The notes beneath the pieces were generated by a model. That model was not told the origin of the DNA. It searched no databases and saw only the letters and a program-made list of their open reading frames with translations. A DNA stretch of 64,000 nucleotides, taken from an uncultured Verrucomicrobiae bacterium (lineage in GTDB: Bacteria > Verrucomicrobiota > Verrucomicrobiia > Chthoniobacterales > Chthoniobacteraceae). Below, piece after piece: positions 1 through 64,000 of this stretch. The stretch is taken from the NCBI GenBank assembly GCA_963836755.1, contig CAWIKF010000001.1, forward strand, positions 544,001-608,000, read 5' to 3'. Position numbers and translations under genes: made by a program. The first letter of the stretch is position 1, and each line of letters starts with the position of its first letter.

Positions 1-189
1 CATGGAGACCGCGCAGTATTACACGACGACCATGTAGTGCTACATGGAGACCGTGCAGTATTACATGGCGACCTTGTAGTGCTACATGAAGGCGGCGCAG
101 TATTACAGGGCGAGCATGCAGTGCTACATGGTGACCGTGCAGTATTACATGACGACCATGTAGTATTACATGGTGACCGTGCAGTATGA
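1..189. repeat. Tandem array of 9 degenerate 21-bp units (CATGGnGACCnTGyAGTryTA-like), truncated by the window start; frame +1 reads (HGDRAVL)n and ends at TGA 187-189
   Basis: Units read directly: catggagaccgcgcagtatta / cacgacgaccatgtagtgcta / catggagaccgtgcagtatta / catggcgaccttgtagtgcta etc. No spacers. Confidence 0.9.
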
Positions 190-599
190 CATTGCCGCCT
201 TTTTTGACCGCATCGCGACCGTGTTACTCTGTAAACCGTCCTCTCTGGCCTGCGCGGTGAGCGCGCAACGTCACTCGTCAAAACAGTAATCCCGAGCGGG
301 ACCAACGCTGGCTTGCGCGAAAAGTCCGCGGAACAACGCGGCCCTTTTCCCATCCCGAATCCGCAAGCGCCCGCTCCCGCATCGCCACCCGCTCGGCCTG
401 CTTTGCTTCACCGGCATCATCGGCGCAGTGCATATTATATTGAAACCTCAGCCACCGGCACCATATCGTCGGCGCGCTGGATTCTTTATGGATGGACCCA
501 ATCACAGGAAACTCTGCTGCGCCGCAGACCGCGAGTTAAATAGGCGGAATAGCAGAAATCAAATCCAAGGATGACCACGCCCTGGTCGCGACCTGAGAG

Positions 600-3500
600 A
601 TGACCTACGAACGCGATTCCGCTCCCCATTCTTCTGTCGTCAGGGAACGGGACCTCGAAACGGATTTCATCGAAGAACTCCGCGGCCTGAAATACTACCG
701 ATCGTCCCGACATCCGCGACCGCGCTGCGCTGGAGAAAAACTTCCGCGAGAAGTTCGAGGCCCTCAACCGCGTCCGCCTCACCGATGCCGAGTTCGCCCG
801 CCTGCTGGACGAGATCGTCACTCCGGACGTCTTCACCGCCGCCAAGACCCTTCGCAGCAATCAACAGCTTCATCCGCGACGACGGCACGCCGCTGAACTA
901 CACCCTCGTCAACATCAAGGACTGGTGCAAAAACACCTTCGAGGTCGTCAACCAGCTCCGCATCAACACGGACAACAGCCATCACCGCTACGATGTCATC
1001 CTGCTCATCAACGGCGTGCCCGGCGTGCAGATCGAGCTGAAGACTCTCGGCATCAACCCGCGCCGGGCGATGGAGCAGATCGTCGAATACAAGAACGACC
1101 CCGGCAACGGCTACACCAAGACGCTGCTCTGCTTCCTCCAGCTCTTCATCGTCAGCAACCGCGACCGCACCTACTACTTCGCGAACAACAACGCCCGGCA
1201 CTTCGCCTTCAATGCCGACGAGCGCTTCCTGCCGATCTATGAGTTCGCCGACGAGGACAACAAGAAGATCACCCACCTCGACGACTTCGCCGACGAGCTT
1301 CCTCGTCAAGTGCACCCTCGGCCAGACGATCAGCCGCTACATGGTGCTCATCGCCAGCGAGCAGAAGCTCCTGATGATGCGGCCGTATCAGGTCTATGCC
1401 GTGCAAGCCATCGTGGAGTGCATCGACGCAGAACTGCGGCAACGGCTACATCTGGCACACCACCGGCAGCGGCAAGACGCTCACCTCCTTCAAGGCCTCC
1501 ACGCTGCTCAAGGACAACCCCGACATCGAAAAATGCCTCTTCGTCGTGGACCGCAAGGACCTCGACCGCCAGACCCGCGAGGAGTTCAACCGCTTCCAGG
1601 AAGGCTGCGTCGAGGAAAACACCAACACCGCCGCCCTCGTCCGCCGCCTCCTCTCCGACGACTACGCCGACAAGGTCATCGTCACCACCATCCAGAAGCT
1701 CGGCCTCGCGCTGGATGAAAACAGCAAGCGCAACAAGCAGCGCAAAAAGAACGACCAGCCGACCTACAAGGAGCAGCTCGAACCGCTGCGCGACAAGCGC
1801 ATCGTCTTCATCTTCGACGAGTGCCACCGCTCCCAGTTCGGCGAGAACCACAAGGCCATCAAGGAGTTCTTCCCGAACGCCCAGCTCTTCGGCTTCACCG
1901 GCACGCCCATCTTCGAGGCAAACGCCACCGCAGCAGAAGATCGAGGACACGCAGGCCTGCATGAAGACCACGGAAGACCTCTTCCAGAAGCAGCTCCACG
2001 CCTACACCATCACCCACGCCATCGAGGACGGGAACGTCCTGCGCTTCCACGTCGACTACTTCAAGCCCGAGGGCAAGAACGCCGCCCAAGCCGGGCGAGC
2101 CGCTGGCCAAGCGGGCCGTCATCGAGGCCATCCTCGCCAAGCACGATGCCGCCACCGGCGGGCGCCGGTTCAATGCCCTGCTCGCCACCGCGTCCATCAA
2201 CGACGCCATCGAATACTACGAGCTGTTCGCCGACGATGCAGGCGGAGAAGCAGAAGGCCGATCCCGACTTCCAGCCGCTGAACATCGCCTGCCGTCTTCT
2301 CCCCGCCCGCCGACGGCGATCCCGAAAGCAAGTGACAGCAGATTCAGGAAGACCTGCCGCAGGAGAAGGAGGACAACGAGGTAGGAGCCCGAGAAGAAGA
2401 AGGAAGCCCTCAAGGCCATCCTCGCCGACTACAACGCCCGCTACGGCACCAACCACACGCATCGGCGAGTTCGATCTCTACTACCAGGATGTGCAGAAGC
2501 GCATCAAAGACCAGCAGTGGCCCGACGCCGACTTGCGAAAGGCTTCGCCAAGCGTGCCGCAGCACAAGATCGACATCACCATCGTGGTGGACATGCTGCT
2601 CACCGGCTTCGATTCCAAATACCTGAACACGCTCTATGTGGACAAGAACCTCAAGCATCACGGCTTGATCCAGGCCTTCTCCCGCACCAACCGCGTGCTC
2701 AACGCCACCAAGCCCTACGGCAACATCCTCGACTTCCGCCAGCAGCAGGACGCCGTCGATGCCGCCATCGCCCTCTTCTCCGGCGAAAAGACCGGCGAGC
2801 AGGCCCGCGAAATCTGGCTGGTGGAAAAGGCTCCCGTCGTCATCCAGAAACTGGAGGCCGCCGTGCAGAAGCTGGACGCCTTCATGAAGTCCCAAGGCCT
2901 CGACTGCACGCCCGACGCCGTGCGCCAACCTCAAGGGCGACGCCGCCCGCGCCGCCTTCATCGAGCACTTCAAGGAAGTGCAGCGCCTCAAGACCCAGCT
3001 CGACCAATACACCGACCTCACCGACGAAAACAAGCAGCACGATCGAGCAGATGCTGCCCGAGGACAACCTGCGCGGCTTCCGCGGCGCCTATCTGGAAAC
3101 CGCCCAGCGGCTCAAGGCCCAGCAGGGCAAGACCGGCGAAGACGATGGCCCGAGCCCGGACGTGGACCAGCTCGACTTCGAGTTCGTCCTCTTCGCCTCC
3201 GCCGTCATTGATTACGACTACATCATGGGCCTGATCGCCCAGCTTCTCGGCAAGCAGGGCCGGGCAAGCAGAAGATGAGCCGCGAGCAACTCATCGGCCT
3301 CATCAGCGCCGATGCCAAGTTCATGGACGAGCGCGAGGACATCGCCGAATACATCGGCACCCTCAAGGCGGGCGAGGGGCTCAGCGAAAAAGCCATCCGC
3401 GACGGCTACACCCGCTTCAAGGCGGAGAAGGACGCCAGCGGAACTCGCCGCCATCGCCGCGCAAGCACGGCCTCGCCACCGCCGCCCTGCAAGCCTTCGT

Positions 3501-3687
3501 GGACGGCATCCTCGCACCGCATGATCTTCGATGGCGAGCAGCTCACCGACCTCATGGCCCCGCTCGGCCTCGGCTGGAAAGCCCGCACGCCAAGCCGAAC
3601 TCGCCCTCATGGCCGACCTCGTGCCCGCTCCTCACCAAACGCGCCGGCGGCCGCGAGATCTCCGGGCTCAGCGCGTATGAGCAGTAA
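600..3687 (+). CDS. hsdR: Type I restriction endonuclease subunit R, multiply frameshifted (sequencing error or pseudogene)
   Basis: Fragments in alternating frames: RYDVILLINGVPGVQIELK (nuclease), GYIWHTTGSGKT (Walker A), FIFDECHRSQFG (DEAD-like), FGFTGTP, VVDMLLTGFDSK, IQAFSRTNR, and a C-terminus GREISGLSAYEQ. Confidence 0.9.
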
Positions 3688-4990
3688 GACGAAACCACTG
3701 CCACGAAGGACGAGGCAAACCCGCACTGATGCCGAAGCTGCGGTTTCCGGAGTTTCGGGATGCCGATGAGTGGACAGAGAAGCCCCTTGAAGCAGCAGCA
3801 CACATCAATCCGGCAAACGGCGGTCGCCGAAGACATTCGTCTATATCGACCTCGAGTCGGTCGCTACGGCGGAGTTGAAAGCAAAGGAACGAATTATCCC
3901 GAATCGGTGCACCAAGCCGTGCCCAAGGCTCGTGCGAACGCGGTGACATCATTTACCAAGTCGATTCGCCTCTACCAACGGCGACAACCTGCTTTGCGAG
4001 TTTGATGACGATGAAAACTACGTCGCATCTACGGGCTATGCTCGACTTCGAGGGCTAAGGGCAGTAATCGCGTTCTTTGCTATCATCGAGCATCCACACC
4101 GATTCCGTTTGTCGGAAGGGTCATCGCGAAGTGCACGGGTTCCAATTACCCAGCGATCAATTCATCGGACTTGGCAGAGATCACATCTGCCGATTCCACC
4201 CGACGCTCCCCGAACAACAGAAAATCGCCGAGTGCCTGAGTTCGGTGGACGAGCTGATCGCCGCGCAAGCGCGGAAAGTGGACGCGCTCAAGACCCATAA
4301 AAAAGGGCTGATGCAGCAGCTTTTCCCCCGCGAAGGCGAAACCCAACCCCGCCTCCGCTTCCCCGAATTCCAAAACGCCGGGGAGTGGGTTGCGAAACCC
4401 TTGGGCGAGATTTTTCCAATTTCCTCATCGAAGCGAGTCCACGAGTCAGACTGGACTTCGACAGGAGTGCCATTCTATCGAGCTCGTGAGATCATTGCGT
4501 CAACAACACGAGCCGATTCAACCTTGTTCATCAGCGAAGAGCTTTACGCTGAATTCAGCAAGCAGACTCGAGAAATCCGCGACGGACACTTACTGGTCAT
4601 GGCGTTGGCTCGATTGGCCGTTCCCTACTTGGTGAGAGCCGGAGATCGTTTCTACTTCAAGGACGGCAACATCATCTGGCTCAAAAATGACGGGAAGGAG
4701 CTGAGCGGAGAGTTTCTGCATTGCCTTTACGAAACCGATTGCGTTCAGAAACAGCTCAAGGCGATGGCTGATGTCGGAACAGTAGCAACCTACACCATCG
4801 ACAACGCGAAAAGAACGCTAGCCGTCTTTCCGTCCGGACAAAGCCGAACAACAACGCATCGGCTCGTGCCTGAGCAGCCTCGACACCCTGATCACCGCCG
4901 AAACCCAAAAGCTCGAAGCCCTCAAGACCCACAAGAAAGGCCTGATGCAGCAGCTTTTCCCATCCCCCGACGAGCACCACAAGCCCATGA
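3677..4990 (+). CDS. hsdS: Type I restriction-modification specificity subunit S, frameshifted
   Basis: PKLRFPEF near the start, EQQKIAECLSSVDELI...KKGLMQQLFP, a second PRLRFPEF, and a second conserved KKGLMQQLFP block. The two TRDs have lower GC. The end coordinate is approximate. Confidence 0.85.
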
Positions 4991-5559
4991 ACATCCAGGA
5001 AGTCATCCAGACGATCAACCAGATGCAGGCGGATGGCAATCATCGACAGCTATGCCATCGGACGGAAGACCGCTCGAGGGAGCCGACCTTCACACCTGGA
5101 GCCGAGCTTTTCCACGCTCGATGTGATATCTTCGTCTGATACTTTCCCGCACCGAGGCGGGCTCCCTGCTCATCCAGTCCCCGTCCCAGCTTTACGATTA
5201 CCTCACCGCGCGGGGCTGCACTGCGGAGGGCGAATACATCATCATCGCGGGCTGGCCGGTGCAGTTCCTCCCGCCCACGGGACCGCTCGCGGAGGAGGCT
5301 CTGGACAGAAGCCGCTGTGCACGATGTCGCGGGCGTTCCGGCCCGGGTCTTTTCGGCGAGAACTTATCTCGCCGCCATCGCGCTGCAAGACCGGACGCGC
5401 CGAAAGACAAGGCCCGGCTGCTCCAGTATCATCGAATCCGGTATCTCTTGATGCAACCACGGACGAATTCCGACGGAACTGCATCCTCACCCGGCACGCG
5501 CTCACGGCATCGGTGGGAGCAATTCCAGCGACAGCTTCAACTCTCCGACAACCACATGA
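4987..5559 (+). CDS. Putative nucleotidyltransferase-fold protein (RM cargo), frameshifted
   Basis: Stitched across frames: MNIQEVIQTINQMQADG.IDSYAIG...EP..STLDVDIFV...LYDYLTARGCTAEGEYIIIAGWPVQFLPPTGPLAEEAL...KDKARLLQ. The YAIG(G)...T.DVD pattern is NTase-like. Confidence 0.55.
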
Positions 5560-5763
5560 CTCACCGATCATCCAGAGCATCCTCGGAAGAGCAAGCGCCG
5601 CTACCGGCAGCTGCCTCGCCGCGGCGCCACCATCGCCGAGAATCAACTCCGGGATGCTCGATGCCCTGCGCGAGCGGGCTCTACTTTTGCGCCCTAGAGT
5701 CGGCAGTCCATCGTCCCGCGAAGAGCCGACACCCTATCACGCAGGACAAACCCCGCACCATGA
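5556..5763 (+). CDS. Small basic helical hypothetical protein, ATGA-coupled to the NTase-like gene and to hsdM; frameshifted
   Basis: Stitched reading: PIIQSIL..KRRYRQ.LAA.P...LRMLDALRERALLLRP...REEPTPY. ATGA overlaps at 5556-5559 and 5760-5763. Confidence 0.4.
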
Positions 5764-7386
5764 CCGACACCAACCAAAAACAACTGGGCAAGACCCTCTG
5801 GAGCATCGCCGACCAACTGCGCGGGGCGATGAACGCGGACGATTTCCGCGATTACATGCTGTCGTTCCTGTTCCTGCGCTACCTCTCGGACAACTACGAG
5901 ACGGCGGCGAAGAAGGAACTGGGGCAGGATTACCCCGATGCTGACGCGACGGCAACGGCCGCAGTGCCGCTGGCGCTCTGGTATGCGAACAACCCGGACG
6001 ACGTCGCCGGCGTTCGAGAAGCAGATGCGGCGCAAGGTGCATTACGTCATCAAGCCCGAGCACCTCTGGACCAGCATCGCCAACATGGCCCGCACGCAGA
6101 ACGCCGAACTGCTCAACACGCTGCAGGCGGGCTTCAAGTACATCGAGAACGAATCCTTCCAGAGCACGTTTCAGGGCCTGTTCTCGGAGATCAATCTCGG
6201 CTCCGACAAGCTGGGCAAGACCTACGCCGACCGCAACGCCAAGCTCTGCATCGATCATCCAGAAGATCGCCGAAGGGCTTGGCGGAGTTCTCGACCGATA
6301 TCGACACGCTGGGCGACGCCTACGAGTACCTGATCGGCCAGTTCGCCGCCGGGTCCGGCAAGAAGGCGGGCGAGTTCTACACGCCGCAGCAGATCTCCGA
6401 CATCCTCTCGGCCATCGTCACGCTCGACAGCCAGGAACCGAAGACCGGCAAGAAGAAGCGGCTGGACAGCGTGATGGACTTCGCCTGCGGCTCCGGCTCG
6501 CTGCTGCTGAACGTGCGCAAGCGCATGGGGCCGCACGGCGATCGGCAAGATCTACGGGCAGGAAAAGAACATCACCACCTACAACCTCGCGCGCATGAAC
6601 ATGCTGCTGCACGGGGTGAAGGACACGGAGTTCGAAATCTACCACGGCGACACGCTGACCAACGACTGGGACATGCTGCGCGAGCCGAACCCGGCCAAGA
6701 AGCCGCAGCTTCGACGCCGTGGTCGCCAATCCGCCCTTCAGCTACCGCTGGGAGCCGACCGAGGCGATGGGCGACGACGTGCGGTTCAAGAACTACGGGC
6801 TCGCCCCCAAGTCCGCCGCCGACTTCGCCTTCCTGCTGCACGGCTTCCACTACCTGAAGGACGAAGGGGTGATGGCGATCATCCTGCCCCACGGCGTGCT
6901 GTTCCGCGGCGGCGCCGAGGAACGCATCCGCACCAAGCTGCTCAAGGACGGCCACATCGACACCGTCATCGGCCTGCCCGCGAACCTGTTCTACTCGACC
7001 GGCATCCCGGTCTGCATCCTCGTGCTGAAGAAGTGCAAGAAGCCGGACGACGTGCTGTTCATCAACGCCGCCGAGCACTTCGTGAAAGGGCAAGCGGCAG
7101 AACCAACTGACGCGACGAGCACATCGCGAAGATCATCGACACCTACCAGTACCGAAAGGAAGAGGATCGCTACTCCCGCCGCGTGGAGATGGAGGAGATC
7201 GAGAAGAACGACTTCAACCTGAACATCTCCCGCTACATCAGCACAGCGATAGGTGAAGAAGAGATCGACTTGGTAGAGACTCACAAAGAACTCGTGGAAA
7301 TCGAAGAAAAGGTCAAAGCTGCTGCAACCAAGCATAACCGGTTCCTCAAGGAGCTAGGCCTAGACCCGCTGCCCTTCGGCGATTAA
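5760..7386 (+). CDS. hsdM: Type I restriction-modification N6-adenine methyltransferase subunit M, frameshifted
   Basis: LWSIADQLRGAM, LGDAYEYLIGQFAAGSGKKAGEFYTP, DFACGSGSLL (SAM binding), VANPPFS (catalytic motif), NDFNLNISRYI. Confidence 0.92.
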
Positions 7387-7482
7387 ATCAGGGTGAGCGA
7401 TGGGTGGATTACCTTCCACGGTAAGAGACAAATGGTAGCCGAAAGATTGGACGCTTTTTCTTTTTTGCGAATAATCCGGCTG

Positions 7483-7498
7483 TGGCACGGCACGCGCT
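7483..7498 (+). promoter_or_regulatory. Possible sigma-54 (-24/-12) promoter upstream of the FN3 protein gene
   Basis: TGGCACG-GCAC-GCGCT has correct GG/GC spacing but lacks the TT of TTGC. Confidence 0.25.
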
Positions 7499-7553
7499 AG
7501 ATTCCCTGCTCCACTGCCAGTAAGGCAGTCTTTAAGGAAGGAGATTAAATATT

Positions 7554-8186
7554 ATGAGTAATTCAAATGTAGTGAAACCAGCAATTGGTTTCCTGAACCG
7601 CGATGGGCAAGCGCTCTACGCATCAAAGATCGGGACGGTGATGGAGAAGATGGCTGGCAATGTCAGCTTCACGGATCCTATCCCGTCGTTGAGCACGCTG
7701 CAGGCTTCGATCGACATCTACACACCTGCCGCAGCGAAAGCTGTGAAAGGTGGTGTGCAGGCAACCGTGGCGCGTGATGCGGCACGGGCAGACCTTACGG
7801 CCCTCGTGCTGCAGCTCGCCAACTATGTGAGCGCAACTGCAAACGGTGACCTGGAGACGCTGCTTTCGAGCGGTTTCCCCACGCAGAAGACGACGCGGAC
7901 ACCTGTGGGGCCTTTGCCCGCGCCGAATGCGCCGACGGTGTCGCAAGGGACGCGCTCTGGCTCATGCACTACGGTGACTGCGCCAGTGCGTGGCGCTTCC
8001 AGCTATAACTGGAGCGTGGCGCTGGAGTCGAAGCCGGATGAGGATGTGCAGACATCCCAGACGACTGGCGCACGGGCGGCCTTCGATGGCCTGGCCCCGG
8101 GCGTGGTATATGTTGTTTCTGTCAACGCAGTCGGCTCGGCCGGCGTGAGTGACTGGAGTGATTACGGAAGTTTGATGGTGATCTAA
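7554..8186 (+). CDS. Protein with N-terminal helical region and C-terminal fibronectin type III-like domain
   Basis: Strong RBS (AAGGAG) upstream. C-terminal GASSYNW...FDGLAPGVVYVVSVNAVGSAGVSDWSD is an FN3 signature. Confidence 0.75.
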   Translation: MSNSNVVKPAIGFLNRDGQALYASKIGTVMEKMAGNVSFTDPIPSLSTLQASIDIYTPAAAKAVKGGVQATVARDAARADLTALVLQLANYVSATANGDLETLLSSGFPTQKTTRTPVGPLPAPNAPTVSQGTRSGSCTTVTAPVRGASSYNWSVALESKPDEDVQTSQTTGARAAFDGLAPGVVYVVSVNAVGSAGVSDWSDYGSLMVI

Positions 8187-8220
8187 TAAGGTTGCGATTC
8201 AAGATGACGGAAGCCTTTGG

Positions 8221-8258
8221 AAGCGGCGCGTTCAGTGATGGACGCGCCGCTTTTCTTT
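8221..8258 (+). terminator. Rho-independent terminator
   Basis: AAGCGGCGCGTTCA-gtga-TGGACGCGCCGCTT followed by a T-rich tail. Confidence 0.75.
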
Positions 8259-8397
8259 AACGGAGAGGCGCTCCGGCTATTTCACCGGGATGATGTGACG
8301 AGGCACATGGGCGGGCACAAGCGCGCCGGCGCCAAACTTTTCCCATCCCAAACGATGCCGGCATTTGCGGTGGAGCGGAAATCGCGCATGGTAGCGG

Positions 8398-9093
8398 ATG
8401 CAAAAACCGCTGCTACTCGCTCTCGCGCTTTTTTCCATGCTTGCCGCACAGGCGCGCGCGGTCGAAAAGGAATACGTCGTCGTCACCGGCGGCGTTTCGC
8501 TTTACGAATGGGAAAAATTCAAGGCGCAGCCGCACGATCATTGGTGGGCGAACTTCATCCACGCATCGCGCGTTCGGCTCGAGCAGCTCCGGGCGCAGCT
8601 CGGCCCCGACGCGAAGATCACGTGGTTCGTTTACAAGGAAAGCTATCTCAAGCGCGGCAAACAGGAGGGGCGCGACTTGATCCCGTTGATCGAGTCGGTG
8701 CGCGACGCGACGCACGTGAATCTGCACTTTTTCACGAAGGCATCGGAACTCGTCGATTATCTGAATTTCGGCCAGGACCGGAATGCGGTGAAGATCGCGG
8801 ACTTCGAATACTTCGGGCACAGCAACAGGGCGTGCTTCATGTTTGACTACAGCGCGGAGCTCGACAGCGGCTCGAAATGCTGGCTTCACGAGACGGAGCT
8901 GACGCAGATCAAAAAGAGCGATTTCGACAGGGGAGCGTATGCGAAGAGCTGGGGCTGCCACACGGGGGAGGAGATGAGCGGCTACTGGCACAAGGCGACT
9001 GGCACGCGGATGATCGGCGCGATCGGGAGGACGGATTACTCGAACGAAGCCGCGGTGATGCTTTCCGATCCGAACGGGCGCTGGACGCAGTGA
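8398..9093 (+). CDS. Exported hypothetical protein, possible caspase-like His/Cys fold
   Basis: Signal peptide MQKPLLLALALFSMLAAQARA; motifs YFGHS and SWGCHTG. Confidence 0.65.
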   Translation: MQKPLLLALALFSMLAAQARAVEKEYVVVTGGVSLYEWEKFKAQPHDHWWANFIHASRVRLEQLRAQLGPDAKITWFVYKESYLKRGKQEGRDLIPLIESVRDATHVNLHFFTKASELVDYLNFGQDRNAVKIADFEYFGHSNRACFMFDYSAELDSGSKCWLHETELTQIKKSDFDRGAYAKSWGCHTGEEMSGYWHKATGTRMIGAIGRTDYSNEAAVMLSDPNGRWTQ

Positions 9094-9176
9094 CCGGTTA
9101 AACAGGGTTGCAGAAAAATGCGACAAAGCGTAAAAAAAAACTTGTCAGACTGGCACAAGAATATATTATTGTTTTC

Positions 9177-9380
9177 ATGAAAATGAGAATTTCCATAATC
9201 TGTCTCCTCGGCGCACTTGCAATTTCCAGCATCGGCTGCAGTGCCGTAAACGGCGATGAGAAGTCCCGCATGCGCAATACCAACCGCCAAGCGTATCGCA
9301 CGAGCCCCGAGCTCGCGCCCGTCGCCGAGCCGCCAAACACCGGCATGTCGTGGGGCGGCAGCTTGACGACACGGAATTGA
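9177..9380 (+). CDS. Small putative lipoprotein
   Basis: MKMRISIICLLGALAISSIGC, a lipobox-like signal. Confidence 0.5.
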   Translation: MKMRISIICLLGALAISSIGCSAVNGDEKSRMRNTNRQAYRTSPELAPVAEPPNTGMSWGGSLTTRN

Positions 9381-9506
9381 TTTCAGCGTAGCGGCCTCGC
9401 GTTTTCCCAAGCGCGCCGCTTTTGAAATCGGTTGTCGATGTTCATGATGAAAACATTGACCGGGCGAGGGGCAAAACTATAGTCGCGTGGCAAAACCACT
9501 ACGACT

Positions 9507-9982
9507 ATGGCATTACCCGTCGGCACCAAAGCACCCGATTTCACTCTCAAATCAAAGAACGACTCCGGCCTGGTAGACATCAGGCTCAGCGAGCAGCTCG
9601 CCGAAAAAAACGTCGTCCTGCTTTTTTTCCCGGCCGCCTTCACCGGCGTCTGCACGCAGGAGATGTGCGACATCTCGGCCGGCATGAACGCATGGCGCGA
9701 TCTCGACGCGTCGGTCATCGGCATCAGCGTCGACACGCCGTTTGCGCAGGAGGCGTGGGCGCAAAAAGAGAACATCACTTTCCCGCTCGCCAGTGACCTG
9801 AACAAAAAGGTGATCGCGGCCTACGATGTGGTTCTCGAGGATCTCGTCGGCATCGGCACGGCAGCAAAGCGCGCGGTTTTCTTGATCGATAAAAGCGGCG
9901 TCATCCAATACGCGGAGCAAACTCCGACGCCGAAGGATCTGCCGGACTTTGACGCGGTGAAAGCGAAGCTGGCGGAGTTGAA

Positions 9983-9986
<4 letters not shown>
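9507..9986 (+). CDS. Peroxiredoxin (AhpC/TSA family)
   Basis: [19 protein letters not shown] (PxxxTxxC), GISVD. Confidence 0.9.
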
Positions 9987-12841
<2,855 letters not shown>

Positions 12842-12843
12842 AC

Positions 12844-13656
12844 TTACGAGTCTGCAAGGATGCAATCGAGGATCTGGGTCAGGTCCTCGTTATGCTGCTG
12901 CGAGGCGATCCCAAAGGCGCTGACGATATCGAGGAGAAAATCCGCATTCTCTTTCGTGAATCGATAAGTCACCGTTTCCTTCGAATGGGCAGGGCCCGTC
13001 GGCCGAGGCCCACCTGCCGGCGTGCGCAACTCGGCCATGTTCAAACAGACGTAAATCATTGCCTGGTTTCCCACCGCGCGCTGCTTCGGCTTCAACTCGA
13101 TCTCGACACGGCCGTGCGCGTCTTCCTTCGAAAAAATTGGCACCTGCTCGACAGATTTTTCAAATCCGCCGGGCACGTCCTCATGCGCAGATTTTTCGAC
13201 CGTGATCTTTTCCTCGGTTTCGAGATTCGCGTCGTGCGAACGCGCGAGAAATGCGCGCGCGTGCAACAGTTGATCGCGGCTGATCAAGCCCAGTCGCAGC
13301 GCCTCGACGAGAATCTTTGCAAGCTCGATGCCATATTTTGTTTCGCCTTTTCGCTGAAAGCGAACTCCCGCAGCGACTGAAGGATGATGCGCGTCGAGCG
13401 AGTCGTAACCGATTTGCCACTCGAGAAAATCATCCGCATTGAGCGAAGTGTGCAGAGGCGAAACTGGAACGCTGAGGCCACCGGGATGCCGTTGCTTTAG
13501 CCGAACTTTTCCTGTGACGTCAGTGAGCGGAAGCCGCACCACGACTGCATCTCCAACTGTTTCGATGCGGACAGTTTTATAATCCGCATCTGCGCCGCGA
13601 GCGTTGATCGCGAGCGCGATGAGCAGCGCGCCGGCGAGATTCCTCAGCCGCGCCAC
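12844..13656 (-). CDS. R.PabI-family (HALFPIPE) restriction DNA glycosylase homologue with N-terminal signal peptide
   Basis: Collinear R.PabI-type motifs: VVVRLPLT, GKVRLK, LEWQIGYD, YGIELAKIL...GLIS, KQRAVGNQAMIYVC, AFGIASQQHNEDL. GTG start abuts the upstream TAG. Confidence 0.88.
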   Translation of the reverse strand: MARLRNLAGALLIALAINARGADADYKTVRIETVGDAVVVRLPLTDVTGKVRLKQRHPGGLSVPVSPLHTSLNADDFLEWQIGYDSLDAHHPSVAAGVRFQRKGETKYGIELAKILVEALRLGLISRDQLLHARAFLARSHDANLETEEKITVEKSAHEDVPGGFEKSVEQVPIFSKEDAHGRVEIELKPKQRAVGNQAMIYVCLNMAELRTPAGGPRPTGPAHSKETVTYRFTKENADFLLDIVSAFGIASQQHNEDLTQILDCILADS

Positions 13657-16095
13657 CTACTTGATCAACTGCTCCAGCGCCGTGTCGGCCTCCGCGCCGA
13701 GCCCGACGGCGCGCTTATAGTATTTGCTCGCCATTTCCTTGTTCGGGGGCTGCATCGTCGCGTAGATCACCGCGAGGTTGAAGTTCGCGTCGGCGTAATT
13801 TGGATCGAGCGCAATCGCAGTCTGCAATTCCTTGAGAGCCGCTTCCTGCCAGCCTTTTTGGCTCGCCGTGATGCCGAGATAATTGTGCGCGATCGCGTCC
13901 TTCGGCGTGATGGCCACGGCAGCCGTGAGCGCGGTAACCGCCTGGTCGTATTTCCCTTCCTGGTAATAAACGATGCCGAGCGTGCGATGGGAAAATGAAT
14001 CGCCGGGCGCGACCGCGATTGCTTTTTTAAACTTTTCCTCCGCGAGTTTCATTTTGTTCTGCCGGAAATCGACTACGCCGAGGTTGGACAAAATGTAAAC
14101 ATTGTTTGGCGCCTTCGTAAGCATCTGCTCATACGTTTTCTCCGCGTCGCGATATTGCCCACGATCGAACTGGTCCTTCGCATCGCGCGCCGCGCCGAGC
14201 AGATCGTCCGGAACGTTCGGGTTCGTCGACGTTTCCACCTGCGGAGGATTACCCGCGCCCGCGGCGGTTTTGTCGCCGCTGTCCGCGCCAGATTGCTGCG
14301 TGACTGCGGATGGCGATGGGTTCGCGCTTGCCAGGTCTGAATTCGGTGATGCTGCGGTGGAAGTCGGAGAGGCATGCGGCTTTGCAGAGTTTCCAGATGC
14401 TTCCGGTTTCGGTGCGGCGACGGAAAATTCCATGGCCGCCGAATCGGTGTCCGCGATTTCGATTTGCGGCTGTTTAAACAACGCCTTTTCCTTGTCTGTC
14501 AGCTTCACAACCGGCTGGCCGAGGTAATCGATTTCCTGCAGCAGCGTGCCCGAGCGGACCTGAAGCCCTTGAAGCTCGGAAAGCACGAGCTTTTTCGCCT
14601 GCTCGCGACGCGCCTGCTCCTTGAGCTGACGCACCACGATCCCGCGGAGCAACTCGTTTTCTTCTGTGTATTTTTTCTTTTCCTCGCTGCTCGCGCCGCT
14701 GGTTTGCATCGCCACCAATTCCGCCTTCGCGCCGTCGAGCTGCTTTTGCAAATTCGCCATCGAAGCTTGGTATCCGGCGCTTTGCTTTTGTGCCGAGGCG
14801 AGCAAGTCCTTCGTGTCGGTCACTTCTTTCCGCAGCGCCGCGATCTGCTGATCCTTTTCTGGCGCGCTGGCGTTAAAGTCGTGAATCGTCTTTTCTGCCT
14901 CGCCGAGTTTTCGCGAAAGCGTCGCGTTGTCTGCCATGAGCTGATCGACCTTTTTCTGCGCGTCACGCGCCTTTGCGAGATCGGCGAGAGCCTGATCACG
15001 CTGCTTCGCAATGCTGTCGCGTTCGGCGCTGACAGACGCGATCTGCGCCTGCGCCTCTGAAACTTTTTTGTTTAAATCATCCGATTCCTTGCGCGCCGCG
15101 TCGCGTTCCTTGCCGAGAACAGCGAGCTGTTTCTGCGCATCCGCGAGCTTCTTTGAAACTTCCTCGCTCGCGGCGTGCGTGAATTGATTTTCCTGCGTCA
15201 GCTTGCTGATTTGCGCTTTCGCGTCGGCCAGTTCCTGCGTCACTTTGGAAGCGTTCGCATATTTCGCTTCGAGGTCTTTCAATTTGTTCGCCGCGTCCTG
15301 CCGTTCCTGCTGCACGCTCGTTACGGTCTTGCGCACCTTCGACAAACGCCGCGCGTAATCGCTATTCACCGTGTCCGCCGCCTCGCGATCCGCCTGCGCG
15401 TCCTCGAGTTGATTCTGCAATTGCGCGATCTGCTTTTTCATCGCGTCGCTGTCGGCGCTGTTTCCGGGCGCATTGTTTTGCAAAGCCTGCTGCAGCTGTT
15501 GCAGCTTCGCCTTCAATTCCGCCACGCTTGTTCTATTTTGGACGAGCTGCTTGAGGGCTTCGCCAAGCTGCGCGGCCATCTTTTCCTTTTGCTGCTGCAC
15601 TGTCTGCAATTGCTGCCGCGAGTCGCGCAGATCATTTTGCAATTGATCGATGCGGCCCTTGATGTCGCTCGCCGCATCGTCCGTCCGCTGCGGCAATGGC
15701 TCAGTCGGCAGCGACGCGGTCGACTGCTCCTTTTGCGGCATCGGGACATCCGGCTCGACGACCGCGCCGCCGTTTCCGGATGCCTCTGGCGGTTGGTTGC
15801 CGACCTGCTGCTCGAGCCGCGCGATGCTTTCACTCGTGCGCTTTTTGCGATACTCGACGATCAGCGGTTGCCAGTTCGGATACTTTTGTCCGATTTGATC
15901 GAGCAACGTCGCGGCATAGCGATATTTCGCAAGCGCCGGTGCCGCGCGCCCGCTTTGCTCCAGACCCTCGCCCTGCTGCACTGCCATGTAGGCATTTAGA
16001 AAAAGATCCGATGGGTCGCTCGATTGCGCGCGGACTTTGCCCGGCGACCCGAGAGAAAAAACCAGCAAAGCGAGGAAAACCAGAATGCGCCGCAT
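13657..16095 (-). CDS. Exported coiled-coil protein with C-terminal TPR repeats
   Basis: Signal peptide MRRILVFLALLVFSL, long Q/K/A-rich heptads, TPRs (ILSNLGVV, SHRTLGIVYYQEGKYDQA, AHNYLGI, ANFNLAVIY). Confidence 0.85.
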   Translation of the reverse strand: MRRILVFLALLVFSLGSPGKVRAQSSDPSDLFLNAYMAVQQGEGLEQSGRAAPALAKYRYAATLLDQIGQKYPNWQPLIVEYRKKRTSESIARLEQQVGNQPPEASGNGGAVVEPDVPMPQKEQSTASLPTEPLPQRTDDAASDIKGRIDQLQNDLRDSRQQLQTVQQQKEKMAAQLGEALKQLVQNRTSVAELKAKLQQLQQALQNNAPGNSADSDAMKKQIAQLQNQLEDAQADREAADTVNSDYARRLSKVRKTVTSVQQERQDAANKLKDLEAKYANASKVTQELADAKAQISKLTQENQFTHAASEEVSKKLADAQKQLAVLGKERDAARKESDDLNKKVSEAQAQIASVSAERDSIAKQRDQALADLAKARDAQKKVDQLMADNATLSRKLGEAEKTIHDFNASAPEKDQQIAALRKEVTDTKDLLASAQKQSAGYQASMANLQKQLDGAKAELVAMQTSGASSEEKKKYTEENELLRGIVVRQLKEQARREQAKKLVLSELQGLQVRSGTLLQEIDYLGQPVVKLTDKEKALFKQPQIEIADTDSAAMEFSVAAPKPEASGNSAKPHASPTSTAASPNSDLASANPSPSAVTQQSGADSGDKTAAGAGNPPQVETSTNPNVPDDLLGAARDAKDQFDRGQYRDAEKTYEQMLTKAPNNVYILSNLGVVDFRQNKMKLAEEKFKKAIAVAPGDSFSHRTLGIVYYQEGKYDQAVTALTAAVAITPKDAIAHNYLGITASQKGWQEAALKELQTAIALDPNYADANFNLAVIYATMQPPNKEMASKYYKRAVGLGAEADTALEQLIK

Positions 16096-16247
16096 CGGAA
16101 AAGGTGACGACACTAGCTTAAGTCGCAGGGCGATGCAAACGATTCTCATCGCCGCGCAGCCCTTTATTCATGCGGGTTCCACAGCTTTCGCGGCAATTGA
16201 CACTTCCCGCGCCGAATGGTAGGTTGCCCGCAAATTTTCAAACCCAA

Positions 16248-16847
16248 ATGTTAGACCGGCAAGTCCTCGTCCTCAATCGACTCTGGCAGGCGGTCAATGT
16301 CTGCACCGTTCGCCGCGCCTTCACGCTTCTGTGTCAAGGCCACGCACAAGTCGTCTCCTCCGACGCGCAAAACAACTTTCTCACGCATGACTTTTCGAGC
16401 TGGCACGCGTTTTCGCAGCGCGAGCCCGAGGACGAGATGGTCCACACGATCTCGTTCAAAATCCGCATCCCCCGCGTGATCGTTCTTTTGCTTTTTGATC
16501 GCCTGCCGAAAAAGGAAGTCAAATTCACGAGGCACAATATTTTCGAGCGCGACAAAAACACCTGCCAATACTGCGGGCAGATTTTCGACCGCAAAGACCT
16601 CAACCTCGACCACGTCATCCCGCGCGAAAAAGGCGGCCTCACCACGTGGGAAAACATTGTTTGCTCCTGCATCCCGTGCAACACGCGCAAGGGAAACAAA
16701 CTTCCGCACCAGGCGCACATGCAGCTCATTCGCAAACCCGAGCGCCCGCGCTGGCGGCCGTTCCTGCATCTCACATTCCATGGGCATCACGAAAGTTGGC
16801 GGCACTTCATCGACCTCGCTTACTGGAACGTCGAGCTGGGCGATTAA
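16248..16847 (+). CDS. HNH endonuclease (McrA-like/HNH_5 family)
   Basis: VLVLN, FTRHNIFERDKNTCQYCG, LNLDHVIPREKGGLTTWENIVCSCIPCNTRKGN. Confidence 0.9.
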   Translation: MLDRQVLVLNRLWQAVNVCTVRRAFTLLCQGHAQVVSSDAQNNFLTHDFSSWHAFSQREPEDEMVHTISFKIRIPRVIVLLLFDRLPKKEVKFTRHNIFERDKNTCQYCGQIFDRKDLNLDHVIPREKGGLTTWENIVCSCIPCNTRKGNKLPHQAHMQLIRKPERPRWRPFLHLTFHGHHESWRHFIDLAYWNVELGD

Positions 16848-16912
16848 GCCAACGGGCAGCCGTTTGCGGAAAAAGTGGAGCAGTGGCAGCGCGGTTGAAT
16901 TAAGCTCGCTCG

Positions 16913-18289
16913 ATGCAAACTGCGGCCGCCGATCTCGCGCGGATCCTCGATCACGAGCGCGTGCTTTTTGAAAAGGAGCACCTGCTCACCTATGGCTTCG
17001 ATGGAACCGCCGCACTGCGTGGCGAAGCTGGCTGCGTGGTGTTTCCCCGAACCTCGGAGGAGGTTTCGCGCGTCATCAAATATGCCGCGCAGCACAAAAT
17101 CCCAGTCGTCACGCGCGGGTCGGGGACTGGCTTGAGCGGCGGTAGCGTGCCAGTGCGCGGCTGCATCGTTTTGTGCCTCGTGCAAATGGATCGCGTGCTC
17201 GAGCTCGATCCGAAAAACCTAACGATGCATGTGGAAGCAGGCGTCGTGACGTTGAAAATCGCGGAGCTTGCGGACGCCGCTGGACTGCTTTATCCGCCCG
17301 ATCCGGGCTCGATGAAAATTTCGACGATTGGCGGCAATGTTGCGGAAAATTCCGGCGGGCTGCGCGGCTTGAAGTATGGCGTCACCCGCGATTACGTGAT
17401 GGGCATCGAAGTCGTGCTCGCGAATGGGGAAATAGTTTCCTTTGGCAACAAATGTGTGAAGGACGTCGCCGGATATTCGATGAAAGATGTGTTCATCGGC
17501 TCCGAAGGAACACTTGGCGTCGTCACCAAAGTTTTGCTGAAGCTCGTGCCGAAACCGGCGGTGACTGAAACAATGCTGGCAACTTTTTCCAGCATGAATG
17601 CCGCTGCCGAAACGGTCTCGGCGATCATCGCGAGCAGGATCATTCCTTGCACGCTGGAGTTCCTCGACAAAATCACCATCAATTGCGTCGAAGACTTTGC
17701 TCACGTCGGTTTGCCGCGGGATGCGGAGGCGATTTTGCTGATGGAAACCGACGGCCATCCGGCGGCCGTCGCGGAGGAAGCTGAGCGAATGGCGGAGATT
17801 GCGCGACGTTGCGGAGCGGTTTCTGTGGTTGCCGCGAAGAACGCGGAAGAGGCCGCGAAGCTTGCAATGGCGCGGCGCGCCGCGTTTTCATCGCTCGCCC
17901 GTGTATCGCCGACGACGATCCTGGAAGATGCCACGGTGCCGCGCAGCGAGCTCGTGCAGATGATCGAGTTCATTCAAAACACCGCCGCAAAATTTCGCGT
18001 GCGTATCGGCACGTTCGGGCACATGGGCGACGGAAATTTGCATCCGACTTTTTTGACGGACGAAAAAGATGAGGACGAAATGAAGCGCGTGGAAATGGCG
18101 ATGCAGGAAATTTTCGATCGCGCGATTCAGCTCGGCGGCACGATCACCGGCGAGCACGGCGTCGGTCTTGCAAAGAAAAGATTTCTGCGCAACGCGGTGG
18201 GCGACTCGAGTCTGAACGTGATGCGACTGATCAAGCGCGCACTCGATCCCGACAATCTTTTGAACCCCGGAAAAATCTTCGATGCCTGA
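16913..18289 (+). CDS. glcD: FAD-linked oxidase, glycolate oxidase subunit GlcD-like
   Basis: RGSGTGLSGG, YPPDPGS, STIGGNVAENSGG, GHMGDGNLHP, GEHGVG. Confidence 0.88.
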   Translation: MQTAAADLARILDHERVLFEKEHLLTYGFDGTAALRGEAGCVVFPRTSEEVSRVIKYAAQHKIPVVTRGSGTGLSGGSVPVRGCIVLCLVQMDRVLELDPKNLTMHVEAGVVTLKIAELADAAGLLYPPDPGSMKISTIGGNVAENSGGLRGLKYGVTRDYVMGIEVVLANGEIVSFGNKCVKDVAGYSMKDVFIGSEGTLGVVTKVLLKLVPKPAVTETMLATFSSMNAAAETVSAIIASRIIPCTLEFLDKITINCVEDFAHVGLPRDAEAILLMETDGHPAAVAEEAERMAEIARRCGAVSVVAAKNAEEAAKLAMARRAAFSSLARVSPTTILEDATVPRSELVQMIEFIQNTAAKFRVRIGTFGHMGDGNLHPTFLTDEKDEDEMKRVEMAMQEIFDRAIQLGGTITGEHGVGLAKKRFLRNAVGDSSLNVMRLIKRALDPDNLLNPGKIFDA

Positions 18290-19640
18290 GCTGCACGATC
18301 GCATCGTCGAGATCGGTCGCGCGAATCCGCCTGGCCCGCGCGGCGCGCCATTTTATCTGCGGCAGCTCGATTACTCGGTGCTCCAGCAGTGCATCCACTG
18401 CGGGATGTGTCTGCCGACCTGCCCGACCTACGACGAGACGAAACTCGAGCGCAACAGCCCGCGCGGTCGCATCGCGCTGATGCGCAGCATTGCCGAGGGC
18501 GCGCTCGATGTGACGCGCGCGTTTGGCGACGAGATGTATTTTTGCCTCGGCTGTCTCGCGTGTGAAACGGTCTGCCCGGCGGGCGTGAATTACGCGGAGA
18601 TGTTTGAAAATGCGCGCGCCGACATTGAGCGGGCCGGCGTGCTGAAGAATCCGCAACGCACTTTGGTGCGAGCGCTGACATTGCGCTGGATCTTCACGCG
18701 GCCGCGAGTGCTGCGCGCGCTGGGGCGGCTGCTTTATTTCTACCAAAAAAGTGGGCTGGAGAAAGTGGTGAGAACCTTGGCACGAATCGCATTGCTGCCG
18801 CGCCGATGGCGGGAGCTGGAAACTTTGACTCCACGCGTGTGCCGCGAATTTTCCGATGCGTTGATCGCGCCGGTTGAGCCGGCGATTGCCAAAAAATACC
18901 GCGTCGGAATGCTGACCGGTTGCGTGCAGGATTTGACGTTCTCCGACGTGAACCGCGACACCGTCGATGCGCTGCGCGTCAATGGCTGCGAAGTCGCGAC
19001 GCCACGGGCGCAGTTTTGCTGCGGCTCGCTGCACGCGCACAACGGTGAGCTGGAACTTGCGCGGGAAATGGCGCGGCGAAACATTGATTCCTTCGACCTG
19101 CATGAGATCGACGCGATCATCAGCAACGCGGCGGGATGCGGCTCGCACTTGAAAAATTACGCGCATCTCTTGCGCGACGATCCGACTTACGCGGAGCGCG
19201 CGGCGATTTGGTCAGCAAAGCTGCGCGATGTGCATGAATGGCTCGTGGAGATCGGATTGAGAGCGGTCGATGGCAATGGCGAAACTTTGGTGACGTATCA
19301 CGAGGCATGTCACTTGTGTCACGCTCAAAAGATCAGCAGCGCGCCGCGAGAGGTGATGCGCGCGGTGCGCGACCTTCGACTCATTGAATTGCCCGAGGCG
19401 ACGTGGTGCTGCGGAAGCGCGGGGGTTTACAACATCACGCAGCCGGAGATGTCTCAAAAACTTTTACTGCGCAAAGTAAAACAAATCGTTTCAACCGGTG
19501 CGAGCATCGTGGCTTCCGCAAATCCAGGCTGCACCATTCAATTGCGCGCGGGATTGCGCGAGCAGGGAAATCAGATTTGCGTGGCGCATCCGATTTCACT
19601 TTTGGCCGAGGCGTATCGTGAAGCAGGTTGGTGCCGATGA
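18282..19640 (+). CDS. glcF: Glycolate oxidase iron-sulfur subunit GlcF-like
   Basis: CIHCGMCLPTCP and CLGCLACETVCP (two 4Fe-4S motifs), plus CCG domains. Confidence 0.88.
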   Translation: MPELHDRIVEIGRANPPGPRGAPFYLRQLDYSVLQQCIHCGMCLPTCPTYDETKLERNSPRGRIALMRSIAEGALDVTRAFGDEMYFCLGCLACETVCPAGVNYAEMFENARADIERAGVLKNPQRTLVRALTLRWIFTRPRVLRALGRLLYFYQKSGLEKVVRTLARIALLPRRWRELETLTPRVCREFSDALIAPVEPAIAKKYRVGMLTGCVQDLTFSDVNRDTVDALRVNGCEVATPRAQFCCGSLHAHNGELELAREMARRNIDSFDLHEIDAIISNAAGCGSHLKNYAHLLRDDPTYAERAAIWSAKLRDVHEWLVEIGLRAVDGNGETLVTYHEACHLCHAQKISSAPREVMRAVRDLRLIELPEATWCCGSAGVYNITQPEMSQKLLLRKVKQIVSTGASIVASANPGCTIQLRAGLREQGNQICVAHPISLLAEAYREAGWCR

Positions 19641-20995
19641 TGGATGATTTGTTCGAGACGGCGACGCCACAAGTTCCGCGCGTTTTCTCCGTGAGCGAAA
19701 TCACGCGCGCGGTCCGCGTCTGCCTGGAAAACGAGGTGGGCGAAGTCTGGGTGCAGGGCGAGATTTGCAATCACAGGAAGCAGTCTTCGGGGCATCAATA
19801 TTTTGGATTGAAAGATGGGCGCGCGCTGCTGGGCTGCGTGCTGTTTCAAAAAAACTCGCTGCGGATGCTGCCGCTAGCCGACGGGATGCTGGTGCAGGTG
19901 CGCGGCGACGTGACTGTTTACGAGGCGCGAGGGCAATATCAGCTCGTTGTAAATCTGGTGCAGGCGGCCGGCGTCGGGTTATTGCAGGCAAAATTCGATG
20001 CGCTCAAACGCAAGCTCGAGGCGGAAGGGTTATTCGCTGCAGAGCGGAAAAAGCCGCTGCCGAAGTTCCCACGCGTCGTAGGAATCGTGACGTCGCCCAG
20101 CGGCGCGGCGATTCACGATATGTTAAACGTGATTAAACGGCGCGCTTCATGGGTGCATGTGGTGCTCAATCCCGTGCGCGTGCAAGGATCTGGCGCCGCG
20201 AAGGAGATGGCGGCGGCGGTGCGGGAGTTTAATGAGGATGCAACTTTGCCGCGCGTGGATGTGATCGTGGTTTGTCGCGGCGGTGGGAGCGCGGAAGATT
20301 TGTGGGAGTTTAACGAGGAGATTTTCGCGCGTGCGATTGCTGCTTCAAAGATTCCTGTCGTCTCGGCGGTGGGACACGAAATCGATTTTACGATTTCTGA
20401 TTTCGTCGCAGACCTGCGCGCCCCGACGCCCAGCGCGGCGGGCGAGCTGATTGTGCCTGAGACGATGGAGCTGACGAGGCGTCTCGCGCAATTTTCTGAT
20501 CGCATGAATCGCATCGCGAACTTTTCCCTGAGCACGCGGAGATCGCAGGTTCGGGAGATTTCGCGGTGCCCAGTCTTCCGCAAAACGGAGCAGCAGCTCG
20601 ATGAATGGACGCAGCGAGTCGATCTTACTGAAGAATCGATGCGTCATGCGGCGCGCGGATTTTTCATCGCGCGCCGTCTGGAACTCGGCGCAATTTTAAG
20701 CCGACTTCGAGAGCATCGACCCGATCAAATCGCGAGGATGAAGCGCCAGCAGTTGGCGGGAATCGGAAACAGGATTGTGCGACTAATGAACGATCAGCGC
20801 GAGCGATGCCGGAATCGCGTGAGCCGAATCCACAAAGTGCTGATGGTGCTTTCGCCTGAGGCAACACTGCAGCGCGGCTACAGCATCACCACGAAGGCAA
20901 ACGGGGAGTTGCTTCGTTCCGCCGCAGAGATCAAGCCGCGGATGAAATTAATCACGCGGCTCGGCGACGGCACCGCAATATCGATCGCTCAGTAG
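19637..20995 (+). CDS. xseA: Exodeoxyribonuclease VII large subunit
   Basis: VWVQGEI, SSGHQYF, GIVTSPSGAAIHD, RGGGSAEDLW, VGHEIDFTISDFVADLRAPTPSAA. Confidence 0.95.
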   Translation: MMDDLFETATPQVPRVFSVSEITRAVRVCLENEVGEVWVQGEICNHRKQSSGHQYFGLKDGRALLGCVLFQKNSLRMLPLADGMLVQVRGDVTVYEARGQYQLVVNLVQAAGVGLLQAKFDALKRKLEAEGLFAAERKKPLPKFPRVVGIVTSPSGAAIHDMLNVIKRRASWVHVVLNPVRVQGSGAAKEMAAAVREFNEDATLPRVDVIVVCRGGGSAEDLWEFNEEIFARAIAASKIPVVSAVGHEIDFTISDFVADLRAPTPSAAGELIVPETMELTRRLAQFSDRMNRIANFSLSTRRSQVREISRCPVFRKTEQQLDEWTQRVDLTEESMRHAARGFFIARRLELGAILSRLREHRPDQIARMKRQQLAGIGNRIVRLMNDQRERCRNRVSRIHKVLMVLSPEATLQRGYSITTKANGELLRSAAEIKPRMKLITRLGDGTAISIAQ

Positions 20996-21000
20996 AAGAC

Positions 21001-21042
21001 AAAAAAAATGCAGATCCCGATCGAAACCGGGATCTGCATTTT
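21001..21042. terminator. Bidirectional intrinsic terminator between convergent genes
   Basis: AAAAAAAATGCAGATCCCG-atcgaaac-CGGGATCTGCATTTT. Confidence 0.8.
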
Positions 21043-21059
21043 GCTAAAACTGAGGTGGA

Positions 21060-21764
21060 TTACAGGGGATTAACTGCAGTCTGCGTGCTGGAGAGCCAGT
21101 TGGTTTCCGAAGTGTTGAAGAGGTCGGCGCCAAGTGGGCTGCCCAGGATGGTCTCCGAACTTTGATCAACCTTCATGATCTGCGCACTGGCGTCAACGAA
21201 AGCCACGATCGCCTTTTTGCCCTTCCAGACTCCACCCTTCGTATTTTCTGCCGTGGTGTAAGTATGGGACGATTCTTTGGCAAAAGCGTCAGCAATCAAC
21301 GGGAATGCAGAATTCGAGCTGTCGGAAAGGCCAAGCACATAAGCAAAGGAGCATTCGTTTTGTTGCAAGGTATACTTGTAACTGGACGTTGCCGGGGACG
21401 GATTGTCATAGCGATTGTCCGGCGGTGTGGCTCCGAAACCGGCTTTCGGTTCCCAGAAAATCTGCTCATTGGTCAGATAGTCCGGAAAAAGTTGCGCAAA
21501 GGCCGTATTTGAATCGGTGACCGGAGTGGAGGTCTGCTTGCTGGCAGCTACGGTGTAACTCGGATACGAGCCGTTGTTGTCCGTGGCAAAAATACGGCAG
21601 GCAAGAGCGATCTGTTTGACGTTGGATAACGCTTTGGTCTGCTGACCTTTTTCCTGCACAGTGCTGAAGACTGGCAGTGCGATGCCTGCGAGAATCGCGA
21701 TGATCGAGATCACCACGAGGAGTTCAATAAGCGTAAACGCTTGTTTTGTTCTGGGAGCTTTCAT
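21060..21764 (-). CDS. Prepilin-type N-terminal cleavage/methylation domain protein (Verrucomicrobia-type)
   Basis: AFTLIELLVVISIIAILAGIALP; C-terminal GVWKGKKAIVAFVDAS. Confidence 0.88.
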   Translation of the reverse strand: MKAPRTKQAFTLIELLVVISIIAILAGIALPVFSTVQEKGQQTKALSNVKQIALACRIFATDNNGSYPSYTVAASKQTSTPVTDSNTAFAQLFPDYLTNEQIFWEPKAGFGATPPDNRYDNPSPATSSYKYTLQQNECSFAYVLGLSDSSNSAFPLIADAFAKESSHTYTTAENTKGGVWKGKKAIVAFVDASAQIMKVDQSSETILGSPLGADLFNTSETNWLSSTQTAVNPL

Positions 21765-21856
21765 TTTTATTGTTGATTAGAATTTTTGGGTGCGAAGCAA
21801 GTTAACCTCAGCCTCCCTGACTGCAAGCGTTTTCCCCAAAAACTTTGCCGAAAACG

Positions 21857-24070
21857 CTAAGCTGGAGAAATTTTTTTCAGGCCCACGGTCGCCAGCGGCG
21901 GCAAGCGGAGCATGACGGAGTGCGACTGGCCCTGCCACGAGATCGGCTCCGCGTGCATGCCGCCATAGTTGCCGGCATTGCTGCCGCCGTAGGTCTCCGC
22001 GTCGGTGTTTAAAATCTCCTCGTAAAACCCTTCGCCGGGCACGCCGATGCGGTAGCCCTCGCGCACGACCGGCGTCGCGTTGATGACGAATACGAGCGGC
22101 GGGCCGGTGCGCGCTTTGCGCATAAAGGCGATGACGCAGTTGTCCGCGTCGTGAAAATCGATCCACTCGAAGCCTTCGTAAGTGTCATCGAGTTCCCACA
22201 GCGCTGGCTCTTGTTTATACAGCCAGTTCAGATGTGTGACGAGCCGGCGCAGCCCCGCGTGCTCGGGAAAGTCGAGCAGCCACCAGTCGAGAGCCTGGTC
22301 GTGATTCCATTCGCGGCTCTGGCCGAATTCCTCCCCCATGAACAAAAGCTTCTTGCCCGGATGCGCATACATCCACGCGTAAAACATCCGCAAATTTGCG
22401 AATTTTTGCCACCAGTCGCCGGGCATTTTGCAAACCATCGAGCCTTTCCCGTGGACCACTTCGTCGTGACTCAGCACCAGCACGAAATGCTCGTGAAACG
22501 CGTAGATGAGCGAGAACGTCACGTCGCCCTGATGATAGCGGCGGTAGATCGGATCCTGCGCCATGTAGGAGAGGAAGTCGTGCATCCAGCCCATGTTCCA
22601 TTTGAAGCCGAAGCCGAGCCCGCCGAGATATGTAGGGCGCGAGACGCCGGGCCACGCCGTAGATTCCTCGGCGATGGTCATGATGCCCGGAAAACGTTCG
22701 TAGCACACTTCGTTAAACCTTTTTAAAAAGTAGATCGCCTCGAGATTCTCGCGTCCGCCATACGCATTCGGAATCCACTCGCCGGCCTTGCGGGAGTAAT
22801 CGAGGTAAAGCATCGATGCCACCGCATCCACGCGCAGGCCATCGATGTGATATTCGTCGAGCCAGAAGAGTGCATTCGCGATGAAAAAATTCCGCACTTC
22901 GTTGCGGCCATAGTTTGGAATCAAAGTTCCCCAATCCATGTGCTCGCCTTGCCGCGGATCCGCATGCTCAAACAGATCCGTGCCGTCAAACTCCGCGAGC
23001 CCGTGCGCATCTTTCGGAAAATGGCCCGGCACCCAATCCACAATGATGCCGATGCCGCGCTGGTGCGCGCGATCGACAAAATAGCGGAACTCGTCCGGGT
23101 TTCCGAAGCGCGAAGTCGGCGCGTAATAGCCCGTGACCTGGTAGCCCCACGAGCCGTCGAACGGATGCTCGGCGACGGGCATCAGCTCGATGTGCGTGTA
23201 GCCCATGTCGCAAACGTAGTTTAACAAAGCTTCAGCAAGTTCGCGATAGCTCAGGTAGCGATCTCCCTCCTCGTGATGCCGCGCCCAGGAGCCGAGATGG
23301 ACTTCGTAAACGCTGACCGGGCGATTTTGCCACGCCGTCTCGCGGCGTTTTTTCATCCAGTCGTCGTCACTCCACTTGTATCGCTTGATGTTAAACACCA
23401 TCGACGCCGTCGCCTTGCCGTGCTGCGAGTAAAACGCAAACGGATCACTTTTCACGAGATGCTGTCCGTGAGCGCCAAGGATCTCGAATTTGTAGTGCGC
23501 GCCTTCGCTGACATTGGGGACGAAGATTTCCCAGATTCCCGTCGCCGGATGTTTGCGCATCGAGTGGATGCGGCCGTCCCAGCCGTTGAAATCGCCGATC
23601 ACGCTCACGCGCTGCGCATTCGGCGCCCAAACCGCGAAGGTGCAGCCGCGCACGCCGTTTATCTCCGTCAAATGCGCGCCGAGTTTGTCGTAAATGTCGT
23701 AATGATTTCCCTCGGAAAAAAGATAGAGATCCATCTCGCCGAGAATCGTGCCGAAGGAATACGGATCGCGATCCGTCCACTGGTGGCCGTCGTGCGCCGT
23801 GAATTGCAGCTCGTAATCGAAGCGCTCGGTCCGCTCGGGAAGAATCGCCTCGAAAACCCCGTGCTCGTGCAGCCGTTTCGCTTCAAACTTTTTTCCGTCG
23901 CTCAAGCGCGCGACGCTGACTGCGCGGGCATCGGGACGAAAAACGCGCACGGTGAGTTTGCCGCCGGCTTCGTGCATGCCGAGCGCGGCAAACGGGTCGC
24001 CGTGATGCGCGCCGAGCAGCGCGTCGATGTGGCCGCGGTCGAGAGTTTGTGGGGTGTCGAGGACTTCCAT
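21857..24070 (-). CDS. glgB: 1,4-alpha-glucan branching enzyme
   Basis: [50 protein letters not shown]. Confidence 0.97.
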
Positions 24071-24076
24071 GGTTTT

Positions 24077-25288
24077 TTACTTTGTTAAAAGGAGTGGCGT
24101 TAAATATTTTTCGTAAATCGTCTCCCATGAGAAATCGCGAAGAACCTTCTTCCGCGCGGCTGCGGCTTCATCTTGCGCGAGATTTCGAATCAGCAGATCC
24201 GCGAGATCGCGCGGCGAAGTCGCCGGGTCGAAAAATGTGACGTGATGAGTCAGCAGCGTTTTCATCGGCTCGATATCTGCACAGAAAACCGGCAGCCAGT
24301 GCAAAGCCGCCTCCAATGGCGGGAGGCCGAAACCCTCCTGAAAGCTGGGGAAAAACAGAGCATCCGCAAGTTCATATAATCCGACGAGGTCGCGCTTTGT
24401 CACCGCAAAAAGCCGATGCAAAAAAATCGCGGCTTCTGCGACTCCCAATTTATCGGCCAGCGCCGCGAGTTCGCGCGCATAGCGCCGCGATGCGGGATTG
24501 TGCAAATCGGGCGGCCCCGTCACCAGCAGACAGCTGCGCACGCCGCGGCGCTGCAGTTCCGCGATCACGTGCAGGCCGAGCTCGACGTTCTTGCGTTTCA
24601 CGAGCCGCGCGGGCTGCAGCAGGACCAGATCTTTTTTGAAAAGTTGCCGCTCTTCAGCGAACTTCGCCATGCGCGAGTTCAACCCGAGCACCGTCGTGGG
24701 CGAGACGCCGTTCGGAATCACGCGGCAGCGATTGGGATCAATATTTGTCAGCGCCACAAACTCACGTTTCCGCAGCTCGGAGACCGCGACGTATTCGATG
24801 AGCGGATGCGCCGAAGCCAGATGGTGCCAAGGTTCTCGGGCAATGTGAGGGAATTGGTAATCGACGTTGCGCGCCGCCAGATCGTGCACCCATCCGACGA
24901 AACGCATGTCCTTCAGTTCCGATGCGAGCTGCCAGAGCGCCGCCGTCCACGCGAGATGGAACGGCATGGTGAGCACGTTGTGAATCATCACGACGTTAAC
25001 GCCCCGACAAAGCTCCGAAAGTTCGGCAGCGACGCCTTTTTGCAGCATCGAAAAACTTTCTCCCGGTGCGCCCGCGTCGAGTTCCTGCTGCGCGGTTTTC
25101 ATCAGCGGATGCTTTGGCGCGAGGAGCGGCAGTTTAACAAACTTCGCAGCAAAGTTTGACGCGCGTCGCGAACCGCTCACAATCGTCACCTCGTGTCCGT
25201 GCTTTGAAAAAAGCGCCGCATGTTCGTCGATGACCGTTTCGACGCCGCCAATCCGGCCGGCGGAAAAGTGCGCCAGCAACAGTTTCAT
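24077..25288 (-). CDS. Glycosyltransferase family 4
   Basis: GGVE, HNVLTMPFH, QPARLVKRKNVE, FFPSFQEGFGLPPLEA. Confidence 0.88.
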   Translation of the reverse strand: MKLLLAHFSAGRIGGVETVIDEHAALFSKHGHEVTIVSGSRRASNFAAKFVKLPLLAPKHPLMKTAQQELDAGAPGESFSMLQKGVAAELSELCRGVNVVMIHNVLTMPFHLAWTAALWQLASELKDMRFVGWVHDLAARNVDYQFPHIAREPWHHLASAHPLIEYVAVSELRKREFVALTNIDPNRCRVIPNGVSPTTVLGLNSRMAKFAEERQLFKKDLVLLQPARLVKRKNVELGLHVIAELQRRGVRSCLLVTGPPDLHNPASRRYARELAALADKLGVAEAAIFLHRLFAVTKRDLVGLYELADALFFPSFQEGFGLPPLEAALHWLPVFCADIEPMKTLLTHHVTFFDPATSPRDLADLLIRNLAQDEAAAARKKVLRDFSWETIYEKYLTPLLLTK

Positions 25289-25321
25289 CGTGATGGCGCG
25301 GCGCCTGCTTTGTTTAAACGA

Positions 25322-25516
25322 ATGCGATACTTCCTGGCGTTCCTCATTATATGCGGGATCTACTTGTATGTCTTTCGCAACAATCCCGCCAGACCCGCGG
25401 TGCCCGTCGCGCAGGCGACTCCGTCGCCATCGGGCGATTTCATAAAGCGGCCGCTCGATCGCACGCACGCGGTGCTCGATCAGGTGCGGACGCAACGCGA
25501 CTCCAACGACTTCTAG
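25322..25516 (+). CDS. Small single-TM hypothetical protein
   Basis: MRYFLAFLIICGIYLYVF...DFIKRPLDRTHAVLDQV. Confidence 0.55.
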   Translation: MRYFLAFLIICGIYLYVFRNNPARPAVPVAQATPSPSGDFIKRPLDRTHAVLDQVRTQRDSNDF

Positions 25517-25602
25517 AGCGGTCCGCGCAGTCTTAAAGGCGCGCCCCGGGTCCAACGGAGAGGCGCGGAAGGCGCAAATGTCCTCGCACGCCCAGAGTCG
25601 AT

Positions 25603-26127
25603 GTGACCGGAAACAGCGCTGTGCTGACCGCTTTCACAACGAAACACGGAACGCTGAAGACGGCGAACGCGGCTGCAATAGCGGCGCGCGCTGCCTCAAA
25701 GCAGGCAACAACGCAGCTCAACGCCGCAAAGAAGGATTGGGTCGGCGGGCTGAATAGTCTGGCGAGCGTGACGGAGAGCCTCACGGGAGGCGATGCTGCG
25801 AAGATCCAGGGAACTGGATTCGACGTGCGCAATGCCGCGGCGCCGCTGCCGATGCCGGAGCAAGTGATGAACCTGAGCGTGGCCCTGAACGGCCAGGTCG
25901 GTTACTCGTCGCTCACGTGGAATCCGCTGGCGGTCGCGGATCATTACATCCAGACGAGCCCCGATCCGATTACGGATGCGAGCTGGACGTTCGTGGATAC
26001 GGCGTTGAGCGCGTCGTATTGCGGCAACGGCGCGGTCGCCGGCCAGAAGCGCTGGTATCGCGTGGCGGGTGTGAACACGGCTGGCACTGGGCCGTGGAGT
26101 GATCCGGCTTTGCGCCCGGTGATGTAA
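25603..26127 (+). CDS. FN3-domain protein of the same family as 7554-8186, apparently N-terminally truncated
   Basis: TGGDAAKIQGTGF aligns with ANGDLETLLSSGF; WYRVAGVNTAGTGPWSDP is an FN3 end. GTG start without the N-terminal helix. Confidence 0.65.
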   Translation: MTGNSAVLTAFTTKHGTLKTANAAAIAARAASKQATTQLNAAKKDWVGGLNSLASVTESLTGGDAAKIQGTGFDVRNAAAPLPMPEQVMNLSVALNGQVGYSSLTWNPLAVADHYIQTSPDPITDASWTFVDTALSASYCGNGAVAGQKRWYRVAGVNTAGTGPWSDPALRPVM

Positions 26128-26167
26128 TAAAGAGGGGGCATTCCGCTTGGCGGATGCCTTGCGAATG

Positions 26168-26207
26168 AAACGGGAACGGTCCATCGGGATCGTTCCCGTT
26201 TTGTTTC
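26168..26207 (+). terminator. Rho-independent terminator
   Basis: AAACGGGAACGGTCC-atc-GGGATCGTTCCCGTTTTGTTT. Confidence 0.7.
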
Positions 26208-26369
26208 CGTGCAACGCGCGCGCACTCGCGTGACAGAGCGGATCGATTAGTTTTAGACAACTCTCAGCGCCCGATATTGCCCGCGCGTTTGCTGTTCCAA
26301 CAAAGGCGGATGAAAAAAAGTCCGCGCTTGAATTCCATACTCGGCGCGGCTAATTTCGGCGCCCGCTTC

Positions 26370-26441
26370 GCCAGGGTAGCTCAGTGGTAGAGCAGGGGAC
26401 TCATAAGCCCTTGGTCGGGAGTTCAACTCTCCCCCCTGGCA
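26370..26441 (+). tRNA. tRNA with CAT anticodon, probably tRNA-Ile2 (lysidine) rather than Met; no encoded CCA
   Basis: GCCAGGG acceptor stem pairs with CCCTGGC-A; D arm TAGCTCAGTGGTAGAGC; anticodon loop CTCATAA; T loop GTTCAACT. Confidence 0.9.
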
Positions 26442-26443
26442 CT

Positions 26444-27541
26444 TTATCCGCCGCTGGAGTTGCCGAGTTCCTGTTCCTCGGGCGGGAGGAAAACGCGGAA
26501 GCGATTTTTGTCGATCGCCTTCATGTATGCCTCGTGCGGCGAAACGATGCCCTGCTGCATCACGCTCCAGATCGCGTCGTCCATGAATTGCATGCCCTGA
26601 CTTTTTCCCGCGACGATCACGTCCTGCAATTTCTGCGTCGCGCCTTCGCGGATAATCGCGGAGACGGCGCTGTTCGCCATGAGGATTTCGTTGACAGCGA
26701 GACGGCCGCCGCCAGCTTCGGGAGTTTTTTTCAAAAGCAATTGCGCCACGACGCCGCGCAGCGATGCAGCCAGCATCGTTCGCACCTGCGCCTGCTGGTC
26801 GGACGGGAAGACGTCGATCATGCGATCGATTGTTTTACGTGCGTTGTTCGTGTGCAAAGTTCCGAAAACGAGCAGCCCGGTCTCCGCAGCCGTGAGCGCG
26901 AGCGCGATGGTCTCGAGATCGCGCATTTCACCGACGAGCACGATGTCGGTATCTTCGCGCAACGCGGCTTTGAGGCCGGCGGCGAAGGACGCGGAATTGT
27001 CCGGCACCTCGCGCTGTGTGATAACGCTCCGTTTGTTATTGTGCACGAACTCGATCGGCTCCTCGACCGTGATGATGTGCTTTGTGTAGTTGGAATTAAT
27101 GTAGTCCATCAGCGCGGCGAGCGTGGTGCTTTTGCCGGAGCCGGTCGGGCCGGTGACGAGGACGATGCCGCCGCGGACGTTGGCGAATTCCTTGACGATC
27201 GGCGGAATGCCGAGGTCTTCGAGTGACGCGATCTTTGTCGGGATGAGGCGGAAGACCGCGCCGTAGCCATTGGTCTGCTTGAGGAAGTTGCAACGAAAGC
27301 GTGAGCTCTCGTTCATCTCGTAAGCGAAATCGATGTCGCCCAGTTCCTCGAAACGCTGCCACCGTTCCGGCCCGGAGATTTCGCTCATCATGTAGGCTGC
27401 TTCCTCGCTCGTGAGCGGCTCCTCGCGAATCGGAATGATGTCGCCATGCTGGCGCACTTTCGGTTTTTGGCCGACCGCAAGATGAAGGTCGGACGCTCCG
27501 GCCTGGATGAGCACCTCGAAAAATTGATCGATGTAAGCCAT
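26444..27541 (-). CDS. pilT: PilT/PilU-family type IV pilus retraction ATPase
   Basis: ASDLHL, GPTGSGKSTTLAA, ITVEEPIEF, ALREDTDIVLVGEMRD, AETGLLVFGTLHT. Confidence 0.92.
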   Translation of the reverse strand: MAYIDQFFEVLIQAGASDLHLAVGQKPKVRQHGDIIPIREEPLTSEEAAYMMSEISGPERWQRFEELGDIDFAYEMNESSRFRCNFLKQTNGYGAVFRLIPTKIASLEDLGIPPIVKEFANVRGGIVLVTGPTGSGKSTTLAALMDYINSNYTKHIITVEEPIEFVHNNKRSVITQREVPDNSASFAAGLKAALREDTDIVLVGEMRDLETIALALTAAETGLLVFGTLHTNNARKTIDRMIDVFPSDQQAQVRTMLAASLRGVVAQLLLKKTPEAGGGRLAVNEILMANSAVSAIIREGATQKLQDVIVAGKSQGMQFMDDAIWSVMQQGIVSPHEAYMKAIDKNRFRVFLPPEEQELGNSSGG

Positions 27542-27544
27542 GCG

Positions 27545-28681
27545 TCAGCTCGCGAAATGTTGTTTCATCAAAGCCTTCACTTCGGCGCGCGCATACGCTT
27601 CCTCCTGCGAGATGAGGCCCCGGTCGTAAAGCTCCATCAGCGATTCGTCCATGAGCTTCATGCCGAGTTTTTTGCCGGTCTGCATCACGCCGGGGAGCAT
27701 GTAAGTTTTGCCTTCGCGGATCGAATTCGCAACGGCTGGCGAGTTCGTTAGAACTTCCATCGCCATCACGCGACCTTTTCCATCCTTCCGAGGAATGAGC
27801 TGTTGCGTGACCACGCCGCGCAAACTTTCGCTGACCATGATCCGGATTTGATCCCGCTGTTCGATCGGGAAGACGTCGAGCACGCGGTCGAGCGTCCGCG
27901 CGGCGCTGCTGGTGTGGAGTGTGCCGAGCACGAGGTGGCCGGTTTCCGATGCCGTAATGGCGAGGCTGATCGTCTCGAGGTCGCGCATTTCGCCGACGAG
28001 AATCACGTCCGGATCCTGTCGAAGACAGCCTCGCAGGGCGGATGCGAACGACTCGGTGTGCATGTGCACCTCGCGTTGCGTGATCTGGCAAAGCTTCGGT
28101 TCGTAAATAAATTCGATCGGATCCTCGAGCGTGATGATGTGGTCGTGCCGCGTCTGATTCACCTCTTCGATGAAAGCCGCGAGCGTCGTCGATTTGCCGC
28201 TGCCGACCGCGCCGGTCACGAGGATCAGGCCGTTATGATATTGCGTGAGCAACCGCAAATTATGCGGCAGCCCGAGCTCGTCCATCGTGCGCACATGCGC
28301 GTTGATGACGCGGAAAACTAATTCGTAGCCGTGACGCTGCCGGACGACGCTGCCGCGGTAACGGCCGAACGAAGTCGAGTATGCAAAGTCCACGTCGCCG
28401 CGCTCGGCGAGCTGCCGCTTTTGCGTGTCATCCAAAATCGCCATCGCCATCCGCTCCGTATCCGCCGGCGTGAGCAACGGCGCGGTCGGGAAAATCGGTT
28501 CGAGCACTCCGAATCTGCGCCGGATCGGTTGCGCATTCGCGCCGAGATGAACGTCCGAAGCGTCCGTATCCTGACCAAATTTCAGATACGGATCGACGTG
28601 ATCCAAAGTGCGGACGCGCGCCTCATCCTCGAGCACATCCATTGAGGGGGAAACAACTGCGAGCTCTGCTGCCATCGGCAT
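27545..28681 (-). CDS. Second PilT/PilU-family ATPase
   Basis: ASDVHL, GAVGSGKSTTLAA, LEDPIE, LRQDPDVILVGEMRD, SETGHLVLGTLHT. Start uncertain. Confidence 0.9.
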   Translation of the reverse strand: MPMAAELAVVSPSMDVLEDEARVRTLDHVDPYLKFGQDTDASDVHLGANAQPIRRRFGVLEPIFPTAPLLTPADTERMAMAILDDTQKRQLAERGDVDFAYSTSFGRYRGSVVRQRHGYELVFRVINAHVRTMDELGLPHNLRLLTQYHNGLILVTGAVGSGKSTTLAAFIEEVNQTRHDHIITLEDPIEFIYEPKLCQITQREVHMHTESFASALRGCLRQDPDVILVGEMRDLETISLAITASETGHLVLGTLHTSSAARTLDRVLDVFPIEQRDQIRIMVSESLRGVVTQQLIPRKDGKGRVMAMEVLTNSPAVANSIREGKTYMLPGVMQTGKKLGMKLMDESLMELYDRGLISQEEAYARAEVKALMKQHFAS

Positions 28682-28738
28682 CCACGGGACTACACCACCG
28701 GGCGGAAATCAAACACTTTCGCGCGCGGCGCTGGAAAT

Positions 28739-29104
28739 TTAACGCTTGCTTCGCCGGCGCGCGAACTCGCTCACCTGCTTCGTGGCGAACGACATCAGCG
28801 CCGGTCGCGCGACGGAAAAAGCCATCTTCGCGACGGCAAGCGCGAGCCCCGCTTTTTCCAGGTTTTTAACAGTCGGTTTACCGCGACGGTCGACGTAAAC
28901 TTTCTTTGTGCGCCGCGGCAGTTTCGCGATGAGCAGCCCGAGCATCGATGCCGCGCCGATCCAAATGCCCTTGTGCTCCTCGATCGACTTTTTCAAATGC
29001 GCCGGCACATCCACATCGTGTCGAAACGCATCGCCATATCGCGCGATCTGCGCTCGGGCGCGGTCGAGTTCAGCGGCTAGCTCTGCTTTTTGGTCTGCAG
29101 CCAT
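28739..29104 (-). CDS. Hypothetical membrane-associated protein (YqjK-like position)
   Basis: Third gene of a DUF883-YqjE-type cluster; hydrophobic segments. Confidence 0.6.
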   Translation of the reverse strand: MAADQKAELAAELDRARAQIARYGDAFRHDVDVPAHLKKSIEEHKGIWIGAASMLGLLIAKLPRRTKKVYVDRRGKPTVKNLEKAGLALAVAKMAFSVARPALMSFATKQVSEFARRRSKR

Positions 29105-29484
29105 TGTTTATCTTTTTTAAATTCCTGCAGCGTCGCGCTGAACATTGAGGCGCTGAGTCGCGCCTTTGCAAAAACGATGCACGCCATTGCCACGCCGAAG
29201 TGCGCGAGCGCCAGCACGAGCACGACCCACTCCGCGTGAACATGCAGCAGCCGCGCAATCAAAAATACGAGGCCGATGCAAAAAAACAGATAGCCGAAGA
29301 CGACGACGCACAGCGCGACGATCGCCAACCCGGCGATGATGCCGAAATGAACCAGCGCTTCTTTCGTCTCGATGCCAGCGAGATGCAGCCGCGCGCCGAG
29401 GTAGGCGGCGATCGCCGAAAAGAGCGCCCGGCCGTTTTCGATGAACCCACTGTCCGAAGTGGGCGACCTCGTCGGATCAGCCAT
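29077..29484 (-). CDS. YqjE / phage-holin-like membrane protein
   Basis: RLHLAGIETKE, two TM helices, FSATLQEFKKDKQWL. Confidence 0.8.
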   Translation of the reverse strand: MADPTRSPTSDSGFIENGRALFSAIAAYLGARLHLAGIETKEALVHFGIIAGLAIVALCVVVFGYLFFCIGLVFLIARLLHVHAEWVVLVLALAHFGVAMACIVFAKARLSASMFSATLQEFKKDKQWLQTKKQS

Positions 29485-29493
29485 TCTGCGGCG

Positions 29494-29814
29494 CTAGCGG
29501 CGGAAGATCAGGCCCATGAGAAACCCGATGCCGAGCGCAGTCAGCACGGCGCGCGTAGGATTATCGCGAACATACTGTTCGCCGTCATCACGCATCGAGC
29601 GCGCACGCGTCCGGGCCTCTTCGTAAGTGTGTTCGGCGCGACCGCGCAGTTCATTCACCTTGTCTTGCGCGGCGTCGCGGAGCTCAGCTGCCTTCGCTTC
29701 AGCGGCGGCGCGGAGATCTTCCGCGGCCTGTTTCGCGTGCGTCTTGCCGCTCTCGAGTTTCGCATTGGGGTCAACAGTCGTGACTCCTGGATTTGGATTA
29801 TTTTCGTCTGCCAT
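29494..29814 (-). CDS. DUF883 / ElaB-YqjD family tail-anchored protein
   Basis: C-terminal YVRDNPTRAVLTALGIGFLMGLIFRR. Confidence 0.88.
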   Translation of the reverse strand: MADENNPNPGVTTVDPNAKLESGKTHAKQAAEDLRAAAEAKAAELRDAAQDKVNELRGRAEHTYEEARTRARSMRDDGEQYVRDNPTRAVLTALGIGFLMGLIFRR

Positions 29815-29893
29815 AATATGATGTGTTGAGTTCTTTGTAGCGCCGTGGCGGCGCTCGTCTAGTTTTGTTACGGATTGAATTAAGATTCTGCGC

Positions 29894-30112
29894 TCATGTT
29901 TCGCGGAAAATGATGCGCGCCTTGCTCAAATCATACGCCGAGAGCTCGAGCTCCACTTTGTCGCCAGGCACGATCCGAATGAAATGCTTGCGCATTTTTC
30001 CCGAGATGTGCGCCAGCACGCTCGCGCCGTTCGGCAGATTCACGCGGAACATCGTCCCCGGCAAAACGTCGGTCACGGTCCCCTCGGTTTTAATCACGTC
30101 CGGCTTGGCCAT
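29894..30112 (-). CDS. infA: Translation initiation factor IF-1
   Basis: [40 protein letters not shown]. Confidence 0.97.
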
Positions 30113-30121
30113 GCGCGCGAA

Positions 30122-30826
30122 TCATGCCGGCGGCAGTTCTTCCTGACAATTCCCGTTTTCGGCGCGCATCCTCTGCGCATCAAGGTTCGGCGCCAGCGCA
30201 TCCAGTCTTTTTTCAAAAACTTCCGCCACGCGATCGGCGACCGCCCGCACCGAAATCTCAGCGCCCGTCTCGCGCGCGAGACTCGTCATTTCCACTCCCG
30301 CGATCCCGCACGGCGTGATCCGCGCGAACGGCGACAGGTCGCCATTCACGTTCAGCGCAAAGCCATGCATGCTCGTCCATTGCCGCACGCCGACGCCGAT
30401 GCTCGCGAGTTTGCGCGGCCCGATCCAGACGCCTGTCAAACTTTCGCGCCGCTGCGCCGTCACGCCAAAATGCGCGCACGTCTCGATCAAAATTTCCTCC
30501 AGCGCTCGCAGATAAACGTGCAAATCTCGTCCGTGTGCGCGCAAATCCAAAATCGGATAACCGACGAGCTGCCCCGGCCCGTGAAAAGTCGCCTGTCCGC
30601 CGCGGTTGATTCGCACCACCGGATGCGGCAGCGCCGTCGCGTCGCGCAGGCTCGATTGATCCGGCGTCCGGCCGATCGTGTAAACCGGCTCATGCTCTAG
30701 CAAAAGAAGCTGGTCACAAATTTCACCCGCGACGCGCCGAGCCAGCAGCGATTCCTGCAGCGTCAGCGCTTCATCGTAGCTGACGCGGCCGAGCCATTGC
30801 ACGGCGAGCGTTTGTGTTGCGCTCAT
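30122..30826 (-). CDS. lipB: Lipoyl(octanoyl) transferase
   Basis: LLEHEPVYTIG, RGGQATFHGPGQLVGYPI, KLASIG, HGFALNV, PCGI. Confidence 0.95.
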   Translation of the reverse strand: MSATQTLAVQWLGRVSYDEALTLQESLLARRVAGEICDQLLLLEHEPVYTIGRTPDQSSLRDATALPHPVVRINRGGQATFHGPGQLVGYPILDLRAHGRDLHVYLRALEEILIETCAHFGVTAQRRESLTGVWIGPRKLASIGVGVRQWTSMHGFALNVNGDLSPFARITPCGIAGVEMTSLARETGAEISVRAVADRVAEVFEKRLDALAPNLDAQRMRAENGNCQEELPPA

Positions 30827-30828
30827 TT

Positions 30829-31332
30829 TCAAATTTGCACAAGCGTTGTCGCTCCGGTCGCGGCTGTTTGACTCGTTTGAAAATGGGTCAACCCGATGGC
30901 GATCGCGTCCGCAGCGTCCGGCGGCGGCGTTTCCGTGAGCCCGAGCAGCGCGCGAACCATGAAACCAACTTGCGACTTTGCCGCAGCGCCGCGCCCGACC
31001 ACAGCTTGTTTGACACGCCGCGGTGCGTATTCAAAAATCGGCACGCCTCGCTCCGCGAGCGCGAGCAGTGCCGCGCCACGCGCCGCACCCAGCGTGATTG
31101 CGACCCGATAATTCTGCACGAAGATCACTGCCTCGACCGCCGCGCAATCCGGCTCATGCGTCGCGATCAAAGTCGCCAGTCGATCGTGGATCGCCACGAG
31201 GCACGACGACGGTCGCAGCGCGCTGCCATTCGCGATCACGCCAAACTCCACGGCGCGAACTTTGCCCGCGTCTTTTTCGAGAACGGCGAAACCGGTCCCG
31301 CGCAACGAAGGATCGACCGCCAGCACGCGCAT
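30829..31332 (-). CDS. ruvC: Holliday junction resolvase
   Basis: VLAVDPSLRGTG, AVE, LGAARGA, VKQAVVGRGAAAKSQV, DAADAIAI. Confidence 0.95.
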   Translation of the reverse strand: MRVLAVDPSLRGTGFAVLEKDAGKVRAVEFGVIANGSALRPSSCLVAIHDRLATLIATHEPDCAAVEAVIFVQNYRVAITLGAARGAALLALAERGVPIFEYAPRRVKQAVVGRGAAAKSQVGFMVRALLGLTETPPPDAADAIAIGLTHFQTSQTAATGATTLVQI

Positions 31333-31697
31333 TACTTTTTCCCGCGCTTCTCCTCCTCGGCGAGATCGAGGTGAAAGCGGCGCAGGAACCGGTTGAACAC
31401 CGGCGCGAAAAGCACGCCCGCGACGCCGATGAAAAGCAGCCCGCTGAAGAGCGCGTAGAACGACGCGAAAAGTTTTGACGCCGCATTGTGCAGCGGATCC
31501 ACCGGCCCCATGCCGCCGAGAATCATCGATGCGTTCAAAAGCGAATCGACCCACGGCAATCCGTCGAGCGCGTGATAGCCGAGCACGCCAATCGCCAACG
31601 CGATGCTGATGACGACAAATGCGACGCCTGCATTCCGCAGCAAATGGTGCGCGAAGCGGCGGCGCGAATGGAGCGGATGCTTCCGAAATTCTGGCAT
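31332..31697 (-). CDS. Small two-TM membrane protein (ion-channel-like pore segment)
   Basis: IGVLGYH...WVDSLLNASMILGGMGP...KLFASFYALFSG. Confidence 0.7.
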   Translation of the reverse strand: MPEFRKHPLHSRRRFAHHLLRNAGVAFVVISIALAIGVLGYHALDGLPWVDSLLNASMILGGMGPVDPLHNAASKLFASFYALFSGLLFIGVAGVLFAPVFNRFLRRFHLDLAEEEKRGKK

Positions 31698-31782
31698 CAA
31701 AGTTTCCTATCACACGCCGCGCGCAAGCAAAGATTTTGTCGCGCGCTCCGACGCTTCATTTCAAAAAAAGTCGCCGGTGCTG

Positions 31783-32748
31783 CTAGCGGCTGACGTCTTG
31801 TCGGAACGCGCTGATGGACGCTTTCATGTCGCTCTGGATCATGAACGATGCAATTTTCCGCTTGAGCCCGAAGCCGCCCGCGAGGCCGGGTGCCGAGACG
31901 AGGTCGCCCTCCCAAACGAGGCTGCCGCCGTGCCACGGCCAGATCTCCGCGCACGTGAGTGCGGTGAGGTAGCCGCTGCTGACATAAAAGTCGGCGTCTA
32001 GAATCTGCCAATGATCGCCGGCGTTGCGCACAAAGATCGCGCCGAGATCCACGGCCGCGAGTTTGTCGACTTTTGAGTTGCTCCAATAATATGCGGTGGG
32101 CTGGTGGGGAGATTTCAGGTTTTTGAGCAACTCGTCGAATCGCGCCGCGATGCGCGGTTCCTCTGCGAGCAAACTTTTGAGCTCAGCGGGAATGCTGAAA
32201 TTTTCTCCGCCGGTGACTGATGGCGGCAACGTGGCGAGTCCACCTGTGGCGAAATCGTGCAAGCGCGTGCGCAAAGCGTCCGCCCAAAATCGGCGCGCAT
32301 CGCGCGGGTTTGCGGCGGCGCGGATGTTGGCGACCTCGGCTGCGCTGAGCTGGAGGCTGGAAGGATCGGCCATCGCCGCGAGCAGTCGTTTCATCGCGTC
32401 GTTGTGCGGGTTGATTTTGATGGAGTCAAAGTTCGCATCGGCTTCCCCTTGAAAGGCGCGATATTGGAAAACATCGAGATCCTTGTGCGGCGCGGGATTC
32501 CAAGTCGGGAGGGTTTGCGCGACTTTTGCCGCCGGTTGCGCGACGAAGTAAATCGCCTGGCTGGAGATGCCGCGGGCGAAGTTCATGGAAGTGTTTGTCT
32601 GCGTGAGAATTTCGCCTTTGACCAGCGGCGCCGTATCGATTTTTCCAAAGGAGTCAAAGCGGGCGATGGCCGCGGGTGCATCATCGGCGCGCGCGATCAG
32701 CGGGAAGATGGCGAGAAGGATTGCGACGGCGCGGAGAAGAAACTGCAT
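31783..32748 (-). CDS. Exported hypothetical protein
   Basis: Signal peptide MQFLLRAVAILLAIFPLIARA; long uninterrupted ORF. Confidence 0.65.
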   Translation of the reverse strand: MQFLLRAVAILLAIFPLIARADDAPAAIARFDSFGKIDTAPLVKGEILTQTNTSMNFARGISSQAIYFVAQPAAKVAQTLPTWNPAPHKDLDVFQYRAFQGEADANFDSIKINPHNDAMKRLLAAMADPSSLQLSAAEVANIRAAANPRDARRFWADALRTRLHDFATGGLATLPPSVTGGENFSIPAELKSLLAEEPRIAARFDELLKNLKSPHQPTAYYWSNSKVDKLAAVDLGAIFVRNAGDHWQILDADFYVSSGYLTALTCAEIWPWHGGSLVWEGDLVSAPGLAGGFGLKRKIASFMIQSDMKASISAFRQDVSR

Positions 32749-32814
32749 TACGAATTTGTTAAAGTGGAGTGGCTGGCTTGACAACTCCCGAGCCGCTGGG
32801 ACTACTCACATGCC

Positions 32815-33708
32815 ATGCGCGCAGCTTCGTCATGGCACGTCGATCTCGATGGCGCGTGGTCTCGCGGGGCGGCGCCGGGCGCGTTTTTTTTTGACGCGCG
32901 GGAATGGGGCCCGGGCCTGCGCTACAGCACGACTCGCGGGCTGGTGAACGATTTTTACGAACACGTCGCTCCATCGATCTCGCCGTTCACGCTGTATGGC
33001 TCGGGCGATTTTCACTACCTGACGGCGCTTTGGCTGCGGCAGATCGAGGAGCCGTTCACGCTGGTCTCGTTTGACAATCATCCCGACTGGGACGTGCGCC
33101 CGCCGTATTGGTGCTGCGGGACGTGGATCAATCGCGCGCTCACGCTGCCGCAACTGCGGGACGTGGCGATCTGGGGTTGCGGGAATTTCGAGCTCGACTG
33201 GCCGAATCGGCTCTTTGCAAATCACGGCGCGTTGCGTGCAAACCGGCTTCAGGTCTGGCCTTGGGCCGCGCGCGTGTCAGCTTCGGCGCGAAAAAAATGG
33301 CCGGGGATCAACGACGAAGATTGGCGTCAAAAGTTTGAGACTTTTGCCGCGGCGCTCGCGGGCGGAAAAGTTTACGTGACCGTGGATTTCGATTGTCTGC
33401 GCGCGGAAGAGGCGACGACGAACTGGGAAAATGGCTTGTTCACGGCCGCAGGAATCGCGTGGGCTCTCGGGCGTTTGCGCCAGCACGCGGAAATTATCGG
33501 CGGCGATGTGTGCGGCGCGTATTCGCCAGCGCGTTACATCCGTTTTAAACAACGGATCGAAGCGAATCTCGATCATCCAAACATTGGGAACGTTGATTCC
33601 GAAGCTGCGGAGGGGCGGAATTTACGCGCGCTGCGGATGATCTGGCCGGCGTTAACTGGCCGAGACGAGAACCACGCCGAGGCTAATGAGCAAAACGCCA
33701 ATCCATAG
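32815..33708 (+). CDS. Arginase/ureohydrolase-fold protein
   Basis: GSGDFHY, SFDNHPD, VYVTVDFDCL, TNWENG, IIGGDVCG. Confidence 0.75.
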   Translation: MRAASSWHVDLDGAWSRGAAPGAFFFDAREWGPGLRYSTTRGLVNDFYEHVAPSISPFTLYGSGDFHYLTALWLRQIEEPFTLVSFDNHPDWDVRPPYWCCGTWINRALTLPQLRDVAIWGCGNFELDWPNRLFANHGALRANRLQVWPWAARVSASARKKWPGINDEDWRQKFETFAAALAGGKVYVTVDFDCLRAEEATTNWENGLFTAAGIAWALGRLRQHAEIIGGDVCGAYSPARYIRFKQRIEANLDHPNIGNVDSEAAEGRNLRALRMIWPALTGRDENHAEANEQNANP

Positions 33709-33993
33709 AGTGAGCGTCATTTTTTCTTTCAGGAAAATGGAGGCGGTAATGACGATCAAAATCGGGCTCAGCCCCTCGAACGGATAAAGATAGCTCAGAT
33801 TCCGAAACCTAGCCAGCAGTCCAAGCCAAACAAAGAACGCCAGCGCTTTCACCGCGATCCCGCTCATGAAAATGCCAAGAAATTTTGCCCGCGGCGTGCT
33901 TTCGGGCTGGCTCATGGCGTGTTTGAAAAAAATCTGTCCCGCCACGGAACTGCCTTCTGAAAGCAGGATGAGCAGGAATGCCGCCAGCGTCAC
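33652..33993 (-). CDS. SMR/EamA-type small transporter (ArnE-like)
   Basis: GQIFFKHAM, LSYLYPF, FLKEKMT; GTGA overlap with the upstream gene. Confidence 0.75.
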   Translation of the reverse strand: MTLAAFLLILLSEGSSVAGQIFFKHAMSQPESTPRAKFLGIFMSGIAVKALAFFVWLGLLARFRNLSYLYPFEGLSPILIVITASIFLKEKMTLTLWIGVLLISLGVVLVSAS

Positions 33994-34418
33994 AGCCGGT
34001 CCTCGATCTTCATCAACGGCTTCGCGATGACCACAACGCCGACGATCACCAACAAAATACCTCCCCAGCGCAGCGGAGGAATATTTTCGCGGAAAAAAAT
34101 CCACGATGCGAGCGGGACGAGCGCATAACCCGCGCCCGTGAGGTTATAAGCAATATTCAGCGGCACGGAGCGCAAGGCATACAGCCATGAGACGAGGCTC
34201 GCGATCATCGCCAGGATGCCGAGCCAGACCCAGCCGGATTTCAGCCCGGTGAAGCCCAGAACCGCATCATGCACCGTTTCATCCGCTCCGCGTTTCATGA
34301 AAAGCTGCGACGCCGCGGAGAGCACGATGCTGATCGAGATCTGGACGTAGGGATTTACAAACCAATGAGCGCGGGCGGGAACGATTTCCGATGGAGGCTG
34401 AGTGTCGGGTGCCAACAT
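33990..34418 (-). CDS. SMR/EamA-type small transporter (ArnF-like)
   Basis: SQLFMKRG, SWLYALRSVPLNIAY, FFRENIPPLRWGGILL. Confidence 0.75.
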   Translation of the reverse strand: MLAPDTQPPSEIVPARAHWFVNPYVQISISIVLSAASQLFMKRGADETVHDAVLGFTGLKSGWVWLGILAMIASLVSWLYALRSVPLNIAYNLTGAGYALVPLASWIFFRENIPPLRWGGILLVIVGVVVIAKPLMKIEDRL

Positions 34419-34497
34419 TTGAGCGGCCGAGTCTAGGAACGGCTGCGCGCTTTGTCCACCGCTTGCGCAACCGTGTGAAACGCGCTAAATGCGGGGA

Positions 34498-35394
34498 ATG
34501 AAGATGCTCGCGCACAAGACCGCCGACTGGATTCCCGTGACCTGCGCGCTCGCCCACGCGGCCTATCTGGTCGGTCTGTTCCTGATTTTCCCGCACACGC
34601 CGTGGTGGCTACTCTGCATCCTCGGTTTCATCTACTCGGTCAGCATTTCCTGGAACATTAACGGCATCGCTCACAACTTCATTCACAATCCGTATTTCCG
34701 ATGGGAGCCGCTGAACTACGCCTTTAGCTGGCTGCTCTCAGTCACGATGGGATTTTCGCAGCAGTTCTATGAGCTGATTCATAACCGTCATCATCAGGGC
34801 AATAGCGACCGGCCCGATGAGCATGGTGAAACTGCTGATCCGCTTTCCATTTATAAGCACGGGCATGATGGTGAGGCGGAAAGCGTCTGGACCTATACTT
34901 TTTTCGGCTACTTCCGCGACGATCCAAAGGCGATCTATCGCGACATTGCGAAGCGGCATCCTTTCAGCGCAAAGTTCGGGGTCTTTGAAATTGTCTCGTG
35001 GGTCCTGCTCGTGATCGCTTGCTTCCTACTGAACTGGAAGTTCATGCTTTTCTTTTTCCCGTTTTACTATTTCGGCCATTGCCTTTCCTACCTCAATGGC
35101 TACTTCCTTCACTACGGCGGAAATCCGGACGTGCCGCTCGCCTGGGGAGTGAGCAGCTATCACAAACTTTATAACTTAATCTGGTTCAACAACGGCTATC
35201 ACGCAGAGCATCATTACAAGCCAAAGGTTCACTGGACTGAGATGAGAGCCCTACATGAAAAGATCAAGGATGAGCAGCGCCGCGCGGGCGTTCGCGTAAT
35301 CAAGCCGCCGCACGCGCTCGCGTTTCTCGACCCGGATCTGCCGGCGAAAAGTCGCCCGCTAGCGCCAGACCTACAGGCCGCACGGCAGGCCTGA
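34498..35394 (+). CDS. Fatty acid desaturase-family membrane di-iron protein
   Basis: Three His boxes: HNFIH, HNRHH, YHAEHH. Confidence 0.85.
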   Translation: MKMLAHKTADWIPVTCALAHAAYLVGLFLIFPHTPWWLLCILGFIYSVSISWNINGIAHNFIHNPYFRWEPLNYAFSWLLSVTMGFSQQFYELIHNRHHQGNSDRPDEHGETADPLSIYKHGHDGEAESVWTYTFFGYFRDDPKAIYRDIAKRHPFSAKFGVFEIVSWVLLVIACFLLNWKFMLFFFPFYYFGHCLSYLNGYFLHYGGNPDVPLAWGVSSYHKLYNLIWFNNGYHAEHHYKPKVHWTEMRALHEKIKDEQRRAGVRVIKPPHALAFLDPDLPAKSRPLAPDLQAARQA

Positions 35395-35402
35395 GCTGCG
35401 AG

Positions 35403-36608
35403 CTAGAGTTCATGCGCGTTGTGAAAACGCTGAATCGTCGCGTCGTGACGAGTAGGTTCCAGATATTGGATCGCAATCTTAAAAAGAGGATTGAATAACG
35501 GCGACGTGTGCCGCGCGTAAAGGTCTTGCGGAGCCAGATCCAAACGTAGGTGCAATTTTGGATCGTAGTTCAAAGGCCCCGTGTGGTAGCGCTTCAACCC
35601 ATGTTCCATTGCCCATTGGACGACATCGCGCCACGTGACGAAATACATCTGCAAGTCGAGAGAAACGGCATAGTCCATTCCAACATTCAAATCGTAGATG
35701 GTATCCTCATGCACAAGGCACAAGTTGAAGGCAATGATTCGTCCGTTTTGCCTCCACAAAAAGTAGCGCACGCGGTCAGGCATCCTTTGGCCAAGCATGC
35801 ATAAATATTCGCGCGTCAACTCCTCGAATTGAAACTCGGAGCGCTGAAAAGTTTGGAGGTATAACGAATATATGTCATCGACGATCGGTGTGACATCGGA
35901 AACTACTTCCATCGTAAGCTCCACATCCTTGGTTTCCCTCAACTTTCGACGAAGGTTTTTGCGAAAGACTTTTCCGAGCTTGCGCTGCATATAGTCTTCG
36001 AAGCTGGTGAACTCAAGATCAAGCTTCGCTGCCGGCATGCTGGGAACCCGCTTGTAGTCGTTGTCTAAGAACGTCGCCAGTGCCGAACGATAATCCGAGG
36101 GAAAGTCCTTCAAGAGAATGATCGAGGCCTTTCCCCGCGCATAGCTATTCATGGCTTCATGCAAGGCCTCGACGGCCCATAATTCGGTGCTATCGAGCTG
36201 CCCCTCACCGGCCGCACAACCAACCATCATCATTTTCAGGCTTAGGAAACGCGGCCAGATTTTACGTGCCATTCCTACGATCTTCCGCAGACTCTTTGGC
36301 AACCCAACAGTGAGATCTTGAACCACGAAGAAGAAAGGCTGGATGGTCACCGCGCCCGAGCGATCGTTTTCTAAAATGAAGTAACGGTAGTCGAACTGCG
36401 GCAGAGTCTCTTCGACCGTCTCGTAATAACGATAGTCCTTTGCATGGCCGGAAAGAAGCCGCATCCAGCACTCTGGACGGATTTGTTTCGAGGAAGCGAC
36501 CACATGCGCCATCCCATGCTTCGTCTTGATTGATGTCGATTTTCCTTGCAACGAGTCGCTGCCTGCGGGGAGGCAGGAAAGCAGCGAAGATTCAAATGCG
36601 GATTCCAT
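35403..36608 (-). CDS. GNAT/FemAB-like acyltransferase
   Basis: FTSFEDYM...RKNLRRKL, IIAFNLCL, YHTGPLNYDPKLHL. Start uncertain. Confidence 0.75.
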   Translation of the reverse strand: MESAFESSLLSCLPAGSDSLQGKSTSIKTKHGMAHVVASSKQIRPECWMRLLSGHAKDYRYYETVEETLPQFDYRYFILENDRSGAVTIQPFFFVVQDLTVGLPKSLRKIVGMARKIWPRFLSLKMMMVGCAAGEGQLDSTELWAVEALHEAMNSYARGKASIILLKDFPSDYRSALATFLDNDYKRVPSMPAAKLDLEFTSFEDYMQRKLGKVFRKNLRRKLRETKDVELTMEVVSDVTPIVDDIYSLYLQTFQRSEFQFEELTREYLCMLGQRMPDRVRYFLWRQNGRIIAFNLCLVHEDTIYDLNVGMDYAVSLDLQMYFVTWRDVVQWAMEHGLKRYHTGPLNYDPKLHLRLDLAPQDLYARHTSPLFNPLFKIAIQYLEPTRHDATIQRFHNAHEL

Positions 36609-36683
36609 GAAGAGATAACAACTCGTCTACGATCTTCTTTGCGTCTTTCAGGCCAATTACACAGAAATTAAACTACAATGAAT

Positions 36684-37865
36684 TCACTCTTGGATTCGCT
36701 GCAGCAGAACTCCTGCGCCGGCGCATGTGAACAGTGCTCCCAAGGCTAGAAAGACGATGTCACCCATGATGTAGGTGATCGGGGCATTATGCATATTGAT
36801 CAATCGAAAGGCGTGGCAAAAGTGAGTGAGCGGAAATGTTTGGGAAATAACTCGAATTGCAGACGGCAGTTGCTCAAGTGGAGCAAAAGCACCTGAAAGC
36901 GGAAAGACGGGCAGGAGATAGAAAACCGCGAGCTGAATCGCCTGTGTCTGGGTGTGGCAGAAAGCGGAAATCAATAAGCCAAGACCTAGCGAACAACACA
37001 GGAAGAGAAAGCAGATGAGACCTAGAATCATAGGCTGTCGAAATGCCGTATGGAAGTGAAAGTAGGCGACAGCAATGGTAGTCGCTATCAGGAACAAGGA
37101 GAGGACCAGGTAAGGAAATACCTTGCCTATAACAATCTCACTGCGGCGCAATGAAGTGACCATCAGTTGATACAGTGTTCCTGACTCCCGCTCACGAGCG
37201 ATTGTGCAAGCCATCAAAGTAACCGTGAGAAGTTGCAGGATGAGACCTATGATCCCGGGGATTACGTAGTCGATGAATCTTTGCTGCGGGTTGTATAAGA
37301 CCGTAGTCTGGACGGTCCACGGATCCATTGCCGAGACAAACTCCTGACGCACCCCTTCCGGCAGCTTCTTTGCCATGTCGAAAACCTCCAGCGGGAGTTG
37401 ATCAATCATCTCCTGACGCGACTGCAGTTGAAAGTCTCCCAGCGCAGCCTGCAAAGCTCCTGTGACCTGGTCGCCAGTGGTCGTGTCGCTACCATCGACG
37501 AATAGCTGGAGTGGTTGTGGGTTGCCGTTGTTTAAACCTTGTCCCCAGCCTTTGGGTATGACAAGACTTGCCTGCACTTTTTCCCGCAACAGATCCGGAG
37601 TAGTTGTGCTCGGAGGCCTAGCCCGGAGCGAGAAGGTGTTGTTGGTCGAAAGGGCTTGAATCAGCTTTTCGCTCTCGGAACTTTGATCCCGATCTTCGTA
37701 AGATGTCGGCACATCTGTTAGAGCTGTGACTTCAAAGGCGTGGCCGAACATTAACGTCAACAATGGTGGAAGTAGAATGACCAGCACCATGATTCGCCGA
37801 TCGCGCACGATGTGCAGAAGCTCTTTATAGGCGACGCTGGCGATGCCGAAGAGGCTTTGTTTCAT
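36684..37865 (-). CDS. ABC-2 type transporter permease
   Basis: KELLHIVRDRR, LYNP, IARERESGTLYQL, LSGAFAPLEQLP. Confidence 0.9.
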   Translation of the reverse strand: MKQSLFGIASVAYKELLHIVRDRRIMVLVILLPPLLTLMFGHAFEVTALTDVPTSYEDRDQSSESEKLIQALSTNNTFSLRARPPSTTTPDLLREKVQASLVIPKGWGQGLNNGNPQPLQLFVDGSDTTTGDQVTGALQAALGDFQLQSRQEMIDQLPLEVFDMAKKLPEGVRQEFVSAMDPWTVQTTVLYNPQQRFIDYVIPGIIGLILQLLTVTLMACTIARERESGTLYQLMVTSLRRSEIVIGKVFPYLVLSLFLIATTIAVAYFHFHTAFRQPMILGLICFLFLCCSLGLGLLISAFCHTQTQAIQLAVFYLLPVFPLSGAFAPLEQLPSAIRVISQTFPLTHFCHAFRLINMHNAPITYIMGDIVFLALGALFTCAGAGVLLQRIQE

Positions 37866-38806
37866 CTCAGCCTTAGCATTCCTGCATAGCCTTGTGAGTA
37901 GGCTTTAAAAACGTCCTCCATATCAGCATCCACCCAGCGGTGACCTTGCCATGCGATGTCAGCGAAAGGCCATGCATTTTGCCAGCTTGCGAGTAATCTT
38001 TCGGGCTCGGCCGAGTAGATGCGCGCCCTGCCGCTCCGCAAAGATACTCCCAAGACACCTTCTGTCTCTCGCAATTGCACCAACGCCGGCATGACTGGCT
38101 CGACCTGCATCTCCAAAAGCTTACTCGCGATGCCTTCCTTGAGTTGCTGCGGAGAATCCTTCACCAGCAATCGGCCTTTGTGCAGGAACCCTACTTCTGT
38201 GCAACGTTCTGCTTCGTCCATGTAGTGGGTCGTGACAAAGATGGTGGTTCCTTGGTGACTTAGATCGTAAAGCAAATCCCACATCTGCTGGCGATGCACC
38301 GGATCGAGACCGGACGTTGGCTCATCGAGAAAAAGTAGCAGCGGCTTGTGGATCAATGCGCAAGCAACTGCGAGAAGCTGCTTCATTCCGCCCGAAAGGC
38401 TTCCGGCTTTCTCCGTCCGCTTTCCCTCGAGGTCTGTAAGGCGTAAAAGTTCAGCGACGCGGCTGTCGATCTCGTCGCGAGGAACATGGTAGGCGCCGCC
38501 AAAAAAGCGGAGATTTTCCAGCACAGTCAGTTCAGGATAGAGGCTGAATTTTTGGGCGACGTAGCCAAACTTTTCGCGGATGGAATAGCGGTCGCGCCAG
38601 ATCTCGCTGCCGCCGATAAAGCCTTGGCCACTGGTTGGTTTGGTAAGGCCGCAGAGCATCCGCATCGTGGTAGTTTTACCGGCGCCATTTGCGCCGAGAA
38701 ATCCGAATATTTCCCCCGCCGAGATCGAGAGCGAAATGCCATCGACTGCCGCGGTCGTGCCGTAGTTTTTCCTCAACTGCTCCAGAACGATGATCGGCTT
38801 GCTCAT
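37862..38806 (-). CDS. ABC transporter ATP-binding protein
   Basis: GANGAGKTT, LSGGMKQ, LFLDEPTSGLDP, TTHYMDEAE. Confidence 0.95.
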   Translation of the reverse strand: MSKPIIVLEQLRKNYGTTAAVDGISLSISAGEIFGFLGANGAGKTTTMRMLCGLTKPTSGQGFIGGSEIWRDRYSIREKFGYVAQKFSLYPELTVLENLRFFGGAYHVPRDEIDSRVAELLRLTDLEGKRTEKAGSLSGGMKQLLAVACALIHKPLLLFLDEPTSGLDPVHRQQMWDLLYDLSHQGTTIFVTTHYMDEAERCTEVGFLHKGRLLVKDSPQQLKEGIASKLLEMQVEPVMPALVQLRETEGVLGVSLRSGRARIYSAEPERLLASWQNAWPFADIAWQGHRWVDADMEDVFKAYSQGYAGMLRLR

Positions 38807-38932
38807 GAAAGGCGCGGCAGTGATAGCAAAGTTTGGCGCAAACGCAACGCGCGCAGGAAAGGTCGGTGCGACGTTGAGGAAGCGCCCGCAGTTTGTGCAG
38901 CGCGGCCTGAAGATTAGATCAGTCGAACCCGC

Positions 38933-39862
38933 TTAGAAAGGGAACGTCGCAGCAAGCCGGATGTAAGGCGCGCCTTGTGTTTCCTGAATGATGTCGGGGC
39001 GATAGAAATCAAACTTCCGCGCAAAGGCATAACCCGCGGTGAATTCGACTTCCATCCATTTCCAGCCGAAGTAATGCACGCCGCCGCCGGCACGCAGTTC
39101 ATAGTATTCGACTGGAGTGTGATTGAGATTCTTTGCCCCTTCGTCGGTGCGGCTATCATTGCGGAACGAGCCGCCGTAGATCTCGCCGCCGCCCCAGATT
39201 TCCCAGTCGTCGGAAATTTTGTAAACAAGCTTCGGCTCGGGCAGGTAAGCGCGCAGATCCCATTTTTCATTGATGTGCCAGAGCACGCCGGCGATCGGCA
39301 GCACGGGATATTCGCGCAGGAGCGACATGGTGACGCCGCCGATGAGGTAAAATTTGTCCTGCACCACCGGATACGCGAGCACGATATTCGTCGGCGCATC
39401 GAACGCATCGTATCGAATGTCATGCGCGACATAAAGGCCGGGCTTGCTTTCGATGAAAAAGCCCATGTTTTTCCCGACCCAGTATTCGAGCGCGATCACT
39501 CCGGCGTAGCTCGAAAGCGTGTTCGGCGCGAGTGAGCGGTTGTTGCCAAAGTCGTAGCGATTCCATTCGATCCCGAGCTTCAGATACCAGTTGCCGCTCA
39601 ATGGAATCCTGTGCGTCAGCTCTACGTCGTAATGCCAGGTGTTCGTGTTGTCGTTCGACTTCTCGTGTTCACTGCGACCCTTGTGCTTTTTGAATTCGCT
39701 TTGAAAGGTTTGATCGCCCTGCACTCGCAATTCATTGATCGGCACCAAGCTTCGCAAATCCGGCGCCGATTGTTTGAAATCAACCGTCGGCCCGGCAAAA
39801 AGCGGCATCACGCCGATGGTGAGGAAAAAGAAAAGAGAAGCGGAGGCGGATCGGTTTTTCAT
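38933..39862 (-). CDS. Outer-membrane beta-barrel protein (DUF6268-like)
   Basis: Signal peptide, aromatic-rich alternating strands, PVLPIAGVLW, terminal Phe. Confidence 0.7.
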   Translation of the reverse strand: MKNRSASASLFFFLTIGVMPLFAGPTVDFKQSAPDLRSLVPINELRVQGDQTFQSEFKKHKGRSEHEKSNDNTNTWHYDVELTHRIPLSGNWYLKLGIEWNRYDFGNNRSLAPNTLSSYAGVIALEYWVGKNMGFFIESKPGLYVAHDIRYDAFDAPTNIVLAYPVVQDKFYLIGGVTMSLLREYPVLPIAGVLWHINEKWDLRAYLPEPKLVYKISDDWEIWGGGEIYGGSFRNDSRTDEGAKNLNHTPVEYYELRAGGGVHYFGWKWMEVEFTAGYAFARKFDFYRPDIIQETQGAPYIRLAATFPF

Positions 39863-40059
39863 GATTCGGCGCGAACGCTAGTAAAATCTGCCGAGCTTGT
39901 ATAGTCGATTTATAGAAATTTCTAGCGATGAAGTGCGCTCCGTGTCTGCTCGCCGCGGCGGAGTTTGGAAGAGATTGCGGGCACGCGGAAAAATATCGCC
40001 GCCGCGATGCGGACTACGAATGAAAGCAACGTGACAGCAACGTCACGCCGCTCGCCGTT

Positions 40060-42030
40060 CTACGTGCAGCGGAAAAAACTCGGCCGATGGAAAATTCCCG
40101 CGCGATAGTTCGCAACAGTCGCGAGCGCGAGCAGCGGGAAATTGTTCCGATACATGTCGTATTTCAAATAAAACACGCGCGGAAAACCGGTGCCGGTCGT
40201 CTCCGGCTCCGTCCATGAACCGTCGCGATTTTGCGTGCGGACGAGGTAGTCAATGCCACGCTGCAAACAGCGCGAATGCGGATCGCCGGCCGCGCAGAGA
40301 CCCATGATCGCCCACGAAGTTTGTGATGCGGTGCTCGGGCCTTTGCCTTTGAGCGACGGGTCGTCGTAAGTCGCGCAAGTTTCACCCCAGCCGCCGTCGT
40401 CATTCTGACAGCTCTCGATCCATTCCTTCGCGCGCACGATCCAATCCTGCCGCATATCTTCGCCGATCGCCCGCAGCCCGCGGAGCACCTGCCATGTGCC
40501 GTAAATGTAATTGACGCCCCAGCGGCCATACCACGAGCCATCATCCTCCTGCGTTTCTTTTAAAAATTGCAGCGCGCGCTGCACGCGGAGATCGGCGCGA
40601 TCGAAACCGATGTAACCGAGCAGCTCGAGCGTGCGGCCGGTGAGATCGCTGCAGGTCGGATCGAGAATGGCGTTGTGATCGGCAAAAGGAACATCCTCGA
40701 GCCAGCGCTTCGTGATGTCTTTGTCGAATGCCGCCCAGCCGCCGTCGCGGCATTGGAAACTCAGCAGCCACTCGAGCGCGCGATTGAACAGCTGGCCGTA
40801 TTTCTCGCGGTCACGCGGACTGACCAGGCGCAGGCCGATGAGCACCATCGCGGTGTCATCGGTATCGGGATAAAACACGTTGTTAAACTCGAAAGCCCAG
40901 CCGCTTGACTCGTGGTGCGGATTCTTGCGGCGCCAATCGCCCGGCACGCGCACCTCTTTTTCCTCGAGCCAGCCAAGCGCGCGCTGGAGCGCGGCGTGCG
41001 ACGGATCGAGGCCGGACTCGCCGAGCGCGATGATGTTGATCGCAGTGTCCCAGACCGGCGAGAGGCACGGCTGGATGCGGAAGTCCTCCGGATCATCCAC
41101 GAACAATCCGGCGAAATCGTTTTTCGCTTTTTGCAAAGTCGGATCGTCGTCCGGCGTGCCGAGTGATTGCAGCGCGATGATGGAATTGAGCATCGCCGGA
41201 AAGACCGTCGCGAGCCCGTCCGAGCCGGCGCCCATTCGCTCCGTCATCCATTCCTTTGCCTTGCGCAATGCGTGCTGGCGGAAAGGTTGCAGCGTCGTCG
41301 TGTCGAGCACGCGGAATGTCTCGGTGGCGGTGAGGAAAAAGTTTCGCCACGTAAAAAAATGCTCATCGCGTGGCATCGAGAGATTTTTTTGCTCGGTGCC
41401 CGCAGGATACAATTCGTGGAGATGCTTTTCGGCAGGAAGCTGCCGCGTCGGCTTGAGATGATTGATGATCGCGAGCGGCATCAGCATCGCGCGACTCCAC
41501 GACGACATCTCGTAGATGTTGAAGAAAAACCAATCGGGCAAAAGGACCAGCTCGACTGGAATCGCCGGCAAATATTTCCACGGAAATTGTCCCAGCAACG
41601 CGAGGTAAAGTTTCGCGTAAGTATTCATGCGCGGGATGCCGCCGAGGCGCAAAATCGCCGCACGCGCTTCTTGCATCCACGGCGAACTTTGCGCGTGCCC
41701 GGCAAGTTTTAATGCGAAGTAAGCTTTGACCGACGCATTGATTTCGCCCGGGCCGCCTTCGTAGATATTCCAGCCGCCATCGGTCAACTGCCGGCGTCGG
41801 ATGTGTTGCACACATTTTTCCTGCAGCACCGGATCGACCGCGTCCGCCCAATGCATGTAAAGCACGTAATCCGAGCAGAGCGTCGAATCGACCATCAGCT
41901 CGCCAACCCAGTAGCCATCAGGGTTCTGGAGGCGCAGCAGATTTCCCTGCGCGAGGCGAATCGCCTCATTCAGCTGCCCGGCGGCGCGCTCAGCTACGGC
42001 GCCACGGAGATGCAAAGATTCCACGTTCAT
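40060..42030 (-). CDS. shc: Squalene-hopene cyclase
   Basis: QW repeats (QNPDGYW, QEDDGSWYGRWG, QNDDGGWGE) and the DTDDTA catalytic motif. Confidence 0.96.
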   Translation of the reverse strand: MNVESLHLRGAVAERAAGQLNEAIRLAQGNLLRLQNPDGYWVGELMVDSTLCSDYVLYMHWADAVDPVLQEKCVQHIRRRQLTDGGWNIYEGGPGEINASVKAYFALKLAGHAQSSPWMQEARAAILRLGGIPRMNTYAKLYLALLGQFPWKYLPAIPVELVLLPDWFFFNIYEMSSWSRAMLMPLAIINHLKPTRQLPAEKHLHELYPAGTEQKNLSMPRDEHFFTWRNFFLTATETFRVLDTTTLQPFRQHALRKAKEWMTERMGAGSDGLATVFPAMLNSIIALQSLGTPDDDPTLQKAKNDFAGLFVDDPEDFRIQPCLSPVWDTAINIIALGESGLDPSHAALQRALGWLEEKEVRVPGDWRRKNPHHESSGWAFEFNNVFYPDTDDTAMVLIGLRLVSPRDREKYGQLFNRALEWLLSFQCRDGGWAAFDKDITKRWLEDVPFADHNAILDPTCSDLTGRTLELLGYIGFDRADLRVQRALQFLKETQEDDGSWYGRWGVNYIYGTWQVLRGLRAIGEDMRQDWIVRAKEWIESCQNDDGGWGETCATYDDPSLKGKGPSTASQTSWAIMGLCAAGDPHSRCLQRGIDYLVRTQNRDGSWTEPETTGTGFPRVFYLKYDMYRNNFPLLALATVANYRAGIFHRPSFFRCT

Positions 42031-42051
42031 CACGCAACGGATGGACGAGAA

Positions 42052-43350
42052 TTATACGGACACGGGTTCTTGTTTGTTGCCCGTCAGGTGCCCCCGGCCG
42101 CAGCTCACGCCATTGTGCGCCTGCACGTCGCGACCTTCCTCGATCGGTGCGGGTTTCGGCCCGAAATTGAAGGCAATATTTTTCCACGTATCGCCCGGCT
42201 TCGCCTGCAGGCCGAGGCTCGCAGTCGGCTCGTAGCCGCAATGCACCATGCAATTTTCGCAGCGAACGTCCTTCGCGACGCCATCGACGACGCCGTAATT
42301 TTCCCACTGCACTTTCTCGAGCAATTCGGCGTAGCTGCCATAATGGCCAGGGCCGCCGAGCGTGTCGGTCATGAGATAGCACGGCGCTTTCCAGCCGCGG
42401 ATGTTCCGTGTCGGAATTGCCCACGCGGAGCAGCTGAGGTCGCGTTTGCCGGCGAGAAACTCGAGATAAATCGGCGTGCCGAAAAAAGTATATTTGCGGC
42501 CCCATTCCTCGATCTTGCTGAATTTTTCGATCGTCATTTTGCGCGTAAGGAAAAAGTTTTCCGGCGCGATGTTCAGCCGCTTGATCATGTCTTTTTTCGC
42601 CGCGTCGTATTCGTAGCCGGGCGAAATCGTGTGGCCGTCCACGCCGAGGTGCGACAGATATTTAAACATCTCCTCGAGCTCGCTCATCTCGGTTTCCTTG
42701 TAAACCGTCGTGTTCGTCGCGACTTGATAGCCGACGATTTTTGCCATGCGAATGGCGAGGATGCATTCCTTGAAAACGCCTTCGCGCTCGACGATGAGAT
42801 CGTGCGTCCGCTCGAGTCCGTCGAGGTGGACGTTCCAATACATCGAGGTCGAGGGAGCGATGACCGGCTTCGCGGGATCTTTCGGGCCCTTGCGAATTTC
42901 CTCCGCATCCTTCGCGGTGATCAATTCCTCGGACTGCAAAATCTGCAGCTTCGCCTCAATCTCTGCCGGAATTTTGGCAAAGGCAGACGCAAGATATTCG
43001 CGCATCTTTTTGCGCATGAACATCGCGTTCGTGCAGACGTAAACGATCCGTTTCTGCTCGAGCAGGCCGCCGATCAGCGCTTCGATTTGCGGATAAATCA
43101 GCGGCTCGCCGCCGCAGATAGAAATCATCGGCGCATTGCATTCCTCAGCCGCGCCGAGGCAATCCTCGAGCGGCATCATATCCTTGAGCGAGGTCGAATA
43201 TTCCCGGATGCGGCCGCAGCCCGTGCAGGTGAGGTTGCAGGTGTGCAAAGGTTCGAGCTGAAGCACGGTCGCAAACTTTTTCGTGCCACGAATTTTGTGG
43301 CCGACGATGTAAGCTGCGATCTTGGCGGTGAGGGCAAGTGGAAATCTCAT
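42052..43350 (-). CDS. hpnH: Adenosylhopane synthase, radical SAM
   Basis: LEPLHTCNLTCTGCGRI, ICGGEPL, ISPGY, PCYL, CENCMVHCGYE; directly upstream of shc. Confidence 0.9.
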   Translation of the reverse strand: MRFPLALTAKIAAYIVGHKIRGTKKFATVLQLEPLHTCNLTCTGCGRIREYSTSLKDMMPLEDCLGAAEECNAPMISICGGEPLIYPQIEALIGGLLEQKRIVYVCTNAMFMRKKMREYLASAFAKIPAEIEAKLQILQSEELITAKDAEEIRKGPKDPAKPVIAPSTSMYWNVHLDGLERTHDLIVEREGVFKECILAIRMAKIVGYQVATNTTVYKETEMSELEEMFKYLSHLGVDGHTISPGYEYDAAKKDMIKRLNIAPENFFLTRKMTIEKFSKIEEWGRKYTFFGTPIYLEFLAGKRDLSCSAWAIPTRNIRGWKAPCYLMTDTLGGPGHYGSYAELLEKVQWENYGVVDGVAKDVRCENCMVHCGYEPTASLGLQAKPGDTWKNIAFNFGPKPAPIEEGRDVQAHNGVSCGRGHLTGNKQEPVSV

Positions 43351-43512
43351 AGGCTAAAAACTGCGGGGATAGTAGCCAAGCGCGGCGCTCTGTCAATTGC
43401 GACGGAATCCTGATCCCGCATTTTCACCGAGGTGTGTGGAAAAATTTAGGTGACTTTGCCGAGGGCTTTGGACATCTTCGCGGCTGTTTTTGCAAAAAAA
43501 AGGACCCCTAAC

Positions 43513-44013
43513 ATGAAACATTTTTTCTTTAGCCTCAGCATGGCGCTGCTCTTGGCCGCGACCGCTCCCGCCTCCGATACCCAAAACGGACTACAGGTCG
43601 ATGTGACCAAAAAAACCGTCGGCCGCAACGACACGCGCAACGCTGACTATTACTACAACCAGCAGATCGACCGGACGATGGCGCTCCACGTCCTCGCGAA
43701 AAATGTTTCCTTCAAGGAAATGCCGGAGGGGACGATCGAGTATTCGCTGCTCGTGAAACTCCACGACTATCTCGGCAAAGGCGCCTACGAACTTTACACT
43801 GGCACCGAAAAACTACCGCCGTTGAAGGTGGCGGAAACCGCAGATGTGACGCTCGGTTCCGCCGAAGTCACCGGCTGGGGAAACATCGGCGAGCAGCACA
43901 AGGACAAGCTCGATTACAAAATCGTGATCAAGCAGAACGGCGCCGTCACCATGACGCTCACGAGCAATTCCTCGTTTGATTCGCTCGCGAAAAGAGCGAC
44001 GAAAAAAAAGTAG
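43513..44013 (+). CDS. Exported hypothetical protein
   Basis: Signal peptide MKHFFFSLSMALLLAATAPA. Confidence 0.65.
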   Translation: MKHFFFSLSMALLLAATAPASDTQNGLQVDVTKKTVGRNDTRNADYYYNQQIDRTMALHVLAKNVSFKEMPEGTIEYSLLVKLHDYLGKGAYELYTGTEKLPPLKVAETADVTLGSAEVTGWGNIGEQHKDKLDYKIVIKQNGAVTMTLTSNSSFDSLAKRATKKK

Positions 44014-44027
44014 CCGCCTCGTCGCGG

Positions 44028-44183
44028 TTACGCGTCCGGCTTGGTCTTGCGCAGGCCGATGACTTTGTCGCCATCCTTGAACTGACCGCGCTTTTTGAGC
44101 AGTTCCACGCGCTCAAAGCGTTTCAAGACGTTGCGTTTCGCGGCAATGGTGCTCGCGCCTTTGAGACTGCGATGTTGGGACAT
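44028..44183 (-). CDS. PVC-superphylum small basic signature protein (51 aa; absent from the ORF track)
   Basis: Translated by hand: MSQHRSLKGASTIAAKRNVLKRFERVELLKKRGQFKDGDKVIGLRKTKPDA. Confidence 0.9.
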   Translation of the reverse strand: MSQHRSLKGASTIAAKRNVLKRFERVELLKKRGQFKDGDKVIGLRKTKPDA

Positions 44184-44265
44184 GATGAGTTAAAAGTTGC
44201 TGCGGAGTTTTTTGGAAAAGGGTGCGCACTCTGCCGCAATCGCACGCACATCGCAACCGAAAAGT

Positions 44266-45030
44266 TCAATCGCGCGTGAGCCCGCGAATCACCGAACCAA
44301 TCACCGCGCCCGCGCCGACATCGCGCACCGTCTCACCGCCGCCGCCCGAGGGAAGATACGGCTGCAGCGAATGCGCGAGGTTCGACATCGTCAGCGTTTG
44401 CAGCCAGACGCGGCCGGGACCGGTGAGCGCCGCGAGGAAAATTCCATCGCCGCCGAAAAGCATGTTGCGGATGCCGGTAATGCGCGTGATCTCGAAGCGC
44501 ACGCTCGCGTCAAACATCCCGACGTGGCCCGGATGCACGCGCAAAGTTTCTCCCGCCGCGAGATCGTAGGAAACCGTTTCGCCGCCGAGCTCGATCCACG
44601 CCGTTCCGCTGCCCGCAAGCTTTTGTAAAACAAATCCGTCGCCGCCAAAAATCCCCGCGCCGAGCGATTGCTGGAAAGCCGCACTCAGCTCGATCGCCGG
44701 CGTCCCGCACAAAAATCCGTGCCGGTGCACCATGAAAGTTTCGCCCGCGCCGAGCTTCAGCGGCACGATGTGGCCCGGCAACTTTGCCGCGAAAGCCACC
44801 GTGCCCGTCGCGCCGCGCGCCGTGTATTCCGTCATGAAAAGCGAGCCGCCGCCGACCACGCGCTTGAGCGCGCCGAAAATTCCGCCGCCGCCGCCATGCT
44901 GCGTCGTCGTGTGCATCTCGATCGCGCTTGTCATCCAGGAAAGTTCCCCTGACACCGCGATCACGCTTTCACCCGGATCGAGCGTGACCTCGAGCACAGG
45001 CATCGTGGAGCCGATGATTTGATTTTGCAT
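44266..45030 (-). CDS. AIM24 / TIGR00266 family protein
   Basis: LDPGESV...GELSWM, GGGSLFMTEY, FGGDGFVLQKL, LTGPGRVWLQT. Confidence 0.88.
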   Translation of the reverse strand: MQNQIIGSTMPVLEVTLDPGESVIAVSGELSWMTSAIEMHTTTQHGGGGGIFGALKRVVGGGSLFMTEYTARGATGTVAFAAKLPGHIVPLKLGAGETFMVHRHGFLCGTPAIELSAAFQQSLGAGIFGGDGFVLQKLAGSGTAWIELGGETVSYDLAAGETLRVHPGHVGMFDASVRFEITRITGIRNMLFGGDGIFLAALTGPGRVWLQTLTMSNLAHSLQPYLPSGGGGETVRDVGAGAVIGSVIRGLTRD

Positions 45031-45316
45031 GCGCTTTGTTAAACCCGAAGCGTTTCTCCGAGTCAAAGCGAATGCCGCCTCAACGCCGTCCTGACGAAAG
45101 TCCAGCAGCAATCGGCTCGGAGTTGGCGCGAAGTGCATCTCGCCGCGGTGAGACGGCCTCAACTTTGACGCGCGCAACGCGTCGCGCCGAGCCGCGAACC
45201 GCTCCCGCGCACATCCGAGCCCTACTTTCACGCCACTGCCGCTTGCATCGGCATCATTTCACCGACGCAAGCGGTTCAGTGGCGCGCGACCCGCTCGGGC
45301 CTTTTGAGTTTAGCGG

Positions 45317-45754
45317 TTAGCTGCCGCAGCCGACTTTCAAGCCGGTTCCGGTTTCGAGAAATGACTTGAGGCTCGCGAGGACGAGCGGCCAGCCCTTCGA
45401 GACTTTGCCGGGCATTTCCGAACCAGCTTTAAAGTCGTCATGGGTCACGGTGAGGCAGACCATGTCTTCGAGCGGCTCGATTTCGTAGGTGACGCGCGAT
45501 ATGTCCTGGCGGTCGTCCGGGTCGGTCCAGGTCACCACCAGCCGCTTCGGGCGCATGCTTTCCACGACCTCGCCCATGACCCATGTCTCGTTGTCTTTGT
45601 TGACGTGCTGCCATTGCGATCCCTTCTGCCAATCGGAGGTGTTGGAATTGCCACCCCAATACTGGCGGGTGAATTCCGGCTGCGTGAGGGCGTCCCACGT
45701 CTTTTCAGGCGTGGAACGGATGTAGGTTTTGTAGACTAAGTGTGGCTTGTTCAT
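45317..45754 (-). CDS. SRPBCC/AHSA1 domain protein
   Basis: YIRSTPEKTWDALT, GWPLVLASLKSFLETG. Confidence 0.9.
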   Translation of the reverse strand: MNKPHLVYKTYIRSTPEKTWDALTQPEFTRQYWGGNSNTSDWQKGSQWQHVNKDNETWVMGEVVESMRPKRLVVTWTDPDDRQDISRVTYEIEPLEDMVCLTVTHDDFKAGSEMPGKVSKGWPLVLASLKSFLETGTGLKVGCGS

Positions 45755-45758
45755 GATG

Positions 45759-46082
45759 TTACTTTTTTGTGTTTTGGTTTTGTTCGAGACCCTTTTTCAG
45801 ATCGCTCAACGCCTGAAGGCGATGGCGTTCATACTTGGCAATCCAGCGTCCGTAGATCTCATGCAACGGCACGGGATTGAGGTAGTGCAGTTTTTCACGT
45901 CCGCGCCACACGGTGGCGACGAGGTTCGCCGCCTCCAGTAGCGTCAGATGCTTGGTCACTGCCTGCCGCGTCATGTCGAGGTGTTGGCAAAGTTCCCCCA
46001 GCGTCTGCCCGCTGCGCGCATGCAGCTCGTCGAGCAGCTTGCGGCGGCTGGCATCGGCGAGGGCTTTGAATACTTCGTCCAT
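45759..46082 (-). CDS. ArsR/SmtB-family transcriptional regulator
   Basis: VFKALADASRRKLLD, MTRQAVTKHL, GREKLHYLNPVP. Confidence 0.92.
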   Translation of the reverse strand: MDEVFKALADASRRKLLDELHARSGQTLGELCQHLDMTRQAVTKHLTLLEAANLVATVWRGREKLHYLNPVPLHEIYGRWIAKYERHRLQALSDLKKGLEQNQNTKK

Positions 46083-46097
46083 TACGAGCGCAATTAG

Positions 46098-46113
46098 GCA
46101 ACCAACTGGTTGC
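46098..46113. promoter_or_regulatory. Palindromic operator, likely bound by the adjacent ArsR regulator
   Basis: GCAACC-aact-GGTTGC, ~16 bp upstream of the ArsR start. Confidence 0.7.
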
Positions 46114-46173
46114 ATGTCAAGCAGACTTCGTTGCTTTTTCTTTAATGTGCCCGCGTTTCCAGCCGCCTCGGCT

Positions 46174-46713
46174 TTAAACCATGCCGAGCTGCATCCGGCC
46201 CGCCTCGCTGATCATCGCCTGATTCCATGGCGGGTCCCAGACCAGCTCGACCTCCGCTTCATCCACGCCCGGCAGCGCCTCGATTTTGTTTTTCGCTTCG
46301 CCCGCGAGCACCGGCCCCATGCCGCAGCCCGGCGCGGTCAGCGTCATTTTCACATTCACCAGCGCGCCCGCGCCATCGCGAGGCGTGATCGAGCAATCAT
46401 AAATCAGCCCGAGATCGACGATGTTCACCGGAATCTCCGGGTCGTAACAAGTCTTGAGCTGATCCCAAACCGTCTTCTCATCGACCGGGCCATCGGCCGT
46501 CGCTTTTTCCGCAAAAACGCGGTCGAGGCCGAGTGCGTCGGCGTTTTCCTCCGTGATCCGGACGAGGCCGAATTCCGTGGCGACGGTGTAGCTGCCGCCG
46601 AGCGATTGCGTGATGTAAACGGTCATGCCGGCGGGAAGTTTGATCGCGTTGCCGGCGGGGATTTGAATGGCGTCAACTTCGCGGACGAGTGTGCGTTCGG
46701 TATTTTCGTGCAT
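46174..46713 (-). CDS. sufT: Fe-S assembly protein SufT (DUF59)
   Basis: ITQSLGGSYTV, CYDPEIPVNIVDLGLIY, MTLTAPGCGMG, WDPPW. Confidence 0.9.
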   Translation of the reverse strand: MHENTERTLVREVDAIQIPAGNAIKLPAGMTVYITQSLGGSYTVATEFGLVRITEENADALGLDRVFAEKATADGPVDEKTVWDQLKTCYDPEIPVNIVDLGLIYDCSITPRDGAGALVNVKMTLTAPGCGMGPVLAGEAKNKIEALPGVDEAEVELVWDPPWNQAMISEAGRMQLGMV

Positions 46714-46740
46714 GGGATGAGTTTGTTGAAAAGCGCGCGG

Positions 46741-47220
46741 CTATTTATCGAGGACGACTTTGACTTTTTTGTCGGCGCTCGCGCCAAATTGCTCGAGCAA
46801 ACTCGGCGACTGCGCGGGTGAATTTTCCGTGAGCGGCGTCGGCGTCGCGGGAGCGAGCGCGGAGCGAAGCGCGCCTTCGACGAGTTGCGCGCAGTGAATT
46901 TTCATCGGCGGCAGCGCGCCGAGCGGCGCGGAAAGTTCCGAGCCCGACATCGCCAGCGCTTCCTCGACAGTTTTGCCCGCGATCAATTCCGTGGCCACGC
47001 TCGCGACGGCAATCGCCGTCTCGCAGCCGAATGTTTGAAAAGTCGCGCGGTCGATGACTTTGCGGCCGTCCTTTTCCTTGAACTTTACCCACATCCGCAG
47101 CATGTCGCCGCAATCCGGGCTGCCGACGGTGCCAATGGCGTCCGCACCTTGCATCTCGCCGAGATTTTTCGGATTTTGAATCGCGCTCTCGATGCGCTGC
47201 TGGAGATTTTCTTCGCTCAT
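46741..47220 (-). CDS. IscU/NifU-like Fe-S scaffold protein
   Basis: NPKNLG, GSPDCGDML, FQTFGC, LPPMKIHC. Confidence 0.88.
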   Translation of the reverse strand: MSEENLQQRIESAIQNPKNLGEMQGADAIGTVGSPDCGDMLRMWVKFKEKDGRKVIDRATFQTFGCETAIAVASVATELIAGKTVEEALAMSGSELSAPLGALPPMKIHCAQLVEGALRSALAPATPTPLTENSPAQSPSLLEQFGASADKKVKVVLDK

Positions 47221-47766
47221 TTATTCGAGATGATAGCGCGGCACATTTGCATCGATCTCGGCGCTCCATGCGTCGATGCCGCCGCGCAAACTTTTCGCAT
47301 TTTCAAATCCGTGGCCGATGAAATACGCGGCCGCATCCATGCTCCGCTTGCCGGTGTGATCGACGAAAATCGTGAGCGCCGCGCGGTCCCATTTCATTAA
47401 AATTTCCTGCATCAGCTCCTGCGTGAAAAGCATCGAGCCATCGATGCGAGCGGCGTCAAATTCCTCGCGCGTGCGGATGTCCACGAGCTTCGCCGCGCCG
47501 CCGCGCAATTGCTCGGCGAGCTCCGCGGGCGCGATCTGGATTTTCAAATCCTCCTCGTGGCTCGCCTGGATGTGCTCGATGACTTCGTCGACGGAGAGTT
47601 GCTCGTTGCGCGCGCAGACCTGCTCGAGCGTTTCCGTCGGCTGAAAGCCGCACGATGCGCAGCCGCCGATGTGGTATTTTTTGAAAAGCGCCCGCTGCGC
47701 GCCGGGATAGATTTCCAGCAGCTCGCGCATCGTGGTCGCCGGGGCGAGGCTCGTCGTGTTCAGCAT
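47221..47766 (-). CDS. DUF1858-like plus rhodanese-like domain protein
   Basis: YHIGGCASCG, LVDIRTREEF, LRGGIDAWSAEID. Confidence 0.8.
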   Translation of the reverse strand: MLNTTSLAPATTMRELLEIYPGAQRALFKKYHIGGCASCGFQPTETLEQVCARNEQLSVDEVIEHIQASHEEDLKIQIAPAELAEQLRGGAAKLVDIRTREEFDAARIDGSMLFTQELMQEILMKWDRAALTIFVDHTGKRSMDAAAYFIGHGFENAKSLRGGIDAWSAEIDANVPRYHLE

Positions 47767-47847
47767 CGCGGGCAAGATACCGGCGGGCAAAGGCAAGTAA
47801 AGTGCGCGCTTTACCGGCTCGCGCGCCGCGCTTATCGTCCGCGCTTT

Positions 47848-48477
47848 ATGCGCCGCCAAACGTTGTGGGAAGCTCGCTGGATTTTTGCCGTGGTCGTAAT
47901 TTTGACGGCGCTGCTCACGCTCGCTTCGCCATGGGCGGCAATGATCGGGCTGCTGCTGGTCGCGTATGTATTTTATTTTTTCCGCGACCCGGATCGCGTC
48001 GCTCCGGACGATCCGCGCGCGGTGGTCGCGGCGGCTGATGGCGTCGTCGCGGAGATCATCGAGATGGTCGAGCCCGAGGTGACGAAGACCGCGATGAAGC
48101 GCGTGGCGATTTTTCTTTCGGTCTTCGATGTCCACACGAACCGCGCGCCGATCGCCGGCTCGGTCACCTACCGCCATTATTATATAGGCAAATTTCTCGA
48201 CGCCCGACATCCCGACGCCACGCGTCTCAACGCCTACCAAACCTGGGCGTTTCAAAATGAGCGCGCGACGCTCGTCGTCCGGCAGATCACCGGCGCCATC
48301 GCGCGTCGCATCGTCGCCTGGTCAAAGGTTGGCGACAAAGTCGCGAAGGGCGAGCGATTCGGTATGATCCGGTTCGGCTCGCGCACCGAAATTTATATGC
48401 CACTCGATGCGACCATTTCGGTAAAAATCGGCGACCGAGTCCGCGGCGGCGAAACCGTGATCGCGCAACTGCCATGA
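47848..48477 (+). CDS. psd: Phosphatidylserine decarboxylase
   Basis: FFRDPDR, AADG, IFLSVFDVHTNRAP, GMIRFGSRT. Confidence 0.93.
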   Translation: MRRQTLWEARWIFAVVVILTALLTLASPWAAMIGLLLVAYVFYFFRDPDRVAPDDPRAVVAAADGVVAEIIEMVEPEVTKTAMKRVAIFLSVFDVHTNRAPIAGSVTYRHYYIGKFLDARHPDATRLNAYQTWAFQNERATLVVRQITGAIARRIVAWSKVGDKVAKGERFGMIRFGSRTEIYMPLDATISVKIGDRVRGGETVIAQLP

Positions 48478-49295
48478 AGGAAGACGGAAGCCCGAAGATT
48501 TATCTGCTGCCGAATTTGATGACGGCCGGAAATCTTTTTTGCGGCTTCGCAGCCACGCTTCGCATCGTCGAGGGCGCGCTCACACAACAGCGCGGCGCCG
48601 ATCCGAACGAGCTTTACCACACCGCGATCTGGTTTATCCTCGGCGCCTGCATTTTCGATCTGCTCGACGGCCGCGTCGCGCGCATGGGCGGCCACGAAAG
48701 CCCGTTTGGCCGCGAGTTTGATTCCATCGCCGACATCGTTTCCTTCGGCGTTGCGCCCGCGCTGCTCATCTACCGCATCGTCCTGCAGGAAAATTACCGC
48801 TTCGGCTGGCTTATCGCTTTTCTCTACCTCGTCTGCGGCGCGCTGCGGCTCGCGCGTTTCAATTGCATCGCCGCCGCAAACCTGCCGGGCGGCGACAAAG
48901 AGTTCAAAGGCTTCCCGATTCCCGCCGCCGCCGGCACCATCGCATCGTTAACGCTTTTTTTACTTTGGTGGCAATCCGGCGAGCATAAAGTTACCATCGG
49001 ATACGGCCGCTACATCCTGCCGCCGCTCATGATTTTCCTCGCGTTCATGATGTTCAGCCGCTTCCGCTACCCGAGCTTCAAGGCCGTCAATTGGCGCACG
49101 AAGCGCTCCATCCCGCGCTTCATCGTCATCACTTGCCTCGTCGTTTTCACCTTCATGAATTACGAGTGGATGCCGGCGGTCATCTTCATTTCCTACCTGA
49201 TTTACGGCTTCGTGCGCCCGTGGATTTCGCGCAAATGGCAGCGCGAAATCGAGGAGGAGGACGACGACGAAGACGAGGCGCCGGTGACGCCGTGA
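48474..49295 (+). CDS. pssA: CDP-diacylglycerol--serine O-phosphatidyltransferase
   Basis: LPNLMTAGNLFCG, DLLDGRVAR...FGREFDSIADIVSFGVAPA, LRLARFN. Confidence 0.93.
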   Translation: MKEDGSPKIYLLPNLMTAGNLFCGFAATLRIVEGALTQQRGADPNELYHTAIWFILGACIFDLLDGRVARMGGHESPFGREFDSIADIVSFGVAPALLIYRIVLQENYRFGWLIAFLYLVCGALRLARFNCIAAANLPGGDKEFKGFPIPAAAGTIASLTLFLLWWQSGEHKVTIGYGRYILPPLMIFLAFMMFSRFRYPSFKAVNWRTKRSIPRFIVITCLVVFTFMNYEWMPAVIFISYLIYGFVRPWISRKWQREIEEEDDDEDEAPVTP

Positions 49296-50416
49296 GCGAT
49301 TTTTTGCAGCAGGGTCTGATCACCACGCTGCAATCGCTCAACGAAAAAAACGCCGCGGCGCTCGAGGCTGATCTGGAAAAGTTTGCCGCGGACTCGCCGA
49401 TCGCGCTCATCCTTCCGTGTCATGCCAACGAGCTCGGCAGCCGCGCGCTGTCGCATCTCATCGACGAAATTTCCGGCGCGAGATTCCTCCGCGAAATCGT
49501 CGTGAGCATGAATGGCCTCGATGAGCAGACTTTTAAACAGGCGCAAACTTTTTTCGAACGTCTGCCGCAACCGCATCGCGTCCTCTGGAACGATGCGCCG
49601 GAAACTGCCGCCCGCCGCGAACCCGCATTGCCACAGGGCAAAGGCCGAAATGCTTGGGCCGCCATTGGCTTGCTTGCGCGTGAAAAAAACTGCCGAATCG
49701 CCGCGTTGCTCGATTGCGACGTCACTACTTTCCATCGCGAAATGCTTGTGCGCCTTTGCACCGCATGCGCGCATCCAGCGCTCAATTTTGCTTTCGCGAA
49801 AATGTATTACTCGCGCATCGCCAGCGCCCGCGGCCGCATTTACGGGCGCGTGAGCCGGCTCTTCCTCGCGCCGCTTTTGCGCGCGCTCGTCCGCGTCGTT
49901 GGCCATCAGCCGCTGCTCGATTTTTTGCTCAGCTTCCGCTACCCGCTCGCCGGCGAATGCGCGCTGCGCCTTGATCTCGCGGCGACGCTGCCATTCGACG
50001 CCGGCTGGGGGATGGAGATCGGATTGCTCTGCGAAATCTTTCGCCGCGTCGATCCGCGCGAGATTTGCCAGGTCGATGGCGGGCGCGATTACGATCACAA
50101 ACATCAGCCGCTCGGTTGCGACACACGCACCGGACTTTTTCAAATGAGTCGCGAAATTGCCGCCGCGCTTTTCGCGCAACTCGCGGAGGAAGGGCTGCCG
50201 ATGACGGAAAAGTTTCTCGACGAACTAACAGCGAGCCATCGCCGCGAAGCCGCCGCCGCGCTCGCTCGCACACGCAGCCTCGCGCTCATCAACGGACTCG
50301 ACTTTGACGAGGAGGACGAGAGCGCGCACATCGCCGCATTCACGGACGCATTGCGCGAAGCCGCGGCGCAATTCCTCGCAGGCGCGCCGCGCGCGACGCT
50401 GCCGCCGATGGAGTAA
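49292..50416 (+). CDS. Glucosyl-3-phosphoglycerate synthase-like glycosyltransferase
   Basis: MSDFLQQGLITTL, GKGRNAW, LDCD, GRVSRL, FRYPLAGE, YDHKHQ. Confidence 0.78.
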   Translation: MSDFLQQGLITTLQSLNEKNAAALEADLEKFAADSPIALILPCHANELGSRALSHLIDEISGARFLREIVVSMNGLDEQTFKQAQTFFERLPQPHRVLWNDAPETAARREPALPQGKGRNAWAAIGLLAREKNCRIAALLDCDVTTFHREMLVRLCTACAHPALNFAFAKMYYSRIASARGRIYGRVSRLFLAPLLRALVRVVGHQPLLDFLLSFRYPLAGECALRLDLAATLPFDAGWGMEIGLLCEIFRRVDPREICQVDGGRDYDHKHQPLGCDTRTGLFQMSREIAAALFAQLAEEGLPMTEKFLDELTASHRREAAAALARTRSLALINGLDFDEEDESAHIAAFTDALREAAAQFLAGAPRATLPPME

Positions 50417-50465
50417 AAGTCTGAGAATTTTGTCGCACACTAACGGCAGTGCGGCAAAGTTCGGC

Positions 50466-51998
50466 ATGGCGAAACCTGTGATCCTGATCATCCGCGACGG
50501 CTGGGGCATCAATCCGGACGGTCGCGCCGGCGCGGAGAAAAATGGTGACGCGACGCTGCTGGCGCGGACTCCTTTTCACGATGAAATGTATGCGCGATAT
50601 CCCGGCGCGACATTGCACGCGAGCGGGCTCGATGTCGGGTTGCCGGCGGGGCAGATGGGAAACTCGGAGGTCGGCCATCTCAATCTCGGCGCGGGGCGCG
50701 TGGTCTATCAGGATTTGACGCGCATCAACAAAGCGGTCGCGGAGGGAAAGCTGCGGGAAAACGATGTTTTACAAACGGCCTTCGCGCAGGCAAAGGGGAC
50801 AAGGCTGCATTTTCTCGGGCTCGTCTCGGACGGCGGCGTGCACAGCTCGCAGGAGCATCTCATCGCGCTGGCGAAGGCGGCGCGCGAAGCGGGCGTGCGC
50901 GAGATTTTCGTCCACGCGATCACGGACGGGCGCGATTCGTCGCCGACGGGTGGCGCGAAGTTTTTGGCGCATGTTGAACAGGCGTTAAAGCCTAGCGGAG
51001 CGAAAATTTTGACGGTGATCGGCCGGTATTTTGCAATGGATCGCGATAAACGTTGGGATCGGACGAAGCTGGCGTGGGACGCGATCGTGCTCGGGCGCGG
51101 CGAGCAGTCAACCGCTGATCCGAGCGCGGCGGTTGAAGCGCGTTATGCAAAAGGCGAGACGGACGAATTTTTAAAGCCGCTGATTTTTTCGCACGCGAAC
51201 GAGCAGCGCATCCGCGACGGCGACGTGATTTTGTTCTTCAATTTTCGGGCGGATCGCGCGCGGCAGATCTCGCAAGCCTTTCTGCAAAAGGATTTCAGCG
51301 GCTTCGATCGCGAAGTGACGCCGCAAACGCATTACGTGACCCTGACGCAATACGACAAAACTTACGGCTGTCCCGCGATCTTCGAACCGCAGGAATTGAA
51401 GAACATTCTCGGCGAGGTCGTGAGCCGTGCGCGGCTGAAGCAGCTGCGGATCGCGGAGACCGAAAAGTATCCGCACGTAACTTATTTTTTCAACGGCGGC
51501 GTCGAGAAGGCGTTTGACGGCGAAGATCGCCAGATTGTCCCATCGCCGAAAGTCGCGACGTATGATTTGCAGCCGGAGATGAGCGCGCCGGAAGTGTGCA
51601 AGGAAGTTTTACAAGCGCTCCCAAATTACGATCTGATCATTTTGAACTTTGCCAATCCCGACATGGTCGGCCACACCGGCGTGGTCGCGGCGGGAATCGC
51701 CGCGGTCGAGAAGATCGATGACTGTGTTAAACAAGTGCTGACACGCGTTTTGGAGCTGCACGGCAAGGCGCTCGTCACCGCGGACCACGGCAACTGCGAG
51801 CTCATGCGCAATCCGGACGGCTCGCCGAATACTGCGCACACCACGAATCTGGTCCACCTTCTCTACGTCGCCGACGACGCACATAATCTTCGCGTGGAAG
51901 ACGGGCGGCTCGCGGACATCGCGCCGACGCTTTTGTTTTTGCTCGGGCTGCCGCAGCCGAAGGAGATGACGGGCAGAAATTTATTGGTGCCGCGCTGA
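50466..51998 (+). CDS. gpmI: 2,3-bisphosphoglycerate-independent phosphoglycerate mutase
   Basis: IRDGWG, GQMGNSEVGH, SDGGVHS, AETEKYPHVTYF, NPDMVGHTG, TADHGN. Confidence 0.96.
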   Translation: MAKPVILIIRDGWGINPDGRAGAEKNGDATLLARTPFHDEMYARYPGATLHASGLDVGLPAGQMGNSEVGHLNLGAGRVVYQDLTRINKAVAEGKLRENDVLQTAFAQAKGTRLHFLGLVSDGGVHSSQEHLIALAKAAREAGVREIFVHAITDGRDSSPTGGAKFLAHVEQALKPSGAKILTVIGRYFAMDRDKRWDRTKLAWDAIVLGRGEQSTADPSAAVEARYAKGETDEFLKPLIFSHANEQRIRDGDVILFFNFRADRARQISQAFLQKDFSGFDREVTPQTHYVTLTQYDKTYGCPAIFEPQELKNILGEVVSRARLKQLRIAETEKYPHVTYFFNGGVEKAFDGEDRQIVPSPKVATYDLQPEMSAPEVCKEVLQALPNYDLIILNFANPDMVGHTGVVAAGIAAVEKIDDCVKQVLTRVLELHGKALVTADHGNCELMRNPDGSPNTAHTTNLVHLLYVADDAHNLRVEDGRLADIAPTLLFLLGLPQPKEMTGRNLLVPR

Positions 51999-52034
51999 AC
52001 AAAATTCATCGCGCTCTGGCGGAAAAATTGCTTC

Positions 52035-53726
52035 ATGATTCGCATGCACGATTTCGCTTCCCCGATTTTTTTCCGCCCGCGCAGGGCACTATTCGCCCTC
52101 ACCGCGATTCTTGGAGTCTCGCTTTGCACCGCGCGCGCGGCGACCGTTTATTCCATCGGCGACCCGACGGACGAGGAGCAGGCGTTGCTCGAAAATCTCA
52201 ACCGCGCTCGCGCTTATCCGCAGGCCGAGGCGCTGCTGCTGAAGGCGCTCACCGATCCCGATGTGCTCGAGGCGTATTCGTATTTCGGCGTGAACCTGAA
52301 TTTGATGGTGAGCCAATACGCGAGCATCAAGGTCGCGCCGCCACTTTCCTTCAACGTGCAGTTGATGGCGTCCGCGCGCTCGCACAGCCAGGACATGCTC
52401 GAAAATGCGTTCGAGGAACACAACGGCACCGATGGCAGCGATCCCGGCACGCGGATGACGAAGGCCGGTTACAATTGGTGGACTTGCGGTGAAAACATTT
52501 TTTCCTACGGCGAATCGGTGATGCACACGCACGCGGCATTCGAGGTGGATTGGGGCACGGGCACTGGCGGAATGCAGACACCGGCCGGTCATCGCCTCAA
52601 TGATCACTACTCCACTTTCCGCGAGATCGGCATCAGCATCGTGGACGGCGAAAATCAAACCGTCGGGCCTTTGGTCGTGACTCAAGATTTTGCGGCGAAG
52701 CAAACGAACGCCCCGCTGCTGACCGGTGTCGTTTATTACGATCTCAACAGCAACGGCACGTATGACATGGGCGAGGGAGTCGGCGGCGTGCCGGTTACGA
52801 TCGATGGCGCGAACTATTCGGCGGTGACGACGAACTCCGGCGGCTACTCCATTCCGTTAAACATCGTCAACGGAAATTATTACGCATATTTCGCCGTCCC
52901 TGGCATGGCCGTTTACAAAAAAGGTTTTACGATCAGCAACCTCAACAACACGAAGCTCGACTACAAACTGACCTACACACCGCCTGCGATCACAGGCACC
53001 GCCCAGCCCGTAACCGGCCAGGCGAGCACTTACAAAATCTCCGCGGTTCCCGGCACCACCTCGTATGAATATGCCGCGTCCAAATACAGCGCCTACTCCG
53101 CGGTCGAAGGCGCGGAGAACGGTCTTACGAACGTCATCGCGACAACGACGGGCACTTACGCGGTCATCGTCAAAGACGTCCACGCGAGCGGCAACGAATC
53201 TTTCCATCTCGCGCACGCGACATTTGATCCGCAGATCCTGATGTTAAAAGCAGTGTTGCGTCCGAGCAGCTCAAGCATGCTGCAATTCAAGAGCCGCCTC
53301 GGCTGGGCGACTTCGACGCAAATCGCCGGCGCTCAAGTTTCCAGCAACGGCGTCGACTGGAAAACGGTCTGGTCGGAAGCGGGCAGCAACAGCGCTGGCG
53401 AAAAAAGTTTCACCCCGCGAAGCGTCTCGTTGTCAGCCTTCGCGGGCCAGGAGCTGCAAGTCCGCTTCGTTTACGACGTTTCCGGATCGGCTTACATCAA
53501 CACCTCCAGCGGCGTCGGACTCTATCTCGACGACATCACGATGACGAACGCGCAATCGTCGCTGCCGTTCGGCGGCCGCACACTCGGCGCCACGACTTCG
53601 TTCGCGTTCACACCCGATGTCGCGACGACGTTTGGCTTGAAAGCGCGGTCACACATCGGCAGCAGGATTTTGCCGTGGGGACCGGTGCTGGCGATCACGG
53701 CGAAGGCGGCAACAATCGTCAAATGA
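52035..53726 (+). CDS. Secreted CAP (SCP) domain protein with C-terminal beta-sandwich domains
   Basis: LNRARA, SARSHSQDM, GENI, GHRLN, REIGI; then GVVYYDLNSNGTYDMGEG; GLYLDDI. Confidence 0.8.
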   Translation: MIRMHDFASPIFFRPRRALFALTAILGVSLCTARAATVYSIGDPTDEEQALLENLNRARAYPQAEALLLKALTDPDVLEAYSYFGVNLNLMVSQYASIKVAPPLSFNVQLMASARSHSQDMLENAFEEHNGTDGSDPGTRMTKAGYNWWTCGENIFSYGESVMHTHAAFEVDWGTGTGGMQTPAGHRLNDHYSTFREIGISIVDGENQTVGPLVVTQDFAAKQTNAPLLTGVVYYDLNSNGTYDMGEGVGGVPVTIDGANYSAVTTNSGGYSIPLNIVNGNYYAYFAVPGMAVYKKGFTISNLNNTKLDYKLTYTPPAITGTAQPVTGQASTYKISAVPGTTSYEYAASKYSAYSAVEGAENGLTNVIATTTGTYAVIVKDVHASGNESFHLAHATFDPQILMLKAVLRPSSSSMLQFKSRLGWATSTQIAGAQVSSNGVDWKTVWSEAGSNSAGEKSFTPRSVSLSAFAGQELQVRFVYDVSGSAYINTSSGVGLYLDDITMTNAQSSLPFGGRTLGATTSFAFTPDVATTFGLKARSHIGSRILPWGPVLAITAKAATIVK

Positions 53727-53757
53727 AATTAAAAACGCTGCACATCCCGCGCGTTTT

Positions 53758-54816
53758 TTAAAGGCTGGGAAACAAAGAAAGCTGCGACGTCGGCACGCGA
53801 AAATCGTCGGCGGAAAGCTCGATCGGAGCATTGGTGAATCCTGCCTTGTGCCTCGCGAGCTCATACAGCGCGTGCATTTGCTGCGCGTAAAAACCTTCGC
53901 CGCGCATGCGCGAGCCAAAGTTCGGATCGTTTAATTTTCCGCCGCGCATTGCGCGCACGCGCTCAAGCACTTTCTCTTTTTGTCCCGGTGCGTGCTCATC
54001 GAGCCAGTTGCTGAAAATCGGCGCGACCGCCCACGGCAGGCGCAGCGGGACGTAGCCGCCGTCGCGCGCGCCGGCCTGCGCGGTCGCGGAAAAAATCGCC
54101 GGCAGTTCGTGGTCGTTCAAACCCGGGATGCAAGGCGCCATCAGCACTCGCACCGGAATTCCAGCTGCACTCAATTCCGAAATTGCGGCGAGCCGGCGTG
54201 ATGGAGGAGAAGCGCGCGGCTCGAGTTTTTTCGCGAGATCGGCGTCGAGAGTCGTGACAGAAATATTGACGACGACCGAGTGAAATTTCGCAAGCTCCGC
54301 GAGCAAATCGATGTCGCGCGTGACGAGATGATTTTTCGTGATGATGGCGAGAGGGTTGCGAAATTCCGCGAGCACGGCGATGCAGCGCCGCGTGATTTCC
54401 AGCTTCCGCTCGATCGCCTGGTAGCAATCGGTCACACCGCTCATCACCAGCGTTTGCGGCTCCCACGATTTTTTGGAGAGCGCATCGCGCAGCAGCTCGG
54501 GCGCGTTTTCTTTCACCATGATTTTGCTTTCAAAATCGAGCCCGGCGCTGAAGCCGAGATATTCGTGCGTCGGCCGCGCGAAGCAATAGGCGCAGCCGTG
54601 CTCGCAGCCGCGGTAGGGATTCAGCGACGTCTCGAAACCGACGTCCGGGCTGTTGTTGCGCGTGATGATCGACTGCGTCGCGTCGGGAAAAAATTGGGTG
54701 CGCAGCGGCGGCGCGTCGGGATCGGGTTCAGCTGGGTCAGCGACGCACTCGAGTTTCTCGAAACGGTTTTTCGGGTTAGATCCGGCGCCGCGCGCACTTG
54801 TTGCCCGCGTGTTCAT
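53758..54816 (-). CDS. Radical SAM protein (PA0069 / SPL-like family)
   Basis: NPYRGCEHGCAYCFARPTHEY, VTDCYQ, LEPRAS. Confidence 0.9.
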   Translation of the reverse strand: MNTRATSARGAGSNPKNRFEKLECVADPAEPDPDAPPLRTQFFPDATQSIITRNNSPDVGFETSLNPYRGCEHGCAYCFARPTHEYLGFSAGLDFESKIMVKENAPELLRDALSKKSWEPQTLVMSGVTDCYQAIERKLEITRRCIAVLAEFRNPLAIITKNHLVTRDIDLLAELAKFHSVVVNISVTTLDADLAKKLEPRASPPSRRLAAISELSAAGIPVRVLMAPCIPGLNDHELPAIFSATAQAGARDGGYVPLRLPWAVAPIFSNWLDEHAPGQKEKVLERVRAMRGGKLNDPNFGSRMRGEGFYAQQMHALYELARHKAGFTNAPIELSADDFRVPTSQLSLFPSL

Positions 54817-54847
54817 CCGAACACTAAACGGCCTGCGCCCGCTCGAG

Positions 54848-55423
54848 TCAAACAGCGTATGATGGCTCGTTGCCGGCGCGCCATTTGATGTTGCAGCCGA
54901 TGCTCGGCTTTTGCAGAACGTTAACGGGCTGTTGCGCGAGCGCGGCATCGATCGCAGCGCGCAGATCTGCGCCGGTCGGCGGATCTTGCCGCGGGCGCGT
55001 GTCGTCGAGCTGACCGCGATACACGAGTTTTCGGTTTTGATCGAAAAGGAAAAAGTCGGGCGTGCACGCGGCGCTATAACTTTTCGCCACCGCCTGGCTT
55101 TCGTCGTGACAATACGGAAATGAAAAGTGCATTTGCCGCGCGAGCGTTCTCATTTTTCCCGGCGAATCGTCGGGATGCGTCGTGACGTCGTTTGAGCTGA
55201 TGGCGACGACGCCGAGGCCGTCGGCGTAATCGCGCGCGATGCGGATCAATTCCTCGCGCACGTGGATGACGTAGGGACAGTGATTGCAGATGAACATCAC
55301 GAGCAGCGCTTTTTTTTCCGCAAAATCCGCGAGCGAAATGGTGCGACCGCTCGCAACGTCGGGCAGCGAAAAATCGGGCGCCGTCGTGCCGAGCGCGAGC
55401 ATCATGGAAGAAGTTTTGGACAT
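54848..55423 (-). CDS. Thioredoxin-fold (AhpC/TSA-like) protein
   Basis: MFICNHCPYV, AACTPDFFLF, YRGQLDD, PSIGCNIKW. Confidence 0.9.
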   Translation of the reverse strand: MSKTSSMMLALGTTAPDFSLPDVASGRTISLADFAEKKALLVMFICNHCPYVIHVREELIRIARDYADGLGVVAISSNDVTTHPDDSPGKMRTLARQMHFSFPYCHDESQAVAKSYSAACTPDFFLFDQNRKLVYRGQLDDTRPRQDPPTGADLRAAIDAALAQQPVNVLQKPSIGCNIKWRAGNEPSYAV

Positions 55424-55520
55424 GCGAGAAATGTTCCGCCGAAGCGTGCGGAATGTCGAGGCACGGGAAAACTTCCATTTTGCGGTTGCCTCGCGCGAGG
55501 GCATTTGCAGACTGCGAGCG

Positions 55521-55880
55521 ATGGAGACATTGCTGACCACGCCGACGAAGGACGAGCGCACATGGGCGATGGTCGCGCACTTGAGCGCGTTTTGCGGGCA
55601 CTTTATTCCGTTCGGACACATCGTCGGGCCGCTTCTGATCTGGATTTTGAAGAAAGATTCGCTCCCGCTGGTGAACGATCAGGGAAAGGAGGCGATGAAT
55701 TTTCAGATTACCTACACGATTTATTTCATTGTCGCCGGCGTGCTCTGCTTTGTTTTCATCGGTTGCATCATTCTGCCGATCATCTGGATCATCTATCTCA
55801 TCCTCATCATCATCGCGGCGGTGCGGGCGAATGAGGGAATCAGCTACCGCTATCCGGCGACGCTTCGGTTTCTTTGCTGA
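55521..55880 (+). CDS. DUF4870 membrane protein
   Basis: ERTWAMVAHLS, GPLLIWILKKD, GKEAMNFQIT, YRYP. Confidence 0.88.
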   Translation: METLLTTPTKDERTWAMVAHLSAFCGHFIPFGHIVGPLLIWILKKDSLPLVNDQGKEAMNFQITYTIYFIVAGVLCFVFIGCIILPIIWIIYLILIIIAAVRANEGISYRYPATLRFLC

Positions 55881-55965
55881 CGAAATTGGGCCTCGAATAA
55901 GGTCAGCTCGGACGCGCACCCCATAGCACGTCCGAGCCTTAACCCTAACCCAACAAAAACAGATT

Positions 55966-56001
55966 ACGTCAGCCGGCCTTCCGGCGCGCGTCTTTTTTTT
56001 T
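55966..56001 (+). terminator. Possible intrinsic terminator upstream of leuS
   Basis: ACG..GCCGG-cctt-CCGGC..CGT followed by T9. Confidence 0.5.
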
Positions 56002-56059
56002 GCGGATAAATACGCGCTTCCGCTGCGAGCATTCCGCGTCTATTTTTCCGACCCGCAAA

Positions 56060-58813
56060 ATGAGCGACCGCCGCAAACCGTATCCGTTTGACCGCATCGA
56101 CGCCCGCTGGCAGGCGCGGTGGGAAAGCGAGCAGACCTTTCACGCGCCGAATCCCGGCGAGCCCGGGTTCGATCCGACGCTGCCAAAATTCTACGTGCTC
56201 GATATGTTCCCGTATCCGAGCGGCGCGGGTCTCCACGTCGGCCATCCGATCGGCTACCTCGCGACAGACATCCTCGCGCGCTACAAAAAAATGCGCGGCT
56301 GCAACGTCATGCATCCGATGGGTTGGGATGCATTCGGTCTGCCCGCGGAGCAATACGCCATCAAGACGGGCCAGCATCCCGCGGTCACGACCGCGCGAAA
56401 CATTGCCGGCTTTAAGGGGCAGCTCCAGCGCATCGGGCTCGCGTATGATTGGGCGCGCGAGGTCAATACCACCGATTCGGGTTATCTTCGCTGGACGCAG
56501 TGGATCTTTTTGAAAATTTACGACTCGTGGTTTGATCCGGAGCAAAACAAAGCTCGTCCGATCTCCGAGCTGGTCGAGAATTTGAAATCAAAGTTCGCGG
56601 ATCCCGTTGAATTGCGCCGCGAAGTGGATGCCCACCGCCTCGCTTACGTCTCCGAGGCACCGGTAAATTGGTGCCCGGCCCTCGGCACCGTCCTCGCGAA
56701 CGAAGAAGTGATCGACGGCAAGAGCGAAGTCGGCGGCCATCCCGTCGAACGCCGACCGATGCGCCAGTGGATGCTTCGCATCACCGCTTATGCGCAGCGG
56801 CTGATCGACGAACTCGACGGCTTGGATTGGCCCGAAGGGATCAAACTTTTGCAAAAAAACTGGATTGGCCGCAGCGAAGGCGCCGAGGTTCGGTTTGAAA
56901 TCGATGTGGCTGCGCCGAAACCAGCAGGCGATGAGCCGGCTCTCCCCGGTATCCCGGTTTTCACCACGCGGCCCGACACTCTTTTCGGCGCGACCTACAT
57001 GGTGCTCGCGCCGGAGCATCGGCTCGTCGAGCAAATCAGCACCGAAGAACAATGGCCCGCTGTTCGCGACTACCGCGAGCGCACCGCGCGCAAGAGCGAC
57101 CTTGATCGCACCGAGCTGGCCAAGGAAAAAACCGGCGTCTTCACGGGCGGATCCGCGATTAACCCGGTCAACGGCGAGCGCATCCCGATCTGGATCGCCG
57201 ATTATGTCCTGCCCGGTTACGGCACCGGCGCGATCATGGCCGTCCCCGCGCACGACGAGCGCGATTGCGAATTTGCGAAAAAGTTCGACCTGCCTATCCG
57301 CGAAGTAGTCGCTCCCATCACATCCGCGCCCGTGACGACGAATCCCGAAAAGGCCTGTTTTGCCGGCGAGGGCGTTGCCATCAATTCCCAGATCCTCGAT
57401 GGCTTGCCCACGACCGAGGCCAAGAAACGCATCGCCGAATGGCTGGAAGAGCGCGGGCTTGGTAAAAAGACGATCAATTACAAATTGCGCGACTGGCTTT
57501 TCTCCCGCCAACGCTATTGGGGTGAGCCGTTTCCGATTGTCTGGGAAACCGGAGCCGATGGGCAGTTGCACCACCGCGCATTGGCGGAAACCGAGCTGCC
57601 GCTGCTCCCGCCGGAACTCGACGACTTCAAACCGACCGGCACGGGCGAGCCGCCGCTTGCGAAGGCGGTGGATTGGATTCGCTACTCCGACACCGCGACC
57701 CGCGAGACGAACACCATGCCGCAATGGGCCGGCTCGTGCTGGTATTACCTCCGCTATTGCGATCCGCGGAACGAGGCGCGCTTCGTCGGGGTCGAGGCTG
57801 AGCGATACTGGATGGGTGCTTTGGGTTCGAAACCCGGGAATTTGGATGCTGAGGGCCGGGCTATGGATTCAAAGTTTCAACCTGCGGGTTCAAATGTTCG
57901 ATCCTCGGATGCAAATCCTCATCCTGGCGGCGTCGATCTTTATGTCGGCGGGACCGAACACGCGGTGTTGCATCTCCTTTACGCCCGCTTTTGGCACAAA
58001 GTCCTCCACGATCTCGGCTACCTGAGCACGCGCGAGCCATTCCAGCGCCTCGTCAATCAAGGCCTAATCCTGGGCGAAGATGGGCAGAAGATGAGCAAGT
58101 CTCGCGGCAATGTGGTCAATCCCGACGACGTGATCGCCGAATACGGCGCGGATGCGTTCCGCTGTTATGAGATGTTTATGGGGCCGCTGGAGCAGATGAA
58201 GCCTTGGTCGATGACCGGCGTGGAGGGCGTGTCGAGGTTTCTCGCGCGCGTGTGGCGGCTGGTGATAGAGGAAAACCAGTCTGGCGAATGGGTGCTGTCG
58301 GCCGCCGTGCAAGATGCGCCGCTCGAGAAAGCGCAGTTGAAGGTGATGCACGCGGCGATCAAGAAGGTGACCGCGGACATCGAGGCGCTGAGTTTTAACA
58401 CGGCGATTTCGGAGTTGATGATCTATGTGAACGCGTTTGTGAACGCGCCGGTGAAGCCGTTGGCAGCATTGCGGACGCTGTTGGTGCTGCTGAATCCGTT
58501 CGCGCCGCATCTGACGGAGGAGCTTTGGGAGATTTTGGATTCGAAGTTCGCCGAGGCGAATCAAAGACCGTTGCTCTGCGAGCAAAAGTGGCCCGAGTGG
58601 GATGAAAGTTTCCTCGTGGAGGATGAAATCGACATACCGGTGCAGGTGAACGGCAAGCTGCGCGACAAAATTACCGTCAAAAAAGACGCAACCAACGCTG
58701 AAGTCGAAGCGCAGGCGCTTGCTGCACCAAAAATTGCCGAGCACACAGCCGGGAAAACCATCCGCAAAGTTGTGGTCGTCCGCGGCAAACTCGTCAACGT
58801 CGTCGCCGCCTAG
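56060..58813 (+). CDS. leuS: Leucine--tRNA ligase
   Basis: [14 protein letters not shown] (HIGH motif), FTTRPDT, SRQRYWG, KMSKS. Confidence 0.97.
57821..57925 (+). repeat. Five degenerate in-frame 21-bp units inside leuS
   Basis: ttgggttcgaaacccgggaat / ttggatgctgagggccgggct / atggattcaaagtttcaacct / gcgggttcaaatgttcgatcc / tcggatgcaaatcctcatcct. Confidence 0.6.
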
Positions 58814-59781
58814 CGGCGAAAGCGCCGCGCGAAACCTGCGAGCACCATGCAGCCCGCGGTGAGCTGAATCGCACTCGGCGGCTCGGGAATGACGGCGTTA
58901 ATCTGCGAGGCGTATTGCGAAAGGTCGGCCGCGGAAGTTTGATCGCCGAAGACGGATGACCCGGGCGGCTGTCCGCTGAAGCCACTCGTGGAGACGAGGA
59001 TGCCCGCGAGCTCCCAGCCGGAGCCGGTTTTGTAAAAAACCGCGCCGCCGGAGTCGCCGGGCGCGGCCTGCGCTTCGCCGGTGTTGTTGTCGAAGGTGGT
59101 GTAAAGAGTTTTCACCGTCCCGTAGCCGTCGTCGATCGTCGCAGTGCCGGTGAGATTGTTCGTCCCCCAGCGGAGCGCCTGTCCGCTTCCCTGTTTGTAA
59201 CCGTAGTAACTGTAATTGCTGCTCGTCGATTCGGTCCAGGTCCAGGGGCTCGTGGATTTGTCGACGCTCCAATAGGTGAGGAAGTCCGCGCGGTTGATGC
59301 CGTTGCCCATGAGAACGAGCGGCGCGTTTGCCGGCGGCGCCGTGCTGGCGATGGTGAGCGATGGGATTCCCGCAGGAATAGTGGTGAGCTGGAAAAGCGC
59401 GAGGTCGGTCGGCGTCCCATTGTTTGTCAGGCGGACGGCGGTGGAGGCGTTGACGGAATATGCGTTGCCGTCGAGCGATACGCCGCCAAAGGAGAAGCCC
59501 GTGCTGCTGGAGTTGTCCGAGCCGTTGCGCACTTCATGATACGCGCTGATCATCCAGCCGTTTCCGAGGTAGACGCCGCTGGTGTTGAAGCCGTCCTCGG
59601 AGTCGTAAACCAACCCGACGTTTTCAAAGCCGAAGTCATCCGCCGGAGCGGATGTGTAGGTGGCGTCGTTGTAAGTGCCACTGCCCGCCGCGTCCACCAC
59701 AGCAAACGCATGAGGCGCGAGCGCGGCGAGGCCTGCGATCCATAGCGACTTCTTAAAAAGCACCCGCAAAAAGTGCAGCAA
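58810..59781 (-). CDS. Trypsin-like serine protease with PEP-CTERM sorting signal
   Basis: ISAYH (His), TDLALF (Asp), GDSGG (Ser); ends VIPEP + hydrophobic stretch + RRFRR. Start uncertain. Confidence 0.85.
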
Positions 59782-59839
59782 AAGCTCGCGCGGTCAAGGG
59801 CGCTTTCGCCCCAAAATTAGCAAAACGTTGGGCCGTTTT

Positions 59840-59983
59840 CTAGACTCTTCGTCCCGTCACAAAGTGCAGGATAAAGACGATCAGCGCGATGACGAGGAGG
59901 AGGTGAATCAAACCTCCCGCAACATGCAAGGCAAAGCCGCCGCCCCAAAGAATCAACAGGATAATGGCAAGAATGAGTAACAT
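59840..59983 (-). CDS. lmo0937/DUF5670-family small membrane protein (47 aa; absent from the ORF track)
   Basis: MLLILAIILLILWGGGFALHVAGGLIHLLLVIALIVFILHFVTGRRV; GGAG RBS upstream. Confidence 0.85.
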   Translation of the reverse strand: MLLILAIILLILWGGGFALHVAGGLIHLLLVIALIVFILHFVTGRRV

Positions 59984-60007
59984 AATGGTCTCCTTTGTAT
60001 CTCGGTT

Positions 60008-60502
60008 TTATTTCGAAGCAGCCGCGACGTTGATGACTGATTTGGCGAGCTTCGACAACTTCTTGTCGGTCGCTGCTTCCTCGTTCAGCGTTTGCTGCAA
60101 AAGCTGTGCACCTTCCTTGTCCTTGAGCAAATCCGCATACGTGCGGACGCAGCCGTAGCCGGCTATTTCGTAATGCTCGACGCGCTGCGCGGCAGAAATC
60201 AGCCCGGCATCGCGCACTTCGTCGTCGCCTTCTTTTTCAATCATCTCCGCACCTTCTTCGAGCACACCTTCCATTCCCTTGCACTTCGGGCCGCGAGTGG
60301 TTTCGTCGTGGCTCTCGAGAATTTTTTCGAGGCGTGCGGCGTGTTCCTTCGTCTCCTCGAGGTGCATCTTGAAGCCTTCCGCGAGTTGCGGGTTTGAGGC
60401 CGCCTTGACCATCTTTGGCAGCGCCTTGATGATTTGCTTTTCAGCGCTGTAGAGGTCTTTGAGTTCGGTGACGTAAAGGTCTTTGAGGGTTTCTAACTCC
60501 AT
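60008..60502 (-). CDS. YciF/DUF892 ferritin-like stress protein
   Basis: LKDLYSAEKQ, HLEET, CKGMEG, AAQRVEHYEIAGYG. Confidence 0.92.
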   Translation of the reverse strand: MELETLKDLYVTELKDLYSAEKQIIKALPKMVKAASNPQLAEGFKMHLEETKEHAARLEKILESHDETTRGPKCKGMEGVLEEGAEMIEKEGDDEVRDAGLISAAQRVEHYEIAGYGCVRTYADLLKDKEGAQLLQQTLNEEAATDKKLSKLAKSVINVAAASK

Positions 60503-60611
60503 AAGTTTTGTTTTTTCGGTGGTGCTTGTTTTCTTTGTCGCCGCGCATTTTGGCGGCACAGACGATACGGAACGTTGTGTAAAAGCGGCTGTGTCGATTT
60601 TTTAAACATTG

Positions 60612-61529
60612 ATGGAATCTCCCGATGAAATGCATGCGACCTCGCGCCGCGGTCGCGAGCTGAGCGTGGTCGGTCGCTACGCATCGCGCTCGGCCGCTTA
60701 CGAACGCGCACTGGTGGTGCTCGCGATGGAAATTCCGCATTGGATCATCCGCGACAGCGGGACGTTTCAGCTCTGCGTCGAGCCGCCGCGCGCAGCCGCC
60801 GTGCTCGCGGAGCTGGAGAAATTTGAGCGCGAGCGCGTCGCCGACGCTGCGGCGCCGGAGCCGGTGGAAAAAACTTCCACGCACTCTCTTTTCGCCGCCG
60901 CGGCAGTGATGGCACTTTTCTTTGCGTTGCAAAACATCGGTCCCGCGTGGCTGGAAGATGCGGGTGCGAGCGACAGCGCGCGCGTGCTGCATGGCGAATG
61001 GTGGCGCGTGCTCACGGCGCTGACTTTGCACGCGGATTTTTCGCACATCGGCGCGAACCTTGCCGCCGGGCTCGTCCTCGCCGCGTTCCTGCTGCCGCTC
61101 TTCGGCGCCGGCTGGACTTGGCTCGGCATTTTGCTCAGCGGCGCGCTCGGCAACTGGCTCAACGCCTGGGGCCATCGCGGCGAAATGCAAAACTCGATCG
61201 GCTCATCGACTGCGGTCTTCGGCGCGCTCGGACTTTTGGTCAGCGCGCAAATCGTCTCGCGGATTTTCGCGCTACGAAAAATCTCCACGCGGGATGTGCT
61301 GCTGCCGCTCGGCGCGGCGCTCGCGCTGCTTGCGTATCTCGGCGTCGGCGATGCACAGACCGATTTCACCGCGCATTTTTTCGGGCTGCTCGCCGGCCTG
61401 CCGCTCGGTGCGGCGGCGCTCGCGCTGCGATTGAAACAGCGCACGCCGCCCGCGGCGCAACTTGCGCTCGGTCTCGCCGCGCCCGCGTTGCTCGTGCTCG
61501 CGTGGGCATTCGCAATCGCACACGCGTGA
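60612..61529 (+). CDS. Rhomboid-family intramembrane serine protease
   Basis: GEWWRVLTALTLH, HIGAN, IGSSTAVFG, AHFFG. Confidence 0.88.
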   Translation: MESPDEMHATSRRGRELSVVGRYASRSAAYERALVVLAMEIPHWIIRDSGTFQLCVEPPRAAAVLAELEKFERERVADAAAPEPVEKTSTHSLFAAAAVMALFFALQNIGPAWLEDAGASDSARVLHGEWWRVLTALTLHADFSHIGANLAAGLVLAAFLLPLFGAGWTWLGILLSGALGNWLNAWGHRGEMQNSIGSSTAVFGALGLLVSAQIVSRIFALRKISTRDVLLPLGAALALLAYLGVGDAQTDFTAHFFGLLAGLPLGAAALALRLKQRTPPAAQLALGLAAPALLVLAWAFAIAHA

Positions 61530-61570
61530 TTGCTTTCCGATCCGAGCTTCGTGCATTTTGACGCTCCCGC

Positions 61571-62626
61571 ATGGACACGCTCACGATCACCGAACTCCGC
61601 CGCGCAGCAATGGAAGGGCGAATCGAGGCAAAAATTCACGCGCAGATCGAGACGCTGACGCACAAGGAAACCAGCCAGCAAAAACCGTTTTGGGAACTGA
61701 ACCTCGCCGACGCGGAGGCGAAACTGAAGCTGCGCGCGTGGAGCGATTCACCAAATTATAAACAATGCGCGGAGCTCGACACCGGCGGGTTTTTAGAGAT
61801 CAGCGGCGACTTTTCCCACAACCCGAATTTCGGCATCGAGTCGAAACGCTGGACCTGCCGCGCGCTCGATGACGAAGAACGCGCCGCGCTGCTCGGCGGT
61901 CCGCGAGAGCTCCGCGAGCGGCAGGCGCGCGATTTTGGGTTCATTTCAAAAACCGCTGCGGCGCTCGCCGAGCCGCGTCTGCAGGCGCTTTGCGGACTTT
62001 TTCTCGAGCAGCACGGCGAACGATTCCGCCGCACCGCGGCCGCACGCGGGAATCACCACGCCCGCCGCGGCGGCCTGGTCGAGCACGTCGCGCAAATGAT
62101 GCGCGCCGCCAATGCGTTATCGGATGTTTATCCGCAGTTGAACCGCGAACTTTTACTCGCTGGGGTGCTTTTTCACGATTGCGGAAAGCTCTGGGAAAAT
62201 CCGGTCGCGGAAACAGGGTTTAACATGCCTTTTGTGGAAGCCGGCGAACTTTTAGGCCATATCACCATTGGGATCGAGCTCGTCAATTTGCTTTGGCGCA
62301 AACTCGATCTCGAGCAGTGGAGCGAGCTGCGGCCGGCATCGGAAGATGTCCGTCTGCACTTGCTGCACCTCATCGCGGCACATCACGGCGAGCTGCAATT
62401 TGGCTCGCCGGTGCCGCCAAAAACTCCCGAGGCGCAAGCGCTGCACTACATCGATAACCTCGACGCAAAAATGGAAATGTTCGCGCTCGCTTATGCGCGA
62501 CCTGCCACGCTCGGGCCACGGATTTTCGAACGCCTCTGGCCGCTGCCTGGCAACGAAATCGCGCCGCTGCAAAAACTTGGCGCGAGCGCGGATTCCGCGC
62601 GCAGCCAGCCTGCAGCCGGGATTTGA
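61571..62626 (+). CDS. OB-fold plus HD-domain 3'-5' exoribonuclease (YhaM/Cbf1 family)
   Basis: HHARRGGLVEH, LFHDCGK, GHI, HHGELQFGSP, DNLDAK. Confidence 0.88.
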   Translation: MDTLTITELRRAAMEGRIEAKIHAQIETLTHKETSQQKPFWELNLADAEAKLKLRAWSDSPNYKQCAELDTGGFLEISGDFSHNPNFGIESKRWTCRALDDEERAALLGGPRELRERQARDFGFISKTAAALAEPRLQALCGLFLEQHGERFRRTAAARGNHHARRGGLVEHVAQMMRAANALSDVYPQLNRELLLAGVLFHDCGKLWENPVAETGFNMPFVEAGELLGHITIGIELVNLLWRKLDLEQWSELRPASEDVRLHLLHLIAAHHGELQFGSPVPPKTPEAQALHYIDNLDAKMEMFALAYARPATLGPRIFERLWPLPGNEIAPLQKLGASADSARSQPAAGI

Positions 62627-62694
62627 CGCCGAGGCGGCACGCCAAAAAACGTGTTGGTTTCCGGCAAACTTTTGCTACTTTCTCCAGCCCGCAT

Positions 62695-62767
62695 GGTGGC
62701 CGTAGCTCAACGGTAGAGTCCCAGATTGTGATTCTGGTTGTTGCGGGTTCGAATCCCGTCGGCCACC
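62695..62767 (+). tRNA. tRNA-His (GTG) with G-1; no encoded CCA
   Basis: G-GTGGCCG...CGGCCAC-C; anticodon arm CCAGA-TTGTGAT-TCTGG; GTTCGAATC. Confidence 0.93.
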
Positions 62768-62774
62768 CACCTGT

Positions 62775-64000
62775 TTAACGATCGTTCAACCACTTTGCGG
62801 CGAGTTCTGTCACGCGGTTTTTCACCGCGTCGTCCATTTTTAAAAGCTCCGGCCACGTCCGGCTGTAACCTTCGCTCGGCAATTTCCGTGTCGCATCAAT
62901 GCCCATGTGCGTGCCGAGCGTCGCGACCGTTTGCGCATGATCGAGCGCGTCGGTCGGATTTTTTACAAAGCACGAATCGCGCTGTGGATCGGTGTTGGCG
63001 CACATCCGGAACAAAACTTCGCTCGTGTTGTGCACGTCGCAATCGTCATCGACGACGATGATATATTTGGAAAACATCATCAGCCCCGCGCCCCAAAGTG
63101 CGTGCATGATTTTGTAAGCCTGCCACGCGTATTGCTTGCGGATGCTGACAAACACAAGGTTGTGGAAGACTCCTTCCGCCGGCAGCGCGATGTCGATGAT
63201 CTCTGGGAAGTTCATTTTGAACACGGGCAGAAAAATCGCGACGGTCGCGCTGCCCATGTAAAAATCTTCCATCGGCGGAATGCCGACGATCGTCGCCGGA
63301 TAAACCGCGTTTTTTCGGTGTGTTAAACAGGTGAGATGGAAGACGGGATATTCATCGACCGGCGTGTAGAAACCGGTGTGATCGCCGAAAGGACCTTCCG
63401 CGCGCATCTCGCCGGGTTGCACGTAACCTTCTAAAACGAAATCGACATCCGCCGGCACCTCGATGTCGTTGGTTTCGCACTTCACCAGCTCGACGGATTT
63501 TTTTCTGCAAAACCCGGCAAACAAGATTTCATCGAGGCCGTCGGGCAATGGCGCGGTCGCGGCGAACGTGTAAGCGGGATCGCCTCCGAGCGTGACGGCG
63601 ACGGGCATGCGCTCGTTTTTTTCGTAGTAAACTTTGCCATGTCGCGCGCCGACTTTGTGGACCTGCCAATGCATGCCGGTTGTTTTCCCATCGTAAACTT
63701 GCATGCGATACATGCCGACGTTGCGCTCGCCGCTTTGCGGATCGCGCGTGTGAACGCACGGCAGCGTGATGAAACGTCCGCCGTCGCGCGGCCAGCATTT
63801 GAGGATCGGCAAATCATCGAGCGTCGTTTCTCCCGGTGAAAATTTCTGCACGACTTCCTTGCATGCACCGTCCTTGATGTGCTTCGGGCGCGCATGCAGG
63901 AGGTCGATTCCTTGTCTAACAAGTGACCACGCCTCGCGAAGTCCGGACGGCGGTTTCGCTTTCAAAATCAGCTGCATTTGCTGCGCAAGTTCGTCGATCG
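62775..64000 (-). CDS. UbiD-family decarboxylase (menaquinone/futalosine-type), 5' end beyond the window
   Basis: WPRDGGRFIT, NVGMYRMQ, EGPFGDHTGFY, IIVVDDD, MGIDATRK. Confidence 0.9.
   Translation of the reverse strand, partial: IDELAQQMQLILKAKPPSGLREAWSLVRQGIDLLHARPKHIKDGACKEVVQKFSPGETTLDDLPILKCWPRDGGRFITLPCVHTRDPQSGERNVGMYRMQVYDGKTTGMHWQVHKVGARHGKVYYEKNERMPVAVTLGGDPAYTFAATAPLPDGLDEILFAGFCRKKSVELVKCETNDIEVPADVDFVLEGYVQPGEMRAEGPFGDHTGFYTPVDEYPVFHLTCLTHRKNAVYPATIVGIPPMEDFYMGSATVAIFLPVFKMNFPEIIDIALPAEGVFHNLVFVSIRKQYAWQAYKIMHALWGAGLMMFSKYIIVVDDDCDVHNTSEVLFRMCANTDPQRDSCFVKNPTDALDHAQTVATLGTHMGIDATRKLPSEGYSRTWPELLKMDDAVKNRVTELAAKWLNDR

Follow-up and report, generated by a model that had tools for sequence, protein, structure and literature searches.

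The locus and its missing tetranucleotide

The window analysed here is a 64,000-nucleotide stretch of the genome (G000) of an uncultured Verrucomicrobiae bacterium from soil, a member of the order Chthoniobacterales. At positions 12844-13656 of its minus strand lies a gene with a GTG start for a 270-residue homologue of the PabI-family (HALFPIPE) GTAC adenine glycosylases. An earlier reading made from the sequence alone (hereafter the sequence-only reading) had assumed a resident gene of this family, and the Pfam model RE_R_Pab1 recognises it with a score of 56-58 bits (curated cut-off, 25). By a heuristic reading of the sequence, codons 1 to ~22 (13591..13656, minus strand) resemble a Sec-type signal peptide. 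The gene is convergent with the aconitase gene acnA (9983..12841, plus strand), and upstream it adjoins a gene (13657..16149, minus strand) for an 830-residue protein that also bears a signal peptide and has a long coiled coil and, at its C-terminus, TPR repeats; since the glycosylase GTG start follows directly on the TAG stop of this gene, the pair is probably co-transcribed. A gene for an HNH protein is a further neighbour. Positions 785..7222 (plus strand) are occupied by a fragmented type I restriction-modification (R-M) system whose hsdR, hsdS and hsdM genes are each spread over several frames, and which is probably acquired and decayed DNA.

The window holds only three copies of GTAC (6138, 6326 and 7149), all inside the hsdM pieces, and the type I R-M region has a local observed/expected ratio (O/E) of 0.36. 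From 7153 to 64000, a stretch of 56,848 bases, GTAC does not occur at all, as the sequence-only reading had noted by eye, whereas a second-order Markov model built from the GTA (293), TAC (246) and TA (987) counts of that stretch predicts 73.0 copies (Poisson probability of zero, ~2e-32). Independent bases predict 210, close to the ~200 estimated earlier, and shuffling the whole window 100 times with its dinucleotides preserved gave a mean of 56 copies and never fewer than three. The related words that had been described as frequent are so: GTAA, GTAG, GTAT, ATAC, CTAC and TTAC occur 68-115 times each in the window, and CTAG occurs 27 times, at 7497 and 16113 among others. When all 4-mers are ranked, no other comes near GTAC in depletion, whether in the window (O/E 0.033; next, CTAA at 0.40) or in the genome (O/E 0.020; next, TTAG at 0.60). 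The GTAC-free stretch is part of a genome-wide near-absence, with 72 copies against ~3,630 Markov-expected in 3.18 Mb (O/E 0.02; 2.3e-5 per base), no copy in contigs C3 (99 kb, 111 expected) and C4 (57 kb, 58 expected), and a longest GTAC-free stretch of 440 kb. The near-absence of GTAC from this genome is real.

Avoidance is implemented through context-dependent synonymous codon choice. In 1,583 long ORFs counted genome-wide, some spurious frames among them, tyrosine is encoded by TAC 26 times and by TAT 1,778 times after a codon ending in G, but by TAC 8,887 times and by TAT 5,210 times after other codons; the sequence-only reading had described such a choice in Tyr-rich genes of the window. 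In the same ORFs the valine codon GTA precedes C 13 times and another base 3,479 times, and ACN is preceded by NGT 10 times and by NGC 4,456 times; avoidance in the genome's ORFs is thus specific to the site in all three codon phases.

The 72 surviving copies are confined to the rRNA operon, to probable recently acquired DNA and to a few singletons. The single rRNA operon accounts for 13 of them, a glycoside-hydrolase region for 27 and an island of 52% GC with integrase, primase and defence genes for 19; three are in the broken type I R-M system, three share one ORF, and the other seven are singletons.

A PabI-family protein with a predicted export signal

Searched against the PDB with phmmer, the protein matches R.CcoLI over its full length (7cfa, E 1.5e-22, residues 40-267 aligned to chain residues 10-237) and R.PabI (2dvy, E 2.2e-16). 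Its AF2 model has a pLDDT of 94.5 and a pTM of 0.88, and the best 16 Foldseek matches to the model are all R.PabI or R.CcoLI chains (3waz_B, R.PabI, E 3.4e-17, TMt 0.85; 7cfa_A, TMt 0.80), the next match having an E of 0.02. As modelled, the protein adopts the HALFPIPE fold.

In the HMMER alignment the window protein retains the catalytic residues Y84, H255 and D258 and the AP-lyase residue K107, the counterparts of Y68/H211/D214 in R.PabI, of Y52/H222/D225 in R.CcoLI and of the CcoLI AP-lyase K71 (PMC7806768). R.CcoLI contacts guanine through K17, R19, E47, Q49 and Y168, thymine through Q164 and M166, and adenine through I50 and F215 (PMC7806768). All nine are identical in the window protein (K50, R52, E79, Q81, Y202, Q198, M200, I82 and F248), given a mapping that assumes a three-residue offset of the PDB chain numbering, itself read from the HMMER alignment. 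These conserved contacts suggest that the window enzyme is specific for GTAC. Of 81 homologue ORFs, 71 have the complete set of 13 catalytic and recognition residues unchanged; the catalytic Tyr and Asp and the AP-lyase Lys are present in every full-length one, and the catalytic His is replaced once, by Ser in G002 (locus L073). Eight loci are exceptional in that their GTAC avoidance is relaxed, and three of these (L109, L116 and L145) belong to one five-member subclade in which four members have another residue in place of the Lys that contacts guanine.

The N-terminus comprises a basic n-region, a hydrophobic core and a small-residue cleavage motif, the last placed directly before a conserved mature start, D/A-x-x-Y-K, with the predicted cleavage at about residue 22; in the AF2 model residues 2-19 form a helix. 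The same succession of basic, hydrophobic and small residues is found in all six order-level homologues. With the signal peptide called heuristically from the Kyte-Doolittle hydropathy of the N-terminus, a hydrophobic core (11-residue mean of at least 2.0) is present in 72 of 75 evaluable homologue ORFs; of the remaining three, one scored 1.94 and two are cut by contig ends. No signal peptide was found in the classical PabI homologues carried by seven genomes of the phylum. A Sec-type signal peptide across the clade indicates probable export of the enzyme, to the periplasm or the cell envelope, so that a simple attack on the host's own chromosome is not the obvious route to depletion.

The neighbourhood of the gene is itself conserved. 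In at least 12 of the scanned homologue loci an aconitase gene follows downstream in convergent orientation, an anchor common to many Limisphaerales and Chthoniobacterales loci; a TPR gene is likewise upstream of the homologue in G002 (L073) and G027 (L109), and the conserved surroundings, which include acnA and genes for an RsmB/F-type methyltransferase, an M16 peptidase and TPR/PSD1 proteins, recur in loci labelled as belonging to two orders. Homologue sequences group by host order in a quick tree, and no homologue of the exported clade was found in the viral contigs searched. Together these observations point to vertical inheritance in a housekeeping neighbourhood, not as a mobile type II R-M system. 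The copy in G055 is atypical, adjoining a frameshifted N6_N4 methylase and a transposase.

Depletion, methylases and exceptions among relatives

At least one relative of the protein is encoded in 253 stretches of species-representative genomes. GTAC is absent from 68 of 80 homologue loci, and O/E is below 0.1 at 59 of the 66 informative loci in named genomes (expected GTAC at least 8). Within the order of the window's host, the carriers are at or near zero (G000, O/E 0.02; G001, 0 observed/28 expected; G002, 1/28; G021, 0/30), whereas only 5 of 44 evaluable non-carriers fall below 0.1; in a second order all four intact carriers are at 0.04 or less, as against 2 of 10 non-carriers below 0.1, these being counts that ignore kinship among relatives that are not independent, from genomes sampled mostly at 20 kb each. 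The co-occurrence of the signal-peptide clade with GTAC-free DNA is strong but not one-to-one.

Five of the seven genomes with classical, signal-less homologues are not depleted, and the genus g84, whose two species carry classical homologues, is depleted (O/E 0.04 and 0.08). The upstream neighbour of five of the seven classical homologues has weak Pfam matches to DNA methylases, four of the N6_Mtase/Eco57I type and that in G329 a sub-threshold match to a generic methyltransferase only; the other two have an upstream gene of similar size with no Pfam match. According to Kojima 2015, an adenine methyltransferase stands beside almost all PabI homologues. Classical PabI systems have an adjacent gamma-type adenine methyltransferase, a homologue of M.PabI, but for the window clade we found none: no DNA methylase occurs among 92 neighbour proteins of clade homologues, and scans of G000 gave nothing with PF02086, only two broken pieces with PF01555 and, with PF02384, only the broken hsdM and a weak match, an MmeI-type enzyme. 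An M.PabI-like query likewise retrieved nothing from G000, while recovering its own source genome in a separate search. The proposal of the sequence-only reading that the host protects itself without methylation gains from this negative search for a cognate methyltransferase beside the gene and elsewhere in the genome, but it is tempered by the 72 GTAC that remain. Because no methylase was found that would protect the 13 copies in the rRNA operon, exposure of the chromosome to the enzyme can be at most slight.

Depletion as extreme as that of the carriers, an outcome that the sequence-only reading had named as speaking against itself, was in part also found, in relatives with no detectable PabI homologue. 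G024 (1/58), G043 (0/39) and G057 (0/69.5), which are 98%, 100% and 98% complete, yielded no PabI homologue by protein query, by Pfam PF09522 or by a profile search to E values of 10, and no M.PabI-like gene with the M.PabI-like query. G043 and G057 form the genus g36 and differ at 9-26% of four-fold sites, and neutral gain at such sites alone would be expected to have given their sampled DNA 9-26 and 6-18 new GTAC. That they diverged without gaining GTAC implies that something other than a PabI gene purges GTAC there, and the purge has evidently remained active since the two species split. Further GTAC-free non-carriers perhaps include G005, which is 87% complete and has its acnA at a contig end, and G037; the Limisphaerales relatives G459 (O/E 0.08) and G464 (0/6.3) are similar cases. 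Conversely, G055 has an apparently intact copy with a signal peptide and is not depleted (O/E ~0.8). Other genes were tried as agents of depletion and rejected: the C5-methylase at C2:94106-95281 occurs in the non-depleted G006, G007, G011 and G015, no copy turned up in the depleted G001, G002, G021 and G024, and its 390-residue neighbour (52 of 61) and the window HNH gene (56 of 61) are near-universal.

Origin of the depletion and comparison with known systems

We favour, with a probability of roughly 0.6, the reading that a past and continuing purge of GTAC is tied to a resident, GTAC-specific PabI-family glycosylase that has a signal peptide, for which no methylase was found and which is inherited vertically beside acnA. 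The exported enzyme would act in the periplasm or cell envelope and destroy entering DNA that contains GTAC; the abstract of a 2023 review states that the PabI family needs no divalent cations, and in the envelope the glycosylase would need no cofactor. The cell's own DNA would be immune through the missing site and not through methylation, the absence of GTAC marking self, and the chromosome would be kept GTAC-free by weak, persistent selection on each site. This selection would most likely operate through occasional contact of resident DNA with unexported or leaked enzyme or, alternatively, arise because alleles with GTAC are preferentially destroyed when DNA is taken up from kin. The persistence of 13 constrained sites in the rRNA operon, when nearly all freely changeable sites are gone, fits a weak per-site pressure. 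Long-term selection by the resident glycosylase, as the sequence-only reading had it, is supported in part, in so far as GTAC loss accompanies the gene (59/66 loci, 4/4 in the second order), but it sits uneasily with the GTAC-free genomes that have no gene, with the undepleted carrier G055 and with the export signal.

Those same observations would be accounted for if another GTAC-specific agent, either a nuclease of a different family or an outside pressure such as phage-encoded enzymes, purged the site, and the PabI-type enzyme were a beneficiary or passenger that could be kept without a methylase, and be useful against foreign DNA, only since the genome was already GTAC-free. The gene-less genomes, the ongoing purge in g36 and the similar Limisphaerales cases all point this way, as do the lack of obvious access of an exported enzyme to the chromosome and the state of G055. 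We nevertheless consider such an agent unlikely, if a serious contender, because no candidate gene was found, the co-occurrence of the clade with zero GTAC is very tight, some of the non-carrier MAGs may be incomplete (G005), and PabI systems are tied independently to GTAC avoidance in genus g84 and, according to the literature, in Helicobacter.

It is improbable that the depletion is a relic of an ancestral classical PabI R-M system that lost its methylase and is no longer maintained. Classical methylase-nuclease pairs do exist in the phylum, one genus carrying them is depleted, and many non-carriers in the order have O/E values of 0.2-0.5, resembling slow recovery after loss; unmaintained depletion would decay, however, and carriers whose enzymes are only 46-59% identical are all at or near zero, 8-23 new sites would be expected in the window through four-fold sites at divergences of 0.045-0.13, and the functional residues are strongly conserved. 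Even less credit is due to a bias in mutation or repair, such as Vsr-type very-short-patch repair linked to a cytosine methylase, or to codon usage or composition, as a means of removing GTAC without a GTAC-specific nuclease. C5-methylases and two Vsr genes do occur in the genome, and CTAG and similar words show a mild depletion (O/E 0.6) like that of many bacteria, but GTAC at 0.02 lies an order of magnitude past the next word and the expectation is already conditioned on the GTA, TAC and TA counts. Moreover, GCAC and GTGC, the words that a T-to-C change would yield, show no excess (O/E 0.97). Of the two Vsr/methylase pairs, one is intact and sits in low-GC DNA next to a T4SS coupling protein, while the other has a broken methylase. 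The presence of the one C5-methylase checked does not track depletion, and the site-specificity in all three codon phases argues against any such bias.

More tentatively, the favoured association with the exported glycosylase might extend to markless discrimination of self from non-self DNA by a negative uptake signal, a doubtful but possible arrangement in which a periplasmic, cofactor-independent glycosylase would filter incoming double-stranded DNA containing GTAC. Own and kin DNA would pass since it is GTAC-free. The filter would itself create and maintain the depletion: GTAC alleles, not transmissible by transformation, would be overwritten by GTAC-free ones, a molecular drive that would be the mirror image of uptake-sequence enrichment in Neisseria and Haemophilus. 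If true, this would explain why constrained rDNA and DNA that probably arrived by bypassing the periplasm (for example on integrative or conjugative elements) are the only places where GTAC persists, why the methylase is dispensable and how Ku can coexist with the enzyme.

The window enzyme has the family and HALFPIPE fold in common with the known PabI systems (R.PabI of Pyrococcus abyssi, R.HpyAXII of Helicobacter pylori and R.CcoLI of Campylobacter coli) and, by alignment, the same catalytic Tyr/His/Asp, AP-lyase Lys and GTAC contacts. Both have long been inherited at an orthologous locus in strongly GTAC-avoiding hosts, as reported for Helicobacter and Campylobacter genomes (PMC10273834, PMC4615327). 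The depletion per base found here is stronger than the range of 5.6-42.8e-5 that bounds the H. pylori classification rules for GTAC in a passage of PMC4673791. The host phylum, Verrucomicrobiota, lies outside the hosts named in the 2023 review, only Helicobacteraceae/Campylobacteraceae and a few hyperthermophilic archaea; Ku is present in the genome alongside the PabI-type gene, despite the mutual exclusion of Ku and PabI systems that the same review reports. The window clade also differs from the classical Verrucomicrobiota homologues in its conserved signal peptide, and from classical PabI systems in its housekeeping synteny and its absence from the viral contigs searched. By its sequence features this probably exported, seemingly orphan clade would appear to be an undescribed kind of PabI-family glycosylase.

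PacI of Pseudomonas alcaligenes, which has an 8-base, AT-rich site and, to our knowledge, has not been reported as exported, offers a parallel in so far as the window enzyme too would lack a cognate methylase and spare a host that is short of its target. Solitary PacI, which has no cognate methylase, is tolerated since the host genome lacks its site, as stated by Ershova et al. 2012 (PMC3488263). The absence of the PacI site from a GC-rich genome requires little or no selection, whereas here a 4-base word expected ~3,600 times has been removed, and unlike in the PacI host 72 target copies remain, 13 of them in rDNA. Escherichia coli EndA and Vibrio cholerae Dns are sequence-nonspecific phosphodiesterases, located in the periplasm or outside the cell, that limit natural transformation; they meet incoming DNA before the cytoplasm, this separation of compartments makes methylation needless, and we know of no word avoidance in a host genome tied to them. 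The window enzyme, if exported as predicted, would resemble them in degrading DNA outside the cytoplasm and differ in its predicted specificity for GTAC. According to Rusinov et al. 2015 (PMC4687349), site avoidance depends on the lifespan of an R-M system, being found for long-resident and not for recently acquired ones. The contrast here between classical methylase-nuclease pairs in five non-depleted genomes and an old, syntenic clade matches that pattern, and goes beyond those cases in a far greater magnitude (O/E 0.00-0.02), in the lack of a methylase and in apparent export.

GTAC avoidance in the window and the genome

The sequence-only reading had claimed that GTAC is absent from positions 7153-64000 of the window and that a resident PabI-type glycosylase is the cause. 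Its hand count was exact: computation finds no GTAC in these 56,848 bases, versus 73.0 expected from the counts of GTA, TAC and TA (Poisson P(0) ~2e-32) and 210 expected from base composition, in line with its own estimate of on the order of 200 sites. The window as a whole holds three copies, at 6138, 6326 and 7149, and among the 256 tetranucleotides GTAC is the lowest by a wide margin, with an observed/expected ratio (O/E) of 0.033 and the runner-up word at 0.40. Its side remarks are also borne out: words one base removed from GTAC are common in the window, and CTAG is found 27 times, the positions 7497 and 16113 among them.

The genome to which the window belongs (G000; 3.18 Mb in four contigs, 58% GC) contains 72 GTAC versus 3,630 expected (O/E 0.020). 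Its two small contigs contain none, where 111 and 58 are expected, and GTAC-free stretches reach 440 kb. Within a crude set of 1,583 long ORFs, the avoidance takes the form of context-dependent synonymous choice and is found in all three codon phases. After a G-ending codon, Tyr is encoded by TAC 26 times and by TAT 1,778 times, versus 8,887 and 5,210 times elsewhere; the GTA codon stands 13 times before C and 3,479 times before other bases; and before ACN, NGT is used 10 times and NGC 4,456 times.

The distribution of the 72 surviving sites is not random. A glycoside-hydrolase region keeps 27 of them, a 52% GC island with integrase, primase-polymerase, GmrSD, type ISP and NERD genes keeps 19, and the single rRNA operon keeps 13 (23S, eight; 16S, four; spacer, one). 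Seven are singletons, and three lie in a 67-bp span (C2:778406-778472; L179 1407-1473) inside one 875-aa ORF that has no Pfam match and GTAC-free surroundings. The window's only copies, three of the 72, fall in a broken type I restriction-modification locus (785-7222, forward strand) whose hsdR, hsdS and hsdM are spread over many frames; its local O/E is 0.36, suggesting that the locus was acquired and is decaying. Judged by these locations, the copies that remain are those under functional constraint and those in DNA that was probably acquired recently, as is characteristic of a site-specific purge that is still going on and presses weakly on each site.

A PabI-family enzyme with a predicted signal peptide

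The reverse-strand ORF at 12844-13656 encodes 270 aa and passes the cut-off for Pfam RE_R_Pab1, and alignments to R.CcoLI (E 1.5e-22) and R.PabI span its full catalytic length. Its AlphaFold model (pLDDT 94.5) returns significant structural matches to R.PabI and R.CcoLI chains only, with TM-scores of up to 0.85. When aligned to the residue lists in the part of PMC7806768 available to us, the catalytic Tyr, His and Asp, the AP-lyase Lys and the nine GTAC base-contact residues are all kept, and this 13-residue pattern is unchanged in 71 of 81 homologue ORFs. As judged from sequence, predicted fold and aligned residues, the protein is a true PabI/HALFPIPE member, and the same three lines make GTAC specificity a well-supported prediction.

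At the N-terminus, basic residues are followed by a hydrophobic core and then by a small-residue motif that directly precedes the conserved mature start, and residues 2-19 form a predicted helix in the AlphaFold model. Called by eye and hydropathy rather than by a dedicated predictor, Sec-type signal-peptide character is seen in all six homologues of the order and in 72 of the 75 evaluable ORFs from named genomes. The stop codon of the upstream gene abuts the glycosylase's GTG start, and its coiled-coil/TPR product has a signal peptide of its own; the pair is probably an operon that would supply a second exported protein.

Family scans of G000 for a partner methylase turned up nothing beyond fragments of N6/N4 and N6 methylases, cytosine-5 methylases and an MmeI-type enzyme. 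An M.PabI-like query taken from a relative found no match in G000, while a separate search recovered the query's own source genome, and none of 92 scanned proteins neighbouring homologues of the clade is a DNA methylase. The glycosylase's own neighbours are acnA, the TPR protein and an HNH protein. Within the clade, at least 12 loci have a convergent aconitase gene on the downstream side, and at least 12 have a gene for an RsmB/F-type methyltransferase as the immediate downstream neighbour; the upstream gene encodes an M16 peptidase, a PSD1 protein or a TPR protein. The HNH endonuclease gene (HNH_5; 16170-16847, forward strand) diverges from the TPR-glycosylase pair and is present in 56 of 61 relatives, even in 0.9-Mb endosymbiont-sized genomes, with the closest copies at 66-91% identity; this near-universality points to a housekeeping HNH protein.

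A scan of species-representative genomes yielded 253 stretches encoding a relative of the glycosylase. We kept 80 loci, nearly all from Verrucomicrobiota MAGs whose labels read Chthoniobacterales/Spartobacteria or Limisphaerales/Pedosphaera/subdivision 3; a few are evidently mislabelled, and completeness and taxonomy are as in their records. The homologues cluster by host order in a quick tree, in which two rows derive from guessed coordinates, L108 (which contains a stop) was dropped and the aberrant long branch of L146 is to be disregarded. Viral contigs gave 50 matches to the search pattern, none of which is a relative. Several records (L075, L076, L079, L084, L085, L087, L091, L092, L099, L124, L138 and others) are titled Klebsiella, Bifidobacteriaceae, Akkermansia muciniphila or Methylomirabilota; they hold a Verrucomicrobiota-type locus, cluster with Limisphaerales and are probably mislabelled bins.

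Depletion and the gene across relatives

The sequence-only reading had also proposed asking whether depletion follows the gene, and to a large extent it does. In the 80 named loci (the gene with up to 10 kb per side; five come from genomes also counted as relatives), 68 have no GTAC at all. Among the 66 loci with an expectation of at least 8, O/E is below 0.1 in 59, 0.1-0.3 in one, 0.3-0.6 in four and 0.6 or more in two. In the order, where relatives were sampled at ~20 kb each, some from short MAG contigs, and where counts are uncorrected for the kinship of these non-independent genomes, six of 61 genomes are carriers of the signal-peptide clade: G000 (0.02), G001 (0/28), G002 (1/28), G021 (0/30), G027 (~0.24 pooled) and G055 (~0.80). 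Of 44 evaluable non-carriers, five have O/E below 0.1 and the remainder range from 0.18 to 1.14, many at 0.2-0.5, intermediate values that look like slow recovery after gene loss.

Limisphaerales provides a replicate. The gene is found in 12 of 41 genomes, and GTAC was measured in 20 of 40 relatives: four intact carriers show 1/23.7, 0/10.6, 0/6.9 and 0/8.5, and of ten non-carriers two have O/E below 0.1 and the other eight 0.13-0.90. Split, truncated or remnant copies (G469 C255:11031-11830; G463 C128:24131-24715; G479 C14:2100-2306) are possibly losses in progress, yet the G469 sample is GTAC-free (0/8.7).

A phylum-wide draw of 401 high-quality genomes gave eight matches, seven of which are divergent, signal-less enzymes. 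Five of these seven adjoin a co-oriented 380-420 aa gene with weak DNA-methylase Pfam hits (four N6_Mtase/Eco57I; in G329 only a sub-threshold generic methyltransferase hit), and the other two have a similar-sized upstream gene without a Pfam hit; we read these as classical methylase-restriction pairs. Five of their host genomes are not depleted (0.59-1.02), and two species of one genus are (0.04 and 0.08). Taken with the carriers, this comparison indicates that depletion goes with long residence of a PabI-type gene, above all of the methylase-less exported clade.

The correspondence has exceptions in both directions. Of the eight loci with relaxed GTAC avoidance, three (L109, L116 and L145) belong to one five-member Chthoniobacterales subclade, four members of which have the guanine-contacting Lys replaced, and in six of the eight the gene itself holds GTAC. 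In the clearest exception, G055, the copy lies outside the acnA synteny; directly downstream is an N6_N4 DNA methylase gene split over three frames (L145 10915-11662), with a DDE transposase gene 2 kb beyond it, and the genome is near-normal in GTAC. Conversely, G024, G043 and G057 (98-100% complete) are GTAC-free despite giving no PabI homologue in protein, Pfam and permissive profile searches and no M.PabI-like gene. Their acnA loci (L181 for G024, L182 and L183 for G043 and G057) hold no PabI remnant; the locus contains a PDDEXK_3 protein and small ORFs in G043, small ORFs in G057 and an unrelated methyltransferase in G024. A further non-carrier, G005, gives no clear answer: its assembly is 87% complete and its acnA lies at the end of a contig. 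G043 and G057, which share a genus, differ at 9-26% of four-fold sites, and neutral change at such sites alone predicts 9-26 and 6-18 GTAC in their sampled DNA, where none is seen. Another agent purges GTAC in this genus, and the purge is evidently still active.

Causes of the depletion and its significance

As to a resident glycosylase being the cause, a PabI-family gene with the GTAC residues is indeed present; the export signal, and the purge in a genus that lacks the gene, both tell against that simple form of the claim. An exported enzyme should not meet the chromosome, and 13 rDNA sites kept without a protecting methylase having been found argue that chromosomal exposure is slight. We nevertheless favor the clade of this glycosylase as the cause of depletion in G000, with a probability of roughly 0.58. 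The protein would be an exported GTAC glycosylase/AP lyase; the abstract of a 2023 review states that the family needs no divalent cations, which would fit a role outside the cytoplasm. Incoming DNA with GTAC would be the enzyme's target, the cell's own DNA being immune for want of the word. Rare contact with unexported or leaked enzyme could select very weakly against each site, which in large populations would suffice to remove neutral copies but not those in rDNA. By a second route, which we slightly disfavor, a filter on incoming kin DNA would block transmission of GTAC-bearing alleles and so act as a drive. ComEC is present in G000, which is weak evidence of competence.

The purge in G043 and G057 is what an agent other than the enzyme would produce, and that such an agent depleted G000 too, the enzyme being its beneficiary, is a less probable but serious alternative. 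Three candidates from the genome do not follow the depletion: neither the intact C5-methylase at C2:94106-95281, which relatives share with G000, nor its 390-aa neighbour (52 of 61 relatives), nor the HNH gene tracks it. An intact 1,088-aa enzyme at ~C2:698-701 kb (in L207, C2:696000-706000) matches the MmeI family, which is known for longer asymmetric sites. Small odds attach to a relic or to repair bias; Vsr-type bias is unlikely because its products GCAC and GTGC show no enrichment (O/E 0.97). Vsr genes occur in two loci, L206 (C2:804000-815000; 50% GC), with a C5-methylase, a GHKL-ATPase protein and a T4SS coupling protein, and L208 (C2:1822000-1829000), beside a broken C5-methylase.

Classical PabI systems are mobile and cytoplasmic and adjoin a methylase gene; the glycosylase here appears to share none of these features. 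In working principle it resembles PacI, in the available part of PMC3488263 a solitary enzyme with a site-free host; the difference is that GTAC, with just four bases, had to be lost at thousands of positions. Kojima and Kobayashi (2015) report that nearly every homologue has an adenine methylase beside it, and Verrucomicrobia do not figure in the text available to us; in the accessible part of the 2023 review, the only hosts of the family are Helicobacteraceae/Campylobacteraceae and a few archaeal hyperthermophiles. The same part describes PabI systems and Ku as incompatible and mutually exclusive; G000 has an intact Ku gene (C2:1372520-1373059) alongside its PabI-family enzyme. In the literature accessible to us we found no account of Verrucomicrobiota avoiding GTAC or of a PabI/HALFPIPE enzyme with a signal peptide, although the supplementary homologue lists of Kojima and Kobayashi could hold Verrucomicrobial entries.

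With O/E of 0.00-0.02 in 3-8-Mb genomes of two orders, this loss of a short palindrome is more complete than any other we have found described, and it exceeds the Helicobacter figures in the source portions available. The hosts are abundant soil and freshwater bacteria, and the price is genome-wide context-dependent codon choice. The family is wider than described, reaching beyond Helicobacter, Campylobacter and archaeal hosts to at least 253 stretches in species-representative genomes, and a form that is apparently exported, vertically inherited and without a methylase that we could find is a misfit to the picture of selfish mobile restriction-modification. It becomes testable whether self and foreign DNA are told apart by absence of a word rather than by methylation and, if so, whether the word was removed by self-damage or by an uptake filter. 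GTAC-free vectors are worth trying in genetically intractable Verrucomicrobiota. In these genomes GTAC density flags recently acquired DNA, and in gene-losing lineages intermediate O/E may serve as a clock since loss.

Follow-up and report, generated by a model that had tools for sequence, protein, structure and literature searches.

In the textbook view, restriction enzymes are cytoplasmic proteins dependent on a partner methylase; without that methylase, an active restriction enzyme is normally lethal. Two questions are raised by a gene in the verrucomicrobial DNA analysed here (a stretch of 64,000 nucleotides, referred to below as the window): (i) is it a genuine restriction-type glycosylase gene with an export signal and no modification partner and (ii) if so, how does its host live with it? 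The gene occupies positions 12844..13656 of the minus strand in the list of open reading frames, with its GTG start at 13654–13656 and its stop codon at 12844–12846, and encodes a 270-aa pre-protein that is predicted to be a PabI-family (HALFPIPE) GTAC glycosylase/AP lyase. The host is a soil bacterium. No RNA runs are listed for this stretch; four soil or other DNA runs are, with shares of at most 0.40.

By sequence and predicted fold, the 270-aa protein is a member of the PabI family, far beyond what chance would produce. It matches Pfam RE_R_Pab1 (PF09522) with 56.1 bits against a cut-off of 25, and phmmer comparison with the PDB recovers R.CcoLI (7cfa; E 1.5e-22, residues 40–267 against 7cfa_A 10–237) and R.PabI (2dvy; E 2.2e-16). 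PADLOC gives a REase_II match (E 2.4e-19); an NCBIfam search of the protein returned no family. The AF2 monomer model (pLDDT 89.7, pTM 0.84) is matched in Foldseek searches of the PDB by 3waz_B (E 5e-16, TM 0.81) and 7cfa_A (TM 0.80); PabI and CcoLI chains make up all of the top 16 matches (TM to target 0.71–0.81), and the first match outside the family appears at E 0.015. The initial annotation had proposed the R.PabI family from six motifs occurring in order, and all six are present in the translation (AVVVRLPLT, GKVR, EWQIGY, ELAKILVEALRLGL, KQRAVGNQAMIYVC and AFGIASQQHNED).

Functional residues were mapped by alignment to 7cfa (chain index = residue + 3) using residue lists from the accessible text of PMC7806768, and conservation was scored in an alignment of 25 homologues (A1). 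The equivalents of PabI Tyr68, His211 and Asp214 are Y84, H255 and D258; the first and the last never vary in A1, and H255 is conserved in at least 90% of its sequences. The catalytic roles of these Tyr, His and Asp residues in the family are those given in the same part of PMC7806768. The AP-lyase residue K107 and its associated D85 (equivalents of CcoLI Lys71 and Asp53) are both invariant in A1, and the mesophile-type β insertion that carries the AP-lyase Lys is present and 4 residues longer than in R.CcoLI. Predicted base contacts are K50, R52, E79, Q81 and Y202 for G, Q198 and M200 for T, I82 and F248 for A and Q192 for C, with R193 and Q192 forming the equivalent of the inserted QR pair. 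All ten base-recognition residues common to PabI and CcoLI are kept, invariant or at least 90% conserved in A1, and their predicted recognition of GTAC is indirectly backed because GTAC alone is purged from the host genome. The catalytic and QR-pair equivalents named earlier are thus confirmed by the alignment, as is a caveat raised with them: V172 aligns with PabI Tyr134, and V, I, L or T is found at that position across the clade. No role for PabI Tyr134 is mentioned in the accessible portions of PMC7229829 or PMC7806768. Identity across the leader-bearing clade is about 47–60%, and its catalytic, AP-lyase and recognition residues are invariant or nearly so.

The first 21 residues (13594..13656, minus strand) are predicted from homology and heuristics to form a Sec-type (SPase I) signal peptide, followed by the mature catalytic domain (residues 22–270; 12847..13593, minus strand) as delimited by alignment to 7cfa. 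The leader, (M/V)ARLRNLAGALLIALAINARGA, has an n-region with R3 and R5 and an h-region from L7 to I17. Cleavage is predicted at A19-R20-G21↓A22-D-A-D-Y-K, a placement based on homology with the clade pattern A-x-A↓A-D-(T/A)-(E/D)-Y-K. Signal peptides were called by heuristics that look for basic residues in the n-region, an h-region with 10 or more residues and no charge, and small residues at −1 and −3. A leader is present in 25/25 aligned homologues and a canonical Sec-type leader at 64 of 80 related genome loci, with one further locus (L038) added on inspection; the remaining 15 comprise 8 leaderless distant homologues and 7 loci that are cut, frameshifted or unclear. Each of the 60 scored leaders has K or R followed by an uncharged run of 11–32 residues, and 55 satisfy the −1/−3 rule. 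The leader residues vary among homologues while their n-h-c character is constant, and the AF2 model has an N-terminal helix at residues 2–27 with lower pLDDT (71–78). In a quick IQ-TREE tree the leader-bearing sequences form one side of a branch with an SH-aLRT value of 89, and within this clade every complete copy carries a predicted export signal. A mis-called start is ruled out: a stop codon precedes the GTG in frame, no internal Met occurs before residue 200 and homologues conserve the leader, in keeping with the original description of a Sec-like leader with no ATG between it and the domain. Neither a Tat signal (no twin-arginine motif in the leaders) nor a lipoprotein (no conserved lipobox cysteine) fits. 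The protein is predicted to be synthesized with a Sec signal peptide that can be cleaved off, and would be exported.

The gene is embedded among core genes, as first proposed. It converges on acnA (aconitase; 9983..12841, plus strand; Pfam Aconitase E 4.5e-159), with 2 nt separating the two stop codons. Across 83 loci, acnA lies inside the fetched flank at 34, on the opposite strand at 30, and the synteny is kept across orders. Between pairs of loci, the identity of acnA is correlated with that of the glycosylase (Spearman 0.58; Mantel 0/999 permutations), and the glycosylase gene is intact in nearly all carriers; this co-divergence marks long vertical inheritance beside acnA. On the other side, a co-oriented gene at 13657..16149 (minus strand, from the list of open reading frames) encodes an 830-aa protein that has a signal-like N-terminus, contains a long coiled coil and carries TPR repeats at its C-terminus (TPR_11, E 1e-21). 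The GTG start abuts, in the same frame, the TAG stop of this gene (13657–13659), so that the coordinates agree with the abutting and convergent arrangement reported before, and because of this junction the TPR/coiled-coil gene is likely an operon partner, in the Chthoniobacter-like lineage only. It is found upstream at just five loci in three genomes (L002/L015, L003/L079 and L004), and we rejected it as a general functional partner on that ground; the upstream genes of other lineages include peptidase M16, PSCyt/DUF1553 with DUF1501, and LplA with PDH E1. No recurrent linked secretion, uptake or immunity genes were found, the neighbours being housekeeping genes that differ by lineage.

The statement that no cognate methyltransferase lies nearby has to be divided. 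It stands in that no GTAC-type partner was found in the neighbourhood or, among the families searched, in the genome, and it needs amending in that a decayed type I system, an hsdS fragment with a multiply frameshifted hsdM, lies at 4077–7251 of the window, 5.6 kb from the glycosylase gene. The N6_Mtase match in the window belongs to this frameshifted hsdM and was rejected as the GTAC partner. A search of the host genome (96.1% complete, 4 contigs) with PF01555, PF02086, PF02384 and a cognate-type profile (A2) gave no intact candidate GTAC methyltransferase: PF01555 and A2 found only remnants (PF01555 fragments with stops), PF02086 had no match and PF02384 found only the frameshifted type I hsdM. 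One island of this genome encodes a Type ISP enzyme that is intact and has a methylase domain. Among the homologues, a PF01555 methyltransferase adjoins 7 of the 8 leaderless genes, and an intact adjacent PF01555 enzyme is found at none of the 64 leader-bearing loci. At one of the latter, L076, an adjacent PF01555 gene persists in three frameshifted pieces, the sole such leader locus. Of two other carrier genomes, G435 has an intact but distant PF01555 gene (27–30% identity) elsewhere and G436 has no A2 match. An RsmB/F-like methyltransferase lies downstream in 18 loci; it belongs to an RNA methylase family, is encoded on the opposite strand and is absent from the window, and we regard it as synteny only. 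The glycosylase is a member of the protein family that stands outside the PabI-type restriction–modification (R–M) system type, without a cognate methyltransferase.

How the host lives with this gene is addressed by its genome composition. GTAC occurs 72 times in the host genome against about 3,633 expected (O/E 0.02), the lowest ratio of all 256 tetramers; the next palindrome stands at 0.62. The genome's only rRNA operon accounts for 13 of the 72 sites, a glycoside-hydrolase island for 31 and a mobile island bounded by an integrase for 20. The avoidance is visible in all three codon frames: TAC codons follow NNG in 27 of 1,911 cases, GTA codons precede C in 4 of 12,439 and NGT precedes ACN in 8 of 4,536. 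Site avoidance had been guessed at the outset and proves to be extreme. A mutational signature of the purge, sought among GTTC/GAAC and other one-off neighbours in comparison with relatives, was uninformative (ratios 0.95–1.14).

The 64 leader loci (808 kb) contain 45 GTAC sites against 919 expected, with none in 56 of them, and the 61 loci left without L027, L051 and L076 contain 6 against 865. In 13 same-family genomes without the gene there are 251 against 432 expected (O/E 0.58), and the 8 leaderless loci are partially depleted (39 against 133). Four carriers are not purged (G435, O/E 0.48; G436, 0.49; G438, 0.32; G437, 0.77; each over 60 kb). Conversely, G024, a genome of the same family, is purged (a single site in 73.6 kb against 96.7 expected), and three queries found no homologue in it and no remnant beside acnA. 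Frameshifted copies of the gene occur at L082, L083 and L086, and these loci still have no GTAC. The purge is also seen in lineages with acnA genes only about 69% identical, which argues that the pressure is ongoing. This purge, in the host genome and in the leader-bearing loci, is newly found here; together with the leader and the missing methylase it suggests discrimination between own and foreign DNA without chemical marking.

The best explanation, to which we would give somewhat better than an even chance, is an exported, methylase-free GTAC glycosylase that acts on incoming DNA, with self defined as the site-free genome. The enzyme would recognize GTAC, excise the adenine and cleave the abasic site via Lys107, as R.CcoLI and R.HpyAXII do. 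The pre-protein would be exported and the active dimer would form in the periplasm, where it could damage any GTAC-bearing double-stranded DNA that arrives there, whether from the environment, in transformation or possibly from phage. An anti-phage role is doubtful because phages usually inject their DNA in such a way that it does not pass freely through the periplasm. The host's own DNA would be safe by removal of the enzyme from the cytoplasm and by the purging of GTAC from the lineage's genome, so that the absence of GTAC, rather than methylation, would define self. The persistence of 72 sites without a methylase, although the R+M− genotype is lethal in H. pylori (accessible text of PMC2588503), accords with an enzyme that is kept from reaching the chromosome.

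Compartmentalization combined with site avoidance was the initial suggestion, and of the two the avoidance stands while compartmentalization alone fails to explain the continuing purge. GTAC has been purged and kept purged; therefore the enzyme's influence would still reach the chromosome or gene pool. Maintenance today would imply residual exposure, either because (i) a little precursor leaks and acts on the chromosome or because (ii) uptake and recombination are biased against kin DNA that bears GTAC. Such an exposed chromosome or gene pool sits uneasily with clean compartmentalization. Also weighing against the exported glycosylase are the purged genome G024 without the gene, the replacement of PabI Tyr134 by V172, a possible unrecognized methyltransferase or other modification (the genome is 96.1% complete and has the Type ISP enzyme) and the four unpurged carriers, from which it follows that the two protections are not always combined. 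Export, enzymatic activity, target DNA and upkeep of the purge are what we infer from this pattern.

The leader, the lack of a methylase and the purge would also fit an exported protein with no restriction role, either a sequence-specific DNase, periplasmic or secreted, used to feed on environmental DNA or to remodel extracellular DNA while leaving the producer's GTAC-free DNA intact, or a bacteriocin-like weapon against neighbours to which genome-wide site loss confers immunity. Sister cells exposing each other to such an enzyme would give a strong and lasting purge, and the accessible portion of a 2023 review speculates on glycosylases that leave the cell (PMC10273834). We nevertheless consider it unlikely, since a Sec leader alone reaches only the periplasm, recurrent linked secretion, uptake or immunity genes are missing and the 13 rRNA and 51 island sites would stay targets. 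If the protein were instead a cytoplasmic solitary restriction enzyme, never exported or acting before export, with base-excision repair coping with the few sites, direct chromosome exposure would be expected to yield just such a near-complete, maintained purge. PacI is a precedent for a solitary enzyme with a site-free host (PMC3488263, accessible text). The cytoplasmic reading is improbable in view of the n-h-c leader, which is kept in 60/60 scored homologues and absent from the methylase-linked relatives, and of the four carriers that keep GTAC at O/E 0.3–0.8. Moreover, 72 sites remain with no methylase found, 13 of them in essential rRNA genes, and the R+M− genotype is lethal in H. pylori at a similar site number (PMC2588503, same portion).

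Depletion can outlast an enzyme, as G024 and, in the accessible text of PMC2588503, H. hepaticus illustrate, and the frameshifted copies at L082, L083 and L086 lie in GTAC-free loci. With the replacement of PabI Tyr134, these observations would be compatible with a relic that is inactive or has been re-purposed. In this reading a cytoplasmic PabI R–M system of the ancestor purged GTAC, as happened in Helicobacter, the methylase was lost and the protein no longer cuts; it may only bind DNA or act otherwise outside the cytoplasm. The near-invariance of the catalytic triad, the AP-lyase Lys and the ten recognition residues at about 47–60% clade identity makes such a relic very improbable, as does the complete depletion at synonymous positions where acnA is only ∼69% identical, which points to continuing pressure and not to a fading imprint. 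Least probable of all is an ordinary split R–M system with a dedicated GTAC modification enzyme elsewhere, in the unassembled part or of another family. Room for it is left by a genome of 96.1% completeness in 4 contigs, by a search limited to PF01555, PF02086, PF02384 and A2, and by the intact, distant PF01555 gene of G435 (27–30% identity), but the host genome has no intact match to these families or to the cognate-type profile, the 64 leader loci have no adjacent methylase save the frameshifted one in L076 and G436 has no A2 match. A 50-fold purge would also be superfluous in a protected genome, although the two occur together in H. pylori.

Starting from the exported, methylase-free glycosylase, a further step is possible that we put forward only tentatively, as a compartment-based, methylation-free form of restriction in which the base-excision enzyme, stationed in the periplasm, would destroy GTAC-bearing DNA ahead of its entry into the cytoplasm and would itself keep GTAC absent by cutting GTAC-bearing kin DNA at uptake. 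Kin DNA with GTAC would be cut and could not spread by recombination, a molecular drive that would mirror uptake-sequence enrichment. The same set-up could serve as a secreted weapon whose sole immunity is genome recoding. The switch from a classical R–M pair would have occurred once, by gain of the signal peptide and then decay of the methylase, and L076 may represent an intermediate stage.

In this free-living Verrucomicrobiota clade an intact, methylase-less restriction glycosylase has been kept for very long, and in nearly all host genomes its 4-bp target is erased down to codon choice. The clade offers a natural system for studying enzyme-driven genome recoding, its GTAC-bearing islands stand out and could serve as a marker for dating acquired DNA in purged genomes, and the host range of the PabI family is widened well past Helicobacter/Campylobacter and archaea. 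If exported and active, this would be the first demonstrated case of a restriction-type enzyme working outside the cytoplasm, with self and non-self told apart by site absence and not by epigenetic marking, and it would bear on the speculation that restriction glycosylases leave their producer (PMC10273834, accessible portion).

The closest characterized systems are R.PabI (Pyrococcus abyssi), R.HpyAXII (Helicobacter pylori) and R.CcoLI (Campylobacter coli, 7CFA), with which family and fold are shared. The catalytic Tyr/His/Asp and the ten GTAC-recognition residues are common to R.CcoLI, R.PabI and the protein described here, and the AP-lyase Lys on a β insertion is shared with R.CcoLI and with R.HpyAXII, both mesophilic. 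The predicted Sec-type leader sets it apart: the accessible parts of PMC4615327 and PMC10273834 do not mention a signal peptide for the PabI family, and we found none mentioned for R.CcoLI, R.HpyAXII or R.PabI. In the accessible text of PMC2588503, H. pylori likewise avoids GTAC yet keeps sites in rRNA genes (avoidance in the host here exceeds 50-fold), its R+M− genotype with about 115–184 sites is lethal, whereas the present enzyme has no partner methyltransferase, and H. hepaticus has a GTAC-purged genome without the gene. Long-term inheritance at a fixed locus, described for the Helicobacter/Campylobacter PabI genes in the accessible part of PMC4615327, is likewise seen here. As far as the 2023 review is accessible (PMC10273834), only about 20% of isolates have a functional R.HpyAXII, in contrast to a gene that is intact in nearly all carriers here; the hosts it gives are Helicobacteraceae/Campylobacteraceae and a few hyperthermophilic archaea, in contrast to Verrucomicrobiota; and it states that the family ‘lacks linked secretion genes’ while speculating that restriction glycosylases leave the cell and attack other bacteria. 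A search outside subscription journals and supplements found no published description of a leader-bearing, methylase-less PabI-family enzyme, and among the matches listed there was nothing relevant on the PabI family in Verrucomicrobiota, on GTAC avoidance in Verrucomicrobia or on an orphan or periplasmic restriction endonuclease with a signal peptide.

Nearest outside the clade are the leaderless homologues L085, L087–L091 and L093 (Verrucomicrobiota, Planctomycetota, Poribacteria and Zixibacteria; L094 is from Campylobacteraceae), which have the same domain at 30–37% identity. They are 241–247 aa long, with no leader and with an intact PF01555 methylase immediately downstream, the same methylase type that is decaying beside the leader-bearing gene in L076.

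Comparison can also be made with E. coli endonuclease I/EndA and Vibrio cholerae Dns/Xds, Sec-exported non-specific nucleases that limit DNA uptake. These enzymes meet DNA outside the cytoplasm, the compartment and role proposed for the glycosylase, but their folds are unrelated to PabI and they hydrolyse phosphodiester bonds without sequence specificity instead of excising bases. We know of no imprint that they leave on the composition of the producer's genome.

PacI belongs to the HNH family. Its 8-bp site consists of A/T only, and little selection is needed for a G+C-rich genome to lack it. PacI is a solitary restriction enzyme of Pseudomonas alcaligenes whose site is missing from the host genome (accessible text of PMC3488263), and the likeness to the present case lies in restriction without a methyltransferase and protection of the host by site absence. 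Here, in contrast, a 4-bp site with an expected count of ∼3,600 has been purged from all three codon frames. Whereas the PacI host has zero sites, 72 remain in the present host (13 rRNA, 51 in islands), four carriers stand at O/E 0.3–0.8 and the enzyme carries a predicted export signal.

The glycosylase is encoded by a 270-codon ORF with a GTG start on the reverse strand of the window (12844–13656), and the six motifs that the initial annotation listed are each found within it, in the stated order. The codon in frame ahead of the GTG is the TAG stop of an 830-aa gene on the same strand (13657–16149), whose product begins with a signal-like segment, continues in a long coiled coil and ends in TPR repeats (TPR_11, E 1e-21). 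On the other side lies the aconitase gene acnA (9983–12841, forward strand), which is convergent with the glycosylase gene, the two stop codons being 2 nt apart. We also note a 225-aa HNH-type gene (16170–16847, forward strand), divergent from the TPR/coiled-coil gene and still beside it in the two nearest relatives (L015 and L079, 83–85% identity).

Comparisons of ORF, family, fold and leader confirm the initial observation of a PabI-family ORF with a leader. The protein scores 56.1 bits against the Pfam family RE_R_Pab1 (cut-off 25) and E 2.4e-19 against REase_II of PADLOC; no NCBIfam family matched. In phmmer searches of the PDB, residues 10–237 of R.CcoLI (7cfa) align with glycosylase residues 40–267 (E 1.5e-22) and R.PabI (2dvy) aligns with residues 36–268 (E 2.2e-16). 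An AlphaFold2 model with 25 homologues as input (pLDDT 89.7, pTM 0.84) gave 16 Foldseek matches in the PDB at E ≤ 0.001, all PabI or CcoLI chains (TM to target 0.71–0.81), and the 17th-best match reached only E 0.015. At least 755 proteins are homologous at E ≤ 0.001; the 120 listed have 50–67% identity and lengths of 241–410 aa, and among these the named homologues are Verrucomicrobia or Limisphaerales 'R.Pab1 family' or hypothetical proteins. Among 1.84 billion representative proteins the whole family amounts to 229 clusters at E ≤ 0.001 and 16 at E ≤ 1e-30, the top few including leader-bearing forms. Four long or fused PabI-domain proteins occur in the same library: one of 1,813 aa with 17 matched stretches, and three of 407, 624 and 352 aa with the PabI domain C-terminal (P0155, P0167, P0186 and P0216).

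As described in the available text of the R.CcoLI study (PMC7806768), catalytic residues Tyr52, His222 and Asp225 correspond to PabI Tyr68, His211 and Asp214, the AP-lyase Lys71 sits in a beta insertion typical of mesophilic enzymes with Asp53 adjacent, and recognition involves Lys17, Arg19, Glu47, Gln49 and Tyr168 for G, Gln164 and Met166 for T, Ile50 and Phe215 for A, and Gln158 for C. Mapped through the phmmer alignment to 7cfa (chain index equal to residue number plus 3), the catalytic equivalents are Y84, H255 and D258, the AP-lyase residue is K107 with D85, and the ten recognition equivalents are K50, R52, E79, Q81, Y202, Q198, M200, I82, F248 and Q192. All of these positions are invariant or at least 90% conserved in an alignment of 25 homologues (A1), and the beta insertion is kept, 4 residues longer than that of CcoLI. 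Given the retained residues and the insertion carrying K107, the protein resembles a bifunctional GTAC adenine glycosylase/AP lyase. The earlier caveat about Tyr134 holds as an alignment fact: this PabI residue corresponds to V172, and the clade has V, I, L or T there. Tyr134 is absent from the catalytic and recognition lists in the available text of PMC7806768, and no statement of its role was found there or in PMC7229829.

In all 25 aligned homologues the N-terminus is hydrophobic and variable, and leads into a conserved A-x-A joined to A-D-(T/A)-(E/D)-Y-K. Searching species-representative genomes yielded 84 relatives; 80 of these loci were kept (L015–L094). A mis-called start, with homologues lacking the leader, had been envisaged initially and is not borne out, since in 64 of the 80 the domain is preceded by a start codon, a basic n-region and a hydrophobic stretch; in L038 a leader overlooked by the search pattern is visible on inspection. 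Eight loci encode distant homologues without a leader (29–37% identity, 241–247 aa) that start a few residues from the domain. Among the remaining seven, three are truncated where their contig ends (L037, L070 and L092), L020 has an unclear start, and in L082, L083 and L086 the stretch encoding the N-terminus is garbled or reads in a different frame from the remainder. These last three are pseudogenes or assembly errors, and their DNA is still GTAC-free (0 sites versus 9–16 expected). Each of the 60 leader sequences with the Y-K landmark has K or R no more than 8 residues ahead of an uncharged run (11–32 residues, median 16), and 55 have A, G, S or C at −1 and an allowed residue at −3; neither a twin-arginine motif nor a conserved lipobox was seen in the leaders inspected. 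By these n-region, h-region and −1/−3 pattern heuristics, the glycosylase leader is assigned as a conserved signal peptide, with a cut predicted by homology between A19-R20-G21 and A22.

The leader-bearing and leaderless loci differ in their association with methylases. A PF01555 N6/N4 methylase lies directly downstream on the same strand in seven of the eight leaderless loci (L085, L087–L091 and L093), and in the eighth (L094, Campylobacteraceae) a gene upstream weakly resembles PF02384. No PF01555 methylase was found beside leader-bearing loci except at L076 (7893–9500, G437:C28), where the leader-bearing gene is followed by a cognate-type methylase in three frameshifted pieces and the genome has a near-normal GTAC content; this locus may capture a transitional stage from an R-M pair to the solitary exported form, or it may reflect assembly errors. 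The genome containing the window (96.1% complete, 4 contigs) was searched with PF01555, PF02086, PF02384, a profile of cognate-type methylases (A2) and tblastn. The initial claim that no cognate methyltransferase is nearby stands, and none was found in the genome by these searches: PF01555 finds only two stop-containing fragments, one without any ORF, A2 finds only a 30-residue remnant (E 0.002) with tblastn concordant, and PF02086 has no match. PF02384 matches a type I hsdM within the window and one 19-bit sequence elsewhere. This hsdM (about 5.7–7.25 kb, split over four frames) and an hsdS fragment (4077–5126) form a decayed type I R-M locus (4077–7251) that has the only three GTAC sites of the window (6138, 6326 and 7149), which suggests a fairly recent acquisition followed by decay.

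The site avoidance guessed at initially is evident throughout the 3.18-Mb genome (58% G+C), with 72 GTAC sites versus about 3,633 expected from trinucleotides. This observed/expected ratio (O/E) of 0.020 is the lowest among the 256 tetramers, the next being CTAA/TTAG (0.60) and CTAG (0.62). Across 1,602 long ORFs, each of the three codon frames shows the avoidance: among 1,911 tyrosine codons that follow a codon ending in G, 27 are TAC (1.4%, versus 55–65% otherwise); among 12,439 valine codons that come before a codon starting with C, 4 are GTA (versus 6–10% otherwise); and NGT precedes ACN in 8 of 4,536 cases, versus 7–10% before other A-starting codons. It is one of the most complete tetranucleotide purges measurable here. 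The single rRNA operon holds 13 of the 72 sites. Another 31 lie in a 24-kb stretch (C2:377902–401510; L117 and L118) with GH2, GH92, rhamnosidase-like and unknown genes, which was probably acquired horizontally and is as yet unpurged. A 42-kb mobile/defence island (C2:1257679–1299438; L119–L121) has 20; it begins at a phage-type integrase and encodes Prim-Pol/D5 primase, PD-(D/E)XK nuclease, ligase-like, GmrSD, HEPN, NERD and PLD proteins, an Mrr fragment and an intact 1,445-aa Type ISP enzyme with an Eco57I-type domain. This island is closely preceded by a DUF4145 gene and a PF01555 fragment. Three sites fall within 66 bp (C2:778406–778472) in GTAC-free surroundings, where Rfam finds nothing but a tRNA about 1.3 kb away, and the rest are the three in the type I genes and a few scattered singles.

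The purge tracks the glycosylase gene, exceptions aside. The 64 leader-bearing loci (808,203 bases) have 45 GTAC sites versus 919 expected, with none in 56 loci, and without L027, L051 and L076 the total is 6 versus 865. Far from the gene, three carriers (G001, G002 and G021) have 0 sites versus 6.8, 5.1 and 25.7 expected. Thirteen genomes of the same family in which the gene was not found have 251 versus 432 (O/E 0.58, range 0.24–0.98; 246,875 bases), a pool that leaves out G004 (1.5 kb only), G016 (8 versus 32.2), G017 (8 versus 13.4) and G024. The eight leaderless loci show partial avoidance (39 versus 133). G024 (6.1 Mb, 98% complete), of the same family, contradicts the pattern, with 1 site versus 96.7 expected in 73.6 kb (L114, L142–L144, L152 and L153) and no PabI homologue by protein, PF09522 or A1 query, nor a remnant beside acnA; the gene may have been lost recently or missed in assembly, or another enzyme directed at GTAC may be responsible. 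Conversely, four carriers, each assessed over 60 kb, are not purged: G435 (L027, O/E 0.48), G436 (L051, 0.49), G438 (L037, 0.32) and G437 (L076, 0.77). G435, G436 and G438 group in a single clade (SH-aLRT 97), itself nested within purged carriers, and their proteins look intact. G435 has a distant PF01555 gene elsewhere in its genome (27–30% identity), and G436 has no A2 match. The loci of this clade (L027, L037, L051 and L092) come from large genomes (6.3–7.9 Mb) with mild depletion (O/E 0.32–0.49), and in L037 and L051 GTAC sites are present within the glycosylase gene itself.

In a quick, unrooted IQ-TREE tree of 78 homologues, the 71 leader-bearing rows occupy one side of a branch (SH-aLRT 89), and six leaderless, methylase-linked homologues form a clade (SH-aLRT 95) with the Campylobacteraceae sequence outside. 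At 34 of 83 loci the retrieved flank includes acnA, which runs opposite to the glycosylase gene in 30, and this synteny holds in Chthoniobacter-like and Limisphaerales/Pedosphaera-like genomes alike; the other neighbours are housekeeping genes that vary by lineage. Across 20 loci, pairwise identities of acnA (69–96%) and the glycosylase (47–92%) are correlated (Spearman 0.58, 0 of 999 permutations as high). The gene is patchy, occurring in 4 of 41 relatives sampled and 3 of 3 in its own genus. A phylum-wide sample has PabI homologues in 9 of 401 genomes, all eight outside the window's genome being leaderless (25–32% identity). MAG loci titled Klebsiella, Bifidobacteriaceae, Akkermansia muciniphila, Methylomirabilota or Proteobacteria (including L017, L019, L021, L026, L027, L029, L032, L034, L041, L044, L063 and L066) cluster with Limisphaerales/Pedosphaera by glycosylase and acnA, and their titles look like mislabels. 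We infer an origin in a classical R-M pair that acquired a signal peptide on a single occasion, after which the methylase decayed, a stage possibly seen in L076, and the gene has since been inherited mostly vertically.

Because GTAC sites persist without a methylase, thousands of them in the four unpurged carriers, the simplest reconciling reading is that the enzyme would be kept outside the cytoplasm, as the conserved leader predicts. The purge is complete at synonymous positions in lineages whose acnA has diverged to 69% identity, and it is therefore being maintained, not just inherited; some exposure to the enzyme must thus continue. Leaked precursor might act on the chromosome, or kin DNA that carries GTAC might be selectively destroyed in the periplasm as it is taken up, which would bias recombination against GTAC. 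The window's genome has an intact comEC, a gene that is widespread generally. The enzyme could restrict incoming DNA, process environmental DNA or act in antagonism, and among these putative roles we rank restriction or processing of periplasmic DNA first; a Sec leader by itself takes a protein to the periplasm only, and the glycosylase gene has no linked secretion or immunity genes. The initial interpretation, a methylase-free restriction strategy with an exported enzyme and a protected chromosome, is thus partly supported and sharpened, with export and activity both predicted from sequence.

Database records already call these proteins 'R.Pab1 family restriction endonuclease'. What appears new is a known enzyme family in a new architecture (predicted to be exported, solitary and vertically inherited) together with a near-complete GTAC purge. 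In the literature covered, largely the main text of open-access papers, we found no PabI-family clade in Verrucomicrobiota, no signal peptide on a family member and no stable methylase-less inheritance. The terms 'Verrucomicrobi', 'signal', 'solitary' and 'orphan' are nowhere present in the available text of a 2015 survey (PMC4615327). A 2023 review, in its available text, assigns the family to Helicobacteraceae/Campylobacteraceae and a few archaea, notes that it has no linked secretion genes and speculates that the enzymes might leave the cell (PMC10273834). Helicobacter offers precedents, in the available portions of two sources, for GTAC avoidance by PabI hosts with sites concentrated in rRNA genes and for 'ghost' avoidance in a relative without the gene (PMC2588503, PMC10273834). 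The available text of the former describes H. pylori HpyAXII, a PabI-family system, as coexisting with 114–184 GTAC sites, more than 50-fold below expectation and 20–22 of them in rRNA genes, and methylase deletion as lethal if the restriction gene is active (PMC2588503). The number of sites here is similar, but without a methylase and in many species. A solitary enzyme whose host is protected by the absence of sites is already known in PacI, as described in the available text of PMC3488263.
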